A stretch of 64,000 nt of DNA, taken from a virus. Its lineage: Duplodnaviria > Heunggongvirae > Uroviricota > Caudoviricetes. The DNA is taken from IMG/VR virus record IMGVR_UViG_3300029708_000226. The stretch is one strand, 5' to 3'. The notes beneath the pieces were generated by a model. The model ran no database searches. It saw nothing but the letters and a program-made list of their open reading frames with translations, and had not been told where the DNA came from. A program made the translations under genes and the position numbers. Below are positions 1 to 64,000 of the stretch, piece after piece (the first letter of the stretch is position 1; each line of letters starts with the position of its first letter).

Positions 1-3000
1 TGCTTTTCCGTCGGCGATCAGGTCGATGCCGTTTAACTCATCAGCGGCATCATTTGAATAAGTGTAACTTGTATTATTAAACTTATCTGTAGTCTGATAA
101 GCCGTCGCCTGCGGTGTCACATGAAGCTTCATATTATTTAAAGAATCATCCATAATATAAGCAATATTAAGAGATATGTTACGCAGGTTGTTATAACGGC
201 TCATTTCGAAGTAAGAATAATCTCCGAAATAAGAATTCTCTGCTACACCACTTACAGTTTTTGTGACATCATCAATATTAATCTTACCGATATCTGTAGA
301 GTCATTCTGTCTGTAGTAATTATATTTCTGTTTCGAACCATTGTTGCTTACATTGAAAGCAAGTGCATTTACCTGATAATTTGCGGAAGGAACAGCATCT
401 CCAACTTCGCTGATCAGACCATTCGTTGATAGATAAAAAGGAGTCTTTCCGTCGGCTTTCACAAAATAAGAACCGTCTTTTTTATACACATTATCATCAA
501 GCCCCTTAATAACGATAGGAGTTGTTTCGATCGGATAATAGACCTGCGCTCCGATGTTTGAGCCTAACTTCAAATGAGCAGTTTCACCAATGTTACCTGC
601 TCCGTCAACAGCGGCTACATGAATGTATTTTGTTCCCGTTTTCTTCATATCTTTCACAGCATAAAAGTTTTCTGTCTGATAATCGCTGTTGTCTTTTGTT
701 ACGACTGTATCTTCCTTGTCATCAATTATGATCCGATAGCCTTTTACTCCGGATGTGATAACATCTGTGGTGATATTAGATTCCAGCATCGGTGCCATGG
801 TTTCAGCATAGAAGGATTTCACCTGATGCTGATAGGTCGTTCCATTATCACCGGGGTCATTCCAGATGATCGTAGTTTTCGAAAAGTCGTTATCATCTTC
901 GACAGCTTTTCGTTTCAAAGACGGCGTATTGGGGGCAGTCTCATCTGAAGCAACAATACCTTTGAGCTCATTGCTTTTAAAAATACCAAGTTCCGCACCA
1001 AATATAACGGCATTTCCGTCACCTGTCTGGGTGCTCGCATAATCTGATTTTCCAAGTAAAACTTTATTGCTGGTTCCATCGGCAGAATAACCGTTTCCGC
1101 CGCCATAAGAAGGATAGGATGTTTCGATGCCTCCTTCTGTATACCCGCAATTATAAAATCCGCCTAATGTTGCTGCGCTAATTTCGCCTTTTGATCCATA
1201 ATCCACTTTATTGTCTTTTCTTATTTTTAATTCAAATCTTACGTAAGTTACATAACTTGGTATCTGTATAGTAGTACATATAGAGTAGCTTGTTGTATTC
1301 CAAAAATCCGTTCCGCTTTTTGAACTAGACGATGTTTCTCCGCGCATATTAGCTGAAGGAGTTGGTACATAATCTTTAGAACCGTTATTGACTACATATC
1401 TTTTTATTACTCCATTTTCATCTCTATGAAGCCAATAATAGTTTCTACTTTTAATATAAGCGTTTCCACTACTGTCCCAATCTACATTGTCATGAGTTTC
1501 GTATGGTTGACGATTTAATACATTTTTAGCCGCTTCATTACCAGGTATGGCATTATTCCATAAATCTCTTCCTGCTTGAACAAGATGATCTGGATAATCA
1601 GTCCAAAATACATTTCCGTTTTGGTCATATGCATTAAGATATGCGCCACAACCGCTGCAATTATGCGCTCCATTTAATTCAAAATAACATTTTAAAACCA
1701 TGTATTTAGCTGTGCCCTTGGAGCCTTCTGCAACAGAAGTATATGTATGTTGCGAATTGTCATCATCGTCACGATAACTATTGTGCACTTGTGTTTTTGT
1801 TCTCGTTAATTCTCTTGTTCCCAGGCAATTTTCTTTATGATGATGAAGTACCGCTGTTCCTTTTTGACCGCCGATCCATCCGCCGCCTCCGCCAGCCATA
1901 CCATTTTCTCCGGCTCCAGCATTATCTGCACGATATACCCCCGAATTTGCAGCGTTTCCGTTACCTAATAAGGTAGCTCCTCCGCCGCCACCTGCAACAG
2001 CAAAATATCCTAAGCGTTTTGTGTAAAGATAAGTGCCCCCGCCGCCTGTACCATAATTCGAAGCTGTGCCTCCGGTATACGCAGATCCCTTGCCGTCCTG
2101 CGAACCAACTCCGACTCTTAATTCTTCACCTTCATATAAGAAAATACGACCTGTGACTTTGCCGCCTTTTCCTCCAACGTAGTTCCCATAATTGCCGCCC
2201 TGTGCTCCGTTAAGAGTAAAATCATACATACCGCTGTAAGGAACAATATACATCTGTTCTGTATTTTCGTTATTGCTATTCCTTATAAAAGTTGCCTTTA
2301 CTTCACCGAGATTATCAGTAATACTTGTTGAGCTTTTTACCTCAATCCAGTTCTCATTTTCTTTCTTTTGATAGATTTTAAATACTTTATCAGACGAATC
2401 GGTTTGGATCCAGGAAAGATCTACTGCCCCTTTCCCTCTATTTGCCGTCCAGTTTTCCTCACTTTCGAGGTGTAATGTAGACCACTTCGCATAAAGTGTT
2501 ATGTCATGATCCGTTGAAAATTCATCTCCTGGGCCACCGATGAATATAGTACAATCAGGATCGGCATACCATCCACCGAAATGTTTTTGGTTTTCTGGAT
2601 TATCTCCATTCGGATAGGTTGCTTCTGGTAATTTAAAACTATCTCCAGTATAATTGGCCGTAACAGTATCTACACAACCATCATACCAGTCAGATTTCGT
2701 AGAAGCAAAGATATTATTAGTATCATATGCTCCAAATAAATATTGCTTATATTTTTCATTAAACATTCCGCGTAATGGATTTGCAAATGTCCAACCAGAA
2801 AAATGAGTTGTAGTATGAGTTGATTCAATTTCGTATCCACCTTGGGTATCATAACTAACTGTTGCACCGGTGGGAGGTGTTAATTTATCCGAGTCCAGAG
2901 AATAAACCGTGCGGAAACGTTGAGTAATAGTGGTTTCACCATTATAGGAACCACCATTAGGATTAATCACAAGAGTAGAATAAGCTGGTTTCCATTGGGC

Positions 3001-3843
3001 ATACAAAATAACTACTTTTCCATTATCGCTATTTCCTAAATTCAGCTTATTTTGAATATTAAGAAAATCATCTTCATTTTCAAATTTTTGCCCGCTTCCA
3101 TCACGTTTGGTATTCCAACAATCAAACACATAACCTGTTCTATAAAATACATTGGTTGATAATTTTGTTTGTGGTGAAACTGTTTTTCCTTCAAAGACTG
3201 TATTATTATTATAATAATGATAGCTGTTAGTAATGTATCCGCCGTTAGCGCCGTTCCCATTATATTGAATTGTATATCTATTCCATGATATTTCATCACA
3301 TTTGTGATTAATACCTGCACCGTTTTCCAAATTATTACAATTGGGATCTACACAATTAGATACAAAGCAATCACCATTTGTTAATGATTTTATCTGACTA
3401 ATTGTGTCTTTCGTAGAATAAAATAAAATAGTTATTTCTCTACCGCATTTTGCGCATGTAGCTATCCAGCCGGGTTGGCATTTTGTTGTTATACAAGATT
3501 GCCTTCCAAAGGAAAAACCCATCCAATTATTTCCATCTGGATAAGAATTATGAATACAATAATGTTCAGAATATTCTAATGTCCATTTGGAAATTAATAT
3601 ATTACCTGTGTATTCAGCCGCATATAAATGCTGTCCTTTTTCTGTCTTTGTCAGAGTAACAGGGCGAAAATATACCTCTTCTTTCATTTTGCCATCATAG
3701 ATATTTTGATTATACCGATCCAGGGTAAATGCTTCTCCTGTTGAAGATCTTTCAATTCCAGTATTAGCAGAAACAGTCATTCCGCTCATTAAAATGCATG
3801 TAGCCAGTAACGGAAAAAGCAATTTGGTCTTAAGTTTTCTCAT
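1..3843 (-). CDS. Large secreted adhesin-like protein (signal peptide, InlB B-repeat/Listeria-Bacteroides-like repeats, Gly-rich domain); partial, runs off left edge
   Basis: Absent from the ORF track because it has no stop in the window. ATG at 3843 with AAAGGAG RBS; MRKLKTKLLFPLLATCILMSGMTVSA signal peptide; GYVFDCWNTKRDGSG...LYAQWK and GGWY...ITLYAKW repeat motifs; GAQGG...GGKGG...GGGGG Gly-rich block; frame open wherever checked down to position 1. Confidence 0.85.
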   Translation of the reverse strand, partial: MRKLKTKLLFPLLATCILMSGMTVSANTGIERSSTGEAFTLDRYNQNIYDGKMKEEVYFRPVTLTKTEKGQHLYAAEYTGNILISKWTLEYSEHYCIHNSYPDGNNWMGFSFGRQSCITTKCQPGWIATCAKCGREITILFYSTKDTISQIKSLTNGDCFVSNCVDPNCNNLENGAGINHKCDEISWNRYTIQYNGNGANGGYITNSYHYYNNNTVFEGKTVSPQTKLSTNVFYRTGYVFDCWNTKRDGSGQKFENEDDFLNIQNKLNLGNSDNGKVVILYAQWKPAYSTLVINPNGGSYNGETTITQRFRTVYSLDSDKLTPPTGATVSYDTQGGYEIESTHTTTHFSGWTFANPLRGMFNEKYKQYLFGAYDTNNIFASTKSDWYDGCVDTVTANYTGDSFKLPEATYPNGDNPENQKHFGGWYADPDCTIFIGGPGDEFSTDHDITLYAKWSTLHLESEENWTANRGKGAVDLSWIQTDSSDKVFKIYQKKENENWIEVKSSTSITDNLGEVKATFIRNSNNENTEQMYIVPYSGMYDFTLNGAQGGNYGNYVGGKGGKVTGRIFLYEGEELRVGVGSQDGKGSAYTGGTASNYGTGGGGTYLYTKRLGYFAVAGGGGGATLLGNGNAANSGVYRADNAGAGENGMAGGGGGWIGGQKGTAVLHHHKENCLGTRELTRTKTQVHNSYRDDDDNSQHTYTSVAEGSKGTAKYMVLKCYFELNGAHNCSGCGAYLNAYDQNGNVFWTDYPDHLVQAGRDLWNNAIPGNEAAKNVLNRQPYETHDNVDWDSSGNAYIKSRNYYWLHRDENGVIKRYVVNNGSKDYVPTPSANMRGETSSSSKSGTDFWNTTSYSICTTIQIPSYVTYVRFELKIRKDNKVDYGSKGEISAATLGGFYNCGYTEGGIETSYPSYGGGNGYSADGTSNKVLLGKSDYASTQTGDGNAVIFGAELGIFKSNELKGIVASDETAPNTPSLKRKAVEDDNDFSKTTIIWNDPGDNGTTYQHQVKSFYAETMAPMLESNITTDVITSGVKGYRIIIDDKEDTVVTKDNSDYQTENFYAVKDMKKTGTKYIHVAAVDGAGNIGETAHLKLGSNIGAQVYYPIETTPIVIKGLDDNVYKKDGSYFVKADGKTPFYLSTNGLISEVGDAVPSANYQVNALAFNVSNNGSKQKYNYYRQNDSTDIGKINIDDVTKTVSGVAENSYFGDYSYFEMSRYNNLRNISLNIAYIMDDSLNNMKLHVTPQATAYQTTDKFNNTSYTYSNDAADELNGIDLIADGKA

Positions 3844-3916
3844 ATCGATTCTCCTTTCTTTTTAAATCTTCTCTTAATTAATATGACAGAAAGATTGAAA
3901 GAACGGAAATCTACAC

Positions 3917-3944
3917 AAAAAGAGTCTCTTCGGAGGCTCTTTTT
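3917..3944 (-). terminator. Rho-independent terminator
   Basis: AAAAAGAGTCTC-TTCG-GAGGCTCTTTTT hairpin with A/T tails. Confidence 0.7.
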
Positions 3945-4103
3945 GTGGACTCTGAGAATACAGATATACCCGCCTCATAATACGGCAGCCAAAGGAAAAT
4001 CAAATCAGAAAATCTATATGATTATAAATAAAAGAGTCTCATTTTATAAATAAGACTCTTTTAACATTTTGCTTTTATTCAGTTAGTTCGTTATCTCTAA
4101 TAA

Positions 4104-5072
4104 TCATTCAATTGTTGTATCAGATGCTGTCGATCCACCATTCTCGCCTGAATCAGTATTAGAATCTTCCAAATCTGCATTTGTGCTTTCTGAATTGCCA
4201 GTATTTTCTGTATTTGCTCCAGAATCGGGATTTGTTACCCAATCCGGCAGAGACGGAAGAGTCGGTTCAGAATGATCAACCAATTCTTCTCCACACCTGC
4301 TACACCATCCGCTTCCATTATCAGAATGGCCTAAACCAGAGATCCCTCCACTGTTGATTACAGCTCCGCACAGATCACAGGTTTCTTCCCACCAACCACC
4401 AGATGTGCAGGTGGGTTCCGTTGTGGTATGTCTGCTTATACTTCCATGTCCCGTCTGAGGATAATAATCTTTTCCAAGATATTCCCCACAAAGATTACAA
4501 TACAATTCTCCGTATCCGTCATGCTGGCAGTTAGCTTCTACGACAGTTACGCTTCTGCAGGATGTATGAGCACACGCAGGCTTAGGTGTTGCAGTTGGCT
4601 GTGGAGTTGTTGCCGTAGGTTTTGTTGTAGGCTTAGGTGTTGTTGTTGCGGTTGCAGTAGGTTTTGTTGTAGCGCTGGGCTTCGGGGTCGCAGTTGCTCC
4701 TGTTTTCGTGTTTGAAACAGTTGTTGCACTACCTGTTTTCCCAGTGCTATTTGAAGCTGTTGTTGTCTTCGGAGTTGCTGTAGGATTTACTGTCGTTACA
4801 GGTGCTGATGTTTCCTTTGGATTTTCTGACGTCTTAGGAGCTTCAGTCGTTGTAACAGCAGTTGTTGCTTGCATGGAATCTACAGTTTCCGCAGTATTAT
4901 CCAGCTTATTTTCCTTGGTTTCCTCAAAATTACTTTCTTCAGTTGTCTCAGTGGTTTCAACGACCGTTTCAGGAATCGCTGTCTCCGTTGCTTTTGTAGT
5001 CTTATTCCCACAAGCTGTCATGGATACTACCATGATTCCTGCGAGGATAGTTGTTAAAAATCTTTTTCTCAT
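4104..5072 (-). CDS. Lipoprotein with Thr/Pro-rich stalk and CxxC/His repeats
   Basis: Lipobox SMTA-C; TPKP repeats; H...EPTCT..G...CDLCG repeats. Confidence 0.8.
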   Translation of the reverse strand: MRKRFLTTILAGIMVVSMTACGNKTTKATETAIPETVVETTETTEESNFEETKENKLDNTAETVDSMQATTAVTTTEAPKTSENPKETSAPVTTVNPTATPKTTTASNSTGKTGSATTVSNTKTGATATPKPSATTKPTATATTTPKPTTKPTATTPQPTATPKPACAHTSCRSVTVVEANCQHDGYGELYCNLCGEYLGKDYYPQTGHGSISRHTTTEPTCTSGGWWEETCDLCGAVINSGGISGLGHSDNGSGWCSRCGEELVDHSEPTLPSLPDWVTNPDSGANTENTGNSESTNADLEDSNTDSGENGGSTASDTTIE

Positions 5073-5218
5073 TTGGATTCTCCTTTGATATATGTTAAGT
5101 TGTTTTGTTTTAACTGATAAGGCTATTATAACATATATTTAGAGAAACACAAAATTCTGCACAGAAATTTTGAATTTCATCCAGCAAATATATATGAGAG
5201 AATACAAATTTCTGCACA

Positions 5219-5368
5219 GTTTCGATTCACGCCCCCTCGAAGGGGAGATTTAGATTGAGGTTACCAAAGATATTTCAGCATGTTTTCAATTCACGCCTCT
5301 TTGTGATGAGCGACCAGCTTAACGCTGTCACGGGCATATTTCAATTCACGTTCCACGCAGGAAGCGAT
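5219..5368 (-). CRISPR. Degenerate type I-C-like CRISPR mini-array (3 repeats, spacers 33 and 23 nt)
   Basis: Repeats 5219-5249 GTTTCGATTCACGCCCCCTCGAAGGGGAGAT, 5283-5314 TTTTCAATTCACGCCTCTTTGTGATGAGCGAC, 5338-5368 ATTTCAATTCACGTTCCACGCAGGAAGCGAT resemble the reverse complement of I-C repeats (GTCGC...GTGGATTGAAAT); cas3 relic 1.3 kb away. Confidence 0.75.
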
Positions 5369-5388
5369 GGCGACGCATAATACGCAAT

Positions 5389-5556
5389 TTACTTTATCGA
5401 TTCATCCTCTTCTGTTCCTTTCATTTCCTTTTCAGGCGTAATTTCCAATTCATTGTCATCATCCTCAAAAAAAGGGACGTGAACTGGACCAAATAATATA
5501 CACCAAACAATAAGGACGAGCAATATAGCGATTATTAAAATGATTTTTGAAAGCAT
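5389..5556 (-). CDS. Small single-pass membrane protein
   Basis: AAAGGAG RBS before ATG 5556 (MLSKIILIIAILLVLIVWCILF); acidic tail. Confidence 0.65.
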   Translation of the reverse strand: MLSKIILIIAILLVLIVWCILFGPVHVPFFEDDDNELEITPEKEMKGTEEDESIK

Positions 5557-5740
5557 ATTTATATTTTCTCCTTTCTTGCGACGGATCCGGTTTTTGATTT
5601 TCACGGTCAGGGAGCGAATCTTTTTATGCAGAACGGTGTTTGTTATAGCTGCCGTATCTTAACCGGAATTTCGCCGCAAACACCCCGATGAGTGTTTTGC
5701 GCGGCCAGATCCTGTCGAACCCGTTTAATGTTCCTTACAT

Positions 5741-5788
5741 AATTATTATGACAGAATTTTGTGTTCCGTACAGATTTCTGCACAGAAA
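5741..5788 (-). promoter_or_regulatory. Example of element-specific promoter: TCTGTCATAATAAT plus upstream palindrome TTTCTGTGCAGAAA
   Basis: One of 31 copies of the motif; palindrome 5775-5788 lies 24 bp from the CATAAT hexamer. Confidence 0.75.
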
Positions 5789-5889
5789 GACGTATTCTTT
5801 TCACAGTCTAAAGACGGGAGGCTTTCTGCTATGATAGTTGTAAAAAAACTGGAATCATAAGACTCCGGTTTTTTATTGTTAATTACATC

Positions 5890-6168
5890 TTAATTAGTTA
5901 GATAAACCGATGTAATGTTGGCAGATCCACCGCTTGAACTGCCATTATATGTACCAGCCATAACAGCTAATAATAATTGCTGCTCATATTTCTTGACCTT
6001 ATTACCGTCAAAGAATAACTTTTTCAGCTGTATGCTATCTATTACAGTACTTAAGGCTGTGAGAGTAATACCATTTGTCGAAATTTCCTTGCATTACTCG
6101 GAAAGCTGGTAAGCAGACAGGCTGCAGCTAAAACCAAGGCTGTGAATTTATATCTACGTAATATCATA
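5890..6168 (-). pseudogene. Frameshifted fragment of a secreted protein
   Basis: MILRRYKFTALVLAAACLLTSFPSNA signal peptide, then frameshift to EISTNGITLTALST...SVYLTN*; own promoter motif at 6198. Confidence 0.5.
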
Positions 6169-6257
6169 AGATAAATTCTCTTTTCTAATATTAATATGAA
6201 AGATTTTTAGATATAACAAAACCGAAATCATAAGACTCCGGTTTCTTTCTCTTTTTT

Positions 6258-6297
6258 GAAAAGCTCCCTCACAGGAAGGAGTTTTGTTTACAGTCTG
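6258..6297. mobile_element. Scar of an IS1182-type right end
   Basis: TTTGTTTACAGTCTG matches the end TTTGTCTACAGTCTG of the intact IS at 13979 and is followed by a hairpin (6298-6324), as at the intact insertion. Confidence 0.5.
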
Positions 6298-6333
6298 AAG
6301 CCAGACTATTGAGTCTGGCTTCTTAAGTTCCAA

Positions 6334-6606
6334 TTATTTTAAATAGTTTTGTTTCGTGATTCTTGCCGAATAATTTATCTTTTTGCCGCATGTCGGGCAA
6401 AAGCGATGATATTTTGCGAATGATTCAACATCAAATTCGGCAACCAAATCGCTGCTTCTGTCCCAATAGTCACACTTCGGTATTTGCCCAAGTACACCAG
6501 GACCTCCGCCAACGCCTTCCGGGTCACATTCACTACAAAAAGCATATACGCCCTCGATTTCTTCGCTGAATGGTTTTTTATCAATTCTTAATACAATTCC
6601 TGCCAT
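6334..6606 (-). CDS. Small Zn-finger-like hypothetical protein
   Basis: CSEC and CPTCG motifs; GGAGG RBS; promoter motif at 6645. Confidence 0.7.
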   Translation of the reverse strand: MAGIVLRIDKKPFSEEIEGVYAFCSECDPEGVGGGPGVLGQIPKCDYWDRSSDLVAEFDVESFAKYHRFCPTCGKKINYSARITKQNYLK

Positions 6607-6666
6607 GTTATTTTTCCTCCTTTTGTCTTTTGTAAAATTAATATGAAAGAAAATAAAATGAAAATG

Positions 6667-7658
6667 TCAGACGTCTTCTGTTAATATTCCCGTTTTCGCA
6701 TCATAACGTGTCACATCCTTCAAATACGCTATTCCGTCGTACTCCCCGACAACGTCTTCCTCATACATCTTTTTGAGCTCCGTATAAGTCACCTGCGCCG
6801 TATATTTGAAGATTTTGTCGATATTTTTTAATTGCCCTTCTTTTATTTGTTGCAACATTTCAGCGCTGTTTTTATCCTGCGGAATAAATACACTGTACTG
6901 CCCCGGGGCATCGATCATCTTAAAAACATCCTCGGCGCATTCTTTCGAAGTCAAGATCCGTTCCCGCTTCCATCATCGGCGTGGAAATTACAATGATTTG
7001 CTCTTTCCCGGGATTTTTAATTTTTCCCGGATCTCTTCCATGGCTTTTTGTCTGTCATTCGCCGTCTGATATGTAGAAAGATAATATACCTGCGTATTTT
7101 TCTGTTTTAGGTATTCAAAATACATTTTCAGTGCACTTCTCTTCCCGTTCGTGATAATAAGAAGAGATTTCTTTCCTTTCGCACATTGAATCAGATCGCT
7201 GCCGCTGCAATTTTAATATATTTGTAGCGGCAATTATAAAATTCCGGAAATAAGAACTTATCCGGGACCATATCCCTGATATCCAGCCCCGTTTGCACAT
7301 ATTCATTGAATAGTGGCTGAATATCCGGCATAACGGCAGATAAAAGGAAAGATATGCTTCCGCAGTTATGACATAGGAAATCGACTGCCTGTAAGCATGG
7401 TAGCAGTAGCGGCACCGGGAGCTTTTATATTTCGTCAAATACGAGAATGCTGTCTTCCATATTATGCAGTTTCCGGAGAGATTTCTTTTTATTACCGCAT
7501 ACCGAATCAAAGAACTTTGCCGCCGTTGTGATAATAAACGGCGCATTCCAGTTTTCGAGTGCATCTTCTTTTAATGATCCGCTTTTCTCTTCTGCCATGC
7601 TATATGTGGACTGGTGCCTCAAAATCAATGCCAACAACAACGATTCAAACATAACCAT
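6667..7658 (-). pseudogene. cas3: Heavily deleted, frameshifted type I-C cas3 helicase relic
   Basis: ENWNAPFIITT...LRKLHNMEDSILVFDE, LPCLQAV, YYLST...RQKAMEEIR, VISTPMMEAGTDLDF and C-terminal YDAKTG segments in several frames; HD domain and Walker A missing. Confidence 0.85.
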
Positions 7659-7865
7659 GTTTTTCTCTCCTTTCTGTCATAAGAGGATACTACTATTATA
7701 ACAGAAACAGCGGATTTAGAATATTTCTGTACAGAAATTTATATTCCCGTTTTTTGTTAACGTCGGCGGATACTGTAATTTTGAACAATGCGTCATCTTC
7801 TGCATAAAGAAAACCGGAATCACAAAACTCCGGTTTCTTTCTCCTTTTTAATTTTCTTAATTAAC

Positions 7866-8294
7866 TCATGTCATGAATATTTCCCTGGTATCCATCAAAA
7901 TATGACCGAGAAAATTAGCTCCTTTCCCGTTGACGGTTCCCCAAAACTGATCACCCCAGGTATTTCCTTCTTCCAGATAGGCATCGCCGGTTTCTAAAAG
8001 CTTCTGCGCTAACTCTGGATGCTGATTGAATTTTGCGACCACGATACCTCTCATAATGTTTACTTTTTCTTTTTCCCAATCGGGTCGCAGATTTACTTTT
8101 TTACCAAATCTTTTTGCTTCTAAAGCAGTCATCTCTGTAAACCGGAGTCTTTCATTCTGATCTCTGCATTTTTGTGCCTGAAATGCGGCTTCACTGTTTT
8201 TATATATGATACCGTCAATATTAACCTGGGCTTCATAAAAGTTGCTGAGAAAAGCATATTCTCCTTTAAAATTACTGATTTTACTTTGATTCAT
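7866..8294 (-). CDS. NADAR (YbiA-like) family protein
   Basis: FLSNFY...SEAAFQAQK...AKRFG...DW...M...AKF.QHPEL...LLETG...E.N.WGD.FWG...G.N.LG.ILM; ATG overlaps upstream stop. Confidence 0.9.
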   Translation of the reverse strand: MNQSKISNFKGEYAFLSNFYEAQVNIDGIIYKNSEAAFQAQKCRDQNERLRFTEMTALEAKRFGKKVNLRPDWEKEKVNIMRGIVVAKFNQHPELAQKLLETGDAYLEEGNTWGDQFWGTVNGKGANFLGHILMDTREIFMT

Positions 8295-9079
8295 CACCCT
8301 TTCTCCCTCCAGATACATTCGCCATATTGCCATACTTCAACAATATCATAATCCTGATTACTTGTATGGTGCATAGTATCGGTAAATTCAATAGCCAGAA
8401 ATTTTTCTTCAATTTCATGATTGTCTTTAACCAACCGAAATCTGCCGTTATCGTTCCTTTCGACAACGCCCCATATTCCGCATCTAAACACGACGTACAT
8501 TCCATTTCGCAAGTCATCGAGACACTGAATTCCATTCCTTTTCCAGAATGGTTTTTGCTCAGGTGAACATTCGGTACTTGCATATATAGCTACAATGTCC
8601 AAACCATTTAATAAACGATTCGGGGCATATTTGCCATCTTTTTGATATGTATTTAACAAAAGACGATGATTTTTGTGAAAGTGTTTAACAATCTCCAATT
8701 GTCCAGCTTTGTTGCAAACAACATCATATCTGTATCCATTTGCGAGCTCAACACTCATTCCCAGCCTGATAGTATCGACTATTTCATTGCTGTATTTCTC
8801 GTAAATTAATTTGTCGATGTAATCATATACATCATGACTTTCTGAGTTCAAGACTCCTGTGGTTGCTTTTACGAAATCCAATCCATTTTTGTTGCAATAA
8901 TATGCTAAATACAGGTAGTCATAATCATAGTATTCGTCAAAAAACGGATATTTTTCCTTTAGTTTATTTCGGATATCGTTAAGCTTTTTTCCCATGAATT
9001 TTTTTACCCAGGTTTTTACACCCACAGCATTTCCGTAGGCTACCAAATAATCACAATAATCTTTAATGATATTTTCCAT
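8294..9079 (-). CDS. Hypothetical protein
   Basis: 261 aa ORF with GAGG RBS, coupled to NADAR. Confidence 0.75.
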   Translation of the reverse strand: MENIIKDYCDYLVAYGNAVGVKTWVKKFMGKKLNDIRNKLKEKYPFFDEYYDYDYLYLAYYCNKNGLDFVKATTGVLNSESHDVYDYIDKLIYEKYSNEIVDTIRLGMSVELANGYRYDVVCNKAGQLEIVKHFHKNHRLLLNTYQKDGKYAPNRLLNGLDIVAIYASTECSPEQKPFWKRNGIQCLDDLRNGMYVVFRCGIWGVVERNDNGRFRLVKDNHEIEEKFLAIEFTDTMHHTSNQDYDIVEVWQYGECIWREKG

Positions 9080-9112
9080 ATAAGCTGTTCCTCTACAGAT
9101 AGATCCGCCGGG

Positions 9113-9619
9113 CTAAGCTGCCTGGCGGATTTCATTAAGTTTTTGTAGTGCTACTTCTTCTCTTTTGAATTCTTCACAGGTAATCGTTATGATATTCTCA
9201 AGAAAAGCGTATGCATTTTTAATTTTCTCATGTTCCCCGAATTCAAGTGAAGTTTTGTATTTCGTAAATGCATTACAAATCTCAGGAATATAATAGGTCT
9301 CCAGTCTGGATCCGAGAGTAAATAAATGATTGCGCTTAAAATAATGAGTACAGTCTCTGATGTAGTACAGTTTGTTCTTCAGATATTCCGGCAGCAGATC
9401 TGTTTCTGAAATCTGATCCAGTGTCCGAAGACGATAAGGCTGTTTATTTTTCTTTCTATTGCCACCTGTACTTCCTGCTCTTTTTCTAGCAAATAGTTTT
9501 CTGTATTTTTTCTTAGGCTGCATACATATTCCGGCCACAATCAGAATTGATAACATGATCACTACAAAAAGTGTGGTAAGTTCGATGACAGGTCCGATTT
9601 TATTAATCATTTCTAACAT
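9113..9619 (-). CDS. Hypothetical membrane-anchored protein
   Basis: GGAGG RBS before ATG 9619; N-terminal TM helix; promoter motif at 9656. Confidence 0.7.
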   Translation of the reverse strand: MLEMINKIGPVIELTTLFVVIMLSILIVAGICMQPKKKYRKLFARKRAGSTGGNRKKNKQPYRLRTLDQISETDLLPEYLKNKLYYIRDCTHYFKRNHLFTLGSRLETYYIPEICNAFTKYKTSLEFGEHEKIKNAYAFLENIITITCEEFKREEVALQKLNEIRQAA

Positions 9620-10010
9620 ATTTTCCTCCGCTTTTCTATTTAGTAACATTAATATGAAAGAAAACTTTGATATAAAATTATAAATGAATACAATAATATC
9701 AAGTCAAAAACTTCTGACTTTGATACCTATAGATCACTTCGCTCTACGTACTCCCATAATCCTGCTCAATATTAGCATAACGTTAGATTATCATGTAGCT
9801 TTTATCTTATATGGGGGCTGGTCCTACTATAAAGAAACTCATGTGAGCTTAAACCTTTTGTCCACAGCATTATATAATTAATTTCTGTGCAGAAAATTTA
9901 TCAACATAGTAACTCACGATATACTATATATAAAAAATAAACGATTTTCTTCTCCAAAAAAAGAAAAGTGTGTTATAATTGGTCTCATTGGTAAACGGTG
10001 GAGGCATCGA

Positions 10011-10673
10011 ATGAGTTTGTCACATGAAAAATTATATCCTGTTTTTGCATTGGATCATCTGCAGTTTTTATATTATATTTTTAAAGAAGATGAATCTGCG
10101 CAATTATATACCAGGGAAATATGGGGGATACCTATATGCGCTTATGATTTAGAGGCTCGTGATTATTTAAGTATTTCTGAATTTGAATGCCGAAATAGAG
10201 AAATTTATACTTTTGATGAAATATGTGATATGCAAAACGTATTGTATAATCTTCATAAATATAGAGAAAACTTAAGTAATGATCCCGCGGATGAAGATTA
10301 TGTCCTGCAATGTCTAAATAAAGGTTACGATATAAGGGAAGTTTATGCCGCAAAGCTTTGTGCTTCTGTTTTTATTTTTTATGGTGCGGAAATCATCTTC
10401 TGTAAAAAATATATAAAAGAAATAGCAGATGAACTGAACGATGATTTGTATTTGTGCCTGAATCGTGTTGATTATCTTACTCTCCTGCCCAAAAGAGCGA
10501 TTGTCGCTGAAAACGGAATAATTAACTTATTTTCTGAAATAAATGATATTGAAAGTCGCAGCTCTTTGAGTCAAAAATATGAATTTTGCAACAAATTTTT
10601 TTATTACATCAGGGAAAAAGACGAATGTAAAGAGATTATAAGTGAATATAGAAAAATAAAATTTGAATTATAA
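10011..10673 (+). CDS. Hypothetical protein
   Basis: 220 aa, GGAGG RBS, TGTTATAAT extended -10 at about 9971-9979; convergent terminator 10673-10710. Confidence 0.75.
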   Translation: MSLSHEKLYPVFALDHLQFLYYIFKEDESAQLYTREIWGIPICAYDLEARDYLSISEFECRNREIYTFDEICDMQNVLYNLHKYRENLSNDPADEDYVLQCLNKGYDIREVYAAKLCASVFIFYGAEIIFCKKYIKEIADELNDDLYLCLNRVDYLTLLPKRAIVAENGIINLFSEINDIESRSSLSQKYEFCNKFFYYIREKDECKEIISEYRKIKFEL

Positions 10674-10713
10674 AAAAGAGCTATGGGTATAACCACATAG
10701 CTCTTCTTTTATA

Positions 10714-11561
10714 TTACTTCGCATCTCCATCCGATACTGATTTAAGAGGTTTTGTTTCCTCTGTATTATCGGCGGATTCGCTTGTATTTGTATTTGTTGT
10801 ATCTGTTGTCTCTTCTATTACAGGTAAAGATACCACGGCTGGTAAGGGTGTTTCCTCGACAGCAGGAACTTCGGAGGTAATAGATTGTGTAGTAACTTCT
10901 TCTAAGCTATTATAATCAATACAATTCATCTGATCTTCTCTTGTGGGAGGATTTCCAGTCATATAATGCAGCCGGTTATTATTGTCCGTTAAGAAAAACT
11001 TTCACAGACTCGGAAGAACAGCTACAGAGGTATTTTTTCTTCTTTCTTTGGTTCTTTTGTTGAAGCTGTAGGCTGAATCGGATTCTGATTTTTATCCGGT
11101 TCTTTTATTGTTTCTTTATTTTCGATACTTACTGACGGCTGCTCATGTTTATCTGGCAAAACCACATTATTTTTGAAGAAGCCGCTTCCACCCATACTAC
11201 GGACAATCAGCACTAACAGAATGAGCAGCAAAAGGATCGGAAGAATATAAGGAAGAAAAGGATAACATTCTTTCACCTGAATATATCCGCATTTGTTTGC
11301 TGCCGGATCCGTTTTGTCGGACGGTGTGGAAGGATATTTCTCCGCTACTACCGGAATATATCCGATAACGTCCCGCTCATTCACCGGTTCGTCAATATAG
11401 TATCTTTTCGTGCCGATCTTCATATAATCGGCCGGTCCACCGTTATATTTCTTTAGAGTGGTCGAACCAAATATGACGGCGTTTTCCGGAAGTGTCTCTT
11501 CGTAGAATACACCCTTCCTTTTGCGTTCTGTTTCTTTGTTGTCTGAAAAATATAAAACCAT
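10714..11561 (-). pseudogene. Probable split membrane-anchored protein (ORFs 11022-11561 and 10714-10962)
   Basis: Upstream part has a TM helix and stops at 11022; downstream part lacks its own RBS and its frame extends upstream past an in-frame TGA. Confidence 0.45.
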
Positions 11562-11572
11562 TATTTTTCCTC

Positions 11573-12157
11573 CTATAATGAATTAGTGCTATTTTCTGGC
11601 GTTATCAAGTTCAGATGTTCCGTAATAAACTGAAACGACTGCGGGCATCTTTTAGAATAAGATTTTGGATTATAGATGCTTTGTTCGAAAGCTTCTGCAA
11701 ATCCTTCCAGTGCGCTCGTAGTTCCATACTGACTTGTGATTTCTGTCTCCCAGATATTCTTCCATTCTTCCGTACCGGAGATATAACTAAGCTTTCCATC
11801 TACATAATGCCCGATCTCATGTGCCACGGCATTCGCTCCATTCTTGGTGTCCTCTACGCGGATCTCTTTAACCACGCTGTCGTAACCGCTTGCTATGGCG
11901 CTGTATCCCCACCCGGCAAACCATGTGTCTTCCAAATGTTCTGTGGAAATGGATAAATGCCAGCCGTCCAGCTGATACGATTCCCGTACATTTTCCGGAA
12001 TCTTACAGTAATTGGCTATCATCCGATTATAATTGGCTTCAGAGACGCCTCCAATCACATCAACAAACGAATACTGCGATGTTGCTGCCGCTTCTGATGG
12101 AAATGAAGTTAACAGCAATCCCGCTGTCAGAATAGATAAAATGATTTTCTTTCCCAT
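11573..12157 (-). CDS. Secreted zinc metalloprotease, anthrax lethal factor (ATLF)/Pro-Pro endopeptidase-like
   Basis: Signal peptide; AHEIGHYVD (HExxH), EGFAEAF, CPQSFQFI. Confidence 0.8.
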   Translation of the reverse strand: MGKKIILSILTAGLLLTSFPSEAAATSQYSFVDVIGGVSEANYNRMIANYCKIPENVRESYQLDGWHLSISTEHLEDTWFAGWGYSAIASGYDSVVKEIRVEDTKNGANAVAHEIGHYVDGKLSYISGTEEWKNIWETEITSQYGTTSALEGFAEAFEQSIYNPKSYSKRCPQSFQFITEHLNLITPENSTNSL

Positions 12158-12323
12158 AAATCCTCATCTTTTATTATTATGAAAGAATTTGTTTTCGAAT
12201 AATTCATATCAAAATATTGTTTATATAATTAATATGAAAGAAAGCGGATCTGTGGCATTTTTCTGCACAAAACTTTCTTTACGGATAATTGCAAAAGAGA
12301 AACCCGCAAAAAGCGGGTTTCTT

Positions 12324-13979
12324 CAGACTGTAGACAAAGTCTCGCACTACTGTGCGGGATTTTTCTTTGCTAAGTACCAGAATGTCCAGTGTTTATGCGG
12401 ATTTTTCGGCACCTTTCTGGTATAATAGAAGTATCAAATCAAGGTAGGTACTTCTATTTATGATGACTCAGAATGCAGATAAAAAAAGAGAACAGGTACA
12501 GTTTCTTTGCATGGATGACATGGTTCCACAGGATCACCTTCTACGAATTATAGATAAAGCAATCGACTGGAACTTTATCTATGACCTTGTAGTCGAAAAA
12601 TATTCACAGGATAATGGTCGTCCCAGTATGGATCCCGTAATGCTGATTAAGATTCCTTTTATCCAGTATCTTTATGGAATCAAAAGTATGCGGCAGACCT
12701 GCAAAGAAATCGAGGTAAATGTTGCTTACCGATGGTTTCTTGGTTTAGATATGATGGATAAAGTGCCACATTTTTCTACATTCGGGAAAAACTATACACG
12801 ACGCTTTAAGAATACCGATCTTTTTGAACAGATTTTTTCCCATATCCTGATGGAGTGTTACAAATTTAAGCTGGTTGACCCTACAGAGGTTTTTGTAGAT
12901 GCCACTCATGTAAAGGCAAGAGCAAATAACAAGAAGATGCAGAAACGAATTGCCCACGAAGAAGCCCTGTTCTATGAGGAACTCTTACAAAAGGAAATCA
13001 ACGAAGACAGGGAAGCTCATGGAAAGAAACCTCTGAAAGAAAAGAGTGACAAGGACGATGATGATAACGACAGTACACCATCAGCCGGAGGTGATCCAAA
13101 AGAATTCACAGATGACATTCCAAAAGATACTAAAACAATAAAGTGTAGCACTACGGATCCTGAAAGTGGATGGTTCCGCAAAGGGGAACACAAGAATGTA
13201 TTTGCCTACGCAATAGAAACTGCCTGTGATAAAAATGGCTGGATTCTTGGTTATACAATTAATCCTGGAAATCAGCATGACAGCAGAACTTTTAAGGGGC
13301 TGTATGATAAAATCAAGAATATCGGTATAGAAACACTGGTTGCAGATGCAGGATATAAAACTCCGGCAATTGCAAAACTTTTGATAGATGATGGCATAAA
13401 ACCTCTTTTACCTTACAAAAGGCCAATGACCAAAGATGGATTTTTTAAGAAGTATGAGTATGTATATGATGAGTATTATGATTGTTATATCTGTCCAAAC
13501 AATAAGACACTGACATATCGCACAACCAACAAGGACGGATATCGAGAATATAAAAGCTGCGGTGCGGCCTGCGCAGAATGCCCGTATCTTTCACAGTGTA
13601 CAGAAAGCAGAGATCATGTAAAAACAGTAACCCGCCATATATGGGAACCATACATGGAAATCTGCGAAGATATCCGTCAGATGTTGGGAATGAAGGATTT
13701 ATATGCACAGAGAAAAGAAACCATAGAGAGAATCTTTGGAACAGCAAAGGAGAATCATGGTTTTCGATATACACAGATGTACGGAAAAGCCCGGATGGAA
13801 ATGAAGGTCGGGCTTACATATGCGTGTATGAATTTGAAAAAGCTAGCAAAGATTAAGGAAAAAAGGGGACTGTTGAAGGAAAGAAAAACTCTCAGAAATT
13901 TAATTTTATACAAAATTTGTTTCATAAAAGAAAAATTGCTCTGGGATGTAAATTCCAGAGCAACTTTGTCTACAGTCTG
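12324..13979 (+). mobile_element. IS1182-family insertion sequence, 17-bp terminal IRs, 27-bp target duplication
   Basis: CAGACTGTAGACAAAGT (12324) / ACTTTGTCTACAGTCTG (13979); GAGAAACCCGCAAAAAGCGGGTTTCTT at 12297-12323 and 13980-14006. Confidence 0.95.
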
Positions 13980-14010
13980 GAGAAACCCGCAAAAAGCGGG
14001 TTTCTTATAA
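12460..14010 (+). CDS. IS1182-family DDE transposase
   Basis: HLLRII...GRPS.DP (DUF772-like), FVDATHVKA, TTDPESG, ADAGY, RKETIERIFG. Confidence 0.95.
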   Translation: MMTQNADKKREQVQFLCMDDMVPQDHLLRIIDKAIDWNFIYDLVVEKYSQDNGRPSMDPVMLIKIPFIQYLYGIKSMRQTCKEIEVNVAYRWFLGLDMMDKVPHFSTFGKNYTRRFKNTDLFEQIFSHILMECYKFKLVDPTEVFVDATHVKARANNKKMQKRIAHEEALFYEELLQKEINEDREAHGKKPLKEKSDKDDDDNDSTPSAGGDPKEFTDDIPKDTKTIKCSTTDPESGWFRKGEHKNVFAYAIETACDKNGWILGYTINPGNQHDSRTFKGLYDKIKNIGIETLVADAGYKTPAIAKLLIDDGIKPLLPYKRPMTKDGFFKKYEYVYDEYYDCYICPNNKTLTYRTTNKDGYREYKSCGAACAECPYLSQCTESRDHVKTVTRHIWEPYMEICEDIRQMLGMKDLYAQRKETIERIFGTAKENHGFRYTQMYGKARMEMKVGLTYACMNLKKLAKIKEKRGLLKERKTLRNLILYKICFIKEKLLWDVNSRATLSTVWRNPQKAGFL

Positions 14011-14037
14011 TCTTTTTTATAATATATTTTTTACTAT

Positions 14038-14640
14038 CTATTCCGTATCTTCTTGCAATCCCAGTGGATCTTGCAATTCATTTCTATTCTTCTGTCTATC
14101 CATGATGACATTGATCGATTTGAACAGTTCCTCTTTTGTCATCATCATATATCCTTGTATAAACAATAAGCTCTGTTTAACGCCGGATAAATCTTCGGTA
14201 ATCTGCTGCACCATCTGGTTTTTCTCCTGCCAGAGGAGTCTTTCTGCTTTACGCATATATTTTGCAAGACTGAACTGCAATTTACTTAATGCTACGAGCA
14301 CATCTATCTCTGTCATGTGCTTTGTATTCAATTGGATATTCTTTTCGTCAATTCCAAGAATATCCATCACATAATGCTGCGCTAAATAAACATCTGTTAA
14401 TTCTTCATATACTCCATATTTACTTTTCTCTTTTCCGGATACATATTCGCCGAAACTTTCGATGAGTTCTGCACATTCTTCTATAGCGACCAGTAAATTA
14501 TTATACCCTCTTTTGGGTCCGGTTGCAGGATAAATAGAATCACTGATGATTTTCTGAAATTCTATCATGGGCATTCTCGTAGCATCTGCTTCCATAAATC
14601 TTTGTTTGTAAATTTCTCTATTCATATAATATTTCTCCAT
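14038..14640 (-). CDS. MazG-like NTP pyrophosphohydrolase fold protein
   Basis: AIEECAELI...EELTDVY motif, followed by a degenerate second copy. Confidence 0.6.
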   Translation of the reverse strand: MEKYYMNREIYKQRFMEADATRMPMIEFQKIISDSIYPATGPKRGYNNLLVAIEECAELIESFGEYVSGKEKSKYGVYEELTDVYLAQHYVMDILGIDEKNIQLNTKHMTEIDVLVALSKLQFSLAKYMRKAERLLWQEKNQMVQQITEDLSGVKQSLLFIQGYMMMTKEELFKSINVIMDRQKNRNELQDPLGLQEDTE

Positions 14641-14962
14641 TATCTACGTAAAATTGAGCCGTTCCTTCTTGTTCTTTTTTCTCTTGATATTGTAATAATT
14701 TTTGTATATCTTTTCCGGTATGGACCATCGTTTTTAGTCCTTCTTTATAACCAATATCAATTCCTGATGTATTATCTCTTGCATAACAATTATGAATTGC
14801 ATCTATAACTGCCTGATAATTATGACCAGCCCCTGGATAACTTTCAATCCGGAAAACACCTAAAAGTAACGCCGGATATGCCATTTTATTTCCGGATAGA
14901 TATTTTTTATGTACAATATTTACCATAGCTTCCGCCTGTTCTACTAATCTTTTGTAAGTCAT
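14618..14962 (-). CDS. Hypothetical protein
   Basis: 114 aa ORF with AAGGA RBS, overlaps next gene. Confidence 0.7.
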   Translation of the reverse strand: MTYKRLVEQAEAMVNIVHKKYLSGNKMAYPALLLGVFRIESYPGAGHNYQAVIDAIHNCYARDNTSGIDIGYKEGLKTMVHTGKDIQKLLQYQEKKEQEGTAQFYVDNGEILYE

Positions 14963-15019
14963 TGAATCTTTATTGTTCCTTTACAAAAGGAAACCCGCCA
15001 AAAACGGGTTTCCTTACAA

Positions 15020-15892
15020 TCATTCTTCGGCAATAGATAATTTCTTAAGTTTTCTGTCAAAAAAATAAACGGAATCAGAAAGAAACTCTTCGGGGAGTAC
15101 TTGTGTCTGGTTGACGGTATTTACCATGTCCTTAAGTCCAGTCACATCATCTCTGAAATCTACAGGAAGGACAATGATCTCGTGAATACTTGACGGCAGG
15201 ATATAGAGATCACTCTTAAGCATATCTGCTGCTTCCGACAAAACATCTTCACAAAGCATTACGCTTGCTCCATGAGTTACGTATTTGGTTTTTACAATGA
15301 GCATAGGGATTTGTTCCAAATCCTCTTCAACACCAACCATCTCTTTAAGAATCTGGTCAAGTGTAACCACCTGTTTTTGTTCACGGACATTTTTTACAGC
15401 AAGATGATATAATTCATCTTCCGTCATACCATGGTAATCAAACATTTCATTCTTAATAAGAATGAAATGACCTGGTTCCAACATGATTTCGTAAACAACT
15501 GCCAGATCAAGAAAATTTCTGTGCGGACAATTTTTCAGCAATTCCTGATTCTTTTCTGCATTGATTAATTTAGGAATAATGCGGTTAGAATTCTCTTTAA
15601 TCTTCTTCAGGATATTATCCGGATCCGGTTTGTTGTCCATTGTATTTATAATGGTTTCTGCAAACATACGGATAGTTTCATTGAAGTCGTGATTACTACA
15701 AAAACTGTCGTACATCCTATCGATATAAAATATCGGCGTACATTTGCTGCCGTCGTCAACCAGAATGCCGGTCAGCTCAATTCCATTATTTTTATTTGTC
15801 TTTTTCTCGCTAAATGTGAGATTCTTATATCTGTCCGGCATATATTCCGGAAGCCTGTTTCTGAGTTCTTCTGCAAATTTTTCCTTTGTCAT
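15020..15892 (-). CDS. DUF5688 family protein
   Basis: KNNG...G, LIN.EKN..LL...PH..FLDLAVVY, LYILPSSIHEII, VN.TQV..EE.LSDSVY; start moved to the ATG after GGAGG and promoter motif at 15932. Confidence 0.85.
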   Translation of the reverse strand: MTKEKFAEELRNRLPEYMPDRYKNLTFSEKKTNKNNGIELTGILVDDGSKCTPIFYIDRMYDSFCSNHDFNETIRMFAETIINTMDNKPDPDNILKKIKENSNRIIPKLINAEKNQELLKNCPHRNFLDLAVVYEIMLEPGHFILIKNEMFDYHGMTEDELYHLAVKNVREQKQVVTLDQILKEMVGVEEDLEQIPMLIVKTKYVTHGASVMLCEDVLSEAADMLKSDLYILPSSIHEIIVLPVDFRDDVTGLKDMVNTVNQTQVLPEEFLSDSVYFFDRKLKKLSIAEE

Positions 15893-16076
15893 GATATTAT
15901 CCTCCATTTTTCTCTTTGATGCCATTAATATGACAGAAAAGTATATCTGGAATACAAAAGGCATCCTTTGCGGATGCCTTAAAATATTTTTATATTTCGC
16001 CATAAAATTACATTCTTTATAGTATGTAGATGCTGCGGTTTTTACAGAGAACAAGCGTCCTTTCGGACGCTTGTTT

Positions 16077-16220
16077 CTAAATCTCGATTTTATAAATTTT
16101 TCCGGCGTACTTATAATCTTCCGGTTTTAAATTGAACTTAATCAGCCTCTCGGTTATCATTCCGCCCCTGTCTTCGTCCTGGAAAGTTACGTAATATCCG
16201 GAAGTAACGTAGTATCCCAT
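16077..16220 (-). CDS. Small hypothetical protein (47 aa)
   Basis: MGYYVTSG...KIEI* with GGAAGG upstream, ending at terminator 16048-16077. Confidence 0.45.
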   Translation of the reverse strand: MGYYVTSGYYVTFQDEDRGGMITERLIKFNLKPEDYKYAGKIYKIEI

Positions 16221-16243
16221 GGTATTACATCCTTCCTCTATTA

Positions 16244-16846
16244 TTACCCTACATATTCTTCATACATCACCAGGTACTTTATCGGTGCTTTCGCTGCATT
16301 TTTCTTTTTCTCTTCATTCAGTTCCTTCGTCAGCTTATCGATCTTTTCCTGATAGCAAGCCATACGCTTTTTAAAAGTGTCTGAACGAAGGTCGTTGTTG
16401 CAGACCGGACATCTGTTTGCCTGAATGTAGGTCTTATTGATCTTTGAACCACATTTACGGCAGCCAATGAAATCAGCTTTCTGGTCTTTTACATTGTTAT
16501 CCAGGCTGTATCGGATCTTCTTTTTACTTTCTGATTTGATTTTTTCTTTTAGTTCAATAATACGTTTTGTTTTATTGACAGACTCAAGATCACGGAAAGC
16601 TACATATCCGGTATAATTGCGGCTCCACTCACTCCGTCTTCCTTCCAAAGTTGCTTCTGCTTCTTCATATCCGTTGAAGACTTTCTGTGGGCAGATGTGT
16701 CTGAATGGATTAATTCTGCATCCCATATTAGGAAATTCCGCGAGATTTGCATTGCTTCTTACAGCGTATCTGATCCTTTCCGCCGCTTCGTCTAATTGTT
16801 TCTTTTTGATATCATCAATTACTATACTTCCGCCGACCCAACTCAT
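16244..16846 (-). CDS. Hypothetical Zn-ribbon/coiled-coil protein
   Basis: CRKC...CPVC; AGGAGG RBS. Confidence 0.75.
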   Translation of the reverse strand: MSWVGGSIVIDDIKKKQLDEAAERIRYAVRSNANLAEFPNMGCRINPFRHICPQKVFNGYEEAEATLEGRRSEWSRNYTGYVAFRDLESVNKTKRIIELKEKIKSESKKKIRYSLDNNVKDQKADFIGCRKCGSKINKTYIQANRCPVCNNDLRSDTFKKRMACYQEKIDKLTKELNEEKKKNAAKAPIKYLVMYEEYVG

Positions 16847-16856
16847 TTTATTCCTC

Positions 16857-17159
16857 CTATAATGTTTTAAAATCACAGTAATTATTTATCCGTTTCAATT
16901 CTCTGTACAACGCTCCGTCGGTGACATAAATGTCACCTGTGTCATCAACCCAAACTTTATCTCTGGCAGTGCTAATGGTGACAAGGTTAGAATAATCTTT
17001 ATCAACGGTTGCATCGTATTCGCTGTCTTTTTTGATATACAGCGTCAGGTCATGTTTTGTGCCAAATCCCAGAACTTCAAGTTCTTCGTTTGCTTTTAAT
17101 TCATCACATTTATCGACAATGGAATCGATAGATGCATTTTGTAAAAGATATTTTCTCAT
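16857..17159 (-). CDS. Hypothetical protein
   Basis: 100 aa, coupled in operon. Confidence 0.7.
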   Translation of the reverse strand: MRKYLLQNASIDSIVDKCDELKANEELEVLGFGTKHDLTLYIKKDSEYDATVDKDYSNLVTISTARDKVWVDDTGDIYVTDGALYRELKRINNYCDFKTL

Positions 17160-17644
17160 TTATTTTTTTCTCCGTTATATTTTTTAATTTCCATGTAACA
17201 TCCATTCATGCATTTATCGTACTGTCTGATATCGTATAGTGCCGAAAACGGGATCTGAATCATTCCTGTTTCCTTAAGGATATTTAGGTACTTGTCGATA
17301 TCGAAATGCCCCTGCATAAAACCATATCCAGACAAAGGTCTTGTTCTTTCGCAGTCACACAATCTGTCATGGTACGTGATTTGGTTCTTCTTAAGAAATT
17401 TGACATACCTGTCAGACAAACCATGGTTTTCTTTTGGGTTGTTTTCACTCCATTCCGAAGAAAGAAACGATTCTCCCTGGAATAATTTCAGTTGCCAGAG
17501 TACCTCTCTTTTACTACGGATCCGTCTGGAAATTCCGTTAATTGCATGCATATAATCATCCATTGTTCCAGGTTCCCAATTCTTCCGGCTGATATTTTTG
17601 TGATCTTTATATTTCGTTGTGTCAATTCTCATAATATAAACCAT
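17156..17644 (-). CDS. Hypothetical protein
   Basis: 162 aa, GGAGG RBS, promoter motif at 17685. Confidence 0.75.
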   Translation of the reverse strand: MVYIMRIDTTKYKDHKNISRKNWEPGTMDDYMHAINGISRRIRSKREVLWQLKLFQGESFLSSEWSENNPKENHGLSDRYVKFLKKNQITYHDRLCDCERTRPLSGYGFMQGHFDIDKYLNILKETGMIQIPFSALYDIRQYDKCMNGCYMEIKKYNGEKNK

Positions 17645-17743
17645 TTATCTTCCTCCATTTTTCTTTGATTTGTAATACTATTATGAAAGAAAAACACAGA
17701 ATAAAAAATGCGCCGGATATTGACCGGCGCATTACGTTTAGCA

Positions 17744-18125
17744 TTAATTTTTGTTGACAGATACTTCTGTTGTGCATATTGCAAACAAAATCGTAAGAAT
17801 GATGTATGCTCCTATGCCGTTTATTACAAATCCCGGAACAATATGGCTTGCGATTACAAGTTCGGCAAAGTTTGCAAAAATTGAGATGATGATTGCCACG
17901 ATCATAAAAAACACGATAGCGCTCTTGGTAATGGATATTTCCAGCTTGTGGATGATAAAAAATAAGCAGTTCTGCCAATAAGCCAATTGCTGCCCATGTA
18001 AGTACAAAAGTTACAGCTACGAGAGCCAGTGTCCGGTAAGAATCATAAGCGACTCTTTCAGGAAACAAAGCTGCAGCAATCCAGATAATAAACATTTCGA
18101 TAAGTAATCTAAAAAAGTTTTTCAT
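17744..18125 (-). pseudogene. Frameshifted 4-TM phage holin family 4 (YvlD-like) membrane protein
   Basis: N-half MKNFFRLL... and C-half ...ASHIVPGFVINGIGAYIIL in different frames, joined at an A6 run (17957-17962). Confidence 0.6.
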
Positions 18126-18137
18126 ATTATTTTTCTC

Positions 18138-18707
18138 CTATTTTGCTCTAAAATATCTGATATTTGTAACCATATCTTTTCGAAGTTCCCAGAAAGTCGC
18201 CTGAACATAGCGGCCGTTGGTAAACCAATCATTCTTTCGCTTGGCTACGTCAAAAATATTCTGCCAGCTTTTGATAATTGCGTTTTCTTTTTCTTCTGGA
18301 CTCAGGGAATCGAACCATTCTTGCTTCTTGTTCAAGTCATCTTCGGAATAGCTGTTATCAAACCAGATATGGTTCAGAACATAATGCCAGCTGCCGTAAT
18401 CTGATAAAAGAACATCTTTATCGTTGATTTCAAATTCGATGCAGGCATAGCTTTTTCCTGGAGTTCCAAGTCCCGTCGTTCTGAGATCCGGTTTCTTATG
18501 TTTCCAGTCTCTCGTATGCCAGGCCCACAAAGGAAGTTTCAAACCATCCGGATGCGGAATATTTCGTTTGTCCATCTCAGCGGCAATCCAGAGATATGCG
18601 TCATGAAAATCGTTGTAATACTCACTTTTCTCCGGATCGCAGGTAAAAACGCCGTTTCTTTCGAGAATATTAACAACCCCAACCGGCTGTATTGTCCACA
18701 ATCTCAT
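18138..18707 (-). CDS. DUF3841 family protein
   Basis: MRLWTIQ...AYLW...PLWAW...LLSDY..WHYVLN...SWQNIF...VQATFWE. Confidence 0.85.
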   Translation of the reverse strand: MRLWTIQPVGVVNILERNGVFTCDPEKSEYYNDFHDAYLWIAAEMDKRNIPHPDGLKLPLWAWHTRDWKHKKPDLRTTGLGTPGKSYACIEFEINDKDVLLSDYGSWHYVLNHIWFDNSYSEDDLNKKQEWFDSLSPEEKENAIIKSWQNIFDVAKRKNDWFTNGRYVQATFWELRKDMVTNIRYFRAK

Positions 18708-18708
18708 G

Positions 18709-18915
18709 TTATCTCTTATCTGCTTCTTCCAACAGTTTTTCAAATTTTACTTTTTCTTCCTCGCTGAGTTCTTCTCCGGCTTTCGACAAAGCCCAATAAA
18801 TTTCTCTGTATGCGGAATCTACTTTGCCATTCGATAATGCTCTTAATGCGTTATGAAGGTAATCCACGCAGGGATATTTGTCAATGGTTTCTTTTCTAAT
18901 ATTTTTGCTTCTCAT
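18709..18915 (-). CDS. Small hypothetical protein
   Basis: GGAGG RBS, in operon. Confidence 0.65.
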   Translation of the reverse strand: MRSKNIRKETIDKYPCVDYLHNALRALSNGKVDSAYREIYWALSKAGEELSEEEKVKFEKLLEEADKR

Positions 18916-18952
18916 GCAATTTTCCTCCGATTACACTTGTTATCTTTGTCTC

Positions 18953-19522
18953 CTAATCTTCGTGCTCCAGTCTTCTGACTGCATCTTTGTGGGGGACATA
19001 GATCTTTTTGTTTCCGTCTTCGATAACCTTCAGAATTCCTTTCTTCTGCAAAGACTGGATTGATTCCTGCACGTACTTTGCGGACAGTCCGCTTACTTTA
19101 CAGATGTCTTCCAAACATATCTGGACACCTTTCTTTTTCTTGCCTGTCAAGACAACGATCGTGTTCAGTACATTTCCTTCGATAGTCAGAAGAGGACAAT
19201 CCAGTTCACCGAAAAATATGATTCTATTGATGGTTTTTTCATCAGGTATTGCAATCTCTGATTTCTGGAAACCATTGGCGACCAGAAAGAACGCATCTTC
19301 CACAACAATTTTTCCTTCTTCGAGGGTATTGAAAGCCACGCCGAAAACTCCGGAATGAGCACGCCTTGTTGTTGTTTCGTTTTCGAGTCTCTTAAATCGA
19401 ATTCCCGGTGAATTACATGAAAAATATTCTTCGAAACAGATTTGCGCCTCTGTATTCTTTGCGTTGAATTTGTCGCATAAATCAGCGGCATATTTATTTA
19501 ATTCTTTTGTTAAAGTGTCCAT
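18953..19522 (-). CDS. Hypothetical protein with C-terminal winged-HTH-like segment
   Basis: LEDICKVSGLSAKYVQESIQSLQKKGILKV; promoter motif at 19568. Confidence 0.65.
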   Translation of the reverse strand: MDTLTKELNKYAADLCDKFNAKNTEAQICFEEYFSCNSPGIRFKRLENETTTRRAHSGVFGVAFNTLEEGKIVVEDAFFLVANGFQKSEIAIPDEKTINRIIFFGELDCPLLTIEGNVLNTIVVLTGKKKKGVQICLEDICKVSGLSAKYVQESIQSLQKKGILKVIEDGNKKIYVPHKDAVRRLEHED

Positions 19523-19627
19523 TTGAATAATCTCCTTCTTTCTTTGTTTTTTTGATATAATTAATATGACAGATAATAGAGGACAAAAGAAAAGCCGGAT
19601 TGATCCGGCATTTTCTTAAATATTTGA

Positions 19628-20092
19628 TTATGAAAAATTATGTTCCGCATATGAATAAAACGCAGAATCGCCGATGATAATATGATCAACGAGTGGAATT
19701 CCCATGATATCCGCCGCACTTTTCAGACGTTTTGTTGTAGCGTTATCGTCTGCGCTCGGAGACGGATCGCCTGAAGGGTGATTATGTACCACCACGAAGG
19801 ACGAGGCGCCTAAGAGACATAAACGGACGAACACTTCGCGCGGCCCCGACTGAGAAGCATTGACGGAACCATGAGTCAACTCAAAAAGACCAATCGGTTT
19901 CATTTTGGTATTTACGGCGATCAGCCAGACATATTCTTCCGCCATCCTGTCTGCGTGAAAAACATCATTCATCATTCGGACGATATTTTCAGGACAGTTT
20001 AGATTGTTGATCTCGTAATTGCTGCTATTTTCCTTTACTACGGCGGTAATCTTATCGTCGGTTAATTCAGTAGTATATCTTGTGATTCTCAT
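19628..20092 (-). CDS. radC: RadC-like JAB domain protein
   Basis: EE...PREVF...HNHPSGDPSPSADD...DHIIIG. Confidence 0.92.
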   Translation of the reverse strand: MRITRYTTELTDDKITAVVKENSSNYEINNLNCPENIVRMMNDVFHADRMAEEYVWLIAVNTKMKPIGLFELTHGSVNASQSGPREVFVRLCLLGASSFVVVHNHPSGDPSPSADDNATTKRLKSAADIMGIPLVDHIIIGDSAFYSYAEHNFS

Positions 20093-20127
20093 GCGTTATA
20101 CCTCGTTTCCGTCTTTGTCAGTAACGT

Positions 20128-20502
20128 TTACAATTTCCGACAAATATGTGTGGTGAAAAGGGGTTGTCTCATCATATTCACCAAACATTTTTCCGCTTTT
20201 TCTTTTGCATCCTTCGGGGAATCTGCTTCTACGCGGACATCAACCTGCGCAACAAATGTAACGGTATATATTCCGGAAGGCGCATTATTGGATGAATTCA
20301 GGAAAGATTCGTATGCTTGATATAAGCGGCGGTATTCCGGATTCTCCGGGGTAAATTCCCTGATCGTTGTATTTGCGCGATCCATAACGCCTTCACTGAC
20401 TTCATAAATATTTTTGCTTTTGGTGTCATAGAATAACTGATATTCTGTATAATCACAGAACATCACGAAGTTTTTAGTGGCAAACCAGTTTTGATTTAAC
20501 AT
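20128..20502 (-). CDS. Hypothetical protein with DpnD/PcfM-like C-terminus (paralog of 21972-22346)
   Basis: MLNQNWF...FYDT...NIY; YTVTF..QVDV.VEA.S..DAKEKA. Confidence 0.7.
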   Translation of the reverse strand: MLNQNWFATKNFVMFCDYTEYQLFYDTKSKNIYEVSEGVMDRANTTIREFTPENPEYRRLYQAYESFLNSSNNAPSGIYTVTFVAQVDVRVEADSPKDAKEKAEKCLVNMMRQPLFTTHICRKL

Positions 20503-20578
20503 ATTATTTTTCTCCTATTTCCAGTTGATAAACTGTTCGATTTCTTCTTTTCGATATCGATTCCATGAAGTAAATTCA

Positions 20579-20896
20579 TCAAGATCTATACATCGCATCA
20601 TCTTCATCCACCAGCTGTTCATTAAAATCAATCTCATCTTCATACATAAATGAATCAATTTTGCGAATACCATGATTGCCGCAGATACTATTTGGAACAT
20701 AGGCTTCAAAATCACCCCAGTTAAAGTTGTTACAGTTGCCTGCATATGTTTTTCGTCCTTCTTCTGTCTTGCAATATTCAGCGCAAGCACTTTTTACAGC
20801 CTCTTTTATATTAATGCCTTCGTCCACGTCTAATGTAAGGACCATCGTTTTCACATCCATACCATCTCTGTCAATAATGGGAATAATCGTAATCAT
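20579..20896 (-). CDS. Hypothetical protein
   Basis: AGGAGG RBS before ATG 20896; promoter motif at 20950. Confidence 0.7.
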   Translation of the reverse strand: MITIIPIIDRDGMDVKTMVLTLDVDEGINIKEAVKSACAEYCKTEEGRKTYAGNCNNFNWGDFEAYVPNSICGNHGIRKIDSFMYEDEIDFNEQLVDEDDAMYRS

Positions 20897-21001
20897 TTTG
20901 TACTTCCTCCTTTTTGATATCTCCATTTTTCTGATTTCTTCATTAATATGACAGATATAAGATGGTAAAAGAAAACGCCGGCGCAAACCGACGTTTCAAT
21001 T

Positions 21002-21187
21002 TTATATCCAGCCTTCTTCTTTCAGCCGTTTTTTGTTCTTTCTGCAATAGTGGCATAACTGAAGATCCTTTCCAACACTCCAGCCGTCTCTTCTTGCAAT
21101 GCGGGTCATGCGTTCCTTCGAGCAGATTTTTGTCATGGAAATACACTTTCCGCAGCCATCGCATACAATCTCTGTGCAAAAAGCCAT
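21002..21187 (-). CDS. Small Zn-finger protein
   Basis: CDGCG...GW...LCHYC; GGAGG RBS; promoter motif at 21225. Confidence 0.7.
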   Translation of the reverse strand: MAFCTEIVCDGCGKCISMTKICSKERMTRIARRDGWSVGKDLQLCHYCRKNKKRLKEEGWI

Positions 21188-21258
21188 TCGTTTTTCCTCC
21201 GTTTCTCTTAACCGCACATAATATGACAGAAAAATATGGAGAAAAGATTGTTTGAACC

Positions 21259-21516
21259 TTAGCGGGCAGCATAATCCTCAAATCTACGAATACATTTTGT
21301 GTCGCCGAATTCTTCCGGGCATTCGCCGAAATGTTCTCTGCATTTGTCGCATGGAAAAGCTGCAAGGGTATTTTTAAAATACGGAGTCAGTTTGTCGTAT
21401 TCTTCCAGGAGAGACAGGAAGTTGTAATATTCGGCAGCCGTCATCTGTTCAATTCTGGATTCGAGATCTTTCAAATCTGAAATTGATGCTTCTTTCATTT
21501 TCGCTAAATTAGTCAT
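21259..21516 (-). CDS. Small Cys-rich hypothetical protein
   Basis: GGAGG RBS; CDKC...C...C; promoter motif at 21552. Confidence 0.65.
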   Translation of the reverse strand: MTNLAKMKEASISDLKDLESRIEQMTAAEYYNFLSLLEEYDKLTPYFKNTLAAFPCDKCREHFGECPEEFGDTKCIRRFEDYAAR

Positions 21517-21971
21517 AATTACCTCCAAAAAATATTTTATATAATTATTATGTCAGATAAAGTAATACATAATAAAAGTCCCGAACCAGACGGTTACGGG
21601 ACTCTTATTTCAATCTTATATCCAGCCTTCTTTCAACTGCTTTTTGTTTTTCTTGCAATCAGGGCATAATTGAAGATCCTTTGTAAAATCCAGTCATTTT
21701 TATAAACTTAATCCAAATACAATACGCGCATTTTGACAATTGGTATCTTTCACCAGATTCCATTTGTTTGTCACAGGATTCAGATATCAGCACCCATCAA
21801 TCATTTCTCCTTTCTTACATTATCTGTTCTGGATTTTACTTCATAGCATCCATGTACATTCGGAAAGCCCTTTCAGCAGCAACTGTCTTGATTTGAATTT
21901 CTGCATAAAATTTCATCTGCCGAAATATTCCGTCTATGTCCCGTCTATAGTCAAAGACTTAGCTGGGGTGA

Positions 21972-22346
21972 TTAACTTCTATTAATTATATCCACGATAT
22001 CGCCAACATGAATGTGATAAGGATGAACCGCGGCACTGTAATTTTCAAACATTTCGACAGCTTTTTCTTTTGCTTCTTCTACTGAAGATGCCTTGACTGG
22101 AATGTCAATTTGAGTGGAAAATGTAACAGTGTACGTTTTTTCGCTACTATTTTGGCGGTTTTCATACAGCATTATCAACTCCCCGTAGTTTTTAGCACCT
22201 GGCATAAGTTCTTTGATATTTGAGCCGTCGTGATGTTCCGTCACTACATAGATGTTTCTGGTATTAGTGTCGTAATAAGCGCGACACTCCGTTTCATCGA
22301 TAAACATTGTGTAGTTCTTTTCATCGAACCAATTCTGATTAAACAT
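21972..22346 (-). CDS. Hypothetical protein, paralog of 20128-20502
   Basis: MFNQNWF...YYDT...NIY...YTVTF. Confidence 0.75.
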   Translation of the reverse strand: MFNQNWFDEKNYTMFIDETECRAYYDTNTRNIYVVTEHHDGSNIKELMPGAKNYGELIMLYENRQNSSEKTYTVTFSTQIDIPVKASSVEEAKEKAVEMFENYSAAVHPYHIHVGDIVDIINRS

Positions 22347-22663
22347 AATTTTCTCCTTCTTTCTTTGTCTGGTGCTATTATTATGAGTGAAAAAGTAAAT
22401 AAAATAATTCTTATACAGTTACAGACCATACGTTCGATTAGTTGTTCTCAAGATATTTTTCCGTCCGTATCCCGTCAATTTCCCTCCCGGTATCGTTTGC
22501 GGAAGTAGCAGTGGAATGATTTTTGATCCAGCATTATTACGTTCGCGAATAAAAACTGTGAAATAAATGATAAATGGTGAGGATATGAAGTATATGCGTT
22601 TGGGGCAAAAACGGCAGACGAATGGAATATTTCGGGAACCAGACGGTTCCCGAACTTCTTTCA

Positions 22664-22831
22664 TCAATTATTCACTTTTTCCATTTCTGCTAATGCTGCG
22701 TTATAATCATCGACGGAATAATCTGCCAGGATCTTTTCTTTCGGTACACCGTATTTGATCATATTGCAGATAGCTTTAATAGTAACCTCTGCTCTTTCTT
22801 CTTTTATGATTCTTTCCATAACGGTATTCAC
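22664..22831 (-). CDS. Stand-alone RpnS-like small protein (Rpn C-terminal domain)
   Basis: GGAGG RBS then GTG; VNTVMERIIKEERAEVTIKAICNMI..G..KEKIL aligns with the C-terminus of 23875-24460. Confidence 0.7.
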   Translation of the reverse strand: MNTVMERIIKEERAEVTIKAICNMIKYGVPKEKILADYSVDDYNAALAEMEKVNN

Positions 22832-22912
22832 TTTGGCTTCCTCCATCCTTTTTACTAATTTCATTCCTCTTCGGAATATTCTGATAAAATTTTCTTTAGA
22901 TAATCTTGTGTG

Positions 22913-23668
22913 TCAGTCTTTCCAGAAACAGTACAGACAGTTGTGTGGACATTTCTGTCGCGGTCTGTTCAAGAGCTCTGTCTTACAGGACAGACAGTGA
23001 CAGCCGTTTCTTTTCTGAGGGTTTACGGCCATATCGGCTTCATAGTCGAGTCCCATTTTGTAAATGTCTTCATGACTGACGCAGCCCTGGATGTAGAAGG
23101 TTTCAGGAAACCATTCTGCAAGTTTGTCTTCTGCGCATGTGGCAAAACGCATGCCTGTCTTGGCAAGTGCTTTTCCGACCAATTCAATCTGGTCATCATT
23201 TGGGGAAAATCTTCCGCCATACATCGGTTCAAATCCTTTGGCTCTGTAGCGTTCTCTGACGTGTGGATATTCATCTACGATGCTCATGCGATGACTTGTG
23301 ATGCCGGTTTTAAGTGACTGGAAGTAATCGAGCATGTGCAGGACTCTGTCGACTCCTTTCTGTGTCGGAAACACAGGATCGACGCGCAGCACTACGTCGC
23401 AAAGGTCAGGGCAGATGTCGATGAGATGCTTTGTGTTTTCAAGCTGCGTCTTGTAGTCAGGCACGTTTGGTTCCATGACGGTTCCGCCCCAGCCTGTGCA
23501 AGTTGCGTGTAAGATAATCGGTTTATTTTTCGCCACATCAAACACAGCCTGCGTGAACGCGTTTGTGATATTTTTCGTGATGAGAATTGCACCGTCCATG
23601 TCTGTCAATCTGTCTTTCCAGCGAAGGTCGATTCCGGCGTCGCCGTATTCTGTTATACCGATTTTCAT
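22913..23668 (-). CDS. DUF1848-like (radical-SAM-related) protein
   Basis: ITKN, VMEPNVP, LRVDPV, TCAE, QKRNGCHC...CPHNCLYCFW. Confidence 0.75.
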   Translation of the reverse strand: MKIGITEYGDAGIDLRWKDRLTDMDGAILITKNITNAFTQAVFDVAKNKPIILHATCTGWGGTVMEPNVPDYKTQLENTKHLIDICPDLCDVVLRVDPVFPTQKGVDRVLHMLDYFQSLKTGITSHRMSIVDEYPHVRERYRAKGFEPMYGGRFSPNDDQIELVGKALAKTGMRFATCAEDKLAEWFPETFYIQGCVSHEDIYKMGLDYEADMAVNPQKRNGCHCLSCKTELLNRPRQKCPHNCLYCFWKD

Positions 23669-23874
23669 TTATTGCTGTCCTCCTTTTATCTTAGATATCC
23701 TTATTATGACAGATTTCTGTATTTGAAAGACGCCACTCATAATCGTAAATGTGTTCGATTAATTGATTTTTTGTATGTTTCCGTTCGTATTATATTTATT
23801 ATCGATATAGTATCGTTACGAAGTAGTAGCGAAAGAAATCCGGAGCCAGACGGCCCCGGATTTCTTTTTGTTCA

Positions 23875-24460
23875 TTATTCAGTTTTTTGTGATTTTAACG
23901 CTGTTTCATATTCCTCGACAGTATATTTCGTTAAAATTTTATCCTTGGATAAGCCAAGGTCAATCATATTGCGGATTGCTTTATTGGTGACTTCCGCTCT
24001 TTCCTCTTTTAAAAGCTTTCCCATAACAGTATCCATCTCGGTTTTTCCTCCTTCAGATGTCTTGAGAAAATTAACACTCTTAGATAACGCAGGAAATTCT
24101 TTGGATTCAAACTGCGTTTTTGTGAAGAGCTCCATAAGATGAGATATTTTTGTTCCATCCTTGATCTTGGTGTTCACAAAAACTTCATGTAAGCCGTCAT
24201 CGACAGTTACGCCATTTTCCCGGATTGTTTTATCGACATGATAGATCGTCTTGTTATATCCAAAGATATCGAATTCTGTAATGTAAACTACGTATACATC
24301 AACAACATCTCTGAATTTGTCTCCGGGATTGCTTTCTCTGACGGTAACACTGGCGGCGTTGAATCTTGCTCTTCGAAGATGATCGTCATTGTCGGCCCGC
24401 TGAATCTCAATATTGCACTTGGATCCATCTCCCATTGTGCACATGGCATCCAGACGGACG
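23875..24460 (-). pseudogene. 5'-truncated Rpn / PD-(D/E)XK nuclease-family (transposase_31-like) gene
   Basis: VRLDAMC..GDG..CNIEIQ...RRARFN...VVYITEFDIF...FVN; in-frame TAA just upstream of VRLD, N-terminus missing; internal AAGGAGG-ATG at 24036. Confidence 0.75.
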
Positions 24461-24690
24461 CATTATGAATGATTTCCACATTTGAAAGATTTTGCTCATT
24501 GCTCTCGTACATATGTTCGTCTAGTTGTTCTTCATATACTATGATCGATTGGAATAGTAGTGCCATTCCGCAGGTGTTTTCCGGATATGTCCCGTTTATG
24601 CCCGGTTCGCGTATACTAAAGGATAAACGTTGCGAAAAAAGTTATTCGATGCCGTGGTGTATGCGTTTGGGGCAAAAACGGCAGATGAAC

Positions 24691-25325
24691 GGGACAATAT
24701 ACGGCGCATTTGTCGAAAAACGTTTTATGAAGGGGACAATAAGTTATCCTTTTTGTTCTGCCTTTTTTTTGACGAGAGGGACAATATATAGTTCTTTTCG
24801 GAGAATATGTGAGGGGAACGTGGGCGGAAACTGCGTATAAAAGGGATATACTATTGTCCCTTTTGTTACGCCGTTTTTATGTGGTCTGCGTATAAGAGGG
24901 ACAATATATTATCCTTCTTTTTATGCGGTCGCGTGGGGAAAAGACGGAAAAAGGATACGCTGAAAGGGACAATATTATGTCCCTTTCAGATAAATGACGG
25001 GAAATGTATTAAAGGGGCAATATATTGTCCCTCTTGTGAAATACGCGGGGAAACGCAGTAAAAATGAGGGGACATAATATTATCCCTTTCGCGCAGATAA
25101 GCAGTGCATAAGGGGGATAATACATTATCCCTTTCGGATACGGAGACATAATAAGAGGAACATATTGTTATCCCTTTGTTGCGCCGTTTATGTGCGGAAA
25201 GCGAATTTGGGGGCAATATATTGGCTCCTTTGTGTATACGGACAGCGAATGAACGGGACAATATAGTGTTCCTTTCGGGGGTTTTGCCCTCTTTTTTCGC
25301 TGCAGACAGGATAATGTATTGTTCG
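24691..25325. repeat. Array of 13 imperfect 18-bp palindromes, consensus GGGACAATATATTGTCCC
   Basis: Starts at 24691, 24733, 24778, 24843, 24898, 24966, 25014, 25069, 25114, 25157, 25210, 25255, 25308. Confidence 0.92.
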
Positions 25326-25970
25326 TTTTATGCGGAAATGCCGGGAAATGCACAGGAAACGCAGATAATATTGGATGCGGGAATGATGTATACGTTGGGA
25401 GAATAGGCGGAATAATACGGGAAATGGGAGGCTTATACCGGCTTTTCCAGTGCTTTTCCGCTATTTTTATCCGGAAGGACAACAATCGCTAAAGGATCCG
25501 GTAATGTGCCGTTATCGAAGTTTATGCGTATAGCCTGCGGATATGCAGAAAAATCGGGAAACGATACGGGAATGAGCGGTACGTTTTGACGGAGGAGACT
25601 GCGATAAGATGCGAAAACGGCAGATTATCGGCGTTCCTCTTCGTTTTCCGTCTTCGGAGATATACGCAGATGAATACTGGAGGGAAAATATAGTAAAAAT
25701 GATCGGTGAACGCTTTGATTTATGATAGTGAAATACGTAGATGAAGCATGGACGGCGGATTGCGCGGTCGGTGGGTTGTTTTACGCGGATGGCTTCCTAA
25801 GAAGGTTTTGTACTGAGAAAAAATGAGGAACGGCTCGCAGATTGCGTGGACGGGTATGGTTGGATACGTTGAGGGTACGTGGACGGGACATTGACGGGAT
25901 ACGGACGGAGCGAAAACGGATTGGAAACTTATACCAGATTCCAAGTGGCTTTTTCGCAACTGTTCTGTTA

Positions 25971-25998
25971 TGTTTCCATAACACTCATTATGGAAACT
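25971..25998. other. dif-like tyrosine-recombinase site (11-6-11)
   Basis: TGTTTCCATAA-CACTCA-TTATGGAAACT; arms are inverted repeats; right arm is 10/11 to the Bacillus dif arm TTATGTAAACT. Confidence 0.75.
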
Positions 25999-26409
25999 GA
26001 AAATTACCCCTGAAATCGTTCATTTTACATAAAAGCCACAACGCAGCGATACGACATTTTTATTATAAAACGCCAGAAACCCTTACAAATACTGGATTTT
26101 ATTTATAATTTCCGCCTTCCGCTTTTATATATAATAGCGGCAAAAACCGCTATTTTATTTCTATATATGGAATTTTATTTTAAAATGCAATTTTCTCTGA
26201 TTTTTCTGATTCAGATACTAAAAAAAGCGTCCATTTCGGCTATTTTTATGGTTTAAAGAAGCCTTTTTCGCCATTTTGAGAGCCATCTAATCTTTTTGTT
26301 TTCTTATTTTTATCGAACATACATTCTTTTTAAATTCCATAACGGAAAAATCTTTTCGATACAGTTTTCTTTCATAATAATGGCACACAAATGAAGGAGG
26401 TATATCGTA

Positions 26410-27441
26410 ATGGGTTATGCTATTATAGGCGTTGGGAAAATATGTTCCATGGCAAAAATGAACGCGGCATCCGAACATAATCTGCGCCAGACAGATGTTC
26501 CGAATGCGGATAAAAACTTAGAACACTTAAACGACGAACTTATATCTACAAATGGAAAAAGCTATACGGAATTGTTTCAAGAAAAAATCAATTCTCTTGA
26601 ATATTATCAAAATCACAAGCCACGATCGAATGCTGTTCTTGCTATAGAAGTCGAAATGTCATTTTCTCGGGAAGATAAAACGAAAATCGATATTGAAAAA
26701 TGGAAAAAAGACAACGTTGAATGGCTCAAAGGATATTTTAATAAAAATCCTCTTGTTTATGGTGATAATGTGATCAATGTTGTATATCATGGCGATGAAA
26801 CCACCCCTCACATTCATGCGATTGTTGTTCCTATAGACGAAAAAGGGCATTTGAATGCTTCAGCGTATATTGGAGGTCCTCGTATGATGCGGGAATTACA
26901 GACTTCCTATGCTGAATATATGAAGGATCGCCATGGTCTCGAACGCGGTACAGAATATTCCGTGGCAAAACACGAGCAGGTAAAAAGTTTTTATACCGCA
27001 TTAACAACCGCCATGAAAGAACGGACGGCTCCGGAAATTCAACCTGGTGATACTTTGGAATCATACAAAAAACGTGTTGATGAATTCGCGAAAGAAATGA
27101 ATACAGAAAAATTTGCCATCAAAAAACAAATGGAAAAAGAGCGGATCGAAGCTGTCAATAAAGAACGTTCTAAGAGTATATCCGCTAATGAGGGACATAA
27201 ACGTAATATGAAACAGCTTCATAAGCTTGAAAAGGAGCATGATGAACTGGTTCACGAATACGGCGAAATATCGCTTATTAAAAAGAAATTAGAAACCATA
27301 GAGAGTTTGCGGGAAGCGTTTGATACTTATCCTGACGAGCATGAACGCGAACGCGTAAAGCAGGATATGAACCGATACACCGCATACGGGCAAAAAGAAA
27401 GACGAAAGAAAAAAGAACTCGAACATTCCAAAGAAAGGTAA
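26410..27441 (+). CDS. mobV: MobV/Pre (Mob_Pre) relaxase
   Basis: EHNLR...N.D....LN, R.NAVLA.E, H.DETTPHIH, LQ..YA......GLERG; AAGGAGG RBS; promoter motif on the + strand at 26368-26381. Confidence 0.92.
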   Translation: MGYAIIGVGKICSMAKMNAASEHNLRQTDVPNADKNLEHLNDELISTNGKSYTELFQEKINSLEYYQNHKPRSNAVLAIEVEMSFSREDKTKIDIEKWKKDNVEWLKGYFNKNPLVYGDNVINVVYHGDETTPHIHAIVVPIDEKGHLNASAYIGGPRMMRELQTSYAEYMKDRHGLERGTEYSVAKHEQVKSFYTALTTAMKERTAPEIQPGDTLESYKKRVDEFAKEMNTEKFAIKKQMEKERIEAVNKERSKSISANEGHKRNMKQLHKLEKEHDELVHEYGEISLIKKKLETIESLREAFDTYPDEHERERVKQDMNRYTAYGQKERRKKKELEHSKER

Positions 27442-27487
27442 CAAAATAACCGCACCTCATTTGAGAGCGCGGTTATTCTATATAATC

Positions 27488-27676
27488 TCAATAAGCATTG
27501 TGCTCTTTAAAGAAATCTTCTCTTGTGTGATATGTTTTGCCTTTAGTCTCTATCCAATAAGCCTTGGGATTATTTTTCACAAAATCAATTATTTCTTTTG
27601 TTATATGATCATTATAAAAAAATTCAATTCTATATCCGTTAATACAACGATTATCTGATATTCTTATAAGTATCAT
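27488..27676 (-). CDS. Small hypothetical protein
   Basis: AAGGAAG upstream; follows recombinase; convergent terminator after mobV. Confidence 0.5.
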   Translation of the reverse strand: MILIRISDNRCINGYRIEFFYNDHITKEIIDFVKNNPKAYWIETKGKTYHTREDFFKEHNAY

Positions 27677-27716
27677 TTATGAAATCTTCCTTTCTCAGCT
27701 ATTATACATTACCGTT

Positions 27717-28751
27717 TTATGTTCCTTCATTTCGCCGCAGATTTCTCACCGCAGCCACATCTGAATCATCCGTTTCTGCATATATCGTGGTTGATGTTAT
27801 ATTCCGGTGACCGAATTGCTTTTGCACGAGGCTTATATCATGCGTTGCCTTCAAAAGAGACATACCGCATGTGTGCCGCATTTTGTGTGGAGTGAATTTC
27901 TCTGCATTTGTTACTGCAGAAGCAGTAGCATATTTTTTGATCAGTATTTCTACCGATCTTACAGATATTCTGTGCCCCTTATTATTTCCCACAAACGATA
28001 ACAGCAGCGCATCTTCATTATCGGCAACAATCTTTTTGCGTATCTCAAGATAATCCAGAATATATTCCTTTGATTTATCTGAAAAATACACAATATCGAT
28101 GTCGCCGCCTTTGCGCTGAACGGTCATGCGGCATCTTTGCAAGTCAATATCTTTGATATCCAGTCCAACCAGCTCTGAAACACGTACACCGGTATCGTAA
28201 AGCAAATTTACGATAAGAATATCTCTGGATGCCGTCATGATAGTATCACGGTATTTTGTTTCCCGATCCGTAAGACCATGTGCTGTATCTACTGAGTACA
28301 TAAACTTTTTTGTATCCGTTTCGTCCAGATATATTCGCGGAGACTTTTTATGCTTCGGTCTGATCACGCCATCGACCGGATTTGCCTTCAATTTTCCGTT
28401 TTTGATAAAATATACGTACAATGCAGAAATAGCCCTTAAATAAGCCCGTAAGGTCTCGTCATTGTCGCCTGTAAAACGCAGCGCATGCATAAAAGAAATA
28501 ACATCATCGGAAGTTATTGACTCAAGGTCATCAAAATTAATTTCCTTCGGCTTTTTCGAAATAATGTCGTTATCAGCTATCCATACGAAAAATACATTAA
28601 GCTGCCGCGAATAATTAGCCAGCGTAGACGGAGCTCTGGATAGAGAAATTGCATTCATATACTCGGTGACTGCCTGAGGAAGAGAAGTGGATAATTCCGT
28701 CACAACAGACATATTCTTTTTGTCACGTTCTTTAAAATAGTTTTTACCCAT
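27717..28751 (-). CDS. Xer-family tyrosine recombinase
   Basis: TGVRVSELVGLD, RKGG, TPHKMRHT, GHRNITSTTIY catalytic motifs. Confidence 0.93.
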   Translation of the reverse strand: MGKNYFKERDKKNMSVVTELSTSLPQAVTEYMNAISLSRAPSTLANYSRQLNVFFVWIADNDIISKKPKEINFDDLESITSDDVISFMHALRFTGDNDETLRAYLRAISALYVYFIKNGKLKANPVDGVIRPKHKKSPRIYLDETDTKKFMYSVDTAHGLTDRETKYRDTIMTASRDILIVNLLYDTGVRVSELVGLDIKDIDLQRCRMTVQRKGGDIDIVYFSDKSKEYILDYLEIRKKIVADNEDALLLSFVGNNKGHRISVRSVEILIKKYATASAVTNAEKFTPHKMRHTCGMSLLKATHDISLVQKQFGHRNITSTTIYAETDDSDVAAVRNLRRNEGT

Positions 28752-29054
28752 ATCTACGTACCTCTGAGCTAAATTACATTTCTTTATATAATTATTATGA
28801 TAGATAAGTCAAAAACACGCAAATTTCTGCACAAAAATATCCTTTGGAAAAGAAGCAGAAACATTTTCCATATATGGATTTTGAGCAAATGCTTTAGAAT
28901 TGACATAATGGATCATGGCAATACGGGTTGTGTACATTTATAATTTAAGCGCGGGTCTGGCGAAAACGGCGCTTTGACGGAATTGGTTTTTAGCAGACAC
29001 GCTGGATGAATTTGTAAGAATGAAATAATTCCACAAAGAATATAAATATATTTG

Positions 29055-29115
29055 AATGGAATATGAAAATTCCAACACACATAAAAATATGGCTAAATGG
29101 AATTTGAAAATTCCA
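29055..29115. repeat. Two palindromic 20-mers AATGGAATwTGAAAATTCCA
   Basis: 29055-29074 and 29096-29115, in the divergent intergenic region. Confidence 0.6.
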
Positions 29116-29336
29116 GTGGGAATAATAATCGCCAAGTCTTATAATTTTTATCAAAAGCAATATTCTTTTCGCAACTTCGAAAAGATGCGAACACATATTT
29201 GTATAAAAATACTCTCCCATTTGCAGTTATATGTTATAATATGAGTTGAAATCATTCATAATAAGTATATGAGGATAAAATATTCATTAGATAAAATCGC
29301 AAATATAATTAAAAAATTTGGAAGGAGACTCTATTT

Positions 29337-29651
29337 ATGATTTCACCAAACTATATGTGTTCTGTAAGCCTAATGGATAATAAAACAAAAATAATGGGTA
29401 ATATTGATTTTGCAAATAAAATTGCAGAAATCACGAAAATATATTTGAGGCAAGGCTTAAGTTTATATGACGCCCAAGAAAAACTTAAAAACACGTTATT
29501 GGAGAAGTTTGGCGCGAATTGGTATGAGAAAAGTGGTGAAGCTGTTAATTTTATCATTGAAAATGAATACGCGAATGCTGAAAGAATAGCTTTGCCGGCA
29601 TTTGACGTAAGACAATATGAAAAAGATAGAAAATTAAATGTTATGTATTGA
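29337..29651 (+). CDS. Hypothetical protein
   Basis: AAGGAG RBS; TGTTATAAT upstream; bidirectional terminator about 29655-29700. Confidence 0.65.
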   Translation: MISPNYMCSVSLMDNKTKIMGNIDFANKIAEITKIYLRQGLSLYDAQEKLKNTLLEKFGANWYEKSGEAVNFIIENEYANAERIALPAFDVRQYEKDRKLNVMY

Positions 29652-29712
29652 AATAAAAAACAACCCTTCTCTCATTCTTAGAGATTAAGGGTTGTTTTTA
29701 TTTATTTTTTAA

Positions 29713-32700
29713 TTAAGGCGCTGGTGAAATATAAAAACAACTATCGTAATAATCTCTGTGGCGAAGGAATACGTTTCCGACACCTTTTACTGTGGAGCAA
29801 TCGATGGACCAGGTCTGATAAGTTCCATCATATTCAAATTCACCGATATATAAAAGTGCGTGATTTCCGTTCGGATCATAATGCACTATGATGTCTCCAG
29901 GCAAATTCTTTGAAGAATCAAATTTTCCATTCAGCATAATTCGAAATCCATCTGTTGTATATATGCCACCCAATTCATCAATCCACAAATTAGAAGTAAA
30001 ACCGGAGCAATCTGACAAATAACAAGGGCCGCTCTTGCTTATTAAACAAGGTCCCTCTAAAGGACAGTTGTGATGCGTTTGGCTATACCCTATTTTTCCT
30101 ACATAATTTAATCCTCTTTCTACAACACTTAATCGTTCTTCTGACAGACCAGGATAGTTTTCTCTAATCTGTTTCATAATCTCCTGCGTATCGGCAGATG
30201 TTAATGCCTGTCCGCCAAGCGTCGTCGTAAGATCAAAACCATACAGATCTTCCCAGTCCATGTTGTATTTAAGAAGTGTTAATTCAATATTCTCTTCGGT
30301 CCAGCCTTCCCAATCTTCTCTTTCATTAGGATGTGTACATGCGGCATCAATATCAAAAATATCCTGCGCTGTCTTGAATACATTTGAATCATTGAGAACG
30401 AATTTATTGCTATCCTTGTGGATAAACGCTCCATCTTCTACTTTTCCGGCAATCATTACACCGGTCTCTTCGGCACCAACTTCTGCATCTGTAAATCCGT
30501 ATATTACACCGGTTATTTTTGCCTTCAGATGACCTCCGCAATAACGCCCATGATGATCTCCCACGCATTCGTGAGTCACATGATAAGTGCGAGATTCAAC
30601 ATCTGTTGCCTGATAAGGATTTAATGCTATGTGCCCTATTTCCGGGTGTCCGGGTACATCAATTACCCACTCCGGATCAATATGCGTTTTGGTCTCTCCG
30701 ACAACCTCTGTAGTGAGAACAAAATATCCTGCATCATTCCATGAAAAACCTGTTACGTATTCTTTATCACCAGTCAAACTCTTAACAGCATCGGAAATTC
30801 CACTTTCGCTTGGCTCCGAATAATCTTCAATTTCGTCTGATTTACTGTCTTGAAGTTCAGTTTTCCAACAAGCAGCGTTATCTGAGTTATAAATATTTCC
30901 AAATCCAGCAACGCTATCTGCAAAGCAATATTCTGTATTTATGATATTTCCGGATTCATCTTTATCAAATTCCATATTGTTTTTTCTTAATGGATATACG
31001 CCGCCGGCTGTATGGAGATTTCCGTCTTTGTCTTTTACAGCTATGCCATTTTTATCGTAATAAAAATTCTCGTAAATCTGACAACCGCCTAAATCATAAT
31101 CGGGACACTGTGTTACTTTTACGGATGTGTTGTTTTCACCATCGACGATCGTTGTGTCCGGATCAAAAGAATCTTTCGTTACTTTGGTCGGTAAAATGAC
31201 GTACTGAAGATCAATGATCTCCTGATGAGACATATTGAATAGATCCTGCGCATAAGCAATCATGCTGTTCGAAGCCCATGATTTTATATCTCCATTAATT
31301 TTTTTATTGGATGCCGCAAATGTAGCTCCGGACTGTTTTGCATTTGCACTTTCACTTCCGTCTACAGCTTGTCCGTCATCGTGAGTATCCTCTGCTTCTG
31401 TACTGAACATTGTGTAAATATCTGCCATACAGATAATTTCCTTAATGTTACTGGTTCTTGCTGACCCATCTTTTGTTTTGTAAATCAGCTCTACACCACC
31501 GTTTATATTGTTCATAAATGACGCTGTATTGTCGTTTTCGAGATCAAAATTACCGAACGGATTTGCAGTAAATCCGGATAAATCATTCCATTTTACATTA
31601 TGCTGTCCCCAGAAAATTCTTGGAGCACCGCTTTCCGGCACATATTCTGCCGCGGTTTTATAAGTGGAGCCGTATTTTAAATTATAATCAGTAAGGTCCA
31701 CGCCTTCCGTATCATTAAGCAGACTATCAGTCCATTTAGTTTCCATTTCCTGCAAAGAATGCATTGTTTTATCCATTATTGGATCACCGGTGCTGTCTTC
31801 GTCATCTGTGGTTTCAAAGCCAAGAATGAAATCGATCGGAGCAGATATGATGACAACTGCTGCACCCATTATAAGAAAAGAGCCTCCAAGAACATAAATT
31901 AGTGTTTTTTTAATATATGCTTTTGCAAGAGAAACTGCCCCAATTAAACTAAAAACTGATTTAAACACATTACCCAGTATTTTTGTTGTTCTTGCGACAG
32001 CCTTGCTAAGATTGCCAACCGTCCTTCCAATGAAACTATTCGTTCTTAAAAAACCAGGAGCAAAACGATTCCATTTTCCTGCCAAGGAGGCAAATCTTGC
32101 CTGGCGGGCATTTCTTCTGGCTTTTTGCCTATCTTCTCTCTTTTTCTTTTCATTGGTTTTCTTTTTCTCTTTTTTAGAATCCTTTTTATCTTTCTTTTCC
32201 CGATGATGATTTTTTAAATCATCTATTTTGTCGCCAATCTTTTTTGCTCCGGAATCTATTTTTCTGTATCCTTTTCCAAACGCAGTATCTCTCAAGAGCC
32301 TTGTATTGGCACCAAAACCAATTAAGCGACCGGACCATTTACCAAGCTTGCCGATAACACGTCCAGTTGTTACCGCCATCAGCCATGCAGCTTTTGCGGT
32401 CGATCGTACTGTTTGGACAGTTTGTTTGATATTCATGTATCCGGCGAGAACCTGACTGTCCTGTCCAAGTTTATGTGCAATCATAGAGCGAAGAGTTTTT
32501 CCTGTACTCACCGCACCTTCTGTGGATTTTCTGCCTGTTCTATCTCTTTTGGCAAATTGATGGATTTGTTCTCCAATAAGCTTCATTTCGGCTTTAGAAA
32601 TACTGCTGATTCCTAAAGCACGGGCTATTTCACTATAATCATTACCTTTTCTTGCGCGGCGATACAATCTGTCAAATTTCGTTAAATCCCATACACCGCT

Positions 32701-34770
32701 TCTGTTGGAAGCCATCCCGCTTCTTTGGAGCATTTTATAAATATCCTCCATAGAAGATCCTGCTTGTTTTCGAGAAGAAAAATCGATTCCAGCAAATCCT
32801 TTTGTTTTTAGCAGTTGATTAAGTTGCCCGTAAGCCCCGGTTCCGCTGTTTAATTCTCGTTGAGTCTTTCTGATCAAAGCATCTCGTTTGACAGAAGCAA
32901 GATTGGAATAGCCAATATTATTAATGTAAGTGGATATCCCGGACATTTGAGCTTTTCCCTGTCCTTGCATTGACTCCCTGTTGCCTTCTTCTATGGACCC
33001 CACAAAGACAGTACCAACAGATTTAATCATATCGGTAGCAACATTGCCTGTATATTTATTTACCAAAGTCAGTTTATTAAATTGAACGTTAGTTTTATCT
33101 CCTGTTGAATTTGAAGAAGGAAGCGTATAATGGTTCTGAGACTGTTCTTTGTAACTTAGCACATCTTTGCGAGAGTCACCATTCTGCAACATTTTTAATC
33201 CAGAAGATTCATTCTTTGAATCAGTTTTTACCTCTCTATGATCCGAAAAAGCAGGTCTGTTTGTTTTGTCTGCTGCATGCAGTTGTTCCACTTCTTTGGC
33301 ATCACCATAAGAAGAAAATAAGCTCGCTCCGGTTCCAACCTCGGTAACGGTTACATTTTCTCTGCGCTCTCTTCGATCGATCTGTTTCCGAATAGCTTCT
33401 TCTTTTTCTCGTCTGTCTCTTTCGTCTATTGATGTACCTTCATTAGAATACATCGTTGCATCATTATTTCGATAGGAAGTATTTTCTCCGGAACGATCCG
33501 TAGCGCTGCTTTCGGCCAGCGCCGAACGATCAAAAACCTCTTCGTTGTGAGATTCGTGTTCCGGCGTATTCTGTCTTTCAGCACTTTGTCCATTAGAATG
33601 AGAATTATCTAATTCTTCAATTTTGTACTCTTCTGAAAAAGATTCATCAGGTTTCGTATATTGTTCCGCCGAATCTTTTTTATGTTCTTCAGAATGTGAA
33701 GAATTTTCTTTATTGGATTCTCCAGAATACTCAGATTTTTCCTTATGTTCTTCTGAATGGGAGTTGTCAGGACGATCGTCGGCCGATTTTTCAGTTTCGT
33801 ACTGTCCAAATTCGCTATTCGCATCGATATCGCGCTGCTCAGGTTCGCTATCTGCTTCCGTGCCGCGCTGTTCCTCAATATCTGCATTATTTTCTATTTC
33901 TGATTTTTTCGGGATAGACGGCGCGTTATCGGAATCTTCTCTTAAGGATTCCTCTGTCGCTTCGTGCGCGTGTTCATCACCGGATTCAATGTTCTGATTC
34001 TCAACAGACGGCCCTTCAATGTCTTCTTCCTGAACGGGAGGAACTTCCGGCGAAATATCGGGTTCTTTAATATCCTCTTCTGTCTGCGGAATATCGGTAG
34101 ATTCAGATACTTCTGCTTCATTTCTTTCACCGGACGCAAAATCATTGTTATGATCTACAGCTTTCTCTGCAGCGACTTCATTCTCTATTTCGTTGGATTT
34201 ATCATTTTCAATACTCTGAACAACTTTCTCGGGATTGAAATTGACTTCAAAATTTCCACCATGTTCAAACTCTTCCTCAGTCAGTTCAGGAACATCCTCG
34301 GAAATCTCTTCGAAAGGAACGTTGATCGGATCAGGCATACGATTGGATCGTTCGTTATTAGATGAGTGTCCTTGCTCCTGTTCAAATTTGCTTTTTCTAT
34401 ATTCTTCGCGAAATTCATCGACATTCAGCGTACCATCGGCGATTTCTTTTTCGAGTTCGGAAATTTTATCAAAATCTTCTCTTTTGATTGCAAGAATATA
34501 ATGACCGTCCCTGTCGTAAAAACCTTTGGCTACAACTTTTTTCTTTTTCCATAACAATTCTTCTGCTTCATCCATTGAAAGGCCAGTTACGCTTAATACA
34601 TCGTAATTATTAAAGCGTCCATGAATACGAAGTTTTCTCCCCATATTAAAATTCGTTAATATGTTTAATGCGGTCACTCCGACTACCTTCGTTGCTTCCG
34701 CAATCAATCTATTCAGATCACAAACCACTTTGAGCATTTCTTGGTTCATTTTATCATCATAAACACTCAT
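29713..34770 (-). CDS. Giant conjugation-associated protein with C-terminal NlpC/P60 peptidoglycan hydrolase domain
   Basis: Acidic disordered N-region, basic region, TM segment, C-terminal YSQ...DCSGF...PGDII...HALLYIG. Confidence 0.8.
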   Translation of the reverse strand: MSVYDDKMNQEMLKVVCDLNRLIAEATKVVGVTALNILTNFNMGRKLRIHGRFNNYDVLSVTGLSMDEAEELLWKKKKVVAKGFYDRDGHYILAIKREDFDKISELEKEIADGTLNVDEFREEYRKSKFEQEQGHSSNNERSNRMPDPINVPFEEISEDVPELTEEEFEHGGNFEVNFNPEKVVQSIENDKSNEIENEVAAEKAVDHNNDFASGERNEAEVSESTDIPQTEEDIKEPDISPEVPPVQEEDIEGPSVENQNIESGDEHAHEATEESLREDSDNAPSIPKKSEIENNADIEEQRGTEADSEPEQRDIDANSEFGQYETEKSADDRPDNSHSEEHKEKSEYSGESNKENSSHSEEHKKDSAEQYTKPDESFSEEYKIEELDNSHSNGQSAERQNTPEHESHNEEVFDRSALAESSATDRSGENTSYRNNDATMYSNEGTSIDERDRREKEEAIRKQIDRRERRENVTVTEVGTGASLFSSYGDAKEVEQLHAADKTNRPAFSDHREVKTDSKNESSGLKMLQNGDSRKDVLSYKEQSQNHYTLPSSNSTGDKTNVQFNKLTLVNKYTGNVATDMIKSVGTVFVGSIEEGNRESMQGQGKAQMSGISTYINNIGYSNLASVKRDALIRKTQRELNSGTGAYGQLNQLLKTKGFAGIDFSSRKQAGSSMEDIYKMLQRSGMASNRSGVWDLTKFDRLYRRARKGNDYSEIARALGISSISKAEMKLIGEQIHQFAKRDRTGRKSTEGAVSTGKTLRSMIAHKLGQDSQVLAGYMNIKQTVQTVRSTAKAAWLMAVTTGRVIGKLGKWSGRLIGFGANTRLLRDTAFGKGYRKIDSGAKKIGDKIDDLKNHHREKKDKKDSKKEKKKTNEKKKREDRQKARRNARQARFASLAGKWNRFAPGFLRTNSFIGRTVGNLSKAVARTTKILGNVFKSVFSLIGAVSLAKAYIKKTLIYVLGGSFLIMGAAVVIISAPIDFILGFETTDDEDSTGDPIMDKTMHSLQEMETKWTDSLLNDTEGVDLTDYNLKYGSTYKTAAEYVPESGAPRIFWGQHNVKWNDLSGFTANPFGNFDLENDNTASFMNNINGGVELIYKTKDGSARTSNIKEIICMADIYTMFSTEAEDTHDDGQAVDGSESANAKQSGATFAASNKKINGDIKSWASNSMIAYAQDLFNMSHQEIIDLQYVILPTKVTKDSFDPDTTIVDGENNTSVKVTQCPDYDLGGCQIYENFYYDKNGIAVKDKDGNLHTAGGVYPLRKNNMEFDKDESGNIINTEYCFADSVAGFGNIYNSDNAACWKTELQDSKSDEIEDYSEPSESGISDAVKSLTGDKEYVTGFSWNDAGYFVLTTEVVGETKTHIDPEWVIDVPGHPEIGHIALNPYQATDVESRTYHVTHECVGDHHGRYCGGHLKAKITGVIYGFTDAEVGAEETGVMIAGKVEDGAFIHKDSNKFVLNDSNVFKTAQDIFDIDAACTHPNEREDWEGWTEENIELTLLKYNMDWEDLYGFDLTTTLGGQALTSADTQEIMKQIRENYPGLSEERLSVVERGLNYVGKIGYSQTHHNCPLEGPCLISKSGPCYLSDCSGFTSNLWIDELGGIYTTDGFRIMLNGKFDSSKNLPGDIIVHYDPNGNHALLYIGEFEYDGTYQTWSIDCSTVKGVGNVFLRHRDYYDSCFYISPAP

Positions 34771-34771
34771 A

Positions 34772-35938
34772 TTATCTTACCTCCTCGATGGAATATTTTT
34801 TTAACAAATCTTTCTTCTGTACCGCCATCCTTTCGCGATATTCATACAAAGAATTGATCCTGTCTGAAAAAGTCCTGATGATTTTATCAACGCGCTTGAC
34901 ATCACATACCTTAAGCAGCTCTGCGCGAACAATTTCCGGCATCAGTTTTAGATTAACGAAGTCTATATTATCCAACTTTTTCGTCAGTTTTAATTGATCT
35001 TCGTGATAATCGCAAAATGGTTTGGAGAAATTATCTACCGTATAATTGCACTCGATTGGCTCATCGAACCACAAAGAATTACCATTATCGAAAATCGGAG
35101 CAGGACCTAAATATTCTCCCGTCGTCGCATTCCTAAGAAAACCGAAATTTCCTAAATGTCTATCTGTGTTATTGATGATGTAATCGAATGCGATCATGTT
35201 ATCAAGAAACTCTTTAACGTTATGCATTCCGAGTTCTTTGCAAACGTATGTGAGCCTAATGTATCTTGCCTCCTGCGGGTGTCCTTTAGGAATCAAATAA
35301 GAAGCCGGGACAAACTCCTGATTATCTTTCAGAAAGTTTTCGCATACGCTCGCCGGCTTATCTCCTACGAGTCCCAAAAAATAAGGAACCGCATTCAATA
35401 CAGGAAAACACTGTGCGACTTTTGAACATGCAATTTCGTTATATGGTTCTTGAAAAAACGGTGCTCTCCCGAGCTTAAACAGATAATCCATGTCGTTTAT
35501 TCTTTTCCAGGCCTTTTCCGTAATGCCATTTGTGGTTAAGTCCGGAGAAATAAAATCATTGCCGTAAATTTCATTTTTTAACAGCAGATTTCCGACAGAT
35601 TCCGAATAACCGTTTGCGCGGAAATCAACATCTTCCCATTTAACCGGATCTTCTTCTGTTTTTATCCAGTAACAGTCCGTTAAATTCACACAATGACATG
35701 ATATGGACAATTCAAATGAACTGTTCTTTCCTGTAATTTCATACAGCTTGTCTATATGAGGCCTGCTTTGTGAAATGCATCTCTTTTGCAACCAGTCTTT
35801 TAACTGTTTTCCATCCGGATCCTGCATATTGTAAGGAAGCAGTTCTGGCGTAAATATTTCGCGCATTCGCACTACGTTATTTTTAGAAAGATTGAATGAT
35901 AAAATTGGATCATTCTTTTTAAAAAGCAAATAATCCAT
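34772..35938 (-). CDS. HipA-like (CtkA-type) kinase domain protein
   Basis: TDCYWIK, TTNG..EKAW, LFK, NE, DYIINNTDRHLGNFG, APIFDNGNSL. Confidence 0.85.
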   Translation of the reverse strand: MDYLLFKKNDPILSFNLSKNNVVRMREIFTPELLPYNMQDPDGKQLKDWLQKRCISQSRPHIDKLYEITGKNSSFELSISCHCVNLTDCYWIKTEEDPVKWEDVDFRANGYSESVGNLLLKNEIYGNDFISPDLTTNGITEKAWKRINDMDYLFKLGRAPFFQEPYNEIACSKVAQCFPVLNAVPYFLGLVGDKPASVCENFLKDNQEFVPASYLIPKGHPQEARYIRLTYVCKELGMHNVKEFLDNMIAFDYIINNTDRHLGNFGFLRNATTGEYLGPAPIFDNGNSLWFDEPIECNYTVDNFSKPFCDYHEDQLKLTKKLDNIDFVNLKLMPEIVRAELLKVCDVKRVDKIIRTFSDRINSLYEYRERMAVQKKDLLKKYSIEEVR

Positions 35939-36050
35939 GGTTTTTCCTTTCTGAAATTAATATTCTTCGCTACTATTATTATGAAAGATTCTTGATACGA
36001 ACGTTTTATGTAAAAAAGCGCCCGAATAAGGGGCGCTTTCGTGATAAATT

Positions 36051-36317
36051 CTAAAACATGAATTCTGTTACAGGAACCGGAGGTACGGTGTTGAATCCAT
36101 TTGCTACATTCAACATCTTTGTTACCTTGTCTTCCGTCAGCTCCACTCCGGATACTGCTGGAGTCAGATAAGAATAAAAATAAGATGTACCTTCTTTGGT
36201 GTTTTCCACCGGTATTCCGATAAAATACGGCAGTTTGTTGCTCTTACAGAATTCTTCTACTGCAGCAACTCGCTTAGCAAGCTCTGCATCCGTTAATTTC
36301 AATACTGTCTCATTCAT
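36051..36317 (-). CDS. Small hypothetical protein, third gene of par operon
   Basis: AAGGAG RBS, 12 bp after previous stop. Confidence 0.7.
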   Translation of the reverse strand: MNETVLKLTDAELAKRVAAVEEFCKSNKLPYFIGIPVENTKEGTSYFYSYLTPAVSGVELTEDKVTKMLNVANGFNTVPPVPVTEFMF

Positions 36318-36329
36318 GTTACTCTCCTT

Positions 36330-37049
36330 TTATTGTCCGAAATTCATTGCCTGTTCCAAAGCGCCGAAGATGTTGAATCCGGAAGATTTTTCTGTCTGCG
36401 CAGATGTTATATTATTATTTTCCTGCGGCGCGGCCGGTGTTGAAACAAATGAATTATTGTAATTGGTTTTTGGCATTGTATCTTCGATTTCCGATATTCC
36501 TGGAATATTTACTGTTTCGACAGATACTTTTTCCAAAATGTCTGCGTTTTCTTCCGTATTTATTTGTTGTTCTTTAAAGAGGCTCTGCACAGTTTTTCTA
36601 GCACTTTTTTCGTTTCTAGCGGCGGCTATGCGCTTTGTCTTATTTTCAATTCCATCAACTACTGCCAATGTTGCCTTTTCTGAAGTACGAAAATAACTTT
36701 CAAGCTGGCTTTCTTCCACTCTTGATCTCAGAAGATTTTTAATGAAGCTGTTCATCTGTCTTTTGTATACGGATCGCAAAAGCTTTATCACATCGGCATC
36801 TTCTTTGTTATCGAAAGTGAATCTTATTTTTAGAGATCCTTTCGGTGTAATATTTGTCTGTGTTTTTACAATCGGAATCTGAGATTTTCTTTTTCGTGCA
36901 TAATCCCTCAATACCGTTTTGAGCACTTTAGAAAATTCTCTGCTGCCTGTCCCCTCGCAACTGCAAAGGGACAAGTAATACATCATAAGGTCATGGTCGT
37001 GACGGGAATAAATACGGACATAGAATGTTGTTTTATTAGCCATAGGCAC
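36330..37049 (-). CDS. Putative ParR-like adaptor / DNA-binding protein
   Basis: Directly downstream of ParM; two RHH-like beta-alpha-alpha segments and a low-complexity tail. Confidence 0.55.
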   Translation of the reverse strand: MPMANKTTFYVRIYSRHDHDLMMYYLSLCSCEGTGSREFSKVLKTVLRDYARKRKSQIPIVKTQTNITPKGSLKIRFTFDNKEDADVIKLLRSVYKRQMNSFIKNLLRSRVEESQLESYFRTSEKATLAVVDGIENKTKRIAAARNEKSARKTVQSLFKEQQINTEENADILEKVSVETVNIPGISEIEDTMPKTNYNNSFVSTPAAPQENNNITSAQTEKSSGFNIFGALEQAMNFGQ

Positions 37050-37054
37050 ACTCC

Positions 37055-38242
37055 TTATCCAATATTGATCCGGTACATGTAGTAACCTCTGACATTCGCA
37101 AAAATATAAGAAATGTCATCGTTTCTGTTACAAGGAATGATATTGAGAGTTTCAAAGCCGGATAATTTTTCCTTAAAATAAGGATACCATGCAGCGCCGG
37201 TTCCTCCGGAAAGTGTAAGGTAATCCACTTCGCTGAAATAATTATATACTTCCACCAGCTTCGAAATCGCCATATCACACACTTCCATGCTGGAAGCTTC
37301 CAGTAAATCAGCAAAGTCAACCGGGTACGATCTCATATTCTTCCGATCCAGTACCTTTACTTCCCCTGTTTCGAGATAATTCTGCATAGCGGGGATTGTT
37401 ACCGTAACACCGTATTTTTGATGAATTTTTTCAGCAGTGCGATTGAGTACTTCCAGCATACTCAGTTCCTCGAAAGTCTGGCAGTCTGCCGGGTTGATCT
37501 CTCCGCCTTTGATATATGCGGTATCTCCTGTTTTGAAACCGGGATCGAATACAAGGATCCTTGAACGGAAAATCGCTTCAGAATCAAGTGTCTGAATACC
37601 GTTCTTGTCCACAACCAGGGAAATCAGAGCTCCCATCGGCTGCTGCATTACAAAGATGTCATTCTCCGTCAGCGTAAATTCATAATGTCTCCAGTCTTCA
37701 CGCCCCATTTTGAGATCAAAGCTGTAATTATCTGCGAACACTTCCTTAATATATCTTGCGTCATCGAGCATATATGCGGAAGGAAGTCCAGTCTGCACGA
37801 CGATTCTCTTTCCTTCTGGGGATCCGTAAGAGTTGCTCTGAAGTGCCATCGCCAGACCAACGCGGGCAGCGATTTTAAATGTTTCACTGTAATAATGATT
37901 CCTTCCGAACAAAGTCGGATCATTGTCGCTTGCGGTTTCAATGGAAAGCATCTTCTCTGCTTTTTCACCTACAGCGTAGATCTCACCGTTTTCATCACGG
38001 TACAGAATATCTGTGTCCAAAGGTTTTGCGAGTGCTACCGCATTCTTTGGCAACTTTTTTGCAAATTTAGGAAAGGTAAACAGAGCGTTCTGGCTCATTC
38101 CTTTTACGGAAGAATATCCGATATCGAGACCGATTACCCACTGATCCTGTCTTCTGCTGGGATTCTGCCGGATTGCCGGTCTCTGTCCGTTTAAGGTCTG
38201 TGACTGAATGATGGTCCGTGTCTTAAAAGCTTTTGTATCCAT
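37055..38242 (-). CDS. parM: ParM/StbA actin-like partition ATPase
   Basis: IGLDIGYSSVK, TGLP, QPMGA, FDPGFKTGD, LSGGTG, ANVRGY. Confidence 0.9.
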   Translation of the reverse strand: MDTKAFKTRTIIQSQTLNGQRPAIRQNPSRRQDQWVIGLDIGYSSVKGMSQNALFTFPKFAKKLPKNAVALAKPLDTDILYRDENGEIYAVGEKAEKMLSIETASDNDPTLFGRNHYYSETFKIAARVGLAMALQSNSYGSPEGKRIVVQTGLPSAYMLDDARYIKEVFADNYSFDLKMGREDWRHYEFTLTENDIFVMQQPMGALISLVVDKNGIQTLDSEAIFRSRILVFDPGFKTGDTAYIKGGEINPADCQTFEELSMLEVLNRTAEKIHQKYGVTVTIPAMQNYLETGEVKVLDRKNMRSYPVDFADLLEASSMEVCDMAISKLVEVYNYFSEVDYLTLSGGTGAAWYPYFKEKLSGFETLNIIPCNRNDDISYIFANVRGYYMYRINIG

Positions 38243-38325
38243 ATTTTTGTCCTTTCTTGGCTAGTTTTCTTTATCTAGTATTATTATGACACATTTTCCG
38301 AAAAACTGATTTTTCTGCACAGAAA

Positions 38326-40074
38326 TTATAACTGGTATACTGTTTTGAAAATGAGTTGCTTCTTTTCGTCGTCCCATCCGGTAATTTCAACAATTTCCCT
38401 AATCTTAAAATGCGACATAAATACGATAGTTTTCAGTTCTTTCAGCATATACATAGCCTGCTCTTTGGAATATTTGCTTTCATAAGTAACGTAATCCGCA
38501 AGTTTATCTATCGCATCTTTCGCAGACGGCGCATGGACGGTACAGCTGCAGATGTGGCCAGTAGAAGCAGCGTTTAAGAAATACCATGCCTCTCCGCCCT
38601 TAATCTCACCGATAATGAAGTGATCCAGATCAGTAAGCAATCCGTTTGTGGCCTCTTCCTTTAATCCATAAGCCGGGCGGCCATTTTTGCTGTTCGTGAT
38701 ATGCTGAAACATAAAATCGGGTTGTTTATTGGAGAACAATTCCTCGCTTTCCTGAATTACAAGACCGGACATGTTGTAATGAATCTGATCGAGCAATACA
38801 TTAAGGAGTGTTGTCTTACCGGAAGCACCCTTACCGCAGACAACAATGCCGGTGGTATTTATTTTATCGATAAGGTACTCTGCTACTTTTCTTGACATAA
38901 CACCTTTCTCAATCAGATCATCGACGGTATATTTATTTTTCCGTATCTTTCTGATATGCAGATAAGGAAAAGGTGAGGAATTGACATACTGTGTAGCGAT
39001 ATTCATTCTCAGGATAAATTTTAGACTTGTATATTTATCTGTAAATACGTGGTAAGCTTCATTCGCAAGGTCCAAACCATATCTCATTGCCAAGCTATTA
39101 ATATAGTTGATATAGTCATTTGCGTTAATGAATCCTACATTAGAAGTCATTCTTTTTCCGTTTACTTTTACGCGGATATGCTTCGGATCAATAACCTTGA
39201 TATCACTGATTTCATCTGATTCGATCAGCTGATCAAGAACGTAATTTTTATAAACGGCACTGTAAACTTTATCGAGCAAGAGTTTCTTGTCTCTGTCTGT
39301 AATATTCTGATACAGACGCCTTGTAGTATCCTCTACGTTCTTCATGAAGTTTTCGGGAGTAATATCACCAACCTGCGCCTTAAAGTAAAGCGCTTTTTCG
39401 ACACCGGTCGTATAATAGGAAATGATATGCGAACACATCTGTGTAAACCGTTCATATCCGGCATCCGTAATCGTCTGGGCATCAAATCCGGCGGCGTCAT
39501 AAATCATTTCTTTATAATCTGAAACTTTGGGTTCGGGAACGTCCATTTGTGAAATCAAATCCACTTTTGCAACCGGCTCTGCTGATGCTCCAGAATCAGC
39601 GTAATCAGCTCTGTTGGTAATATTTGTGGAAAATGTATTTTCAAACGAAGCAAGAAAGGTATTTAATATATCCTGATGAATCTTATATCCTTCCTCATCC
39701 TTTGCAACCCAGTTGGAAGCTTTCAAAACTCTTCTTACCAGCGGAAAACACAATATTTCATACTTAAATAAATTATCGTTATTCAATCCTCGAATGGACA
39801 AAACATTCCCCTCTGAAAAAATTGTCTCGAAGAAATCTAAAATAAAATGATTGATTTTAATAAATTCGATATCTTCGCATAAAAATTCCAAAGAGAAAGT
39901 CAAAGCCTTAATATGGTCGTTGTCGATTCCAGGCTCCAGTTCGCGAAATCTGTCTTTAAAAAGATCCGCCCATTGATATCCGTTTTCTCCCGGAACGACA
40001 CACATGTAATTTCCTTCCGGTGTCGCAATATTATCTTCTTTCCATACTTTTACATTAAAATTTTTAATTTCCAT
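38326..40074 (-). CDS. CpaF/VirB11-family secretion ATPase with N-terminal extension
   Basis: ISDI, IRK, GKGASGKTT, IIGEIKGGEA, TGH...TVHAPS. Confidence 0.88.
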   Translation of the reverse strand: MEIKNFNVKVWKEDNIATPEGNYMCVVPGENGYQWADLFKDRFRELEPGIDNDHIKALTFSLEFLCEDIEFIKINHFILDFFETIFSEGNVLSIRGLNNDNLFKYEILCFPLVRRVLKASNWVAKDEEGYKIHQDILNTFLASFENTFSTNITNRADYADSGASAEPVAKVDLISQMDVPEPKVSDYKEMIYDAAGFDAQTITDAGYERFTQMCSHIISYYTTGVEKALYFKAQVGDITPENFMKNVEDTTRRLYQNITDRDKKLLLDKVYSAVYKNYVLDQLIESDEISDIKVIDPKHIRVKVNGKRMTSNVGFINANDYINYINSLAMRYGLDLANEAYHVFTDKYTSLKFILRMNIATQYVNSSPFPYLHIRKIRKNKYTVDDLIEKGVMSRKVAEYLIDKINTTGIVVCGKGASGKTTLLNVLLDQIHYNMSGLVIQESEELFSNKQPDFMFQHITNSKNGRPAYGLKEEATNGLLTDLDHFIIGEIKGGEAWYFLNAASTGHICSCTVHAPSAKDAIDKLADYVTYESKYSKEQAMYMLKELKTIVFMSHFKIREIVEITGWDDEKKQLIFKTVYQL

Positions 40075-40385
40075 ATTTTATCCTCCATAATTATTATGAA
40101 ATACAAAAAATAAAAACATCGAAAATTTCTGTGCAGAAATTTGCATTTCAAAATACTTCTGATATAATAAAGGTATGAATTGATTGATCAATTTCACTGT
40201 GCAGTATATTTTATAGGCGGCACCGAACAGCCCGGTTTTATGCGAAAATCTGCAGGTTTATCCGTAAAAAACAAATCACAATCTTATTTTGAAAATTATG
40301 ACGTTGATGGAGGACCTTATCCAAAACTAAAAAGGGAGTTTGTTCGTGAACAAATTGCATATTTTTAAGATAAGAAAAAGGCAGC

Positions 40386-40811
40386 TTACGGCTGCCTTTT
40401 TAAATGCATTACATTTTCTACATCAACAGGGATTCCCCACTGATCCAACATTCTCGCTATGATGATCCGATGACACATCTGCTCGCGCTCGCAGGCACAG
40501 CACAGATAAATCGAGTTATCTTTTCTCTTACATAGTTCCAATAGTTTAAGCTGCGCTTTCTTATCGGTAGAAAGCTGATAAATGAAGCGTGGCGTATACT
40601 CGTTGTCGAACTTTTCTTGTCCCCATTCCAATTTCTTTTTCCAAAGAAGAAAGTCTGTGTATAATTTCTCTGACGGCGCAAGTTCCGGTACAACATGAAC
40701 ATTCGGCAGCTTCGCCATCTTCTGCAGATTTCCAGTGACACTCCGCATAATCAGCCAGATTTCCTTTCCGGAATAATCTTCAATGTCATTGATATTTCTA
40801 AAATAGATCAT
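40386..40811 (-). CDS. DUF488-like protein
   Basis: PELAPS..L...F...Y...LCC......CHRII. Confidence 0.7.
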   Translation of the reverse strand: MIYFRNINDIEDYSGKEIWLIMRSVTGNLQKMAKLPNVHVVPELAPSEKLYTDFLLWKKKLEWGQEKFDNEYTPRFIYQLSTDKKAQLKLLELCKRKDNSIYLCCACEREQMCHRIIIARMLDQWGIPVDVENVMHLKRQP

Positions 40812-40859
40812 TTTTGCCTCCATAATAAGAAGAAGCCTTTCGGCTCCTTCTTAAATATT

Positions 40860-43013
40860 TTACATGCTCTTACGGTCCGCGATTTCGGCCATTTTAGCCT
40901 CATTCAGCCGCGTATCTCCATGTACCCTGGAATATGCCAGGTAACCGTTCATTCGATCGATTTTGGTCAAATTACGGCTGCCACAGACGGGGCACACATC
41001 CATATCCAGTTCCTCATGTCCGCAATCATTACAATAGGATAATGCCATATTGACGCCTTCATAAAATCCAAGGTTCATTGCTCTCCGGATAAGACTCTTG
41101 ATTGCTGTCACGTTGTAATTTACCGGATATTTTACATACTGGATTCTTCCGCCCTGGAAATAAGACCAGAATCTCTTTTCCAGATCCTGTTTCTGAATCG
41201 GCGTAATGTCTTCAGATACATGACAATGGAAGCTGTTGCTCACATACGGTCTGTCGGAAACACCATCGACAATACCGTATTTTGCTCTGAACTGCTTAAT
41301 CTGCAGTCCGCATAAATTTTCAGCGGGCGTGCCATAAATGGCATACAGATTTCCGTCGGCTGCCTTATATTCATTCACCTTGTCCTGAATATGCCGCATA
41401 ACTTCCAATGCGAATTCTCCGTCTTCGACAAGTGACTTGCCATTATACAGTTCCTGCAGCTCATTCAGTGCCGTAATACCAAAACTTGCTGTCGCTGATT
41501 TAAGTAACGGCTTGATCTTGTCGGAAGGTTTTAAATTGCCTCCGTAGAAGCCGCCTTCGCAGTATGCCAGAGGATTCGTAGAGGCTCTCATCTCTCCGAG
41601 ATAAGCATACGTCCGGATATGAAGCTTACGGATCAGTTCCATATAATAGTCCAGGACTTCATAAAAATCTCTACTCTCTTTTCTTGCTTTTGCAAGGATC
41701 ATAGGCAAATGCAGTGATACGGCTCCGATGTTAAAACGTCCTTCAAAAACAGGAACATCTTTATCATCTGCCGGATGTGATCCGCCTCTTTCATACCAAG
41801 GGGACAGATATGCTCTGCAGCCCATAGGAGAAATCGCCTTGTGGTATTTATGCCACATTTCTCCGATCGTATCATCACTGTCGAGGCTGGTGTAATCAGG
41901 ATACATCGTTTTAGCTGATGTTTTGACAGCTTCCTCAAACACATCCTCGTTTTCAGCGCCGATTCCGTGAAGGTCTTTGGTGTACAGAAAAATCAGCTTC
42001 GGGAACAGCACCGGGATCTTATTTCCTTTTTTGCCCTGTCCTTCTCTGTGAACTCTCAAAATTGCTTTGGAGATCATCTTTTCAATAGGATCGGTTCCGA
42101 GACCAAAGGAAATTGCAGTGAATGGATAATCTCCACGGCTGCTTGCCACGGTATTGAGCTTGTATTCCCAGCCCTGATAGCCCTGTTCCATTTCTCTTAC
42201 GGTTTTGTCCCATGCATATTTTTCAGCTTTTTTCAGAATTTCATCGATCACAGGTTGCTCGCTGTCCTTAAACACAGAAAGATATTCCTCTTTGTGAAGA
42301 TTTAAGGATTTTTCCGCATAGGGTTTCAGTATCTTGTCAATCTCAGGAACAGTAAATCCGCCGTACTGCTGGCTTGCTGCATTCAGAATGACATCGCTGA
42401 TAACATCGCAGGCTGTATCCAGCGTTTTCGGCTCATTGTACCAGACATTACCCATTTCGAAGCCGCCTTTGAGCACTTCGCCCATACGGAACAGGCAGCA
42501 GTTCATGGTATCTCTTCTCGCAGACATATCGTGAATATAAATGTATCCGTCATTGATGGCCTGCTGTTCTTCTCTGTTTAAGAAAAACTTCTGATACAAT
42601 TCCTTATTCAGTTGATTGAAAATCAAACTTCTCTTAGTTGATACCAGCGCAGAATCGGAATTCGCGTTCTCCTTATCTCCGATATACATAATGGACTGAC
42701 TTTTACGATATACCTTATCAAGCATATCTACAAAAGTAGTTTTGTAATCGCGATAATCACGATAACTTTTTGCTACTTCCGGAGACACATCATCAAGTGC
42801 TCCTTCGACCAGACAGTGCATTGTGTATATGGAAATTTCAGATAGATTCTTTTCATCAATATGCTTTTTGATAATATTGACGATTTCATCTTTCTGTTCC
42901 TCGCTGAGATCTATCAGAACACGATCCGCGCTTTTTGTGATCGCTTTTTTGATTTTCTCCGGATTAAAATCCTGAGTCGTTCCGTCCTTTTTAATAACCA
43001 CTACATTTTTCAT
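40860..43013 (-). CDS. nrdD: Anaerobic (class III) ribonucleoside-triphosphate reductase
   Basis: N-terminal ATP cone, ENAN, YIHD, NCC, MGCR, TPAE, CxxC..CPxC, RMNGYL glycyl-radical loop. Confidence 0.97.
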   Translation of the reverse strand: MKNVVVIKKDGTTQDFNPEKIKKAITKSADRVLIDLSEEQKDEIVNIIKKHIDEKNLSEISIYTMHCLVEGALDDVSPEVAKSYRDYRDYKTTFVDMLDKVYRKSQSIMYIGDKENANSDSALVSTKRSLIFNQLNKELYQKFFLNREEQQAINDGYIYIHDMSARRDTMNCCLFRMGEVLKGGFEMGNVWYNEPKTLDTACDVISDVILNAASQQYGGFTVPEIDKILKPYAEKSLNLHKEEYLSVFKDSEQPVIDEILKKAEKYAWDKTVREMEQGYQGWEYKLNTVASSRGDYPFTAISFGLGTDPIEKMISKAILRVHREGQGKKGNKIPVLFPKLIFLYTKDLHGIGAENEDVFEEAVKTSAKTMYPDYTSLDSDDTIGEMWHKYHKAISPMGCRAYLSPWYERGGSHPADDKDVPVFEGRFNIGAVSLHLPMILAKARKESRDFYEVLDYYMELIRKLHIRTYAYLGEMRASTNPLAYCEGGFYGGNLKPSDKIKPLLKSATASFGITALNELQELYNGKSLVEDGEFALEVMRHIQDKVNEYKAADGNLYAIYGTPAENLCGLQIKQFRAKYGIVDGVSDRPYVSNSFHCHVSEDITPIQKQDLEKRFWSYFQGGRIQYVKYPVNYNVTAIKSLIRRAMNLGFYEGVNMALSYCNDCGHEELDMDVCPVCGSRNLTKIDRMNGYLAYSRVHGDTRLNEAKMAEIADRKSM

Positions 43014-43131
43014 ATATTTTTTATTCTCCTTTCAGCTAAATAAAAAAGAGATAAGCTCTCTCCTCATCTCTTAAATATCATAATTATTATGAAAGAAAAA
43101 GCCTGCCGTTTGATACACGGCAGGCGACTTC

Positions 43132-43818
43132 TTAAATTTCCTTCATATCTACGATATAGGCATCCTTACGGTAAACAGGCTTTCCGTCTACTTCTTTTCT
43201 GGTGCTGCGCATTTCGAGAACGGCGCAGATACGGCTGCCAACCATAACGTGAGGAATTACATTCTTCATGTTTCTTGCGATGAGGGATCCTTCAATGTAT
43301 CTTGTCTTTTTATCACTCTTAACCTGAATTACGACCTTGATGTAATTTCTGTTAATCTGGATCAGACGGGATACTGTTCCGACAACAAATACCCTGTTGA
43401 ATGACTGGTCATACACACGACCTTTGATGTCAAACTCTTCTTCCAGCTGACTCTTTGCTTCTTCCAGCTCTTTTGCAAATACCTGGCAGGTATAAAAACC
43501 GGGGTTTTTTCTGTCGGGAATAGTTCTCATTTCTCCTGTAACTTTGACGCGTCTGCCCTCTTTGATAGCAACGGCTTTTTCATAAAGATCACCGGTCGCA
43601 ACAACGGTAATACCGGAAGTTTCATTCTTTTCACGTCCTGTGGTTACAAGGATAGTTAATAATGCTGCCTTACCGGCATCAAAACGACTAACCATCGTAC
43701 CCTCAATCTCGGCACGATTGGTGTCTTCATAATGTTTAACGGTCTCAACCGTCACTTCATTGTCTGCGGACTTTTCTTCATCCAGAGACAGATTCACTTC
43801 AACGACTTTTTCGTCCAT
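43132..43818 (-). CDS. Tandem OB-fold single-stranded DNA-binding-like protein
   Basis: Two repeats N.A.I.G / N.V.V.G ... G.R..V.G.MR.; AAGGAG RBS. Confidence 0.7.
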   Translation of the reverse strand: MDEKVVEVNLSLDEEKSADNEVTVETVKHYEDTNRAEIEGTMVSRFDAGKAALLTILVTTGREKNETSGITVVATGDLYEKAVAIKEGRRVKVTGEMRTIPDRKNPGFYTCQVFAKELEEAKSQLEEEFDIKGRVYDQSFNRVFVVGTVSRLIQINRNYIKVVIQVKSDKKTRYIEGSLIARNMKNVIPHVMVGSRICAVLEMRSTRKEVDGKPVYRKDAYIVDMKEI

Positions 43819-43913
43819 AGCGTTCTCCTTTTTATAAATTATATTTTGAAATACTACCCTCATAATTATTATGAAAGAAAGTGGAGCAAAACGCCCCGCC
43901 TTCTAATTGTACG

Positions 43914-46154
43914 CTATTTTCTTTCCTGAAACACAAATTTTGTGGACCAGTCACTTGCTGCTTTTAACTTAGCTGTAAATGTACCGGAACCATCTTTCTT
44001 CTTAAACTCGATAAAATCCGTTTCTCCGGAACAGAGCAGTTTTGTAAGCTGTTCTTCGGAAAGTATTGTCTGTCCAATTCTTTTCCAAACGACAGCGTTA
44101 CATTTGCTGCAGCCATATCCCTTTTCGAATTCGCGGATCTTTCCGCCGCAGTGAGGACATACTTCGGGCATTTTTGCCGGTGCTGACTTTTTGAATTTCG
44201 GTTTCACTTCCATTTTGGTATAACCACCAGAACTGGAAGTTTTAATTTTCTCTTCCGGAAGATTTTTTTTGATCTCTTCTACGTTTGCGTCTTTTACAGC
44301 GTTTACTTCTCGGGTGACATAAGCATATAACTTTTCCAGATATCCTTCTTTTGTCACATCGCCGCTTGCTACCATATCCAGTCCTTTTTCCCAGTTGGCT
44401 GTCATTTCTGGTCTGAGCAGGGATGGCGTAATAATGTTAACGATATCAAAGATCACCTCTCCGCGCTCACTGGGAGATAATGCCTGCGTTTTCTTATTAA
44501 GTGTTACGTAATTATTGGCGATCAGCTTTTTGAGGATTTCTGCTCTCGTTGCACTGGTTCCTATTCCACTGGATTTGATCTGCGCCCTGAGATCCGCGTC
44601 TTCAATCAACTGTCCTGCATTTTCCATTGCAAGGATAATGCTACCGGAAGTATATCTTTTGGGCGGCTGTGTTTTTCCTTCCAAAATTTCAAATCTTGCG
44701 TTGTAACTTTCTCCCTCTTTCAGTCCAGAGAACATTTCTTCTGTTTCTTCCACTGTTTTGTCATAGACGGAAAGGTATCCGGGCGTTACAAGCGTTTTTG
44801 TCGTTGCCTGGAAACTTTCTCCATCGCAATCGAAGAAATATGCGATTTTCTCATAAATTGCTTCCGGATAAAAGATAGCAAGAAAACGGCGGCAGATCAT
44901 GGTATAAACTATCTTTTCATCATCACCGAGGGAATTGTAGCTGTTTACTTCTTTTCCGGTAGGAATGATCGCATAGTGGTCGGAAATCAATGCATCATTG
45001 GTGTATTTGGTATTTCCGATGTTATTGATGTAACCGGCGTCAATCATGGATGCGCATTTACCAACAACCGGATGGTTCTTTAATTCATTGATATTGTTTG
45101 CAATTTCCTTTGCAACGGCAGATGATAAAACTCTTGCATCCGTTCTGGGATAAGTCACCATCTTCTTTTCATACAAGGTCTGAACAATCTGAAGCGTCTG
45201 ATCCGGCGTAATCTTAAGCGCGGAAGAACATTCTCCCTGCAGTTCGGCAAGGTTGTAAAGCATGGGCGCGGATTTCTTTTCTCTGTTCTTCTCCTTATTT
45301 TTGAAAAGAAGCTGTCCTTTTGCTTCACATTTCGCTTTCAGTTCTTCTGCATTCTTCTTATCAGAAAAAGCCCCCGGCTTATAAAGCATAGGCGATTCAA
45401 AATATGCAGACGTCTCTGTTGTCTTCCAGTCTGCAGAAGAATCGCCAACAAACCCACGAAGCCCATAGAACGGAATTTCTTTTGAGCCTTTAATCAGCCG
45501 TTCACGGTTTACGATCATACCAAGCACGCAGGTCATAACGCGGCCGACAGCAATAACTTCATTGTTTGTGTTGCCTACGATATTGTTATAAAGTCTGCCG
45601 AACTTCAAAGTATAAGCTCTGGAAAGATTGATTCCAAATAGATAGTCCTCGATGGCACGCATATAACCGGCATCGGAGATAAGATCGTATTCGGAAAGGA
45701 ATTTTGCTTCCCTGATACCTCTCTGAATTTCCTCTTCTGTCTGGGAATCGATCCATACTCTGCGCTCTTCTACGTTGCTTCCGATATTACAGAACTGGCG
45801 CACAAGGCGCTGAATATATTCTCCCTCTCTCGCAGCATCACCGGAATAATAAATATGATCCACATCTTTTCTTTCAATCTGTGTTTTAACGATTCCGAAC
45901 TGTTTGGCTACACTTTCAATAACCTCGTATTTGAACGTTTTAGGCAAAAACGGCAGTGTGTCGAGTTTCCATGATTTCAGATCCGGATCATATTTCTCCG
46001 GATAACTCATGGTAACAAGATGCCCCACACACCATGTGATGATGGTGTTATCGTCTTCGATGTAGCCATCTTTTCCTCCCCCGTTAACATGCAGGGCCTT
46101 TGCAAAATCTCTGGCTACACTTGGTTTCTCTGTAATAAAAAGTCTCTTTCCCAT
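43914..46154 (-). CDS. topB: DNA topoisomerase III
   Basis: ITEKPSVA, GHL, DAAREGE, GRV.T, YPRTD, GIGTSATRA, C-terminal Zn ribbon. Confidence 0.95.
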   Translation of the reverse strand: MGKRLFITEKPSVARDFAKALHVNGGGKDGYIEDDNTIITWCVGHLVTMSYPEKYDPDLKSWKLDTLPFLPKTFKYEVIESVAKQFGIVKTQIERKDVDHIYYSGDAAREGEYIQRLVRQFCNIGSNVEERRVWIDSQTEEEIQRGIREAKFLSEYDLISDAGYMRAIEDYLFGINLSRAYTLKFGRLYNNIVGNTNNEVIAVGRVMTCVLGMIVNRERLIKGSKEIPFYGLRGFVGDSSADWKTTETSAYFESPMLYKPGAFSDKKNAEELKAKCEAKGQLLFKNKEKNREKKSAPMLYNLAELQGECSSALKITPDQTLQIVQTLYEKKMVTYPRTDARVLSSAVAKEIANNINELKNHPVVGKCASMIDAGYINNIGNTKYTNDALISDHYAIIPTGKEVNSYNSLGDDEKIVYTMICRRFLAIFYPEAIYEKIAYFFDCDGESFQATTKTLVTPGYLSVYDKTVEETEEMFSGLKEGESYNARFEILEGKTQPPKRYTSGSIILAMENAGQLIEDADLRAQIKSSGIGTSATRAEILKKLIANNYVTLNKKTQALSPSERGEVIFDIVNIITPSLLRPEMTANWEKGLDMVASGDVTKEGYLEKLYAYVTREVNAVKDANVEEIKKNLPEEKIKTSSSGGYTKMEVKPKFKKSAPAKMPEVCPHCGGKIREFEKGYGCSKCNAVVWKRIGQTILSEEQLTKLLCSGETDFIEFKKKDGSGTFTAKLKAASDWSTKFVFQERK

Positions 46155-46666
46155 TATTCCTCCAACTTTACTCTTCTTTCGATAATTGTTTTAATATAGT
46201 TCATGGTATCTAGTTCATCTCCGGAAAGATCATCCATCGGTGTATTTAAAATCCAGTATAAAAACGCAAGATTCGTTTCCGAATTATCTTTCACGTAATC
46301 GTCGATATCCTGTTTTGTCGGAAAATATCCCGTAAGCTGAAAATCCATATTTTGAACATTCTGTATGATTTTCATATTTTTTTCGGGTGAGATTTTAAGT
46401 TGCCCTTTAACCGCTTTTCCAATCGGATTGTTATCTTCAAGGGAATCTACAATTTTTACTTCCTGATACATAAATCGCCGCAATTCTTCGCGATAATCAG
46501 AATCTGTAGTATTGTAAAATGCGACCATAAGTTCAAATAAGCCGTGTTTTTCGTCCAGTTTTGATTGAAAGCTCTCTCTTAATGGGAATTCGTAATCCTC
46601 AGGAACTTCAAACAATTCCGCTTTCTGATCCAAATCATCATATTCTGTAAAAGATATAGTCAGCAT
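46154..46666 (-). CDS. Hypothetical protein
   Basis: AAGGAG RBS; coupled to topB; promoter motif plus palindrome at 46691-46738. Confidence 0.75.
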   Translation of the reverse strand: MLTISFTEYDDLDQKAELFEVPEDYEFPLRESFQSKLDEKHGLFELMVAFYNTTDSDYREELRRFMYQEVKIVDSLEDNNPIGKAVKGQLKISPEKNMKIIQNVQNMDFQLTGYFPTKQDIDDYVKDNSETNLAFLYWILNTPMDDLSGDELDTMNYIKTIIERRVKLEE

Positions 46667-46764
46667 GCGTTTCTCCTTTCTTTATGCCTATAATTATTAT
46701 GACAGAATTTGAAAAATAACATTTTTTCTGCACAGAAAAACAGGCGTCTTGCGACGCCTGTTAA

Positions 46765-49700
46765 TTATAAAGTTGTGATCAAAGATCCAAGGATCGGATC
46801 ATTTTTTATCTGGGGAACAACATGAAGTGATGTCTCTCTTATTTCATTGAATAAGATGTCATGAAGAACTACATGATACTTTCCAACAGGAGAAACATAC
46901 TGCGCCACACACTCCTTAAATAAATCATTCCAAATAGTAATATCCGGAATTTCAAGCATAAGGTCTTTGCTTGCAGGAGCCATGGGTTTTACTTCATATA
47001 CGGAGATTTTAAGAACTGTCTCTTTCTGCTCTTCCTCATTTGCACTGTCGTCATCACCATCGGTATTATTATTGGAAACAGAGACTTCTTCTTCCATTAC
47101 TTTACCTCTGATATTGACAACTCTGCCTTCACCAAGTAATTCTCCGAAAGAGGCATATGCTTTTGTGAAGCAAGCTACTTCAATAACACCGCTCTTGTCT
47201 TCCAAAGTGAAGAAGGACATATCAGCGTTATCGGATTTTCTCTGGCGGATTTTGTAATCCTCGATGATTCCGCAGATGTTGACAACGTCGCCACCCTTGA
47301 GTTCGGAAATCATCTTGGTATTTGTGGGAATTCTGTAGGCATCCATGGGATGTCCGGATAAGAATACCCCGATCAGCTTCTTCTCATTTTCCAGCTTCTG
47401 CATCATATCTTCATCAATATTCTCAGGAATTTCAATCTCAGAAATCTGAGCGTCAATTTCCTGATTCTTATTAACGATAGAATCGATCTTCGCCTGGATT
47501 TTTTCGATGGTCGGAAGCGTTTTATTTTTGTAGCCGACTGCTCTCAGCTTGCCAAATACATAATCTGCATCTACTGCGGACCCGTTCTTTTCATTCTCAA
47601 TTTCTTTCAGGACATTGAGAATAACGGTCTGCTTTTCGATATCAGAATTATTCTTTGACTTGCCGCCTGCGCACTCTTCCATTTCCTCAAAAGCCATCAT
47701 AAGAGCTTTACGGTTCTTGCAGAAATAATCAAACGCGCCTGCATTGATTAAGCCTTCAGTTACATTCTTCTTGAAGTGGCCTCTTCTATAGTAATCGTGA
47801 AAACTGCTGAAAGCAGCTTCCTTTCTTGCAACCATAATGGGTTCTACAGCGCCGATACCCTTGATGGAGGTCATTCCAAAATAGATTTTTTCGTCAACAA
47901 TGCTGAATTTAGCCCCGGATCTGTTGATATCCACAGGTTTTACTTCAATACCCATTGACTTACATTCTGCGATCAAAGCAACCAACTGTTTTTCACTCGC
48001 CCAGCTTAACGCTACGGTCATAAACTCAATCGGATAGTAATACTTTAACCAGCAGAGAATGTATGTTACCCGCGCATATGCTGCTGCGTGGGATTTGTTG
48101 AAAGCGTACTTTGCAAAGTCAACCATGTCATCGAAAATCTGTTCAGCGACCTCTGCAGGAATGCCGTTAGCGACACATCCCTTGATTCCGCTTTCAGGAT
48201 CTCCGTTGACGAAGATGGGCTTCTCCGCAAGGAATACTGCTTCTTTCTTTTTACTCATGGCACGACGCACCAGGTCAGCTCGCCCGAAGGAATATCCTGC
48301 CAGATCACGGAAGATCTGCTGTACCTGCTCCTGATAAATCAGGGAACCATAAGTATCTTTCAGGATATGCTCGAGCATCGGATGTTTGTACTCGGGAGCT
48401 TTGCCATGTTTAACTGCGATCATGGAAGGAATAGAATCCATGGGACCGGGTCTGTATGCTGCCAGCAATAATACCAGGTCGGCAAACTTATCGGTTCCCA
48501 GCTTTTTCTCCACATCCTTCATGCCGGCGGATTCAAGCTGGAAGATCGCGTTAGTCTTTCCAGATGCGCAAATTGCCTTGATAACTTCTGTCTCTTCCTT
48601 GATGTCTGTCTGAGGATCGATCTTGCGACCGGTTCTCTTGTAGATAAGACGTAACATCTCGGTAATGATATTGAGGTTTTTTAAACCAAGATAGTCCATC
48701 TTTAACAGACCAGCTTCTTCGGCTTCCACCATATCCATCTGGCATTTCCACTGCTTATTGACATCATCCCAGGAAAGGGGGACATATTCATTAACATCAT
48801 CATTATCGGAAATGATAACGCCGGCAGCGTGCATACCATAATGGTTGTATGCTCCCTCGATTGACATAGCTCTTTTGATGATCTCATCAACCTTAGGATT
48901 CTTTTGGTTCATTTCTTCAAATACCGGAAGATATGTTGCAATATGCTCCTTGGGTTTCTGGGGAATTACATCTGCCAGAACATCTCCCAAAGCAACATAT
49001 TCATCTTCCTGACCCTTGGAAACACCAATCGCCTTCGCCACATCCTTGATGGCTGATTTCGGAGCGGATTTCGCGTATGTGATGATTCTGCATACAGCGT
49101 CTTCTCCGTATTTTTTATAGGTATAGACAACGACTACATCTCTGTAACCGTTTGCATAGTCCGTATCGATATCGGGCATTGTAACTCTTTCTGGATTCAG
49201 ATATCTTTCGAACAAAAGACCGTGTTCGATAGGATCCAGATCAGTAATACCGATACAATAACAAACCAGGGAACCCGCAGAAGAACCTCTTCCGGGGCCA
49301 ACAGTCATACCTACGTATGTCTGATCCGCCTCTACATATTCAACAATCTGTTCGAATGTCATGTTCCAGATATTCTCTTTCAGATAGTTGTATCTGTCTT
49401 CCGGCATCTTACCAAGCTTCTTGGCGAAATTAACCAGATCCTGCACGATCAGATGATAATCCGAAACACCCATTTTCTTGATTACGCCAAGTTCATACTC
49501 CAGACGTTCATTGTATTCCTTGGAAGGGAAACCACCGGGGAAACGCTTCTGAACACCTTCGTATGTCATTTTCTTTAAGAGTTCGAAGGAATCTACGCTC
49601 TTATCGAAGACGGGGTAATGCTTTTCCTTACTGGGCTCATAATTGCACTGTTCAACAATCTTACCGACGTTTTCCATTGCAATCTTGGCTCTTTCAGGAG

Positions 49701-50877
49701 TTGCAACCTGTCTGATAGCTTTATAAAGTTCTTCATCATCTTTCAGGTACAATTCCTTATCGGAATCTTCTAAAGGTTCCATTTTCATGAAGCGTAAGGA
49801 TCTTACGGTTTCTCTTCCCATAAGGTCTTCTTCGGAATTTGTCGCCATGTGTGCGTCGTTCGCAGCCACTACAGGGATATCAAGTTCCTGTGCAATGCGG
49901 TCGAGCTCCATCATAGCATCTTTCTCTTCAAACATTCCGTGGAACTGGAGTTCAATATAAAAGCTCTCTTTTCCGAAAATCTGTTGATATCTGAGAGCCT
50001 CGGAGCGCATCTTTGCGGCCAGAGCAGGTCTGTCGCAAATCTTTTCTCTCAACTCTTTCAATACAGCATATTTTTCATTCAGAGCGTCACCTTTGCCACT
50101 AAACTTATTTTTGCAAAGGGTAATCTGCTTGCAAATTGTGTTCTTTGTGGTTTTGAGCTGCGTTACTTCAGCCTTGGCTCTTTCAACGGCAGCTTCTTTT
50201 TCGGTAATTTCCGCAAGTACTTTCGCTTTCTCATCTTCGGGAAGCTTTTCTGCAGCTCTCTTCTCTTTTCCAAACTTCAAAAGAGTCAAGCACTGAATCT
50301 CGTCGATTCGCTTCTCGATTGCTGCTTTTTTAGCCTCATGACTTTCCAGCAGATCCTTGTTTCTTTCGAACTCAGACAGCTGTTCAGCCAGTTTTTCAGC
50401 TTCTTTCTTGTAAGCTTCGTTCTGAAGGATCAAACCAGCCAGAACGCCGTTTACGCAGGCAGAAGTCGCAATTACATGTCCGTAACCCTTAGAACCAGGT
50501 CCGAAACATGTTTTAATAATCTCTTCATTTAATGCTGGAAAAAGCATAGTTCTTACTTTTTCGATGCGCTTATTAGAAAGCTTTACGGCCTTCATCATTG
50601 CCTGATATCCAATCAAATCCTTGGCATATACAATCAAATGAAGTCTCTTGTCATAGGAAAACTCCTTGACATAATACTCGCATCCCACGATAGGTTTGAT
50701 ACCAAATTCTTTGGCTGCCTTCAAAAAAGAAGGAATGCCGGTCAGAACACCATGGTCAGCTATAGCCACTGCCGGAGCCTCCATTTCTTTGGCTCTCTGG
50801 CAAAGTCTTTTTACTGTCATAACAGAATCCTTTACTGAGTTTTGTGTATGACAGTGTAAAAATCCATATTTTACCAT
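46765..50877 (-). CDS. dnaE: DNA polymerase III alpha subunit (DnaE type)
   Basis: PHP HCHT/DHG/NDAH, GPGRGS, PDIDTD, HAAGV, KMDYLGL, FNKSHAAAY, C-terminal OB fold. Confidence 0.97.
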   Translation of the reverse strand: MVKYGFLHCHTQNSVKDSVMTVKRLCQRAKEMEAPAVAIADHGVLTGIPSFLKAAKEFGIKPIVGCEYYVKEFSYDKRLHLIVYAKDLIGYQAMMKAVKLSNKRIEKVRTMLFPALNEEIIKTCFGPGSKGYGHVIATSACVNGVLAGLILQNEAYKKEAEKLAEQLSEFERNKDLLESHEAKKAAIEKRIDEIQCLTLLKFGKEKRAAEKLPEDEKAKVLAEITEKEAAVERAKAEVTQLKTTKNTICKQITLCKNKFSGKGDALNEKYAVLKELREKICDRPALAAKMRSEALRYQQIFGKESFYIELQFHGMFEEKDAMMELDRIAQELDIPVVAANDAHMATNSEEDLMGRETVRSLRFMKMEPLEDSDKELYLKDDEELYKAIRQVATPERAKIAMENVGKIVEQCNYEPSKEKHYPVFDKSVDSFELLKKMTYEGVQKRFPGGFPSKEYNERLEYELGVIKKMGVSDYHLIVQDLVNFAKKLGKMPEDRYNYLKENIWNMTFEQIVEYVEADQTYVGMTVGPGRGSSAGSLVCYCIGITDLDPIEHGLLFERYLNPERVTMPDIDTDYANGYRDVVVVYTYKKYGEDAVCRIITYAKSAPKSAIKDVAKAIGVSKGQEDEYVALGDVLADVIPQKPKEHIATYLPVFEEMNQKNPKVDEIIKRAMSIEGAYNHYGMHAAGVIISDNDDVNEYVPLSWDDVNKQWKCQMDMVEAEEAGLLKMDYLGLKNLNIITEMLRLIYKRTGRKIDPQTDIKEETEVIKAICASGKTNAIFQLESAGMKDVEKKLGTDKFADLVLLLAAYRPGPMDSIPSMIAVKHGKAPEYKHPMLEHILKDTYGSLIYQEQVQQIFRDLAGYSFGRADLVRRAMSKKKEAVFLAEKPIFVNGDPESGIKGCVANGIPAEVAEQIFDDMVDFAKYAFNKSHAAAYARVTYILCWLKYYYPIEFMTVALSWASEKQLVALIAECKSMGIEVKPVDINRSGAKFSIVDEKIYFGMTSIKGIGAVEPIMVARKEAAFSSFHDYYRRGHFKKNVTEGLINAGAFDYFCKNRKALMMAFEEMEECAGGKSKNNSDIEKQTVILNVLKEIENEKNGSAVDADYVFGKLRAVGYKNKTLPTIEKIQAKIDSIVNKNQEIDAQISEIEIPENIDEDMMQKLENEKKLIGVFLSGHPMDAYRIPTNTKMISELKGGDVVNICGIIEDYKIRQRKSDNADMSFFTLEDKSGVIEVACFTKAYASFGELLGEGRVVNIRGKVMEEEVSVSNNNTDGDDDSANEEEQKETVLKISVYEVKPMAPASKDLMLEIPDITIWNDLFKECVAQYVSPVGKYHVVLHDILFNEIRETSLHVVPQIKNDPILGSLITTL

Positions 50878-50957
50878 TTCTCTTTTCCTCCCGATTTCTA
50901 GTTTCTATTAATATGAAAGAAAAGAAGGTTCAAAAAAAAGAGAGCCTCTCGACTCTC

Positions 50958-51173
50958 TTAAAGAAACGTTACATTTACCGCAAGCGGCAGCTCCGTTTCG
51001 TTGTTATTCTGAACGATATCAAAAGATACTCTGCTGTTGGCAGCCGGTATCATACGTATTTTGTTTGGCAAAAAACTTCGGTATCGCACAAAATATTGTT
51101 CTCCGGTCTCTTCATCTTCAATGAATCCAAAACCCTTTTTGAGATTAAAAAATTTCAGTACACCCTTACGCAT
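50958..51173 (-). CDS. Cold-shock domain protein
   Basis: GVLKFFN.KKGFGFI...YFV.Y...AVNV; GAGGAG RBS. Confidence 0.85.
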   Translation of the reverse strand: MRKGVLKFFNLKKGFGFIEDEETGEQYFVRYRSFLPNKIRMIPAANSRVSFDIVQNNNETELPLAVNVTFL

Positions 51174-51263
51174 ACAATTCTCCTCGTGTTCGGTATATTT
51201 TTCCTTCAATATTATTATGAAAGAAATCTTTTTTGAACACAGAGAATAAATATTGCGACACAT

Positions 51264-53438
51264 TTATAATATTTTTTCTAATTTATCCACAATTCCAGAG
51301 TTTCTCTGCGGATGAATATCTGCTGTAATAAATCTTTCCAGCATGTTTTCGGAAGAAAGGATAATTACCTTATCAATCGCCCTTGTTACCGCTGTGTATA
51401 AAATTGATCTGCTTATCATAGACGGTGCAACATCCGACGGAAGAACTATCACAATGATCTCTCCTTCGCTGCCCTGATATTTATGAACTGTGGTTGCATA
51501 AGCAAGTGCAATATCCTCATAGTGATCTTCGTGAATATGTACATTTGTATCGTCGTCTGCAGAAAGAATCATTTCTTCCGAGCCAAAATCATGAATGAGC
51601 CATAAATTGCCGTTAAAATACGATTCATCACCATACACATTTCTAACCGTCATAACTTTATCAAACCTATAAAAGCAATCTTCGCCATAGCAGATATGAT
51701 CTTCGTCTGCGTTATGGAATATTTCCTGTGCCAGCAAATTTAGTCCCTGTACACCTATTGTACCCGATTGCTGAGGAGTTATAACATGTAATTTCTGGTA
51801 ATTTACCGGATCATAAAGCGTTTCAAATATTCTTTTTGCTTCCATTCTTGCTTCTGAGTCGTTATGAAAACGTTTTATAATAAAATGACTATCCTGTTTA
51901 AGTTCGGTTTTACCTTCCAAAATCAAATCTCTGTTAATACAGATAGAGCTGTCTTTCTTCTGTCTATGTGTACTTGATAATTCGAAATAATGGAATTTGC
52001 CACTATTTACCAAATCATGTAGCAAAAATCCAGGCTCTACCGAAGGAAGTTGATTCCAGTCGCCCACAAAAAGAAGTTTTGTCTCGTCTCCTACTGCATT
52101 CAAAAAACTTTTAAAAAGATAAATGCCAACCATAGAAAATTCGTCGATAATAATAAAATCGGCATCTATGGGGTTATTTTCGTTTCTCATAGGAAACGAT
52201 TGTCCGTCTTCTATCCGGTATTCCATCAGCAGATGGATCGTAGACGAAGCCAGTCCGGTTGCTTCTTTGATTCTTTCTGCCGCACGGCCTGTCGGTGCGC
52301 AGACGGCGACACGCTTATCCGGATATTTCTTCTGATAACAGGCTACTAGATTCTTCAAAGTGGTTGTTTTTCCTGTGCCGGGACCACCGATCAGAAAACA
52401 TGGTTCTGTATCTTTAAGCAAACAAAAAGCTTCTTTTTGAGAATCATCCAGATAACTTCCGTCTGTATTCAGGTAATCATCAATTTCCCTGTCGTTCAAC
52501 ATGGTCTGCGATTTTCTCTTAAGTCTCGCAAGACCTCCGGCTATTTCACTTTCGGCGTCCCATGATTTGCGGGAATAAAATCTGGGCTGTCCTGTTGTAG
52601 TATCAAGATAGCCAGCTTTACTTGATAAAATCTCAAAAAGAACCAGTCCATCGGGAGCCTGTTCATCAAAACAGGATATTCTTTTTTCAATTTTTCGGTA
52701 CATTGGAAGAATTTCTTCTGCTGAACAATAACTGTTTCCTGTTGTCGCCAGGTAATAAAATGTCTGATTTACAATACTCCTGATTCTATCCGGATCACAG
52801 AAAGTAAACCCATTATCTCTTGCGTAAGCATCAATGTTTTCAAAAGGGATTTCTGCGCGCTTCATGGACAAATACGGATTTTCTTTGATTTCTGTACGGA
52901 CATTTCTTTCATATATTTTTCTCAATCGATTGATCTGTGTGAAAGAAATTCCATAAGGAGATAACTCTTTCAACAGATCCATTTCGATCAAAGATCCTTC
53001 TGCTTTCTTTACGAAAGAAACCGCTTTTTTATGGGAAAATCCCTTAATCTGTTCCATGTGCTCGACGGCTTTATCTGATTGCAAAAGCTGATCGATGGTC
53101 ATATTGTTGATTTTTAGATAAGCAATAACCCTATCTGCACAGGCGCTGCCCATTCCAGGCTCTAAATGTGCCATAACGAAAGACTTCGCCAAAATATCGT
53201 TATTGATATTTAAACTGATGGAATCGACAATAAATAATAGCTCTTTTTTGTCTCCGGATAACTCTTTGTGACCAGTAATTGTTAATGGCGTTTTTGGGGC
53301 ATAATTCGGAATGACTCCGCGGCAGTTATAGAAATTTTCGCCGTCTTCGTCATATTTTAGTCCCTTGAACTGAAAGAACGTATAGCCTGACTTGATATTG
53401 CGAAATAAAGTTTTTTGATATACACCATCTATGGTCAT
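51264..53438 (-). CDS. recD2: RecD2-like SF1 helicase
   Basis: GGPGTGKTT, APTGRAA, TIH.L, IIDEFSM, GD.NQLPSV, AYATTVHKYQGSE, YTAVTRA. Confidence 0.93.
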   Translation of the reverse strand: MTIDGVYQKTLFRNIKSGYTFFQFKGLKYDEDGENFYNCRGVIPNYAPKTPLTITGHKELSGDKKELLFIVDSISLNINNDILAKSFVMAHLEPGMGSACADRVIAYLKINNMTIDQLLQSDKAVEHMEQIKGFSHKKAVSFVKKAEGSLIEMDLLKELSPYGISFTQINRLRKIYERNVRTEIKENPYLSMKRAEIPFENIDAYARDNGFTFCDPDRIRSIVNQTFYYLATTGNSYCSAEEILPMYRKIEKRISCFDEQAPDGLVLFEILSSKAGYLDTTTGQPRFYSRKSWDAESEIAGGLARLKRKSQTMLNDREIDDYLNTDGSYLDDSQKEAFCLLKDTEPCFLIGGPGTGKTTTLKNLVACYQKKYPDKRVAVCAPTGRAAERIKEATGLASSTIHLLMEYRIEDGQSFPMRNENNPIDADFIIIDEFSMVGIYLFKSFLNAVGDETKLLFVGDWNQLPSVEPGFLLHDLVNSGKFHYFELSSTHRQKKDSSICINRDLILEGKTELKQDSHFIIKRFHNDSEARMEAKRIFETLYDPVNYQKLHVITPQQSGTIGVQGLNLLAQEIFHNADEDHICYGEDCFYRFDKVMTVRNVYGDESYFNGNLWLIHDFGSEEMILSADDDTNVHIHEDHYEDIALAYATTVHKYQGSEGEIIVIVLPSDVAPSMISRSILYTAVTRAIDKVIILSSENMLERFITADIHPQRNSGIVDKLEKIL

Positions 53439-53520
53439 GAATCTGCCTCCCTGTCTTTGGATGATATTATTATGACAGATTTGGCGGCTCTATAGAAATT
53501 TCTGCACAAAAAAGATGCCG

Positions 53521-53772
53521 CTATTCTCCGGCATCTTCCTCTGATTTTTCTTCATCGTTTTCATCAAGCTCTTCGGGATCTTCCCGCCAGAACAAAAGAT
53601 TTTCTTTTCTATATAATCTTGTGGCTTTATATATTATTACAAGAATAAACACGATAAATACTGCTCCATTGCCCCAATAATAAGTTCCGTTTATTAACTG
53701 AAAAATACAATTAACGAGAGCCACGATCGCCATAACAATATAAAACCAGATTGATATTTTATTTCGTTTCAC
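53521..53772 (-). CDS. Small 2-TM membrane protein
   Basis: AGGAG RBS, GTG start, two hydrophobic segments. Confidence 0.65.
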   Translation of the reverse strand: MKRNKISIWFYIVMAIVALVNCIFQLINGTYYWGNGAVFIVFILVIIYKATRLYRKENLLFWREDPEELDENDEEKSEEDAGE

Positions 53773-53783
53773 GCTATCTCCTC

Positions 53784-54404
53784 CTAAATAAAAAATATTA
53801 AAAATGAAGCCGCAATATACGGCGTCATCGCAACGGGATGCTTTAAATTACCTTGTTTATTAATATTCTTTTTAGCTCCCTGTGCAACAGCCAAAAAGAT
53901 AAGCATTATTCCCATGTGCCACATGTAATCTTCTATTTCTGCATTATGAAGCATGAGAAATGCAGCGCATTCACAAAACAGAAAAGCATCTGCCTGACCA
54001 TACATAAACTGAAATATTCCTAATTGTAATGCGGCGAAAAATAGGAACGATATATAATTTTTCGGGAATCCGGCATATCCTATGAAAAGAATCATAGAGG
54101 CTAGGTTTATAAAATGAAACAAATCATATACTTCCTGATACTTTATGTCCATTTCAACCATTACGATTGTATTCGCAAAGAATATAGCTTCTATGATGCT
54201 CGTAAACCATGAATGTTCGATGTGAGTTTTTAATGGTAATGGCAAAATATAATGTGATATAGCCAGAAGAAGTATAACGAATGTTTCAATCACTATTTCT
54301 TTGCTTGATTCCTCAATTTTTTCTTCGCCTATCTTGTTACTGTATTGTAAGATGATTTTTCTTGTAAAAATAAAAAACATCATAAAAATAATAGCATTTA
54401 GCAT
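53784..54404 (-). CDS. Prepilin peptidase (A24-like)
   Basis: Multi-TM; DIKYQEV and GQAD aspartate motifs; MTPYI; adjacent to Tad locus. Confidence 0.7.
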   Translation of the reverse strand: MLNAIIFMMFFIFTRKIILQYSNKIGEEKIEESSKEIVIETFVILLLAISHYILPLPLKTHIEHSWFTSIIEAIFFANTIVMVEMDIKYQEVYDLFHFINLASMILFIGYAGFPKNYISFLFFAALQLGIFQFMYGQADAFLFCECAAFLMLHNAEIEDYMWHMGIMLIFLAVAQGAKKNINKQGNLKHPVAMTPYIAASFLIFFI

Positions 54405-54470
54405 AACTTACTCCTCACTATTATTATGAAAGTTTTTATTTAAAAAGGGAGCTTTTTAGCTCCCTTTCAA

Positions 54471-55181
54471 TTAATCCACATGTTTTACATAATAAATGGT
54501 TCCTTCAGCAACAGCCTTGTAATACTCATCTACGGAAGCATTTTCAAACAGCAGATTTACTCTTTCGCAAACCGATGTTTCATCACCATTCTTGATCTCT
54601 GTACCGGCAGAATCAAAAGCCTGCAATACATAAATATCAGAATATAAAAGATCTTCATTAGAGTGATCGATACCATCTTCTTTTCTGTTTGCGATGATAT
54701 AAATGTCCACCGTATCCCCCGGCCTTATAGTACCGCTTACGATCTGGGAAAGATCAGCCGAACCTGCACCGACGGATCTAGGCTCTTTCATAGCTGCTAC
54801 TTTCTCATCAATGCTTTTTAACATATTTGTGCTCATGGCAGTGCCGGTACTGATTGTAAACTCCGGAGCGAATCCATAAAGCTGTTCTTCTTCGGTTACA
54901 GCATTCTCCGGGAAAATTCCCTTATCGATTTCCTTTTTGGTAAAATAAGTAGGTACATTATCCTCTGAAAATACGACATTTTTGGGAATTTCGGTGCTGG
55001 TAACGAGAATTTCTGCCTTTTCATAATTGGATAATGCCTGTTTTTCCATGTGAATCATAGCAAAAAACAAAACCACTCCGACAATCAGTGCCATAAGAAA
55101 TGCTATCGGCAAAATGCTTTTGTTTTTCTTTTCAGCCCTTACTTTCTTTTCTTTTTTCTTTAACATCTGTTTTTCCTCCAT
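54471..55181 (-). CDS. CpaB/RcpC-like (SAF domain) pilus assembly protein
   Basis: N-terminal TM, SAF-like segment, VSGTIRPGDTVDIY. Confidence 0.8.
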   Translation of the reverse strand: MEEKQMLKKKEKKVRAEKKNKSILPIAFLMALIVGVVLFFAMIHMEKQALSNYEKAEILVTSTEIPKNVVFSEDNVPTYFTKKEIDKGIFPENAVTEEEQLYGFAPEFTISTGTAMSTNMLKSIDEKVAAMKEPRSVGAGSADLSQIVSGTIRPGDTVDIYIIANRKEDGIDHSNEDLLYSDIYVLQAFDSAGTEIKNGDETSVCERVNLLFENASVDEYYKAVAEGTIYYVKHVD

Positions 55182-55882
55182 TATAATACTTTATCAACAG
55201 AAAATAGTTTCTTTTGTCTAATGATACCTTTGATTTGCCCATGCAGCGTTTTGATTGGGATTTCAAGTTCCACATATATTGATGTCTGGTCTATCGTTTC
55301 ATCAAGATCATTTTCGTAATACGATATATGATAATCCTCAATGTAATCCGGCGTAGAAGCCACGATTGCATCGCTCTTCCATGTCCCATCTTTATATACG
55401 CATTTGACGATTTCAGCACCTTTTTCTTCCGCCAAAACAATTGGCTGCAGTTTTGGATCATCCGACGGGACTACTTTGGCTGGAGTTCCATTAAATACGT
55501 TATATATTCGGTATTCTATTACTCTTGCCTTATCACCGACTAATCTATTCCCAAAATCAACGGTATCTATATCGATTGCATCATCAACAAACTCATTGAT
55601 ACCTAAGTTGGCTTTCATACAATTTTCAAAAACACGGAGACTATCGTATTTGTTAATATACAATTTTTCTTCAGATGAATATGTATCCTGATCCACCAGC
55701 GTAGCTGCAAGCCCGGAAGAAACAATGGTGTCATCTATATTGTTTTTCAATACCTTTGTATATTTCATAGAGACGCCGATCACCACTAGCACTATGCTAT
55801 AAAATACAAGCATCGTTGCTCGGATCAACTCAGCATTGCCTTTTCTTTTTCGTGATAAAAATTTACATAGCATATTTATCAC
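55181..55882 (-). CDS. Tad pseudopilin (TadG/TadF-like)
   Basis: KRKG followed by hydrophobic helix; locus context. Confidence 0.6.
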   Translation of the reverse strand: MINMLCKFLSRKRKGNAELIRATMLVFYSIVLVVIGVSMKYTKVLKNNIDDTIVSSGLAATLVDQDTYSSEEKLYINKYDSLRVFENCMKANLGINEFVDDAIDIDTVDFGNRLVGDKARVIEYRIYNVFNGTPAKVVPSDDPKLQPIVLAEEKGAEIVKCVYKDGTWKSDAIVASTPDYIEDYHISYYENDLDETIDQTSIYVELEIPIKTLHGQIKGIIRQKKLFSVDKVL

Positions 55883-56295
55883 CTTGCCTTCGAAATGGAT
55901 TCGCGATAGATCCTAATGTGATGTGTTCCTCCAAGGATTCGGCTGCCTATCGTTCCAATATCAGTTGATTGTGCATCATACTCGACTAAAATAGACACGG
56001 GATTACCATAATCTATTTTTCCGGACGCACCGTTGTTTATGACTACATCCGTATTTGTGACTTTAAATCCTCTGTTATTAAAATCTTCGACTACGGTATT
56101 TCTGTTAAGCTCCCCAGTGGTTTCGAGTTTCAAAATCTCCGCTCTGGCAATCTGATCGATATTGTCTCTGTAATTGGAAATTGCAAATGTATTAATTACA
56201 AAAACCAATAATGTAGCTTCAAGCAAAAAGGTTATGATCGAGGCAACAAACTGATCCATGGAACCGTTTCTTTTGTTACTCAATATTTTTTTCAC
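55879..56295 (-). CDS. Tad pseudopilin (TadE-like)
   Basis: KRNG followed by hydrophobic helix; ...IDYG.PV...SISK. Confidence 0.65.
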   Translation of the reverse strand: MKKILSNKRNGSMDQFVASIITFLLEATLLVFVINTFAISNYRDNIDQIARAEILKLETTGELNRNTVVEDFNNRGFKVTNTDVVINNGASGKIDYGNPVSILVEYDAQSTDIGTIGSRILGGTHHIRIYRESISKAR

Positions 56296-56356
56296 GGCGT
56301 TCCTCCTTATCCAAAAAAGGCCGCATAAACGGCCTTTTTTGTTTTTACTTTCCAGC

Positions 56357-56584
56357 TTACAGAGTAAGGATGTTGGAAAGTGAATTTGTTGCCTTCTCCA
56401 ATAACTGATTCATGGAATTAGACATTGAATTCTTGAACAGAATTGCAATAGCGACACCGATTACGACTAAGGCGATTGCAATCATTAAACCATCGATGCC
56501 CTTTCTCTTACAAGTAAACATCTTCTGAATCTTTCCGGTTCCCTTAATTACAGCTGCATTTGAAAAATCCAAAATTTTCTTCAT
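56357..56584 (-). CDS. Flp-type major pilin
   Basis: 75 aa; KRKG then hydrophobic helix IAIALVVIGVAIAILFK; own promoter motif (56635) and terminator. Confidence 0.75.
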   Translation of the reverse strand: MKKILDFSNAAVIKGTGKIQKMFTCKRKGIDGLMIAIALVVIGVAIAILFKNSMSNSMNQLLEKATNSLSNILTL

Positions 56585-56685
56585 GTTAATTCTCCCTTAC
56601 TAGAAAAAGATTTATTTTCTTACATTATTATTATGATAGAACTTTGTTAAAAACGCAGAATTTTTAACTTCCGTCATTTTTACAT

Positions 56686-57549
56686 TTAGAACAGTGATCC
56701 AATGGACAAAGATCCTAAGGAAATTACGATAATGAAGACCATAATTGCTCCAAATTCTACGATGGAGCTAAAAGTCAGCGCTCTATCCAGTTCCTGTTTT
56801 TTTCTCATGAGAGCCGCGTTTTGGAATGACTTAAGTTGTTCGGAAATATCTCCCAGAAGTTCTACTGCTTCTCCGGAATCTAATGCTTGAATAATAGCAA
56901 CACACAGTGAATCAATATAGCTATTGGAAAATTTATGCTGAAAATTTGTGATAACCTTTTTTACATCAGATGTCATCATCATTTCTCCAGACATTTCCAT
57001 TAACGCTACCTTAAGCCTTTTGCTTCTGTTTACAAGCGCATAATCTTCGCACAAAGCGTTGATGATATAAACACCACCTTTGATCTGTACGGAAAGCGCA
57101 TCGTAAATGATCTGCAGATCCGAAGTAATCTTATTATTGTCGCTGTTATTCTGGATATTAGCTAATAAATCCAATAACGCATAACCAAGCACAAAACCTA
57201 GTATCGCTACCGCCGGATGAAACTGAGCTGTAAGAGCAGCCGCTGCTGCGCCCATGCAAATCTTAACGCCGGTGTAGACCAATGGATCAGCCAGACTCGG
57301 ATGTCTAAAAGCAAAACCATTGCTAATCAATTTCTTCTGAATCTGGTCATAATCATAAATTCCTATCTTTTTCTTTTCCTGCAACTCGCCACGGATACGT
57401 TCGTATTGCTTTGCGATGGCTTGTCCTGGATGATAGGAAAATGCAATTATCAGAATAATTCCACCGCCAAACAAAGCAATGATAAGCGGCAGGATATTGT
57501 ACTGCGCAATTAAATTTAACGTTTCATTCATTTTCAATACCTCTCGCAA
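56686..57549 (-). CDS. TadC-like (T2SS F) membrane platform protein
   Basis: TM topology; follows TadB-like gene. Confidence 0.75.
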   Translation of the reverse strand: MREVLKMNETLNLIAQYNILPLIIALFGGGIILIIAFSYHPGQAIAKQYERIRGELQEKKKIGIYDYDQIQKKLISNGFAFRHPSLADPLVYTGVKICMGAAAAALTAQFHPAVAILGFVLGYALLDLLANIQNNSDNNKITSDLQIIYDALSVQIKGGVYIINALCEDYALVNRSKRLKVALMEMSGEMMMTSDVKKVITNFQHKFSNSYIDSLCVAIIQALDSGEAVELLGDISEQLKSFQNAALMRKKQELDRALTFSSIVEFGAIMVFIIVISLGSLSIGSLF

Positions 57550-57550
57550 T

Positions 57551-58555
57551 TTATGATTTATTGACTGTGTAGATCTTCCAGAACATAGTCAGGAAACAAA
57601 TAGCTTCAATAATAAGAGTGATCCGACCTATCAGAGAACCAAAAAGCTCAACCCAAATATCAATACCAAGCAACTGGCCCATAAAATAAACGCAGCCAAT
57701 TAACGCAAGCGCCATAACAAACATATTTACCACGCCATCGGAAGCCAATGCTTTTCTTTCCTGTTTTGAACTCATATAATTCTGCAAAATCTGTCTGTTG
57801 CTTTTTACTACCGTCGTAAAGTCGGCATCGTAATTGATTGCAATTTCGAGGTTTTTGATAATTTCATGAAACTGTGGATGCTCGATTTTGGCAACCATAT
57901 TATTTAAAGCTTCCTCTGGCTTACCGGATGTTCTGGCTTCCTCGTAACACTCTATCAAAACAGTTCTTAATGGATCATTCATGAATCTTGCAACTTTTCT
58001 GAACGTGGCTGTGACTTCTTGCGCTGTTAAACTGTAGCTTCCGAGCATGTTTAAAAACTGAATCAGATCTTTATCGACTTTCTGATAATTATTCATACTC
58101 AGCATCATTTCAAAGAATATTAGCAGTCCTGCTGCCACTATCCCAAGGATAACATTCAACAAGAAGTCTTTAATGAATATCAGTGAAACAAGAAATACAA
58201 ATAATCCAAACACAATGATGATTGTCAGCCATAATTCCGGAGTCAAAAAGGTAAAAATCTTATCTATTCGGCTATATGTATATAGCTTTATCCATTTTTC
58301 CCAGAATCCGTCTTTTTTCAGCAGCTGTTTACCGCCTTTGTTGAGCATCATATTTTTATAAATCATATCATTGTAGGTATCCTGCAATGTGTTTGATATG
58401 ATGCTCGTTTTTCTCAGGTAATAAAACAAAATTGTAAATGCCGCAACAATAATAGCAAAAGTCCCGATTTTGAATATCAAGTTCTCATGCGTGATGGAAA
58501 GCGAGTCCAAAAAATCAATACTTAATTTCCCCAGCGTTGTCTTTATCGTATCCAT
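57551..58555 (-). CDS. TadB-like (T2SS F) membrane platform protein
   Basis: PLR..L..C..E..TSG..EEAL; follows CpaF. Confidence 0.78.
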   Translation of the reverse strand: MDTIKTTLGKLSIDFLDSLSITHENLIFKIGTFAIIVAAFTILFYYLRKTSIISNTLQDTYNDMIYKNMMLNKGGKQLLKKDGFWEKWIKLYTYSRIDKIFTFLTPELWLTIIIVFGLFVFLVSLIFIKDFLLNVILGIVAAGLLIFFEMMLSMNNYQKVDKDLIQFLNMLGSYSLTAQEVTATFRKVARFMNDPLRTVLIECYEEARTSGKPEEALNNMVAKIEHPQFHEIIKNLEIAINYDADFTTVVKSNRQILQNYMSSKQERKALASDGVVNMFVMALALIGCVYFMGQLLGIDIWVELFGSLIGRITLIIEAICFLTMFWKIYTVNKS

Positions 58556-59732
58556 TTACAAAACCTCCATTTTCCCATATTGCCTCATATTCCAATTCTC
58601 CCTTATCGCGGTTATATCCTTTAACGGCATAAACCTGGCAAACCTTGTAATTCTTCATAAAAATAATAGTCTTAAAACAGTCCATCATTCGAAGCAGTTC
58701 ATCTTTTGAATATTTGCTATCTATAAGGGAATAGTCGATCAATTTATCCAATGCCTTCGGAGCAGAGGGCGCATGGATTGTAGCGGCGCACAACTGGCCA
58801 GTATAAGCTGCATTTAACAGGTATCTTGCCTCTTCACCCTTAATCTCACCGATGATAAAGAAATCAACATCCATGGTAAGTCCGGCAATACTGATGTTTT
58901 TCAGGTCATATTTTACTTTGCTTTCTTCAGAATTAGGTAAAGAATGCATAAACATCATATCCGGATGTGTTTTAGTGGTTAATTCGTCCGCCTGCTGCGC
59001 AATCAGAACCGAAACATCATGTGAGATTTCTTCCTTTAATGCATTTAGTATAGTTGTTTTTCCGGAGGAATTACCGCCACATATAAGGGTTGATCCATTT
59101 GTGAATCTGGTAATCAGAACATCAGCTAATTCCTGGGAGAGCATCGGTTCTTCCATATTCACCAGTTTATCGATGGTCGGGAAATTCTTTGCAACTTTTC
59201 TGATAACCAGATACGGTTCATCGAACGTATTTACCAAAGGTATGGAAATAGTAAAACGCAATATATAATCCGGATTACTCTCATCATCTGTAAAACGCTG
59301 AATTGCGTTCAAATTTGATAAACTGACCTGATTTCTGGTTGCAACGAAATCAACGAATCTCGCGTATTCTTCTTTTGAAGAAAAAACAATACCGGCGTCC
59401 TCTCTATGCCCCTTTCTTTTGATACGGATCTGATTGTATCCAGTAACACGAATGTCAGACACCTGCGGATCATTAATCAAATCCGTCAGAATGGAATATC
59501 CGAACACATAGTTTTCGAACATTTTTAATGTCTTTTCTACGATTTCTGAGGTAACATCATACATTTCGAAAGCGTAGTTTTTGACGCTTTCCATGAAATT
59601 TTCCTTTGTAATTTCATTATTTTTAACACTCAGCAAATCCGTCTGCTTAAGCTTGGAATAATCTTCGATCAATTCCTGAAGCAGCTTTTTTTCATCTGCT
59701 ATCTGATGAGCCATTGAATTATTCTTTTTCAT
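58515..59732 (-). CDS. CpaF/TadA pilus ATPase
   Basis: VSDIRV, GGNSSGKTT, IIGEIKGEEA, TGQ...TIHAPS; AAGGAG RBS. Confidence 0.9.
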   Translation of the reverse strand: MKKNNSMAHQIADEKKLLQELIEDYSKLKQTDLLSVKNNEITKENFMESVKNYAFEMYDVTSEIVEKTLKMFENYVFGYSILTDLINDPQVSDIRVTGYNQIRIKRKGHREDAGIVFSSKEEYARFVDFVATRNQVSLSNLNAIQRFTDDESNPDYILRFTISIPLVNTFDEPYLVIRKVAKNFPTIDKLVNMEEPMLSQELADVLITRFTNGSTLICGGNSSGKTTILNALKEEISHDVSVLIAQQADELTTKTHPDMMFMHSLPNSEESKVKYDLKNISIAGLTMDVDFFIIGEIKGEEARYLLNAAYTGQLCAATIHAPSAPKALDKLIDYSLIDSKYSKDELLRMMDCFKTIIFMKNYKVCQVYAVKGYNRDKGELEYEAIWENGGFVNGYDKDNAGEIKY

Positions 59733-59746
59733 TTTTATATACTCCT

Positions 59747-59986
59747 TTACATTTTTGTTCCTGCATAAATCAATAAGGCACCGATAGCGGCACATATCGC
59801 AATGAATATCAGCAAGGTAACGACCCCTTTTACCACTTTTCTACCCGTCTGCACGATCGTATCCGGTTCGTATATAATCACAGGGGAACCATCAAAATCT
59901 TCTCCGTATTCACGCAGTTTCTTTTCATCTTCAGCTTTCTTGTTATTCCGGATTTCCTCCTCCAGATAGTCCTTGTAAAGTTTCAT
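59747..59986 (-). CDS. Small membrane protein
   Basis: C-terminal TM; GGAGG RBS. Confidence 0.65.
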   Translation of the reverse strand: MKLYKDYLEEEIRNNKKAEDEKKLREYGEDFDGSPVIIYEPDTIVQTGRKVVKGVVTLLIFIAICAAIGALLIYAGTKM

Positions 59987-61025
59987 CTGTAGTTTCCTCC
60001 TGTACCTTCTCTTTTACGGAAAAACTCTCCATTTCGTCAGTTAAGTTATTTTTAACGGATACTGACAAAATGTGATCTTTGTACTCAATAATACTTTGAA
60101 AATTTCCTGCTGCCTGCACCCATTCCGGTTTTACCGAATCAAGGTGTTTGAATATGGAATTATCTGCTTTAGTATAATAAATACCATAAGTTTCTTCTTC
60201 GACCGTCTCTTCTTCTGGCATCTTTTCGGTTTTTGAACCGTTATCGGCATTAACGATTCCCTCATATACTTTTTGTATATCTGCATCTTCGGTATTCTGC
60301 TCTGCGTAAAATTCCTTAGCCATACTTTCGGTAACATCCGGCAAAACGGTATGATAATATTCCGAAATCTTACCATCACTATCATACTTCACATACAGTC
60401 TTTCTTTTTCGTTCTGCAATGCAAAAGTTTTATCTCCGAGATCTGCGAATTCGTACAACTCTTCTTCATAATTTTGCCCCCTGAAGTCTTCGCTCACGGA
60501 AGTAGACATCTGAAGCCAATCGTGAGAAGCATCGTAAACACAGTCCACATTCTTTTCTTTATATACATTAGTCCAGGAACGCCATGATTTATCGTGATAG
60601 GTTAAGCCAAATGTATAATGATTTGCGCCAACTTCACTTAAAGAAGCCAATGTGTATCCTGCCTCCGACAGCATAGTGGACATTGTCTCCTGTAAGGCCG
60701 ATACATCTACCCCACTTTGAAACAACTGCGTGTATCCGAGTAAATTTGAATTCATTGGAATAAATTTTAGATAATGGAATTCTTCATTGTTCCAATAGTC
60801 ATTAGGTTGTCCTTGAATGATCGTGTAATTGTGTTCATCGAGAATTGAAGTTGTATTCATTACATCCGTCTGTATTTTTGCCAGTCTGGAAAAAGCACCG
60901 TGCCAGTCATTTGGTGCAACAACCAGGGTATCTACAGCTTCTTCCTGCTGCTTATTTTGTCCACAGCCACACAACGCAGCGGTGAGTAACGAAACGCACG
61001 TAAAAAGTAAGATTTTGCTTTTCAT
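59943..61025 (-). CDS. Lipoprotein
   Basis: Lipobox LCG-C; AGGAGG RBS; promoter motif at 61060. Confidence 0.8.
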   Translation of the reverse strand: MKSKILLFTCVSLLTAALCGCGQNKQQEEAVDTLVVAPNDWHGAFSRLAKIQTDVMNTTSILDEHNYTIIQGQPNDYWNNEEFHYLKFIPMNSNLLGYTQLFQSGVDVSALQETMSTMLSEAGYTLASLSEVGANHYTFGLTYHDKSWRSWTNVYKEKNVDCVYDASHDWLQMSTSVSEDFRGQNYEEELYEFADLGDKTFALQNEKERLYVKYDSDGKISEYYHTVLPDVTESMAKEFYAEQNTEDADIQKVYEGIVNADNGSKTEKMPEEETVEEETYGIYYTKADNSIFKHLDSVKPEWVQAAGNFQSIIEYKDHILSVSVKNNLTDEMESFSVKEKVQEETTDETLQGLSGGGNPE

Positions 61026-61109
61026 ATAAATCCTCCTGTTCTTCCTCTATAATTATTATGAACGATTTCGTCAAAAAACAGGGACGCTTGACGCAATCCC
61101 TGTTTCCTG

Positions 61110-61550
61110 TTATTTATAACCCTTTAGCCAAAGTTTTTCTTCTTCTGTTAATTTGGATTTTTTAACTTTTTTAACCTTTTCTGTTTCCATTTGATGATAA
61201 ATCTTCAACTCATCTTCGGTGAGAATATCATTGATATCCCATGTCATTTCATAACAAAACGGACGGTTTCTGGGATTTAAAAAATTCTCAACAAAAACAG
61301 ATTTCAACCATTTTTCAAACGGCAATCCTCCAAAAATACTTAAGGAAGAACCGAATCCAAAGAGTAAAAACGGAACGGCCGGGAGATACAAAAGCAAAGA
61401 AATATAGGACCCGAATAATGCTCTTTGTATTGCTCTCGAAGCAAAAATGGAAGCCACGGCTAAAATGGAAAAAATAGCTTGTCTTAGTGTAAATGGACCG
61501 ATATCTTTTACCTGATATTCACGAATATCTTTATTGATGTATACTTGCAT
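61110..61550 (-). CDS. PrgI-family (VirB3-like) conjugation protein
   Basis: INKDIREY....IGPFTLRQ...G.PFEKW. Confidence 0.85.
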   Translation of the reverse strand: MQVYINKDIREYQVKDIGPFTLRQAIFSILAVASIFASRAIQRALFGSYISLLLYLPAVPFLLFGFGSSLSIFGGLPFEKWLKSVFVENFLNPRNRPFCYEMTWDINDILTEDELKIYHQMETEKVKKVKKSKLTEEEKLWLKGYK

Positions 61551-61565
61551 ATCTATCTCTCCTCT

Positions 61566-62621
61566 TTAAGACAGGAAATCATTTAAAATGGATTTTGATG
61601 CACTAAGCATGCCAACGGCTGCAAAGTTATATAAAGCTACATTAAGCAATCCACTTAAGTTTGTCATAGCTCCATCTACCAGACCTTTGGATCCACCATC
61701 CAAGATTGATGCATACATATTACTTGCCGAAAGCGTACCAGCGATCTGAACGACCAATAGCATCACAAATCCGTATAAGCAAATTCCAAAGAATTTTTTT
61801 ACGTATGATAAACCTCTCGAATGCGGACCAGACATTACAATATCTGGAATTGCAATACATAAAATTCCACCACGAATTATCAATTCGATTTTTCTGCTTG
61901 CCGCATGGAGTAATATCATAATATTAGGAATGGTGTTTGCCCCTTTTAAAAGAAGTGAGTAAACATATAAAGAAAGAGCTTTTGTGAAATGCTTTCCTTG
62001 ACCATTTGCAAAATAATCAGCTACAGCATTTACGTAATCAGCCCCGTCTTCTCCTTTTGTAAGAGCAATAGGGTTGTTGAGGAAGTAATCAATAAATGTA
62101 TTTCCTAATTGCATTGCTAACACAACTATTGTGGGGCCAAAATATATAAGTGCATCAACACAGACAAATTTCATGATTGTTGTGATCCAATATTTTATAT
62201 CAAGATCCCTTACTTTTCCCTGCATATCCTGCACTATTGTTAATAGAAAATAAAATAACAGCATACAATAGCCTATGGGTGAAAAATAATCCCAGATTTG
62301 AGCGATCATGTTCTTTTCAAGATCTGTGACGATAATAGCATCACGTGCAACGCTTAAACCGCCCGCATTCATAATATATGCTTCAGCGACGGTTTTCTGA
62401 AAACCGTCTTTCATTCCTTCATACCATGCTTTACCGTCAGCAACAGCGTCACCTAAAGACTCAAAAAGATCTTGAATACTATCAATAGCTTTTCCCCATT
62501 CTTTTACTTCTGTTGTAACTTCTTTCACGCCAGATTCTTCCGGTGTTTTTGCAAATGTGGTCATCGAACAACCCAATATCATTATGATCACAAGTGCTAA
62601 TCCTAATAATCGTTTTCTCAT
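61566..62621 (-). CDS. VirB6/TrbL-like polytopic T4SS protein
   Basis: Multi-TM; R.IEL..R......AIPD...YVKKF. Confidence 0.75.
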   Translation of the reverse strand: MRKRLLGLALVIIMILGCSMTTFAKTPEESGVKEVTTEVKEWGKAIDSIQDLFESLGDAVADGKAWYEGMKDGFQKTVAEAYIMNAGGLSVARDAIIVTDLEKNMIAQIWDYFSPIGYCMLLFYFLLTIVQDMQGKVRDLDIKYWITTIMKFVCVDALIYFGPTIVVLAMQLGNTFIDYFLNNPIALTKGEDGADYVNAVADYFANGQGKHFTKALSLYVYSLLLKGANTIPNIMILLHAASRKIELIIRGGILCIAIPDIVMSGPHSRGLSYVKKFFGICLYGFVMLLVVQIAGTLSASNMYASILDGGSKGLVDGAMTNLSGLLNVALYNFAAVGMLSASKSILNDFLS

Positions 62622-62678
62622 AAAGACCTCCTAAAATCCGAAAAAGATACCCCGGTATAATCCGGGGTATCACGATCG

Positions 62679-63038
62679 TTAGGCGAGAATACCCATGGCC
62701 TGTAACACGAACTTCATGCCGATCAGGATTGCGGCAACTGCAATGGTAGCAAATCCCTGCGCTCTCTTGTCAGGATTGCCGTTATCCTGCATGGACTGTG
62801 CAACGGAAATGATACCGAAGATCAGCATACCAATGCCGAGAATCTGCAATACAGTAAGAATCATACCAATTCCTTTACCTGCAATGGCAAATGGATCAAC
62901 TCCATTAAGGGCTCCCTGATTGACGGTTACTTCACTAAAAGCACGTCCGATTATCGGAGTCATTACTGCGGTTGCCATTGCTTCAACAGCCAACAGGACA
63001 TTCTGTGCCTTGTTTTTAAATAACGCGATTTTTTTCAT
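62679..63038 (-). CDS. VirB2/TrbC-like T4SS pilin-type membrane protein
   Basis: Leader plus two TM helices separated by a QDNGNPD loop; lies between VirD4 and VirB6. Confidence 0.65.
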   Translation of the reverse strand: MKKIALFKNKAQNVLLAVEAMATAVMTPIIGRAFSEVTVNQGALNGVDPFAIAGKGIGMILTVLQILGIGMLIFGIISVAQSMQDNGNPDKRAQGFATIAVAAILIGMKFVLQAMGILA

Positions 63039-63168
63039 AAACTTACCTCCTGAGTAAAGTTATTTTTTTCTCATTATTATTATGAGAGAAAAGTGTCATG
63101 AACGCAGAATATGCCGCGATCCATGTATTAACATCAAAAAAGACCCTGCATTGCTGCAGGATCTTTTC

Positions 63169-64000
63169 CTAAAACATAAACGTAGAATCAGCCATTGAAC
63201 CGGTATCCTCTTTCATGGCTTTTTCAATGGATTTTCTTTCATCCATTGCTTCTTTTTTGTTTTCGGTATTTGCTTTGGAACTAACTTGGGCTTCCACTTT
63301 TTCTCCAATATTTTCTTTAGTAACACGGTTATCCTGCATAATCTGATTTGCACCATCAAGATCGTTCGCATACTGGGATCTGCCTGCTACCAGAGACACA
63401 GCCTTCTGTTGTCTCTTTTTACTAACTTTTTTCTTTTTAACAGGTTTTGTATTGAAGTATTTTTCAATAAAGTCTTCTGATAATTCGTTGTTACGGCTCG
63501 CATTTCCTGTTTCGGCAAAATGAGGATGCTTAGAAAAATCATATTTTAAATCCCTAAATGGATGCAAACCTCGGATGATAACAATACACTCCTTATTATC
63601 TAAATTCTTGACTTCTTCAGGCGTCAACAACATGCGCTTTGACGTACCGAATCCTTCAGAGCTTCCGCCCTTCTGTCCATGACTTAGACTTATATTTCGT
63701 GTGCGAACAGTCGTTTCTCCCAATGTATCGGAGATATACTTGCAGGTTTCATTTTCGGAGCTTCCTAGAAACACAATGGTGTCACAGCCGCCAATAATAG
63801 ATTCGAATAATTTATCATATTTCTCCTTAATTTGTGCAATGTTCTGGACTACAATGGTACAGGAAATCTCATACTTTCTCATAGTAGTTAATTTTTCAGA
63901 AAACATAGGCACAGATCCAATATTTGCAAATTCATCCATCAGGCATCTGATGTGCCAAGGCAATCTTAAATTACCTTTTTGCACCTTATAATTCGCTGCG
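63169..64000 (-). CDS. virD4: VirD4/TraG coupling protein, C-terminal part (runs off right edge)
   Basis: LMDEFANIG, RKY.IS...VQNI.Q....Y, IS..LG..T, R.LLTPEEV. Confidence 0.93.
   Translation of the reverse strand, partial: AANYKVQKGNLRLPWHIRCLMDEFANIGSVPMFSEKLTTMRKYEISCTIVVQNIAQIKEKYDKLFESIIGGCDTIVFLGSSENETCKYISDTLGETTVRTRNISLSHGQKGGSSEGFGTSKRMLLTPEEVKNLDNKECIVIIRGLHPFRDLKYDFSKHPHFAETGNASRNNELSEDFIEKYFNTKPVKKKKVSKKRQQKAVSLVAGRSQYANDLDGANQIMQDNRVTKENIGEKVEAQVSSKANTENKKEAMDERKSIEKAMKEDTGSMADSTFMF

Follow-up and report, generated by a model that had tools for sequence, protein, structure and literature searches.

The late promoters of phage T4, those of gp55, consist of a -10 element only. Plasmid-encoded sigma factors have been described as rare, and the closest described case is SigN (ZpdN) of the B. 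subtilis plasmid pBS32, a sigma-70-type factor whose regulon, in the part of PMC6751061 available to us, lies mostly on the plasmid itself, with nucleotide and replication genes among its members. PMC2914790 calls the function of the megaplasmids, pCY360 among them, largely unknown, and the sigma and promoters of pCY360 go unmentioned in its accessible part. No description of the present system appeared in the literature searched, in which subscription papers were few and a dedicated pCY360 paper was absent.

Judged by its genes, the window (the whole stretch of DNA analysed, 64,000 nucleotides) belongs to the pCY360-like family of clostridial conjugative megaplasmids. It carries the syntenic parM block given below, VirD4, a Tad-like pilus, DnaE and a topoisomerase, and no phage structural genes were found among its Pfam hits. 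Its ParM falls in a cluster of 203 members, one of which occurs on 272 contigs, the longest of them 293 kb, and a quick ParM tree places the relatives G010 and G001 nearest to it. Two relatives are found on larger contigs, of 0.46 Mb in G013 and 1.1 Mb in G019, that of G013 also having host-type promoters.

29713..40074, minus strand, backbone block: ATPase, parM, two partners, HipA-like and giant protein; syntenic with pCY360 and G010

The motif ATTAWTATGAMAGA is a real feature of this DNA: a scan of the window found 17 exact matches and one inverted at 26368-26381, 18 exact copies compared with none in each of 100 dinucleotide shuffles. The first-pass annotation had counted 31 occurrences, and all 30 of its minus-strand coordinates fall on the G it named; 30 of the 31 (29 of the 30 minus-strand sites and 26373) lie within two mismatches of ATTAWTATGAMAGA, but exact copies number only 18, one listed site fails and one copy was missed. 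The failing site, 5196, has no T at -7 (CATATA) and falls outside the two-mismatch set, and its gene has TGTTATAAT at 5133; the additional plus-strand copy, absent from the earlier list, lies at 29252-29265 (G at 29257), upstream of gene 29337. The retained set is made up of 29 listed minus-strand sites, 26373 and 29257, with 5196 left out, again 31 sites:

3877..3890, minus, core before a 1281+ aa ORF reaching the window edge
5742..5755, minus, core 194 nt before ORF 5389-5556; palindrome upstream
6190..6203, minus, core before a frameshifted gene remnant
6637..6650, minus, core before ORF 6334-6606
9648..9661, minus, core before 9113-9619, NADAR gene cluster
12173..12186, minus, proximal core before 11573-12157
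12228..12241, minus, distal core before 11573-12157; palindrome upstream
15924..15937, minus, core before DUF5688 gene 15020-15892
17677..17690, minus, core before 17156-17644
19560..19573, minus, core before 18953-19522
20942..20955, minus, core before 20579-20896, RadC cluster
21217..21230, minus, core before 21002-21187
21544..21557, minus, core before 21259-21516
22377..22390, minus, core before 21972-22346
23700..23713, minus, core before DUF1848 gene 22913-23668
26368..26381, plus, core before mobV relaxase 26410-27441
28791..28804, minus, core before tyrosine recombinase 27717-28751; palindrome upstream
29252..29265, plus, core before 29337-29651, new beyond the earlier list
35975..35988, minus, core before HipA-like 34772-35938 and the 1685 aa gene
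38280..38293, minus, core before parM 37055-38242; palindrome upstream
40090..40103, minus, core before secretion ATPase 38326-40074; palindrome upstream
43083..43096, minus, core before nrdD 40860-43013; terminator hairpin directly upstream
43865..43878, minus, core before 43132-43818
46693..46706, minus, core before the topoisomerase operon; palindrome upstream
50907..50920, minus, core before DNA polymerase III alpha 46765-50877
51211..51224, minus, core before cold-shock gene 50958-51173
53466..53479, minus, core before RecD2 helicase 51264-53438; palindrome upstream
54420..54433, minus, core before prepilin-peptidase-like 53784-54404
56627..56640, minus, core before Flp-like pilin 56357-56584
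61052..61065, minus, core before 59943-61025, pilus assembly operon
63076..63089, minus, core before 62679-63038, transfer genes including prgI

All 31 sites are oriented along the next gene, as had been claimed, and the proposed distance of about 20-80 bp applies to most: the -12 base lies 24-80 nt from the start codon at 29 sites, the exceptions being 5750, at 194 nt, and 6198, which precedes the gene remnant. The motif stands before parM, before the operons for pilus and transfer and before most of the remaining units. Terminator-like hairpins occur within 90 nt upstream of 17 sites, compared with 2 of 93 shuffles, which agrees with the observation that an upstream terminator often fills the -35 region, a stricter scan giving 5 of 31. 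In an EM search the motif turned up in 28-31 of the 42 gaps that lead into genes, the number varying with the width, but this search follows its seed, and C-type motifs came back even from controls when so seeded. In a sample of 301 genomes of G001's family, roughly 0.9 Gb, we counted 313 exact matches and at most 7 per genome, which puts the full motif in the window several hundred-fold above the family background. No Rfam family was found in the window. A reading of the plus strand as start-codon context was rejected because the sites lie between genes and, read that way, point away from the gene.

The motif is very likely a -10 or extended -10 promoter with a predicted start six bases after the hexamer. 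The consensus is TTTCTKT-CATAWT-AAT, with TTTCTKT at -19 to -13 and CATAWT at -12 to -7. Every one of the 31 sites has C at -12, and all 31 also have the A at -11 and the T at -7 of a sigma-70-type -10 hexamer. The base at +1, six past the hexamer, is a purine at every site (probability by chance about 2.5e-4, given the local share of purines), that at -1 is a pyrimidine at 27, and the same pyrimidine/purine step is found in most related elements. With +1 being A in 20 of the 31 and no covariation between -8 and -4, the motif was rejected as a palindromic operator. The claim that no -35 is visible holds: TTGAC at spacings of 15-19 was found at none of the 31 sites, and at 15-19 nt the sporulation-type -35 patterns were matched at none (SigG-type), one (SigE-type) and one (SigK-type). 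G stands at -14 in 11 sites, all of them with TG at -15/-14, and the motif lacks the combination of T at -12 and TG at -15/-14 that marks the extended -10 of host SigA. Orthologous promoters are kept 7/7 in a sister lineage whose proteins are 65-89% identical, where A/T swaps occur at -8 and A/G swaps at +1, and 4/4 in L063 at 42-50%. RNA runs X19 and X20 matched a fraction of 0.12-0.14 of words and gave scattered short contigs only, which neither attest expression nor allow starts to be called.

Host-type promoters of the extended -10 form TGTTATAAT are also present:

5125..5133, minus, extended -10 TGTTATAAT before 4104-5072
7695..7703, minus, TGTTATAAT also with the private TCT flank, before 7425-7658
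9971..9979, plus, TGTTATAAT before 10011-10673
29232..29240, plus, TGTTATAAT before 29337-29651

The plus-strand genes at 10011 and 29337 had been assigned to this type, and both do use it, but 29337 has a private copy as well and so both promoter types upstream. Since the minus-strand genes 4104-5072 and 7425-7658 use TGTTATAAT too, promoter type is independent of strand.

Most related elements have a -10 dialect of their own, usually with C at -12, whereas hosts and the sigma-less pCY186 use TATAAT. G001 has a near-identical motif on its ParM contig (34/51 gaps) and its sigma contig (19/21 gaps). Host leaders are poorer in CATAWT: within the same assembly, CATAWT per leader was 22/47 in the element and 12/113 in the host for G015 (p 1e-6) and 55/121 versus 6/61 for G010 (p 8e-7), these hosts being those of relatives and not the chromosome of the window element's own host, and pCY360 has 23/55 compared with 3/29 in pCY186 from the same cell (p 0.003). 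Across 17 elements, motif distance correlated with distance in sigma region 2.3-3.0 (Mantel, rho 0.23, p 0.018) and not with ParM (rho -0.05; whole sigma p 0.07), a weak signal from five uncorrected tests on kin that are not independent. No clear motif was obtained for G022, G018, G019a, G011, G003 or the viral loci, which offer few leaders.

An unnamed sigma-70 family is encoded on pCY360, pRUMAL01 and the complete record G028. Of 27 genomes, 14 have its gene on the ParM contig, 8 on a different one and 5 show no clear member; ParM contigs above 100 kb carry it in 11/11 genomes, and it was not found on the second ParM contig of G002 (146 kb). TIGR02937 scores above cut-off in 6 of 7 family sigmas, and none of the 7 reaches any listed subfamily cut-off for RpoD, FliA, SigB/F/G or SigE/K. 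Profile matches are to SigA, SigF and FliA chains, and a structure model (pLDDT 80) matches sigma chains in Foldseek at E 2e-7 with a low TM of about 0.4. Regions 2, 3 and 4 are retained in the relatives' sigma; the W433/W434 pair is absent from the family, so activity is not assured. The residue at the Q437 position, which faces -12, is His in 114 of 149 family representatives and is His in the sigmas of G010 and G001; every host SigA aligned has the canonical Q437. In E. coli, Q437H suppresses a T-to-C change at -12 (PMC2613000, in the part available), and the usual His437 of the family is the natural form of that suppressor. C stands at -12 in each of the 8 His437 elements whose motif was recovered, and both T(-12) elements are without His, but R, S, G, E or even Q (G009) takes this position in 9 elements whose -12 base is C, indicating that His437 is not required for C at -12. 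The small protein preceding the relatives' sigma gene has no Pfam family and no Atlas match.

The first-pass annotation had suggested, as one of two branches, a sigma factor or activator of the element's own, outside the window. The -1/+1 signature, the motif's conservation in diverged relatives and the dedicated sigma family on related elements all speak indirectly for such a sigma factor, but the window's own gene was not recovered: a Pfam search found no sigma gene in the 64 kb, a palindrome-plus-motif scan of viral contigs for the rest of the element gave 0 matches, a motif scan gave 120 loci, the 80 listed being single scattered matches, a VirD4 scan gave only relatives at 37%, and nothing that could be assigned to this element came out of two protein searches with sigma alignments.

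A further feature, new to this analysis, is a palindrome near -42.5, which is in phase in other elements as well and is likely to be a regulator site:

5156..5165, palindrome TYTGYRCARA, centre 30 nt before a TGTTATAAT -10
5777..5786, palindrome, centre 31 nt before -12 of site 5750
7726..7735, palindrome, centre 30 nt before the TGTTATAAT -10 at 7700
9884..9893, palindrome out of phase with any -10
12262..12271, palindrome, centre 30 nt before -12 of site 12236
28826..28835, palindrome, centre 31 nt before -12 of site 28799
38314..38323, palindrome, centre 30 nt before -12 of the parM promoter
40128..40137, palindrome, centre 34 nt before -12 of site 40098
46727..46736, palindrome, centre 30 nt before -12 of site 46701
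53501..53510, palindrome, centre 31 nt before -12 of site 53474

It stands at 7 of the 31 private promoters and at two TGTTATAAT promoters. A centre exactly 30 nt before -12 was found at 20 sites in G004 and 8 in pCY360, compared with at most 4 phased palindromes per genome in 151 family genomes. To our knowledge none of the CodY, Noc, LexA, CcpA, Rex or NrdR boxes fits it, and genes common to G010, pCY360 and G004 included no clear DNA-binding candidate, palindrome-negative elements being partly sampled.

We consider it quite probable that these sites form a private sigma-promoter system resembling that of SigN on pBS32 in its workings, with a sigma of a presumably different family, a reading preferred because the relatives each encode such a factor and each show a version of the signal peculiar to them. 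The motif would be read by host RNA polymerase with a sigma-70-family factor, presumably encoded elsewhere on the megaplasmid. After entry, a TATAAT site may let host SigA start transcription of the sigma gene, whose expression a private promoter lying upstream would then amplify. Region 2.4, usually with His at the Q437 position, would prefer C at -12, and region 3.0 would read the element-specific flank, which, as we propose, makes a -35 unneeded and lets a promoter sit immediately downstream of a terminator. In this way the genes for replication, partition, pilus and transfer and the cargo would all depend on one plasmid protein, and a dimeric regulator may bind the palindrome at about a quarter of promoters.

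The alternative that survives best, although we regard it as improbable, is that host SigA reads the motif in dependence on a plasmid activator such as a palindrome-binding protein, the relatives' sigma serving a sub-regulon only. CATAAT is one base off TATAAT, and the TG found at 11 sites, the palindromes at two TGTTATAAT promoters and the T at -12 in two related elements would all suit such a scheme; however, the palindrome is present at only 7 of 31 sites, C at -12 never varies, the aligned host SigA proteins keep Q437, and the dialects differ far beyond what one host sigma explains. The strict polarity towards the gene and the fixed -1/+1 step make it very improbable that the motif is instead an operator or other DNA site (a repressor box or cassette recombination site), a reading invited by several copies that are near-palindromic across -12 to +1 and by small cargo genes arranged in terminator-motif-gene modules; most of these gaps have no other promoter-like site, and the palindrome keeps the register it has at TGTTATAAT promoters. 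The SigG -10 consensus resembles CATAWTA, and a host sporulation-type sigma (SigG, SigE or SigK) reading CATA-type -10 boxes had been the second suggestion of the first-pass annotation. This branch found no support, and we give it marginally less credence still: matching -35 patterns are all but missing, as counted above, motifs differ by element, and pCY186, in the same cell as pCY360, is without the motif. In G010, an incomplete MAG, only three proteins were hit at E <=1e-14 (the plasmid sigma, FliA and an unaligned RpoD-length protein), and forespore-only expression of replication and partition genes seems implausible. A chance or compositional artefact of AT-rich spacers has a negligible probability, for although the core alone arises about 11 times per shuffle, the shuffles of the full motif, the family background and the conservation in diverged relatives refute it.

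If a private sigma indeed reads these promoters, a single gene would act as master switch over both the maintenance and the transfer of these elements, and their cargo would be silent without the sigma. The data point to a large unnamed sigma family on common gut megaplasmids, which would supply a natural series of region 2.4/3.0 variants with predicted cognate promoters for tests of the -12 rule, and sigma/promoter pairs useful as orthogonal expression parts in Clostridia. A broader proposal, which we advance tentatively and at slightly less than even chances, is that a widespread family of clostridial gut and rumen megaplasmids may be transcriptionally self-governing, each lineage expressing almost all of its genes from one -10-only dialect that co-evolves with a fast-diverging sigma and is largely orthogonal to the host and to the other dialects, with the conserved small partner protein and the -42.5 regulator as a second layer of control.

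Among known systems, pCY360 (Butyrivibrio proteoclasticus, NC_014389) shares the syntenic ATPase-parM-HipA-like-giant block with the window, along with C(-12) promoters and the same phased palindrome, and has an annotated sigma-70 gene, but protein identity is only 30-47% and its motif is looser. SigN is likewise found on a large Firmicute plasmid, with the SigA-driven start and positive feedback that we infer for the relatives; as far as the available part of PMC6751061 goes, its promoters have both -35 and -10 boxes (Table 2) in contrast to the -10-only motif here, and SigN, which is toxic and under LexA control, leaves repN and alfAB unactivated; the present motif, by contrast, heads parM, pilus and transfer operons. 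Extended -10 SigA promoters (TGnTATAAT) resemble these in having a weak or no -35 and an upstream flank (PMC2613000, PMC7438776, in the parts available), but here the flank is TCTK and not TG and C at -12 is invariant. In contrast to the Q437H mutant, the His437 of this family is natural and lies in a plasmid sigma without the W433/W434 pair. Phage sigma programmes (T4 gp55 and the Firmicute phage sigmas of 10.1101/2021.11.12.468384, in its accessible part) are alike in that a mobile genome redirects the host polymerase, as would be the case here, yet this is a conjugative megaplasmid, its putative sigma would have regions 2, 3 and 4, and the genes covered are those of maintenance and not a late class.

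The private motif, a repeated promoter-like site ahead of most genes in the window, had been listed at 31 places by the first-pass annotation. The coordinates proved correct on checking and 30 of the 31 listed sites lie within two mismatches, but only 18 copies are exact (17 on the minus strand, 1 on the plus strand) and the site at 5196 fails. A further copy at 29252-29265 was absent from that list, and the set analyzed here (n = 31) comprises the listed sites without 5196 and with 29257 added. Exact copies were absent from 100 dinucleotide shuffles compared to 18 in the window, and 301 genomes sampled from the family to which the relative G001 belongs contain 313 matches with a maximum of 7 per genome, compared to 18 in these 64 kb. 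The private motif is a real feature.

Aligning the sites with the C as -12 gives the consensus TTTCTKT-CATAWT-AAT, in which -12, -11, -10, -9, -7 and -6 are invariant (31/31). A purine follows six bases past -7 at all 31 sites with a pyrimidine just before it at 27, which is the pattern of a start site; with a purine share of 0.76 at +2 to +8, the chance of 31/31 purines is ~2.5e-4 for a step that was spotted after alignment. As the first-pass annotation had noted, no -35 is conserved: SigA-type and sporulation-type elements are both absent from the 31 sites, and this absence argues against the proposed reading by a host sporulation-type sigma. Terminators do often lie just upstream, with terminator-like hairpins at 17/31 sites, 11 of which end within 25 nt of -12. 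A palindromic operator was ruled out because symmetry is not preserved across the site. In a sister lineage (65-89% protein identity) 7/7 orthologous promoters are retained, with changes confined to degenerate positions, and the related locus L063 (42-50% identity) retains 4/4. We regard the private motif as almost certainly a promoter, and a sigma encoded by the element itself, presumed to lie outside the window, as its probable reader.

By Pfam, the window contains VirD4, PrgI, Tad-like pilus genes, MobV, a tyrosine recombinase, ParM, NrdD, topoisomerase, DnaE and RecD2, and the same search found no sigma gene, as had been supposed. The element's own sigma gene was sought beyond the window by viral-contig scans and protein searches and was not recovered. 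The top plasmid matches are the complete plasmids pCY360 and pRUMAL01 (38%), and gene order is shared with pCY360. Human gut metagenome contigs of up to 127 kb carry near-identical loci, the ParM cluster of the window includes a 293 kb contig and one member from Clostridium sp. AF34-10BH, and a quick ParM tree places G010 as the sister of the window and G001 next. Several further features were observed in the window:

5890-6170, minus strand: frameshifted remnant similar to the start of the gene at 11573-12157, private promoter still ahead
11573-12157: protein that begins like a signal peptide and weakly matches an ATLF-family domain, two tandem private promoters ahead
12460-14010, plus strand: DDE transposase (DUF772 type), host-type TGGTATAAT at 12418, without the private motif
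26330-26350: inverted-repeat-like stretch ahead of mobV that the sister lineage and L063 retain, probably the transfer origin
29713-35938: HipA-like kinase gene, then a protein of 1685 aa that no Pfam family matches, a pair kept in pCY360, G010 and G001
38462-38631 and 58702-58871: stretch 72% identical between the two secretion ATPase genes

For these ATPase genes, a segment of 66 bases recurs unchanged at a second place in two runs, X1 and X3, which suggests gene conversion.

The complete plasmids pCY360 and pRUMAL01 each have a gene for a sigma-70-type protein. Among 27 genomes with a ParM relative, the family sigma is on the ParM contig in 14, on another contig in 8 and not clearly present in 5; where the ParM contig exceeds 100 kb it carries the sigma in 11/11 genomes, and a second ParM contig of G002 (146 kb) has none. 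Pairwise identity among these proteins is ~20-30%, and both profile comparison and fold prediction match them to sigma chains. Six of seven pass the generic sigma-70 model and none of the seven reaches the listed subfamily cut-offs; the family fits no named sigma subfamily. The sigmas of G001 and G010, the nearest ParM kin of the window, cluster together with moderate support. Some assemblies have two or more sigma-family genes (G007:C16, G019:C2, G002:C1 and G020), those of G007 being one full-length and one of 177 aa. IMG/VR files as a virus G028 (L066; 199 kb, terminal repeats), an element of the ParM family that encodes such a sigma, and several VirD4-bearing contigs of 122-244 kb (L327-L335) are also classed as viruses there; G329 has an RpoD-like sigma.

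Most of the elements sampled use a motif of their own and share the -1/+1 step, and host stretches yield TATAAT.

Examples of element dialects of the -10 motif
G001: TTTCT.T-CATATT
G006: TTC-CATAATT
G010: AAAAATA-CATATT
G013 and G016: CATACT-AT
G014: CATTCT
G015 and G017: ACAGA-CATATT
pRUMAL01 and G007: T at -12

Seed-free motif counts strongly separate element from host in G015 and G010, as they do pCY360 from pCY186, a sigma-less plasmid of the same cell. The CATACT of G013 is found at 0/43 on its host contig and 0/49 in the first 80 kb of its own. On that contig (G013:C2, 458 kb) promoters are host-type within those 80 kb and follow the element dialect at 340-440 kb; it is either an integrated form of the element or an assembly chimera. 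The motif closest to that of the window is that of G001; motif distance weakly tracks sigma region 2.3-3.0 and does not track ParM at all, in five uncorrected tests on related rows.

At E <=1e-30 a profile search retrieved 808 representatives, some possibly ordinary sigmas, and among the best 150 (one multi-repeat protein excluded) 114/149 have His at the Q437 position, which faces promoter -12. In E. coli sigma70, the Q437H substitution is a suppressor of a T-to-C change at -12 (PMC2613000), and a second paper finds that the role of Q437 depends on the promoter (PMC3592454). C stands at -12 in every one of the eight His437 elements whose motif was recovered, and both elements with T there lack His. 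Nine elements with C at -12 have another residue at 437, one being Gln, and His437 is therefore the common solution, not the rule.

Immediately before the sigma gene, 10/24 loci examined have an ORF of 57-89 aa with a shared pattern (seven aligned; e.g. L076:2436-2669, L087:1076-1297 and L004:1940-2131) that belongs to no known family, its product being a candidate anti-sigma or co-factor. By our reading of the scores, 5/16 elements have a TATAAT site but no private motif in the gap right upstream, and the private motif lies in that gap or farther upstream in 8/16; this arrangement suggests that in the relatives SigA may start sigma expression, with positive feedback to follow.

A palindrome missed in the first pass, TYTGYRCARA, has 10 intergenic copies in the window, with its center 30-31 nt before -12 in 8/10 and 34 nt before it in one. 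Phased copies serve seven C-type promoters and two TGTTATAAT promoters, and this shared spacing places CATAWT in the same register as a canonical -10. In G004 a spacing of exactly 30 recurs 20 times and in pCY360 8 times; G010 shows no clear recurrence, and no genome among 151 of the family exceeds 4. The center of the palindrome lies near -42.5, a position at which class II activators bind. By position, the protein at this palindrome is a candidate class II-like activator; it may also be a repressor.

A search of mostly open-access literature found no description of the sigma family or the motif. T4 late promoters consist of a -10 only, and the private motif resembles them in this respect. 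In its mode of working, the predicted private sigma-promoter system of the window is like that of SigN, the sigma of Bacillus subtilis plasmid pBS32, although the window motif fails the SigN consensus test; for SigN, a SigA start with positive feedback has been demonstrated (PMC6751061).
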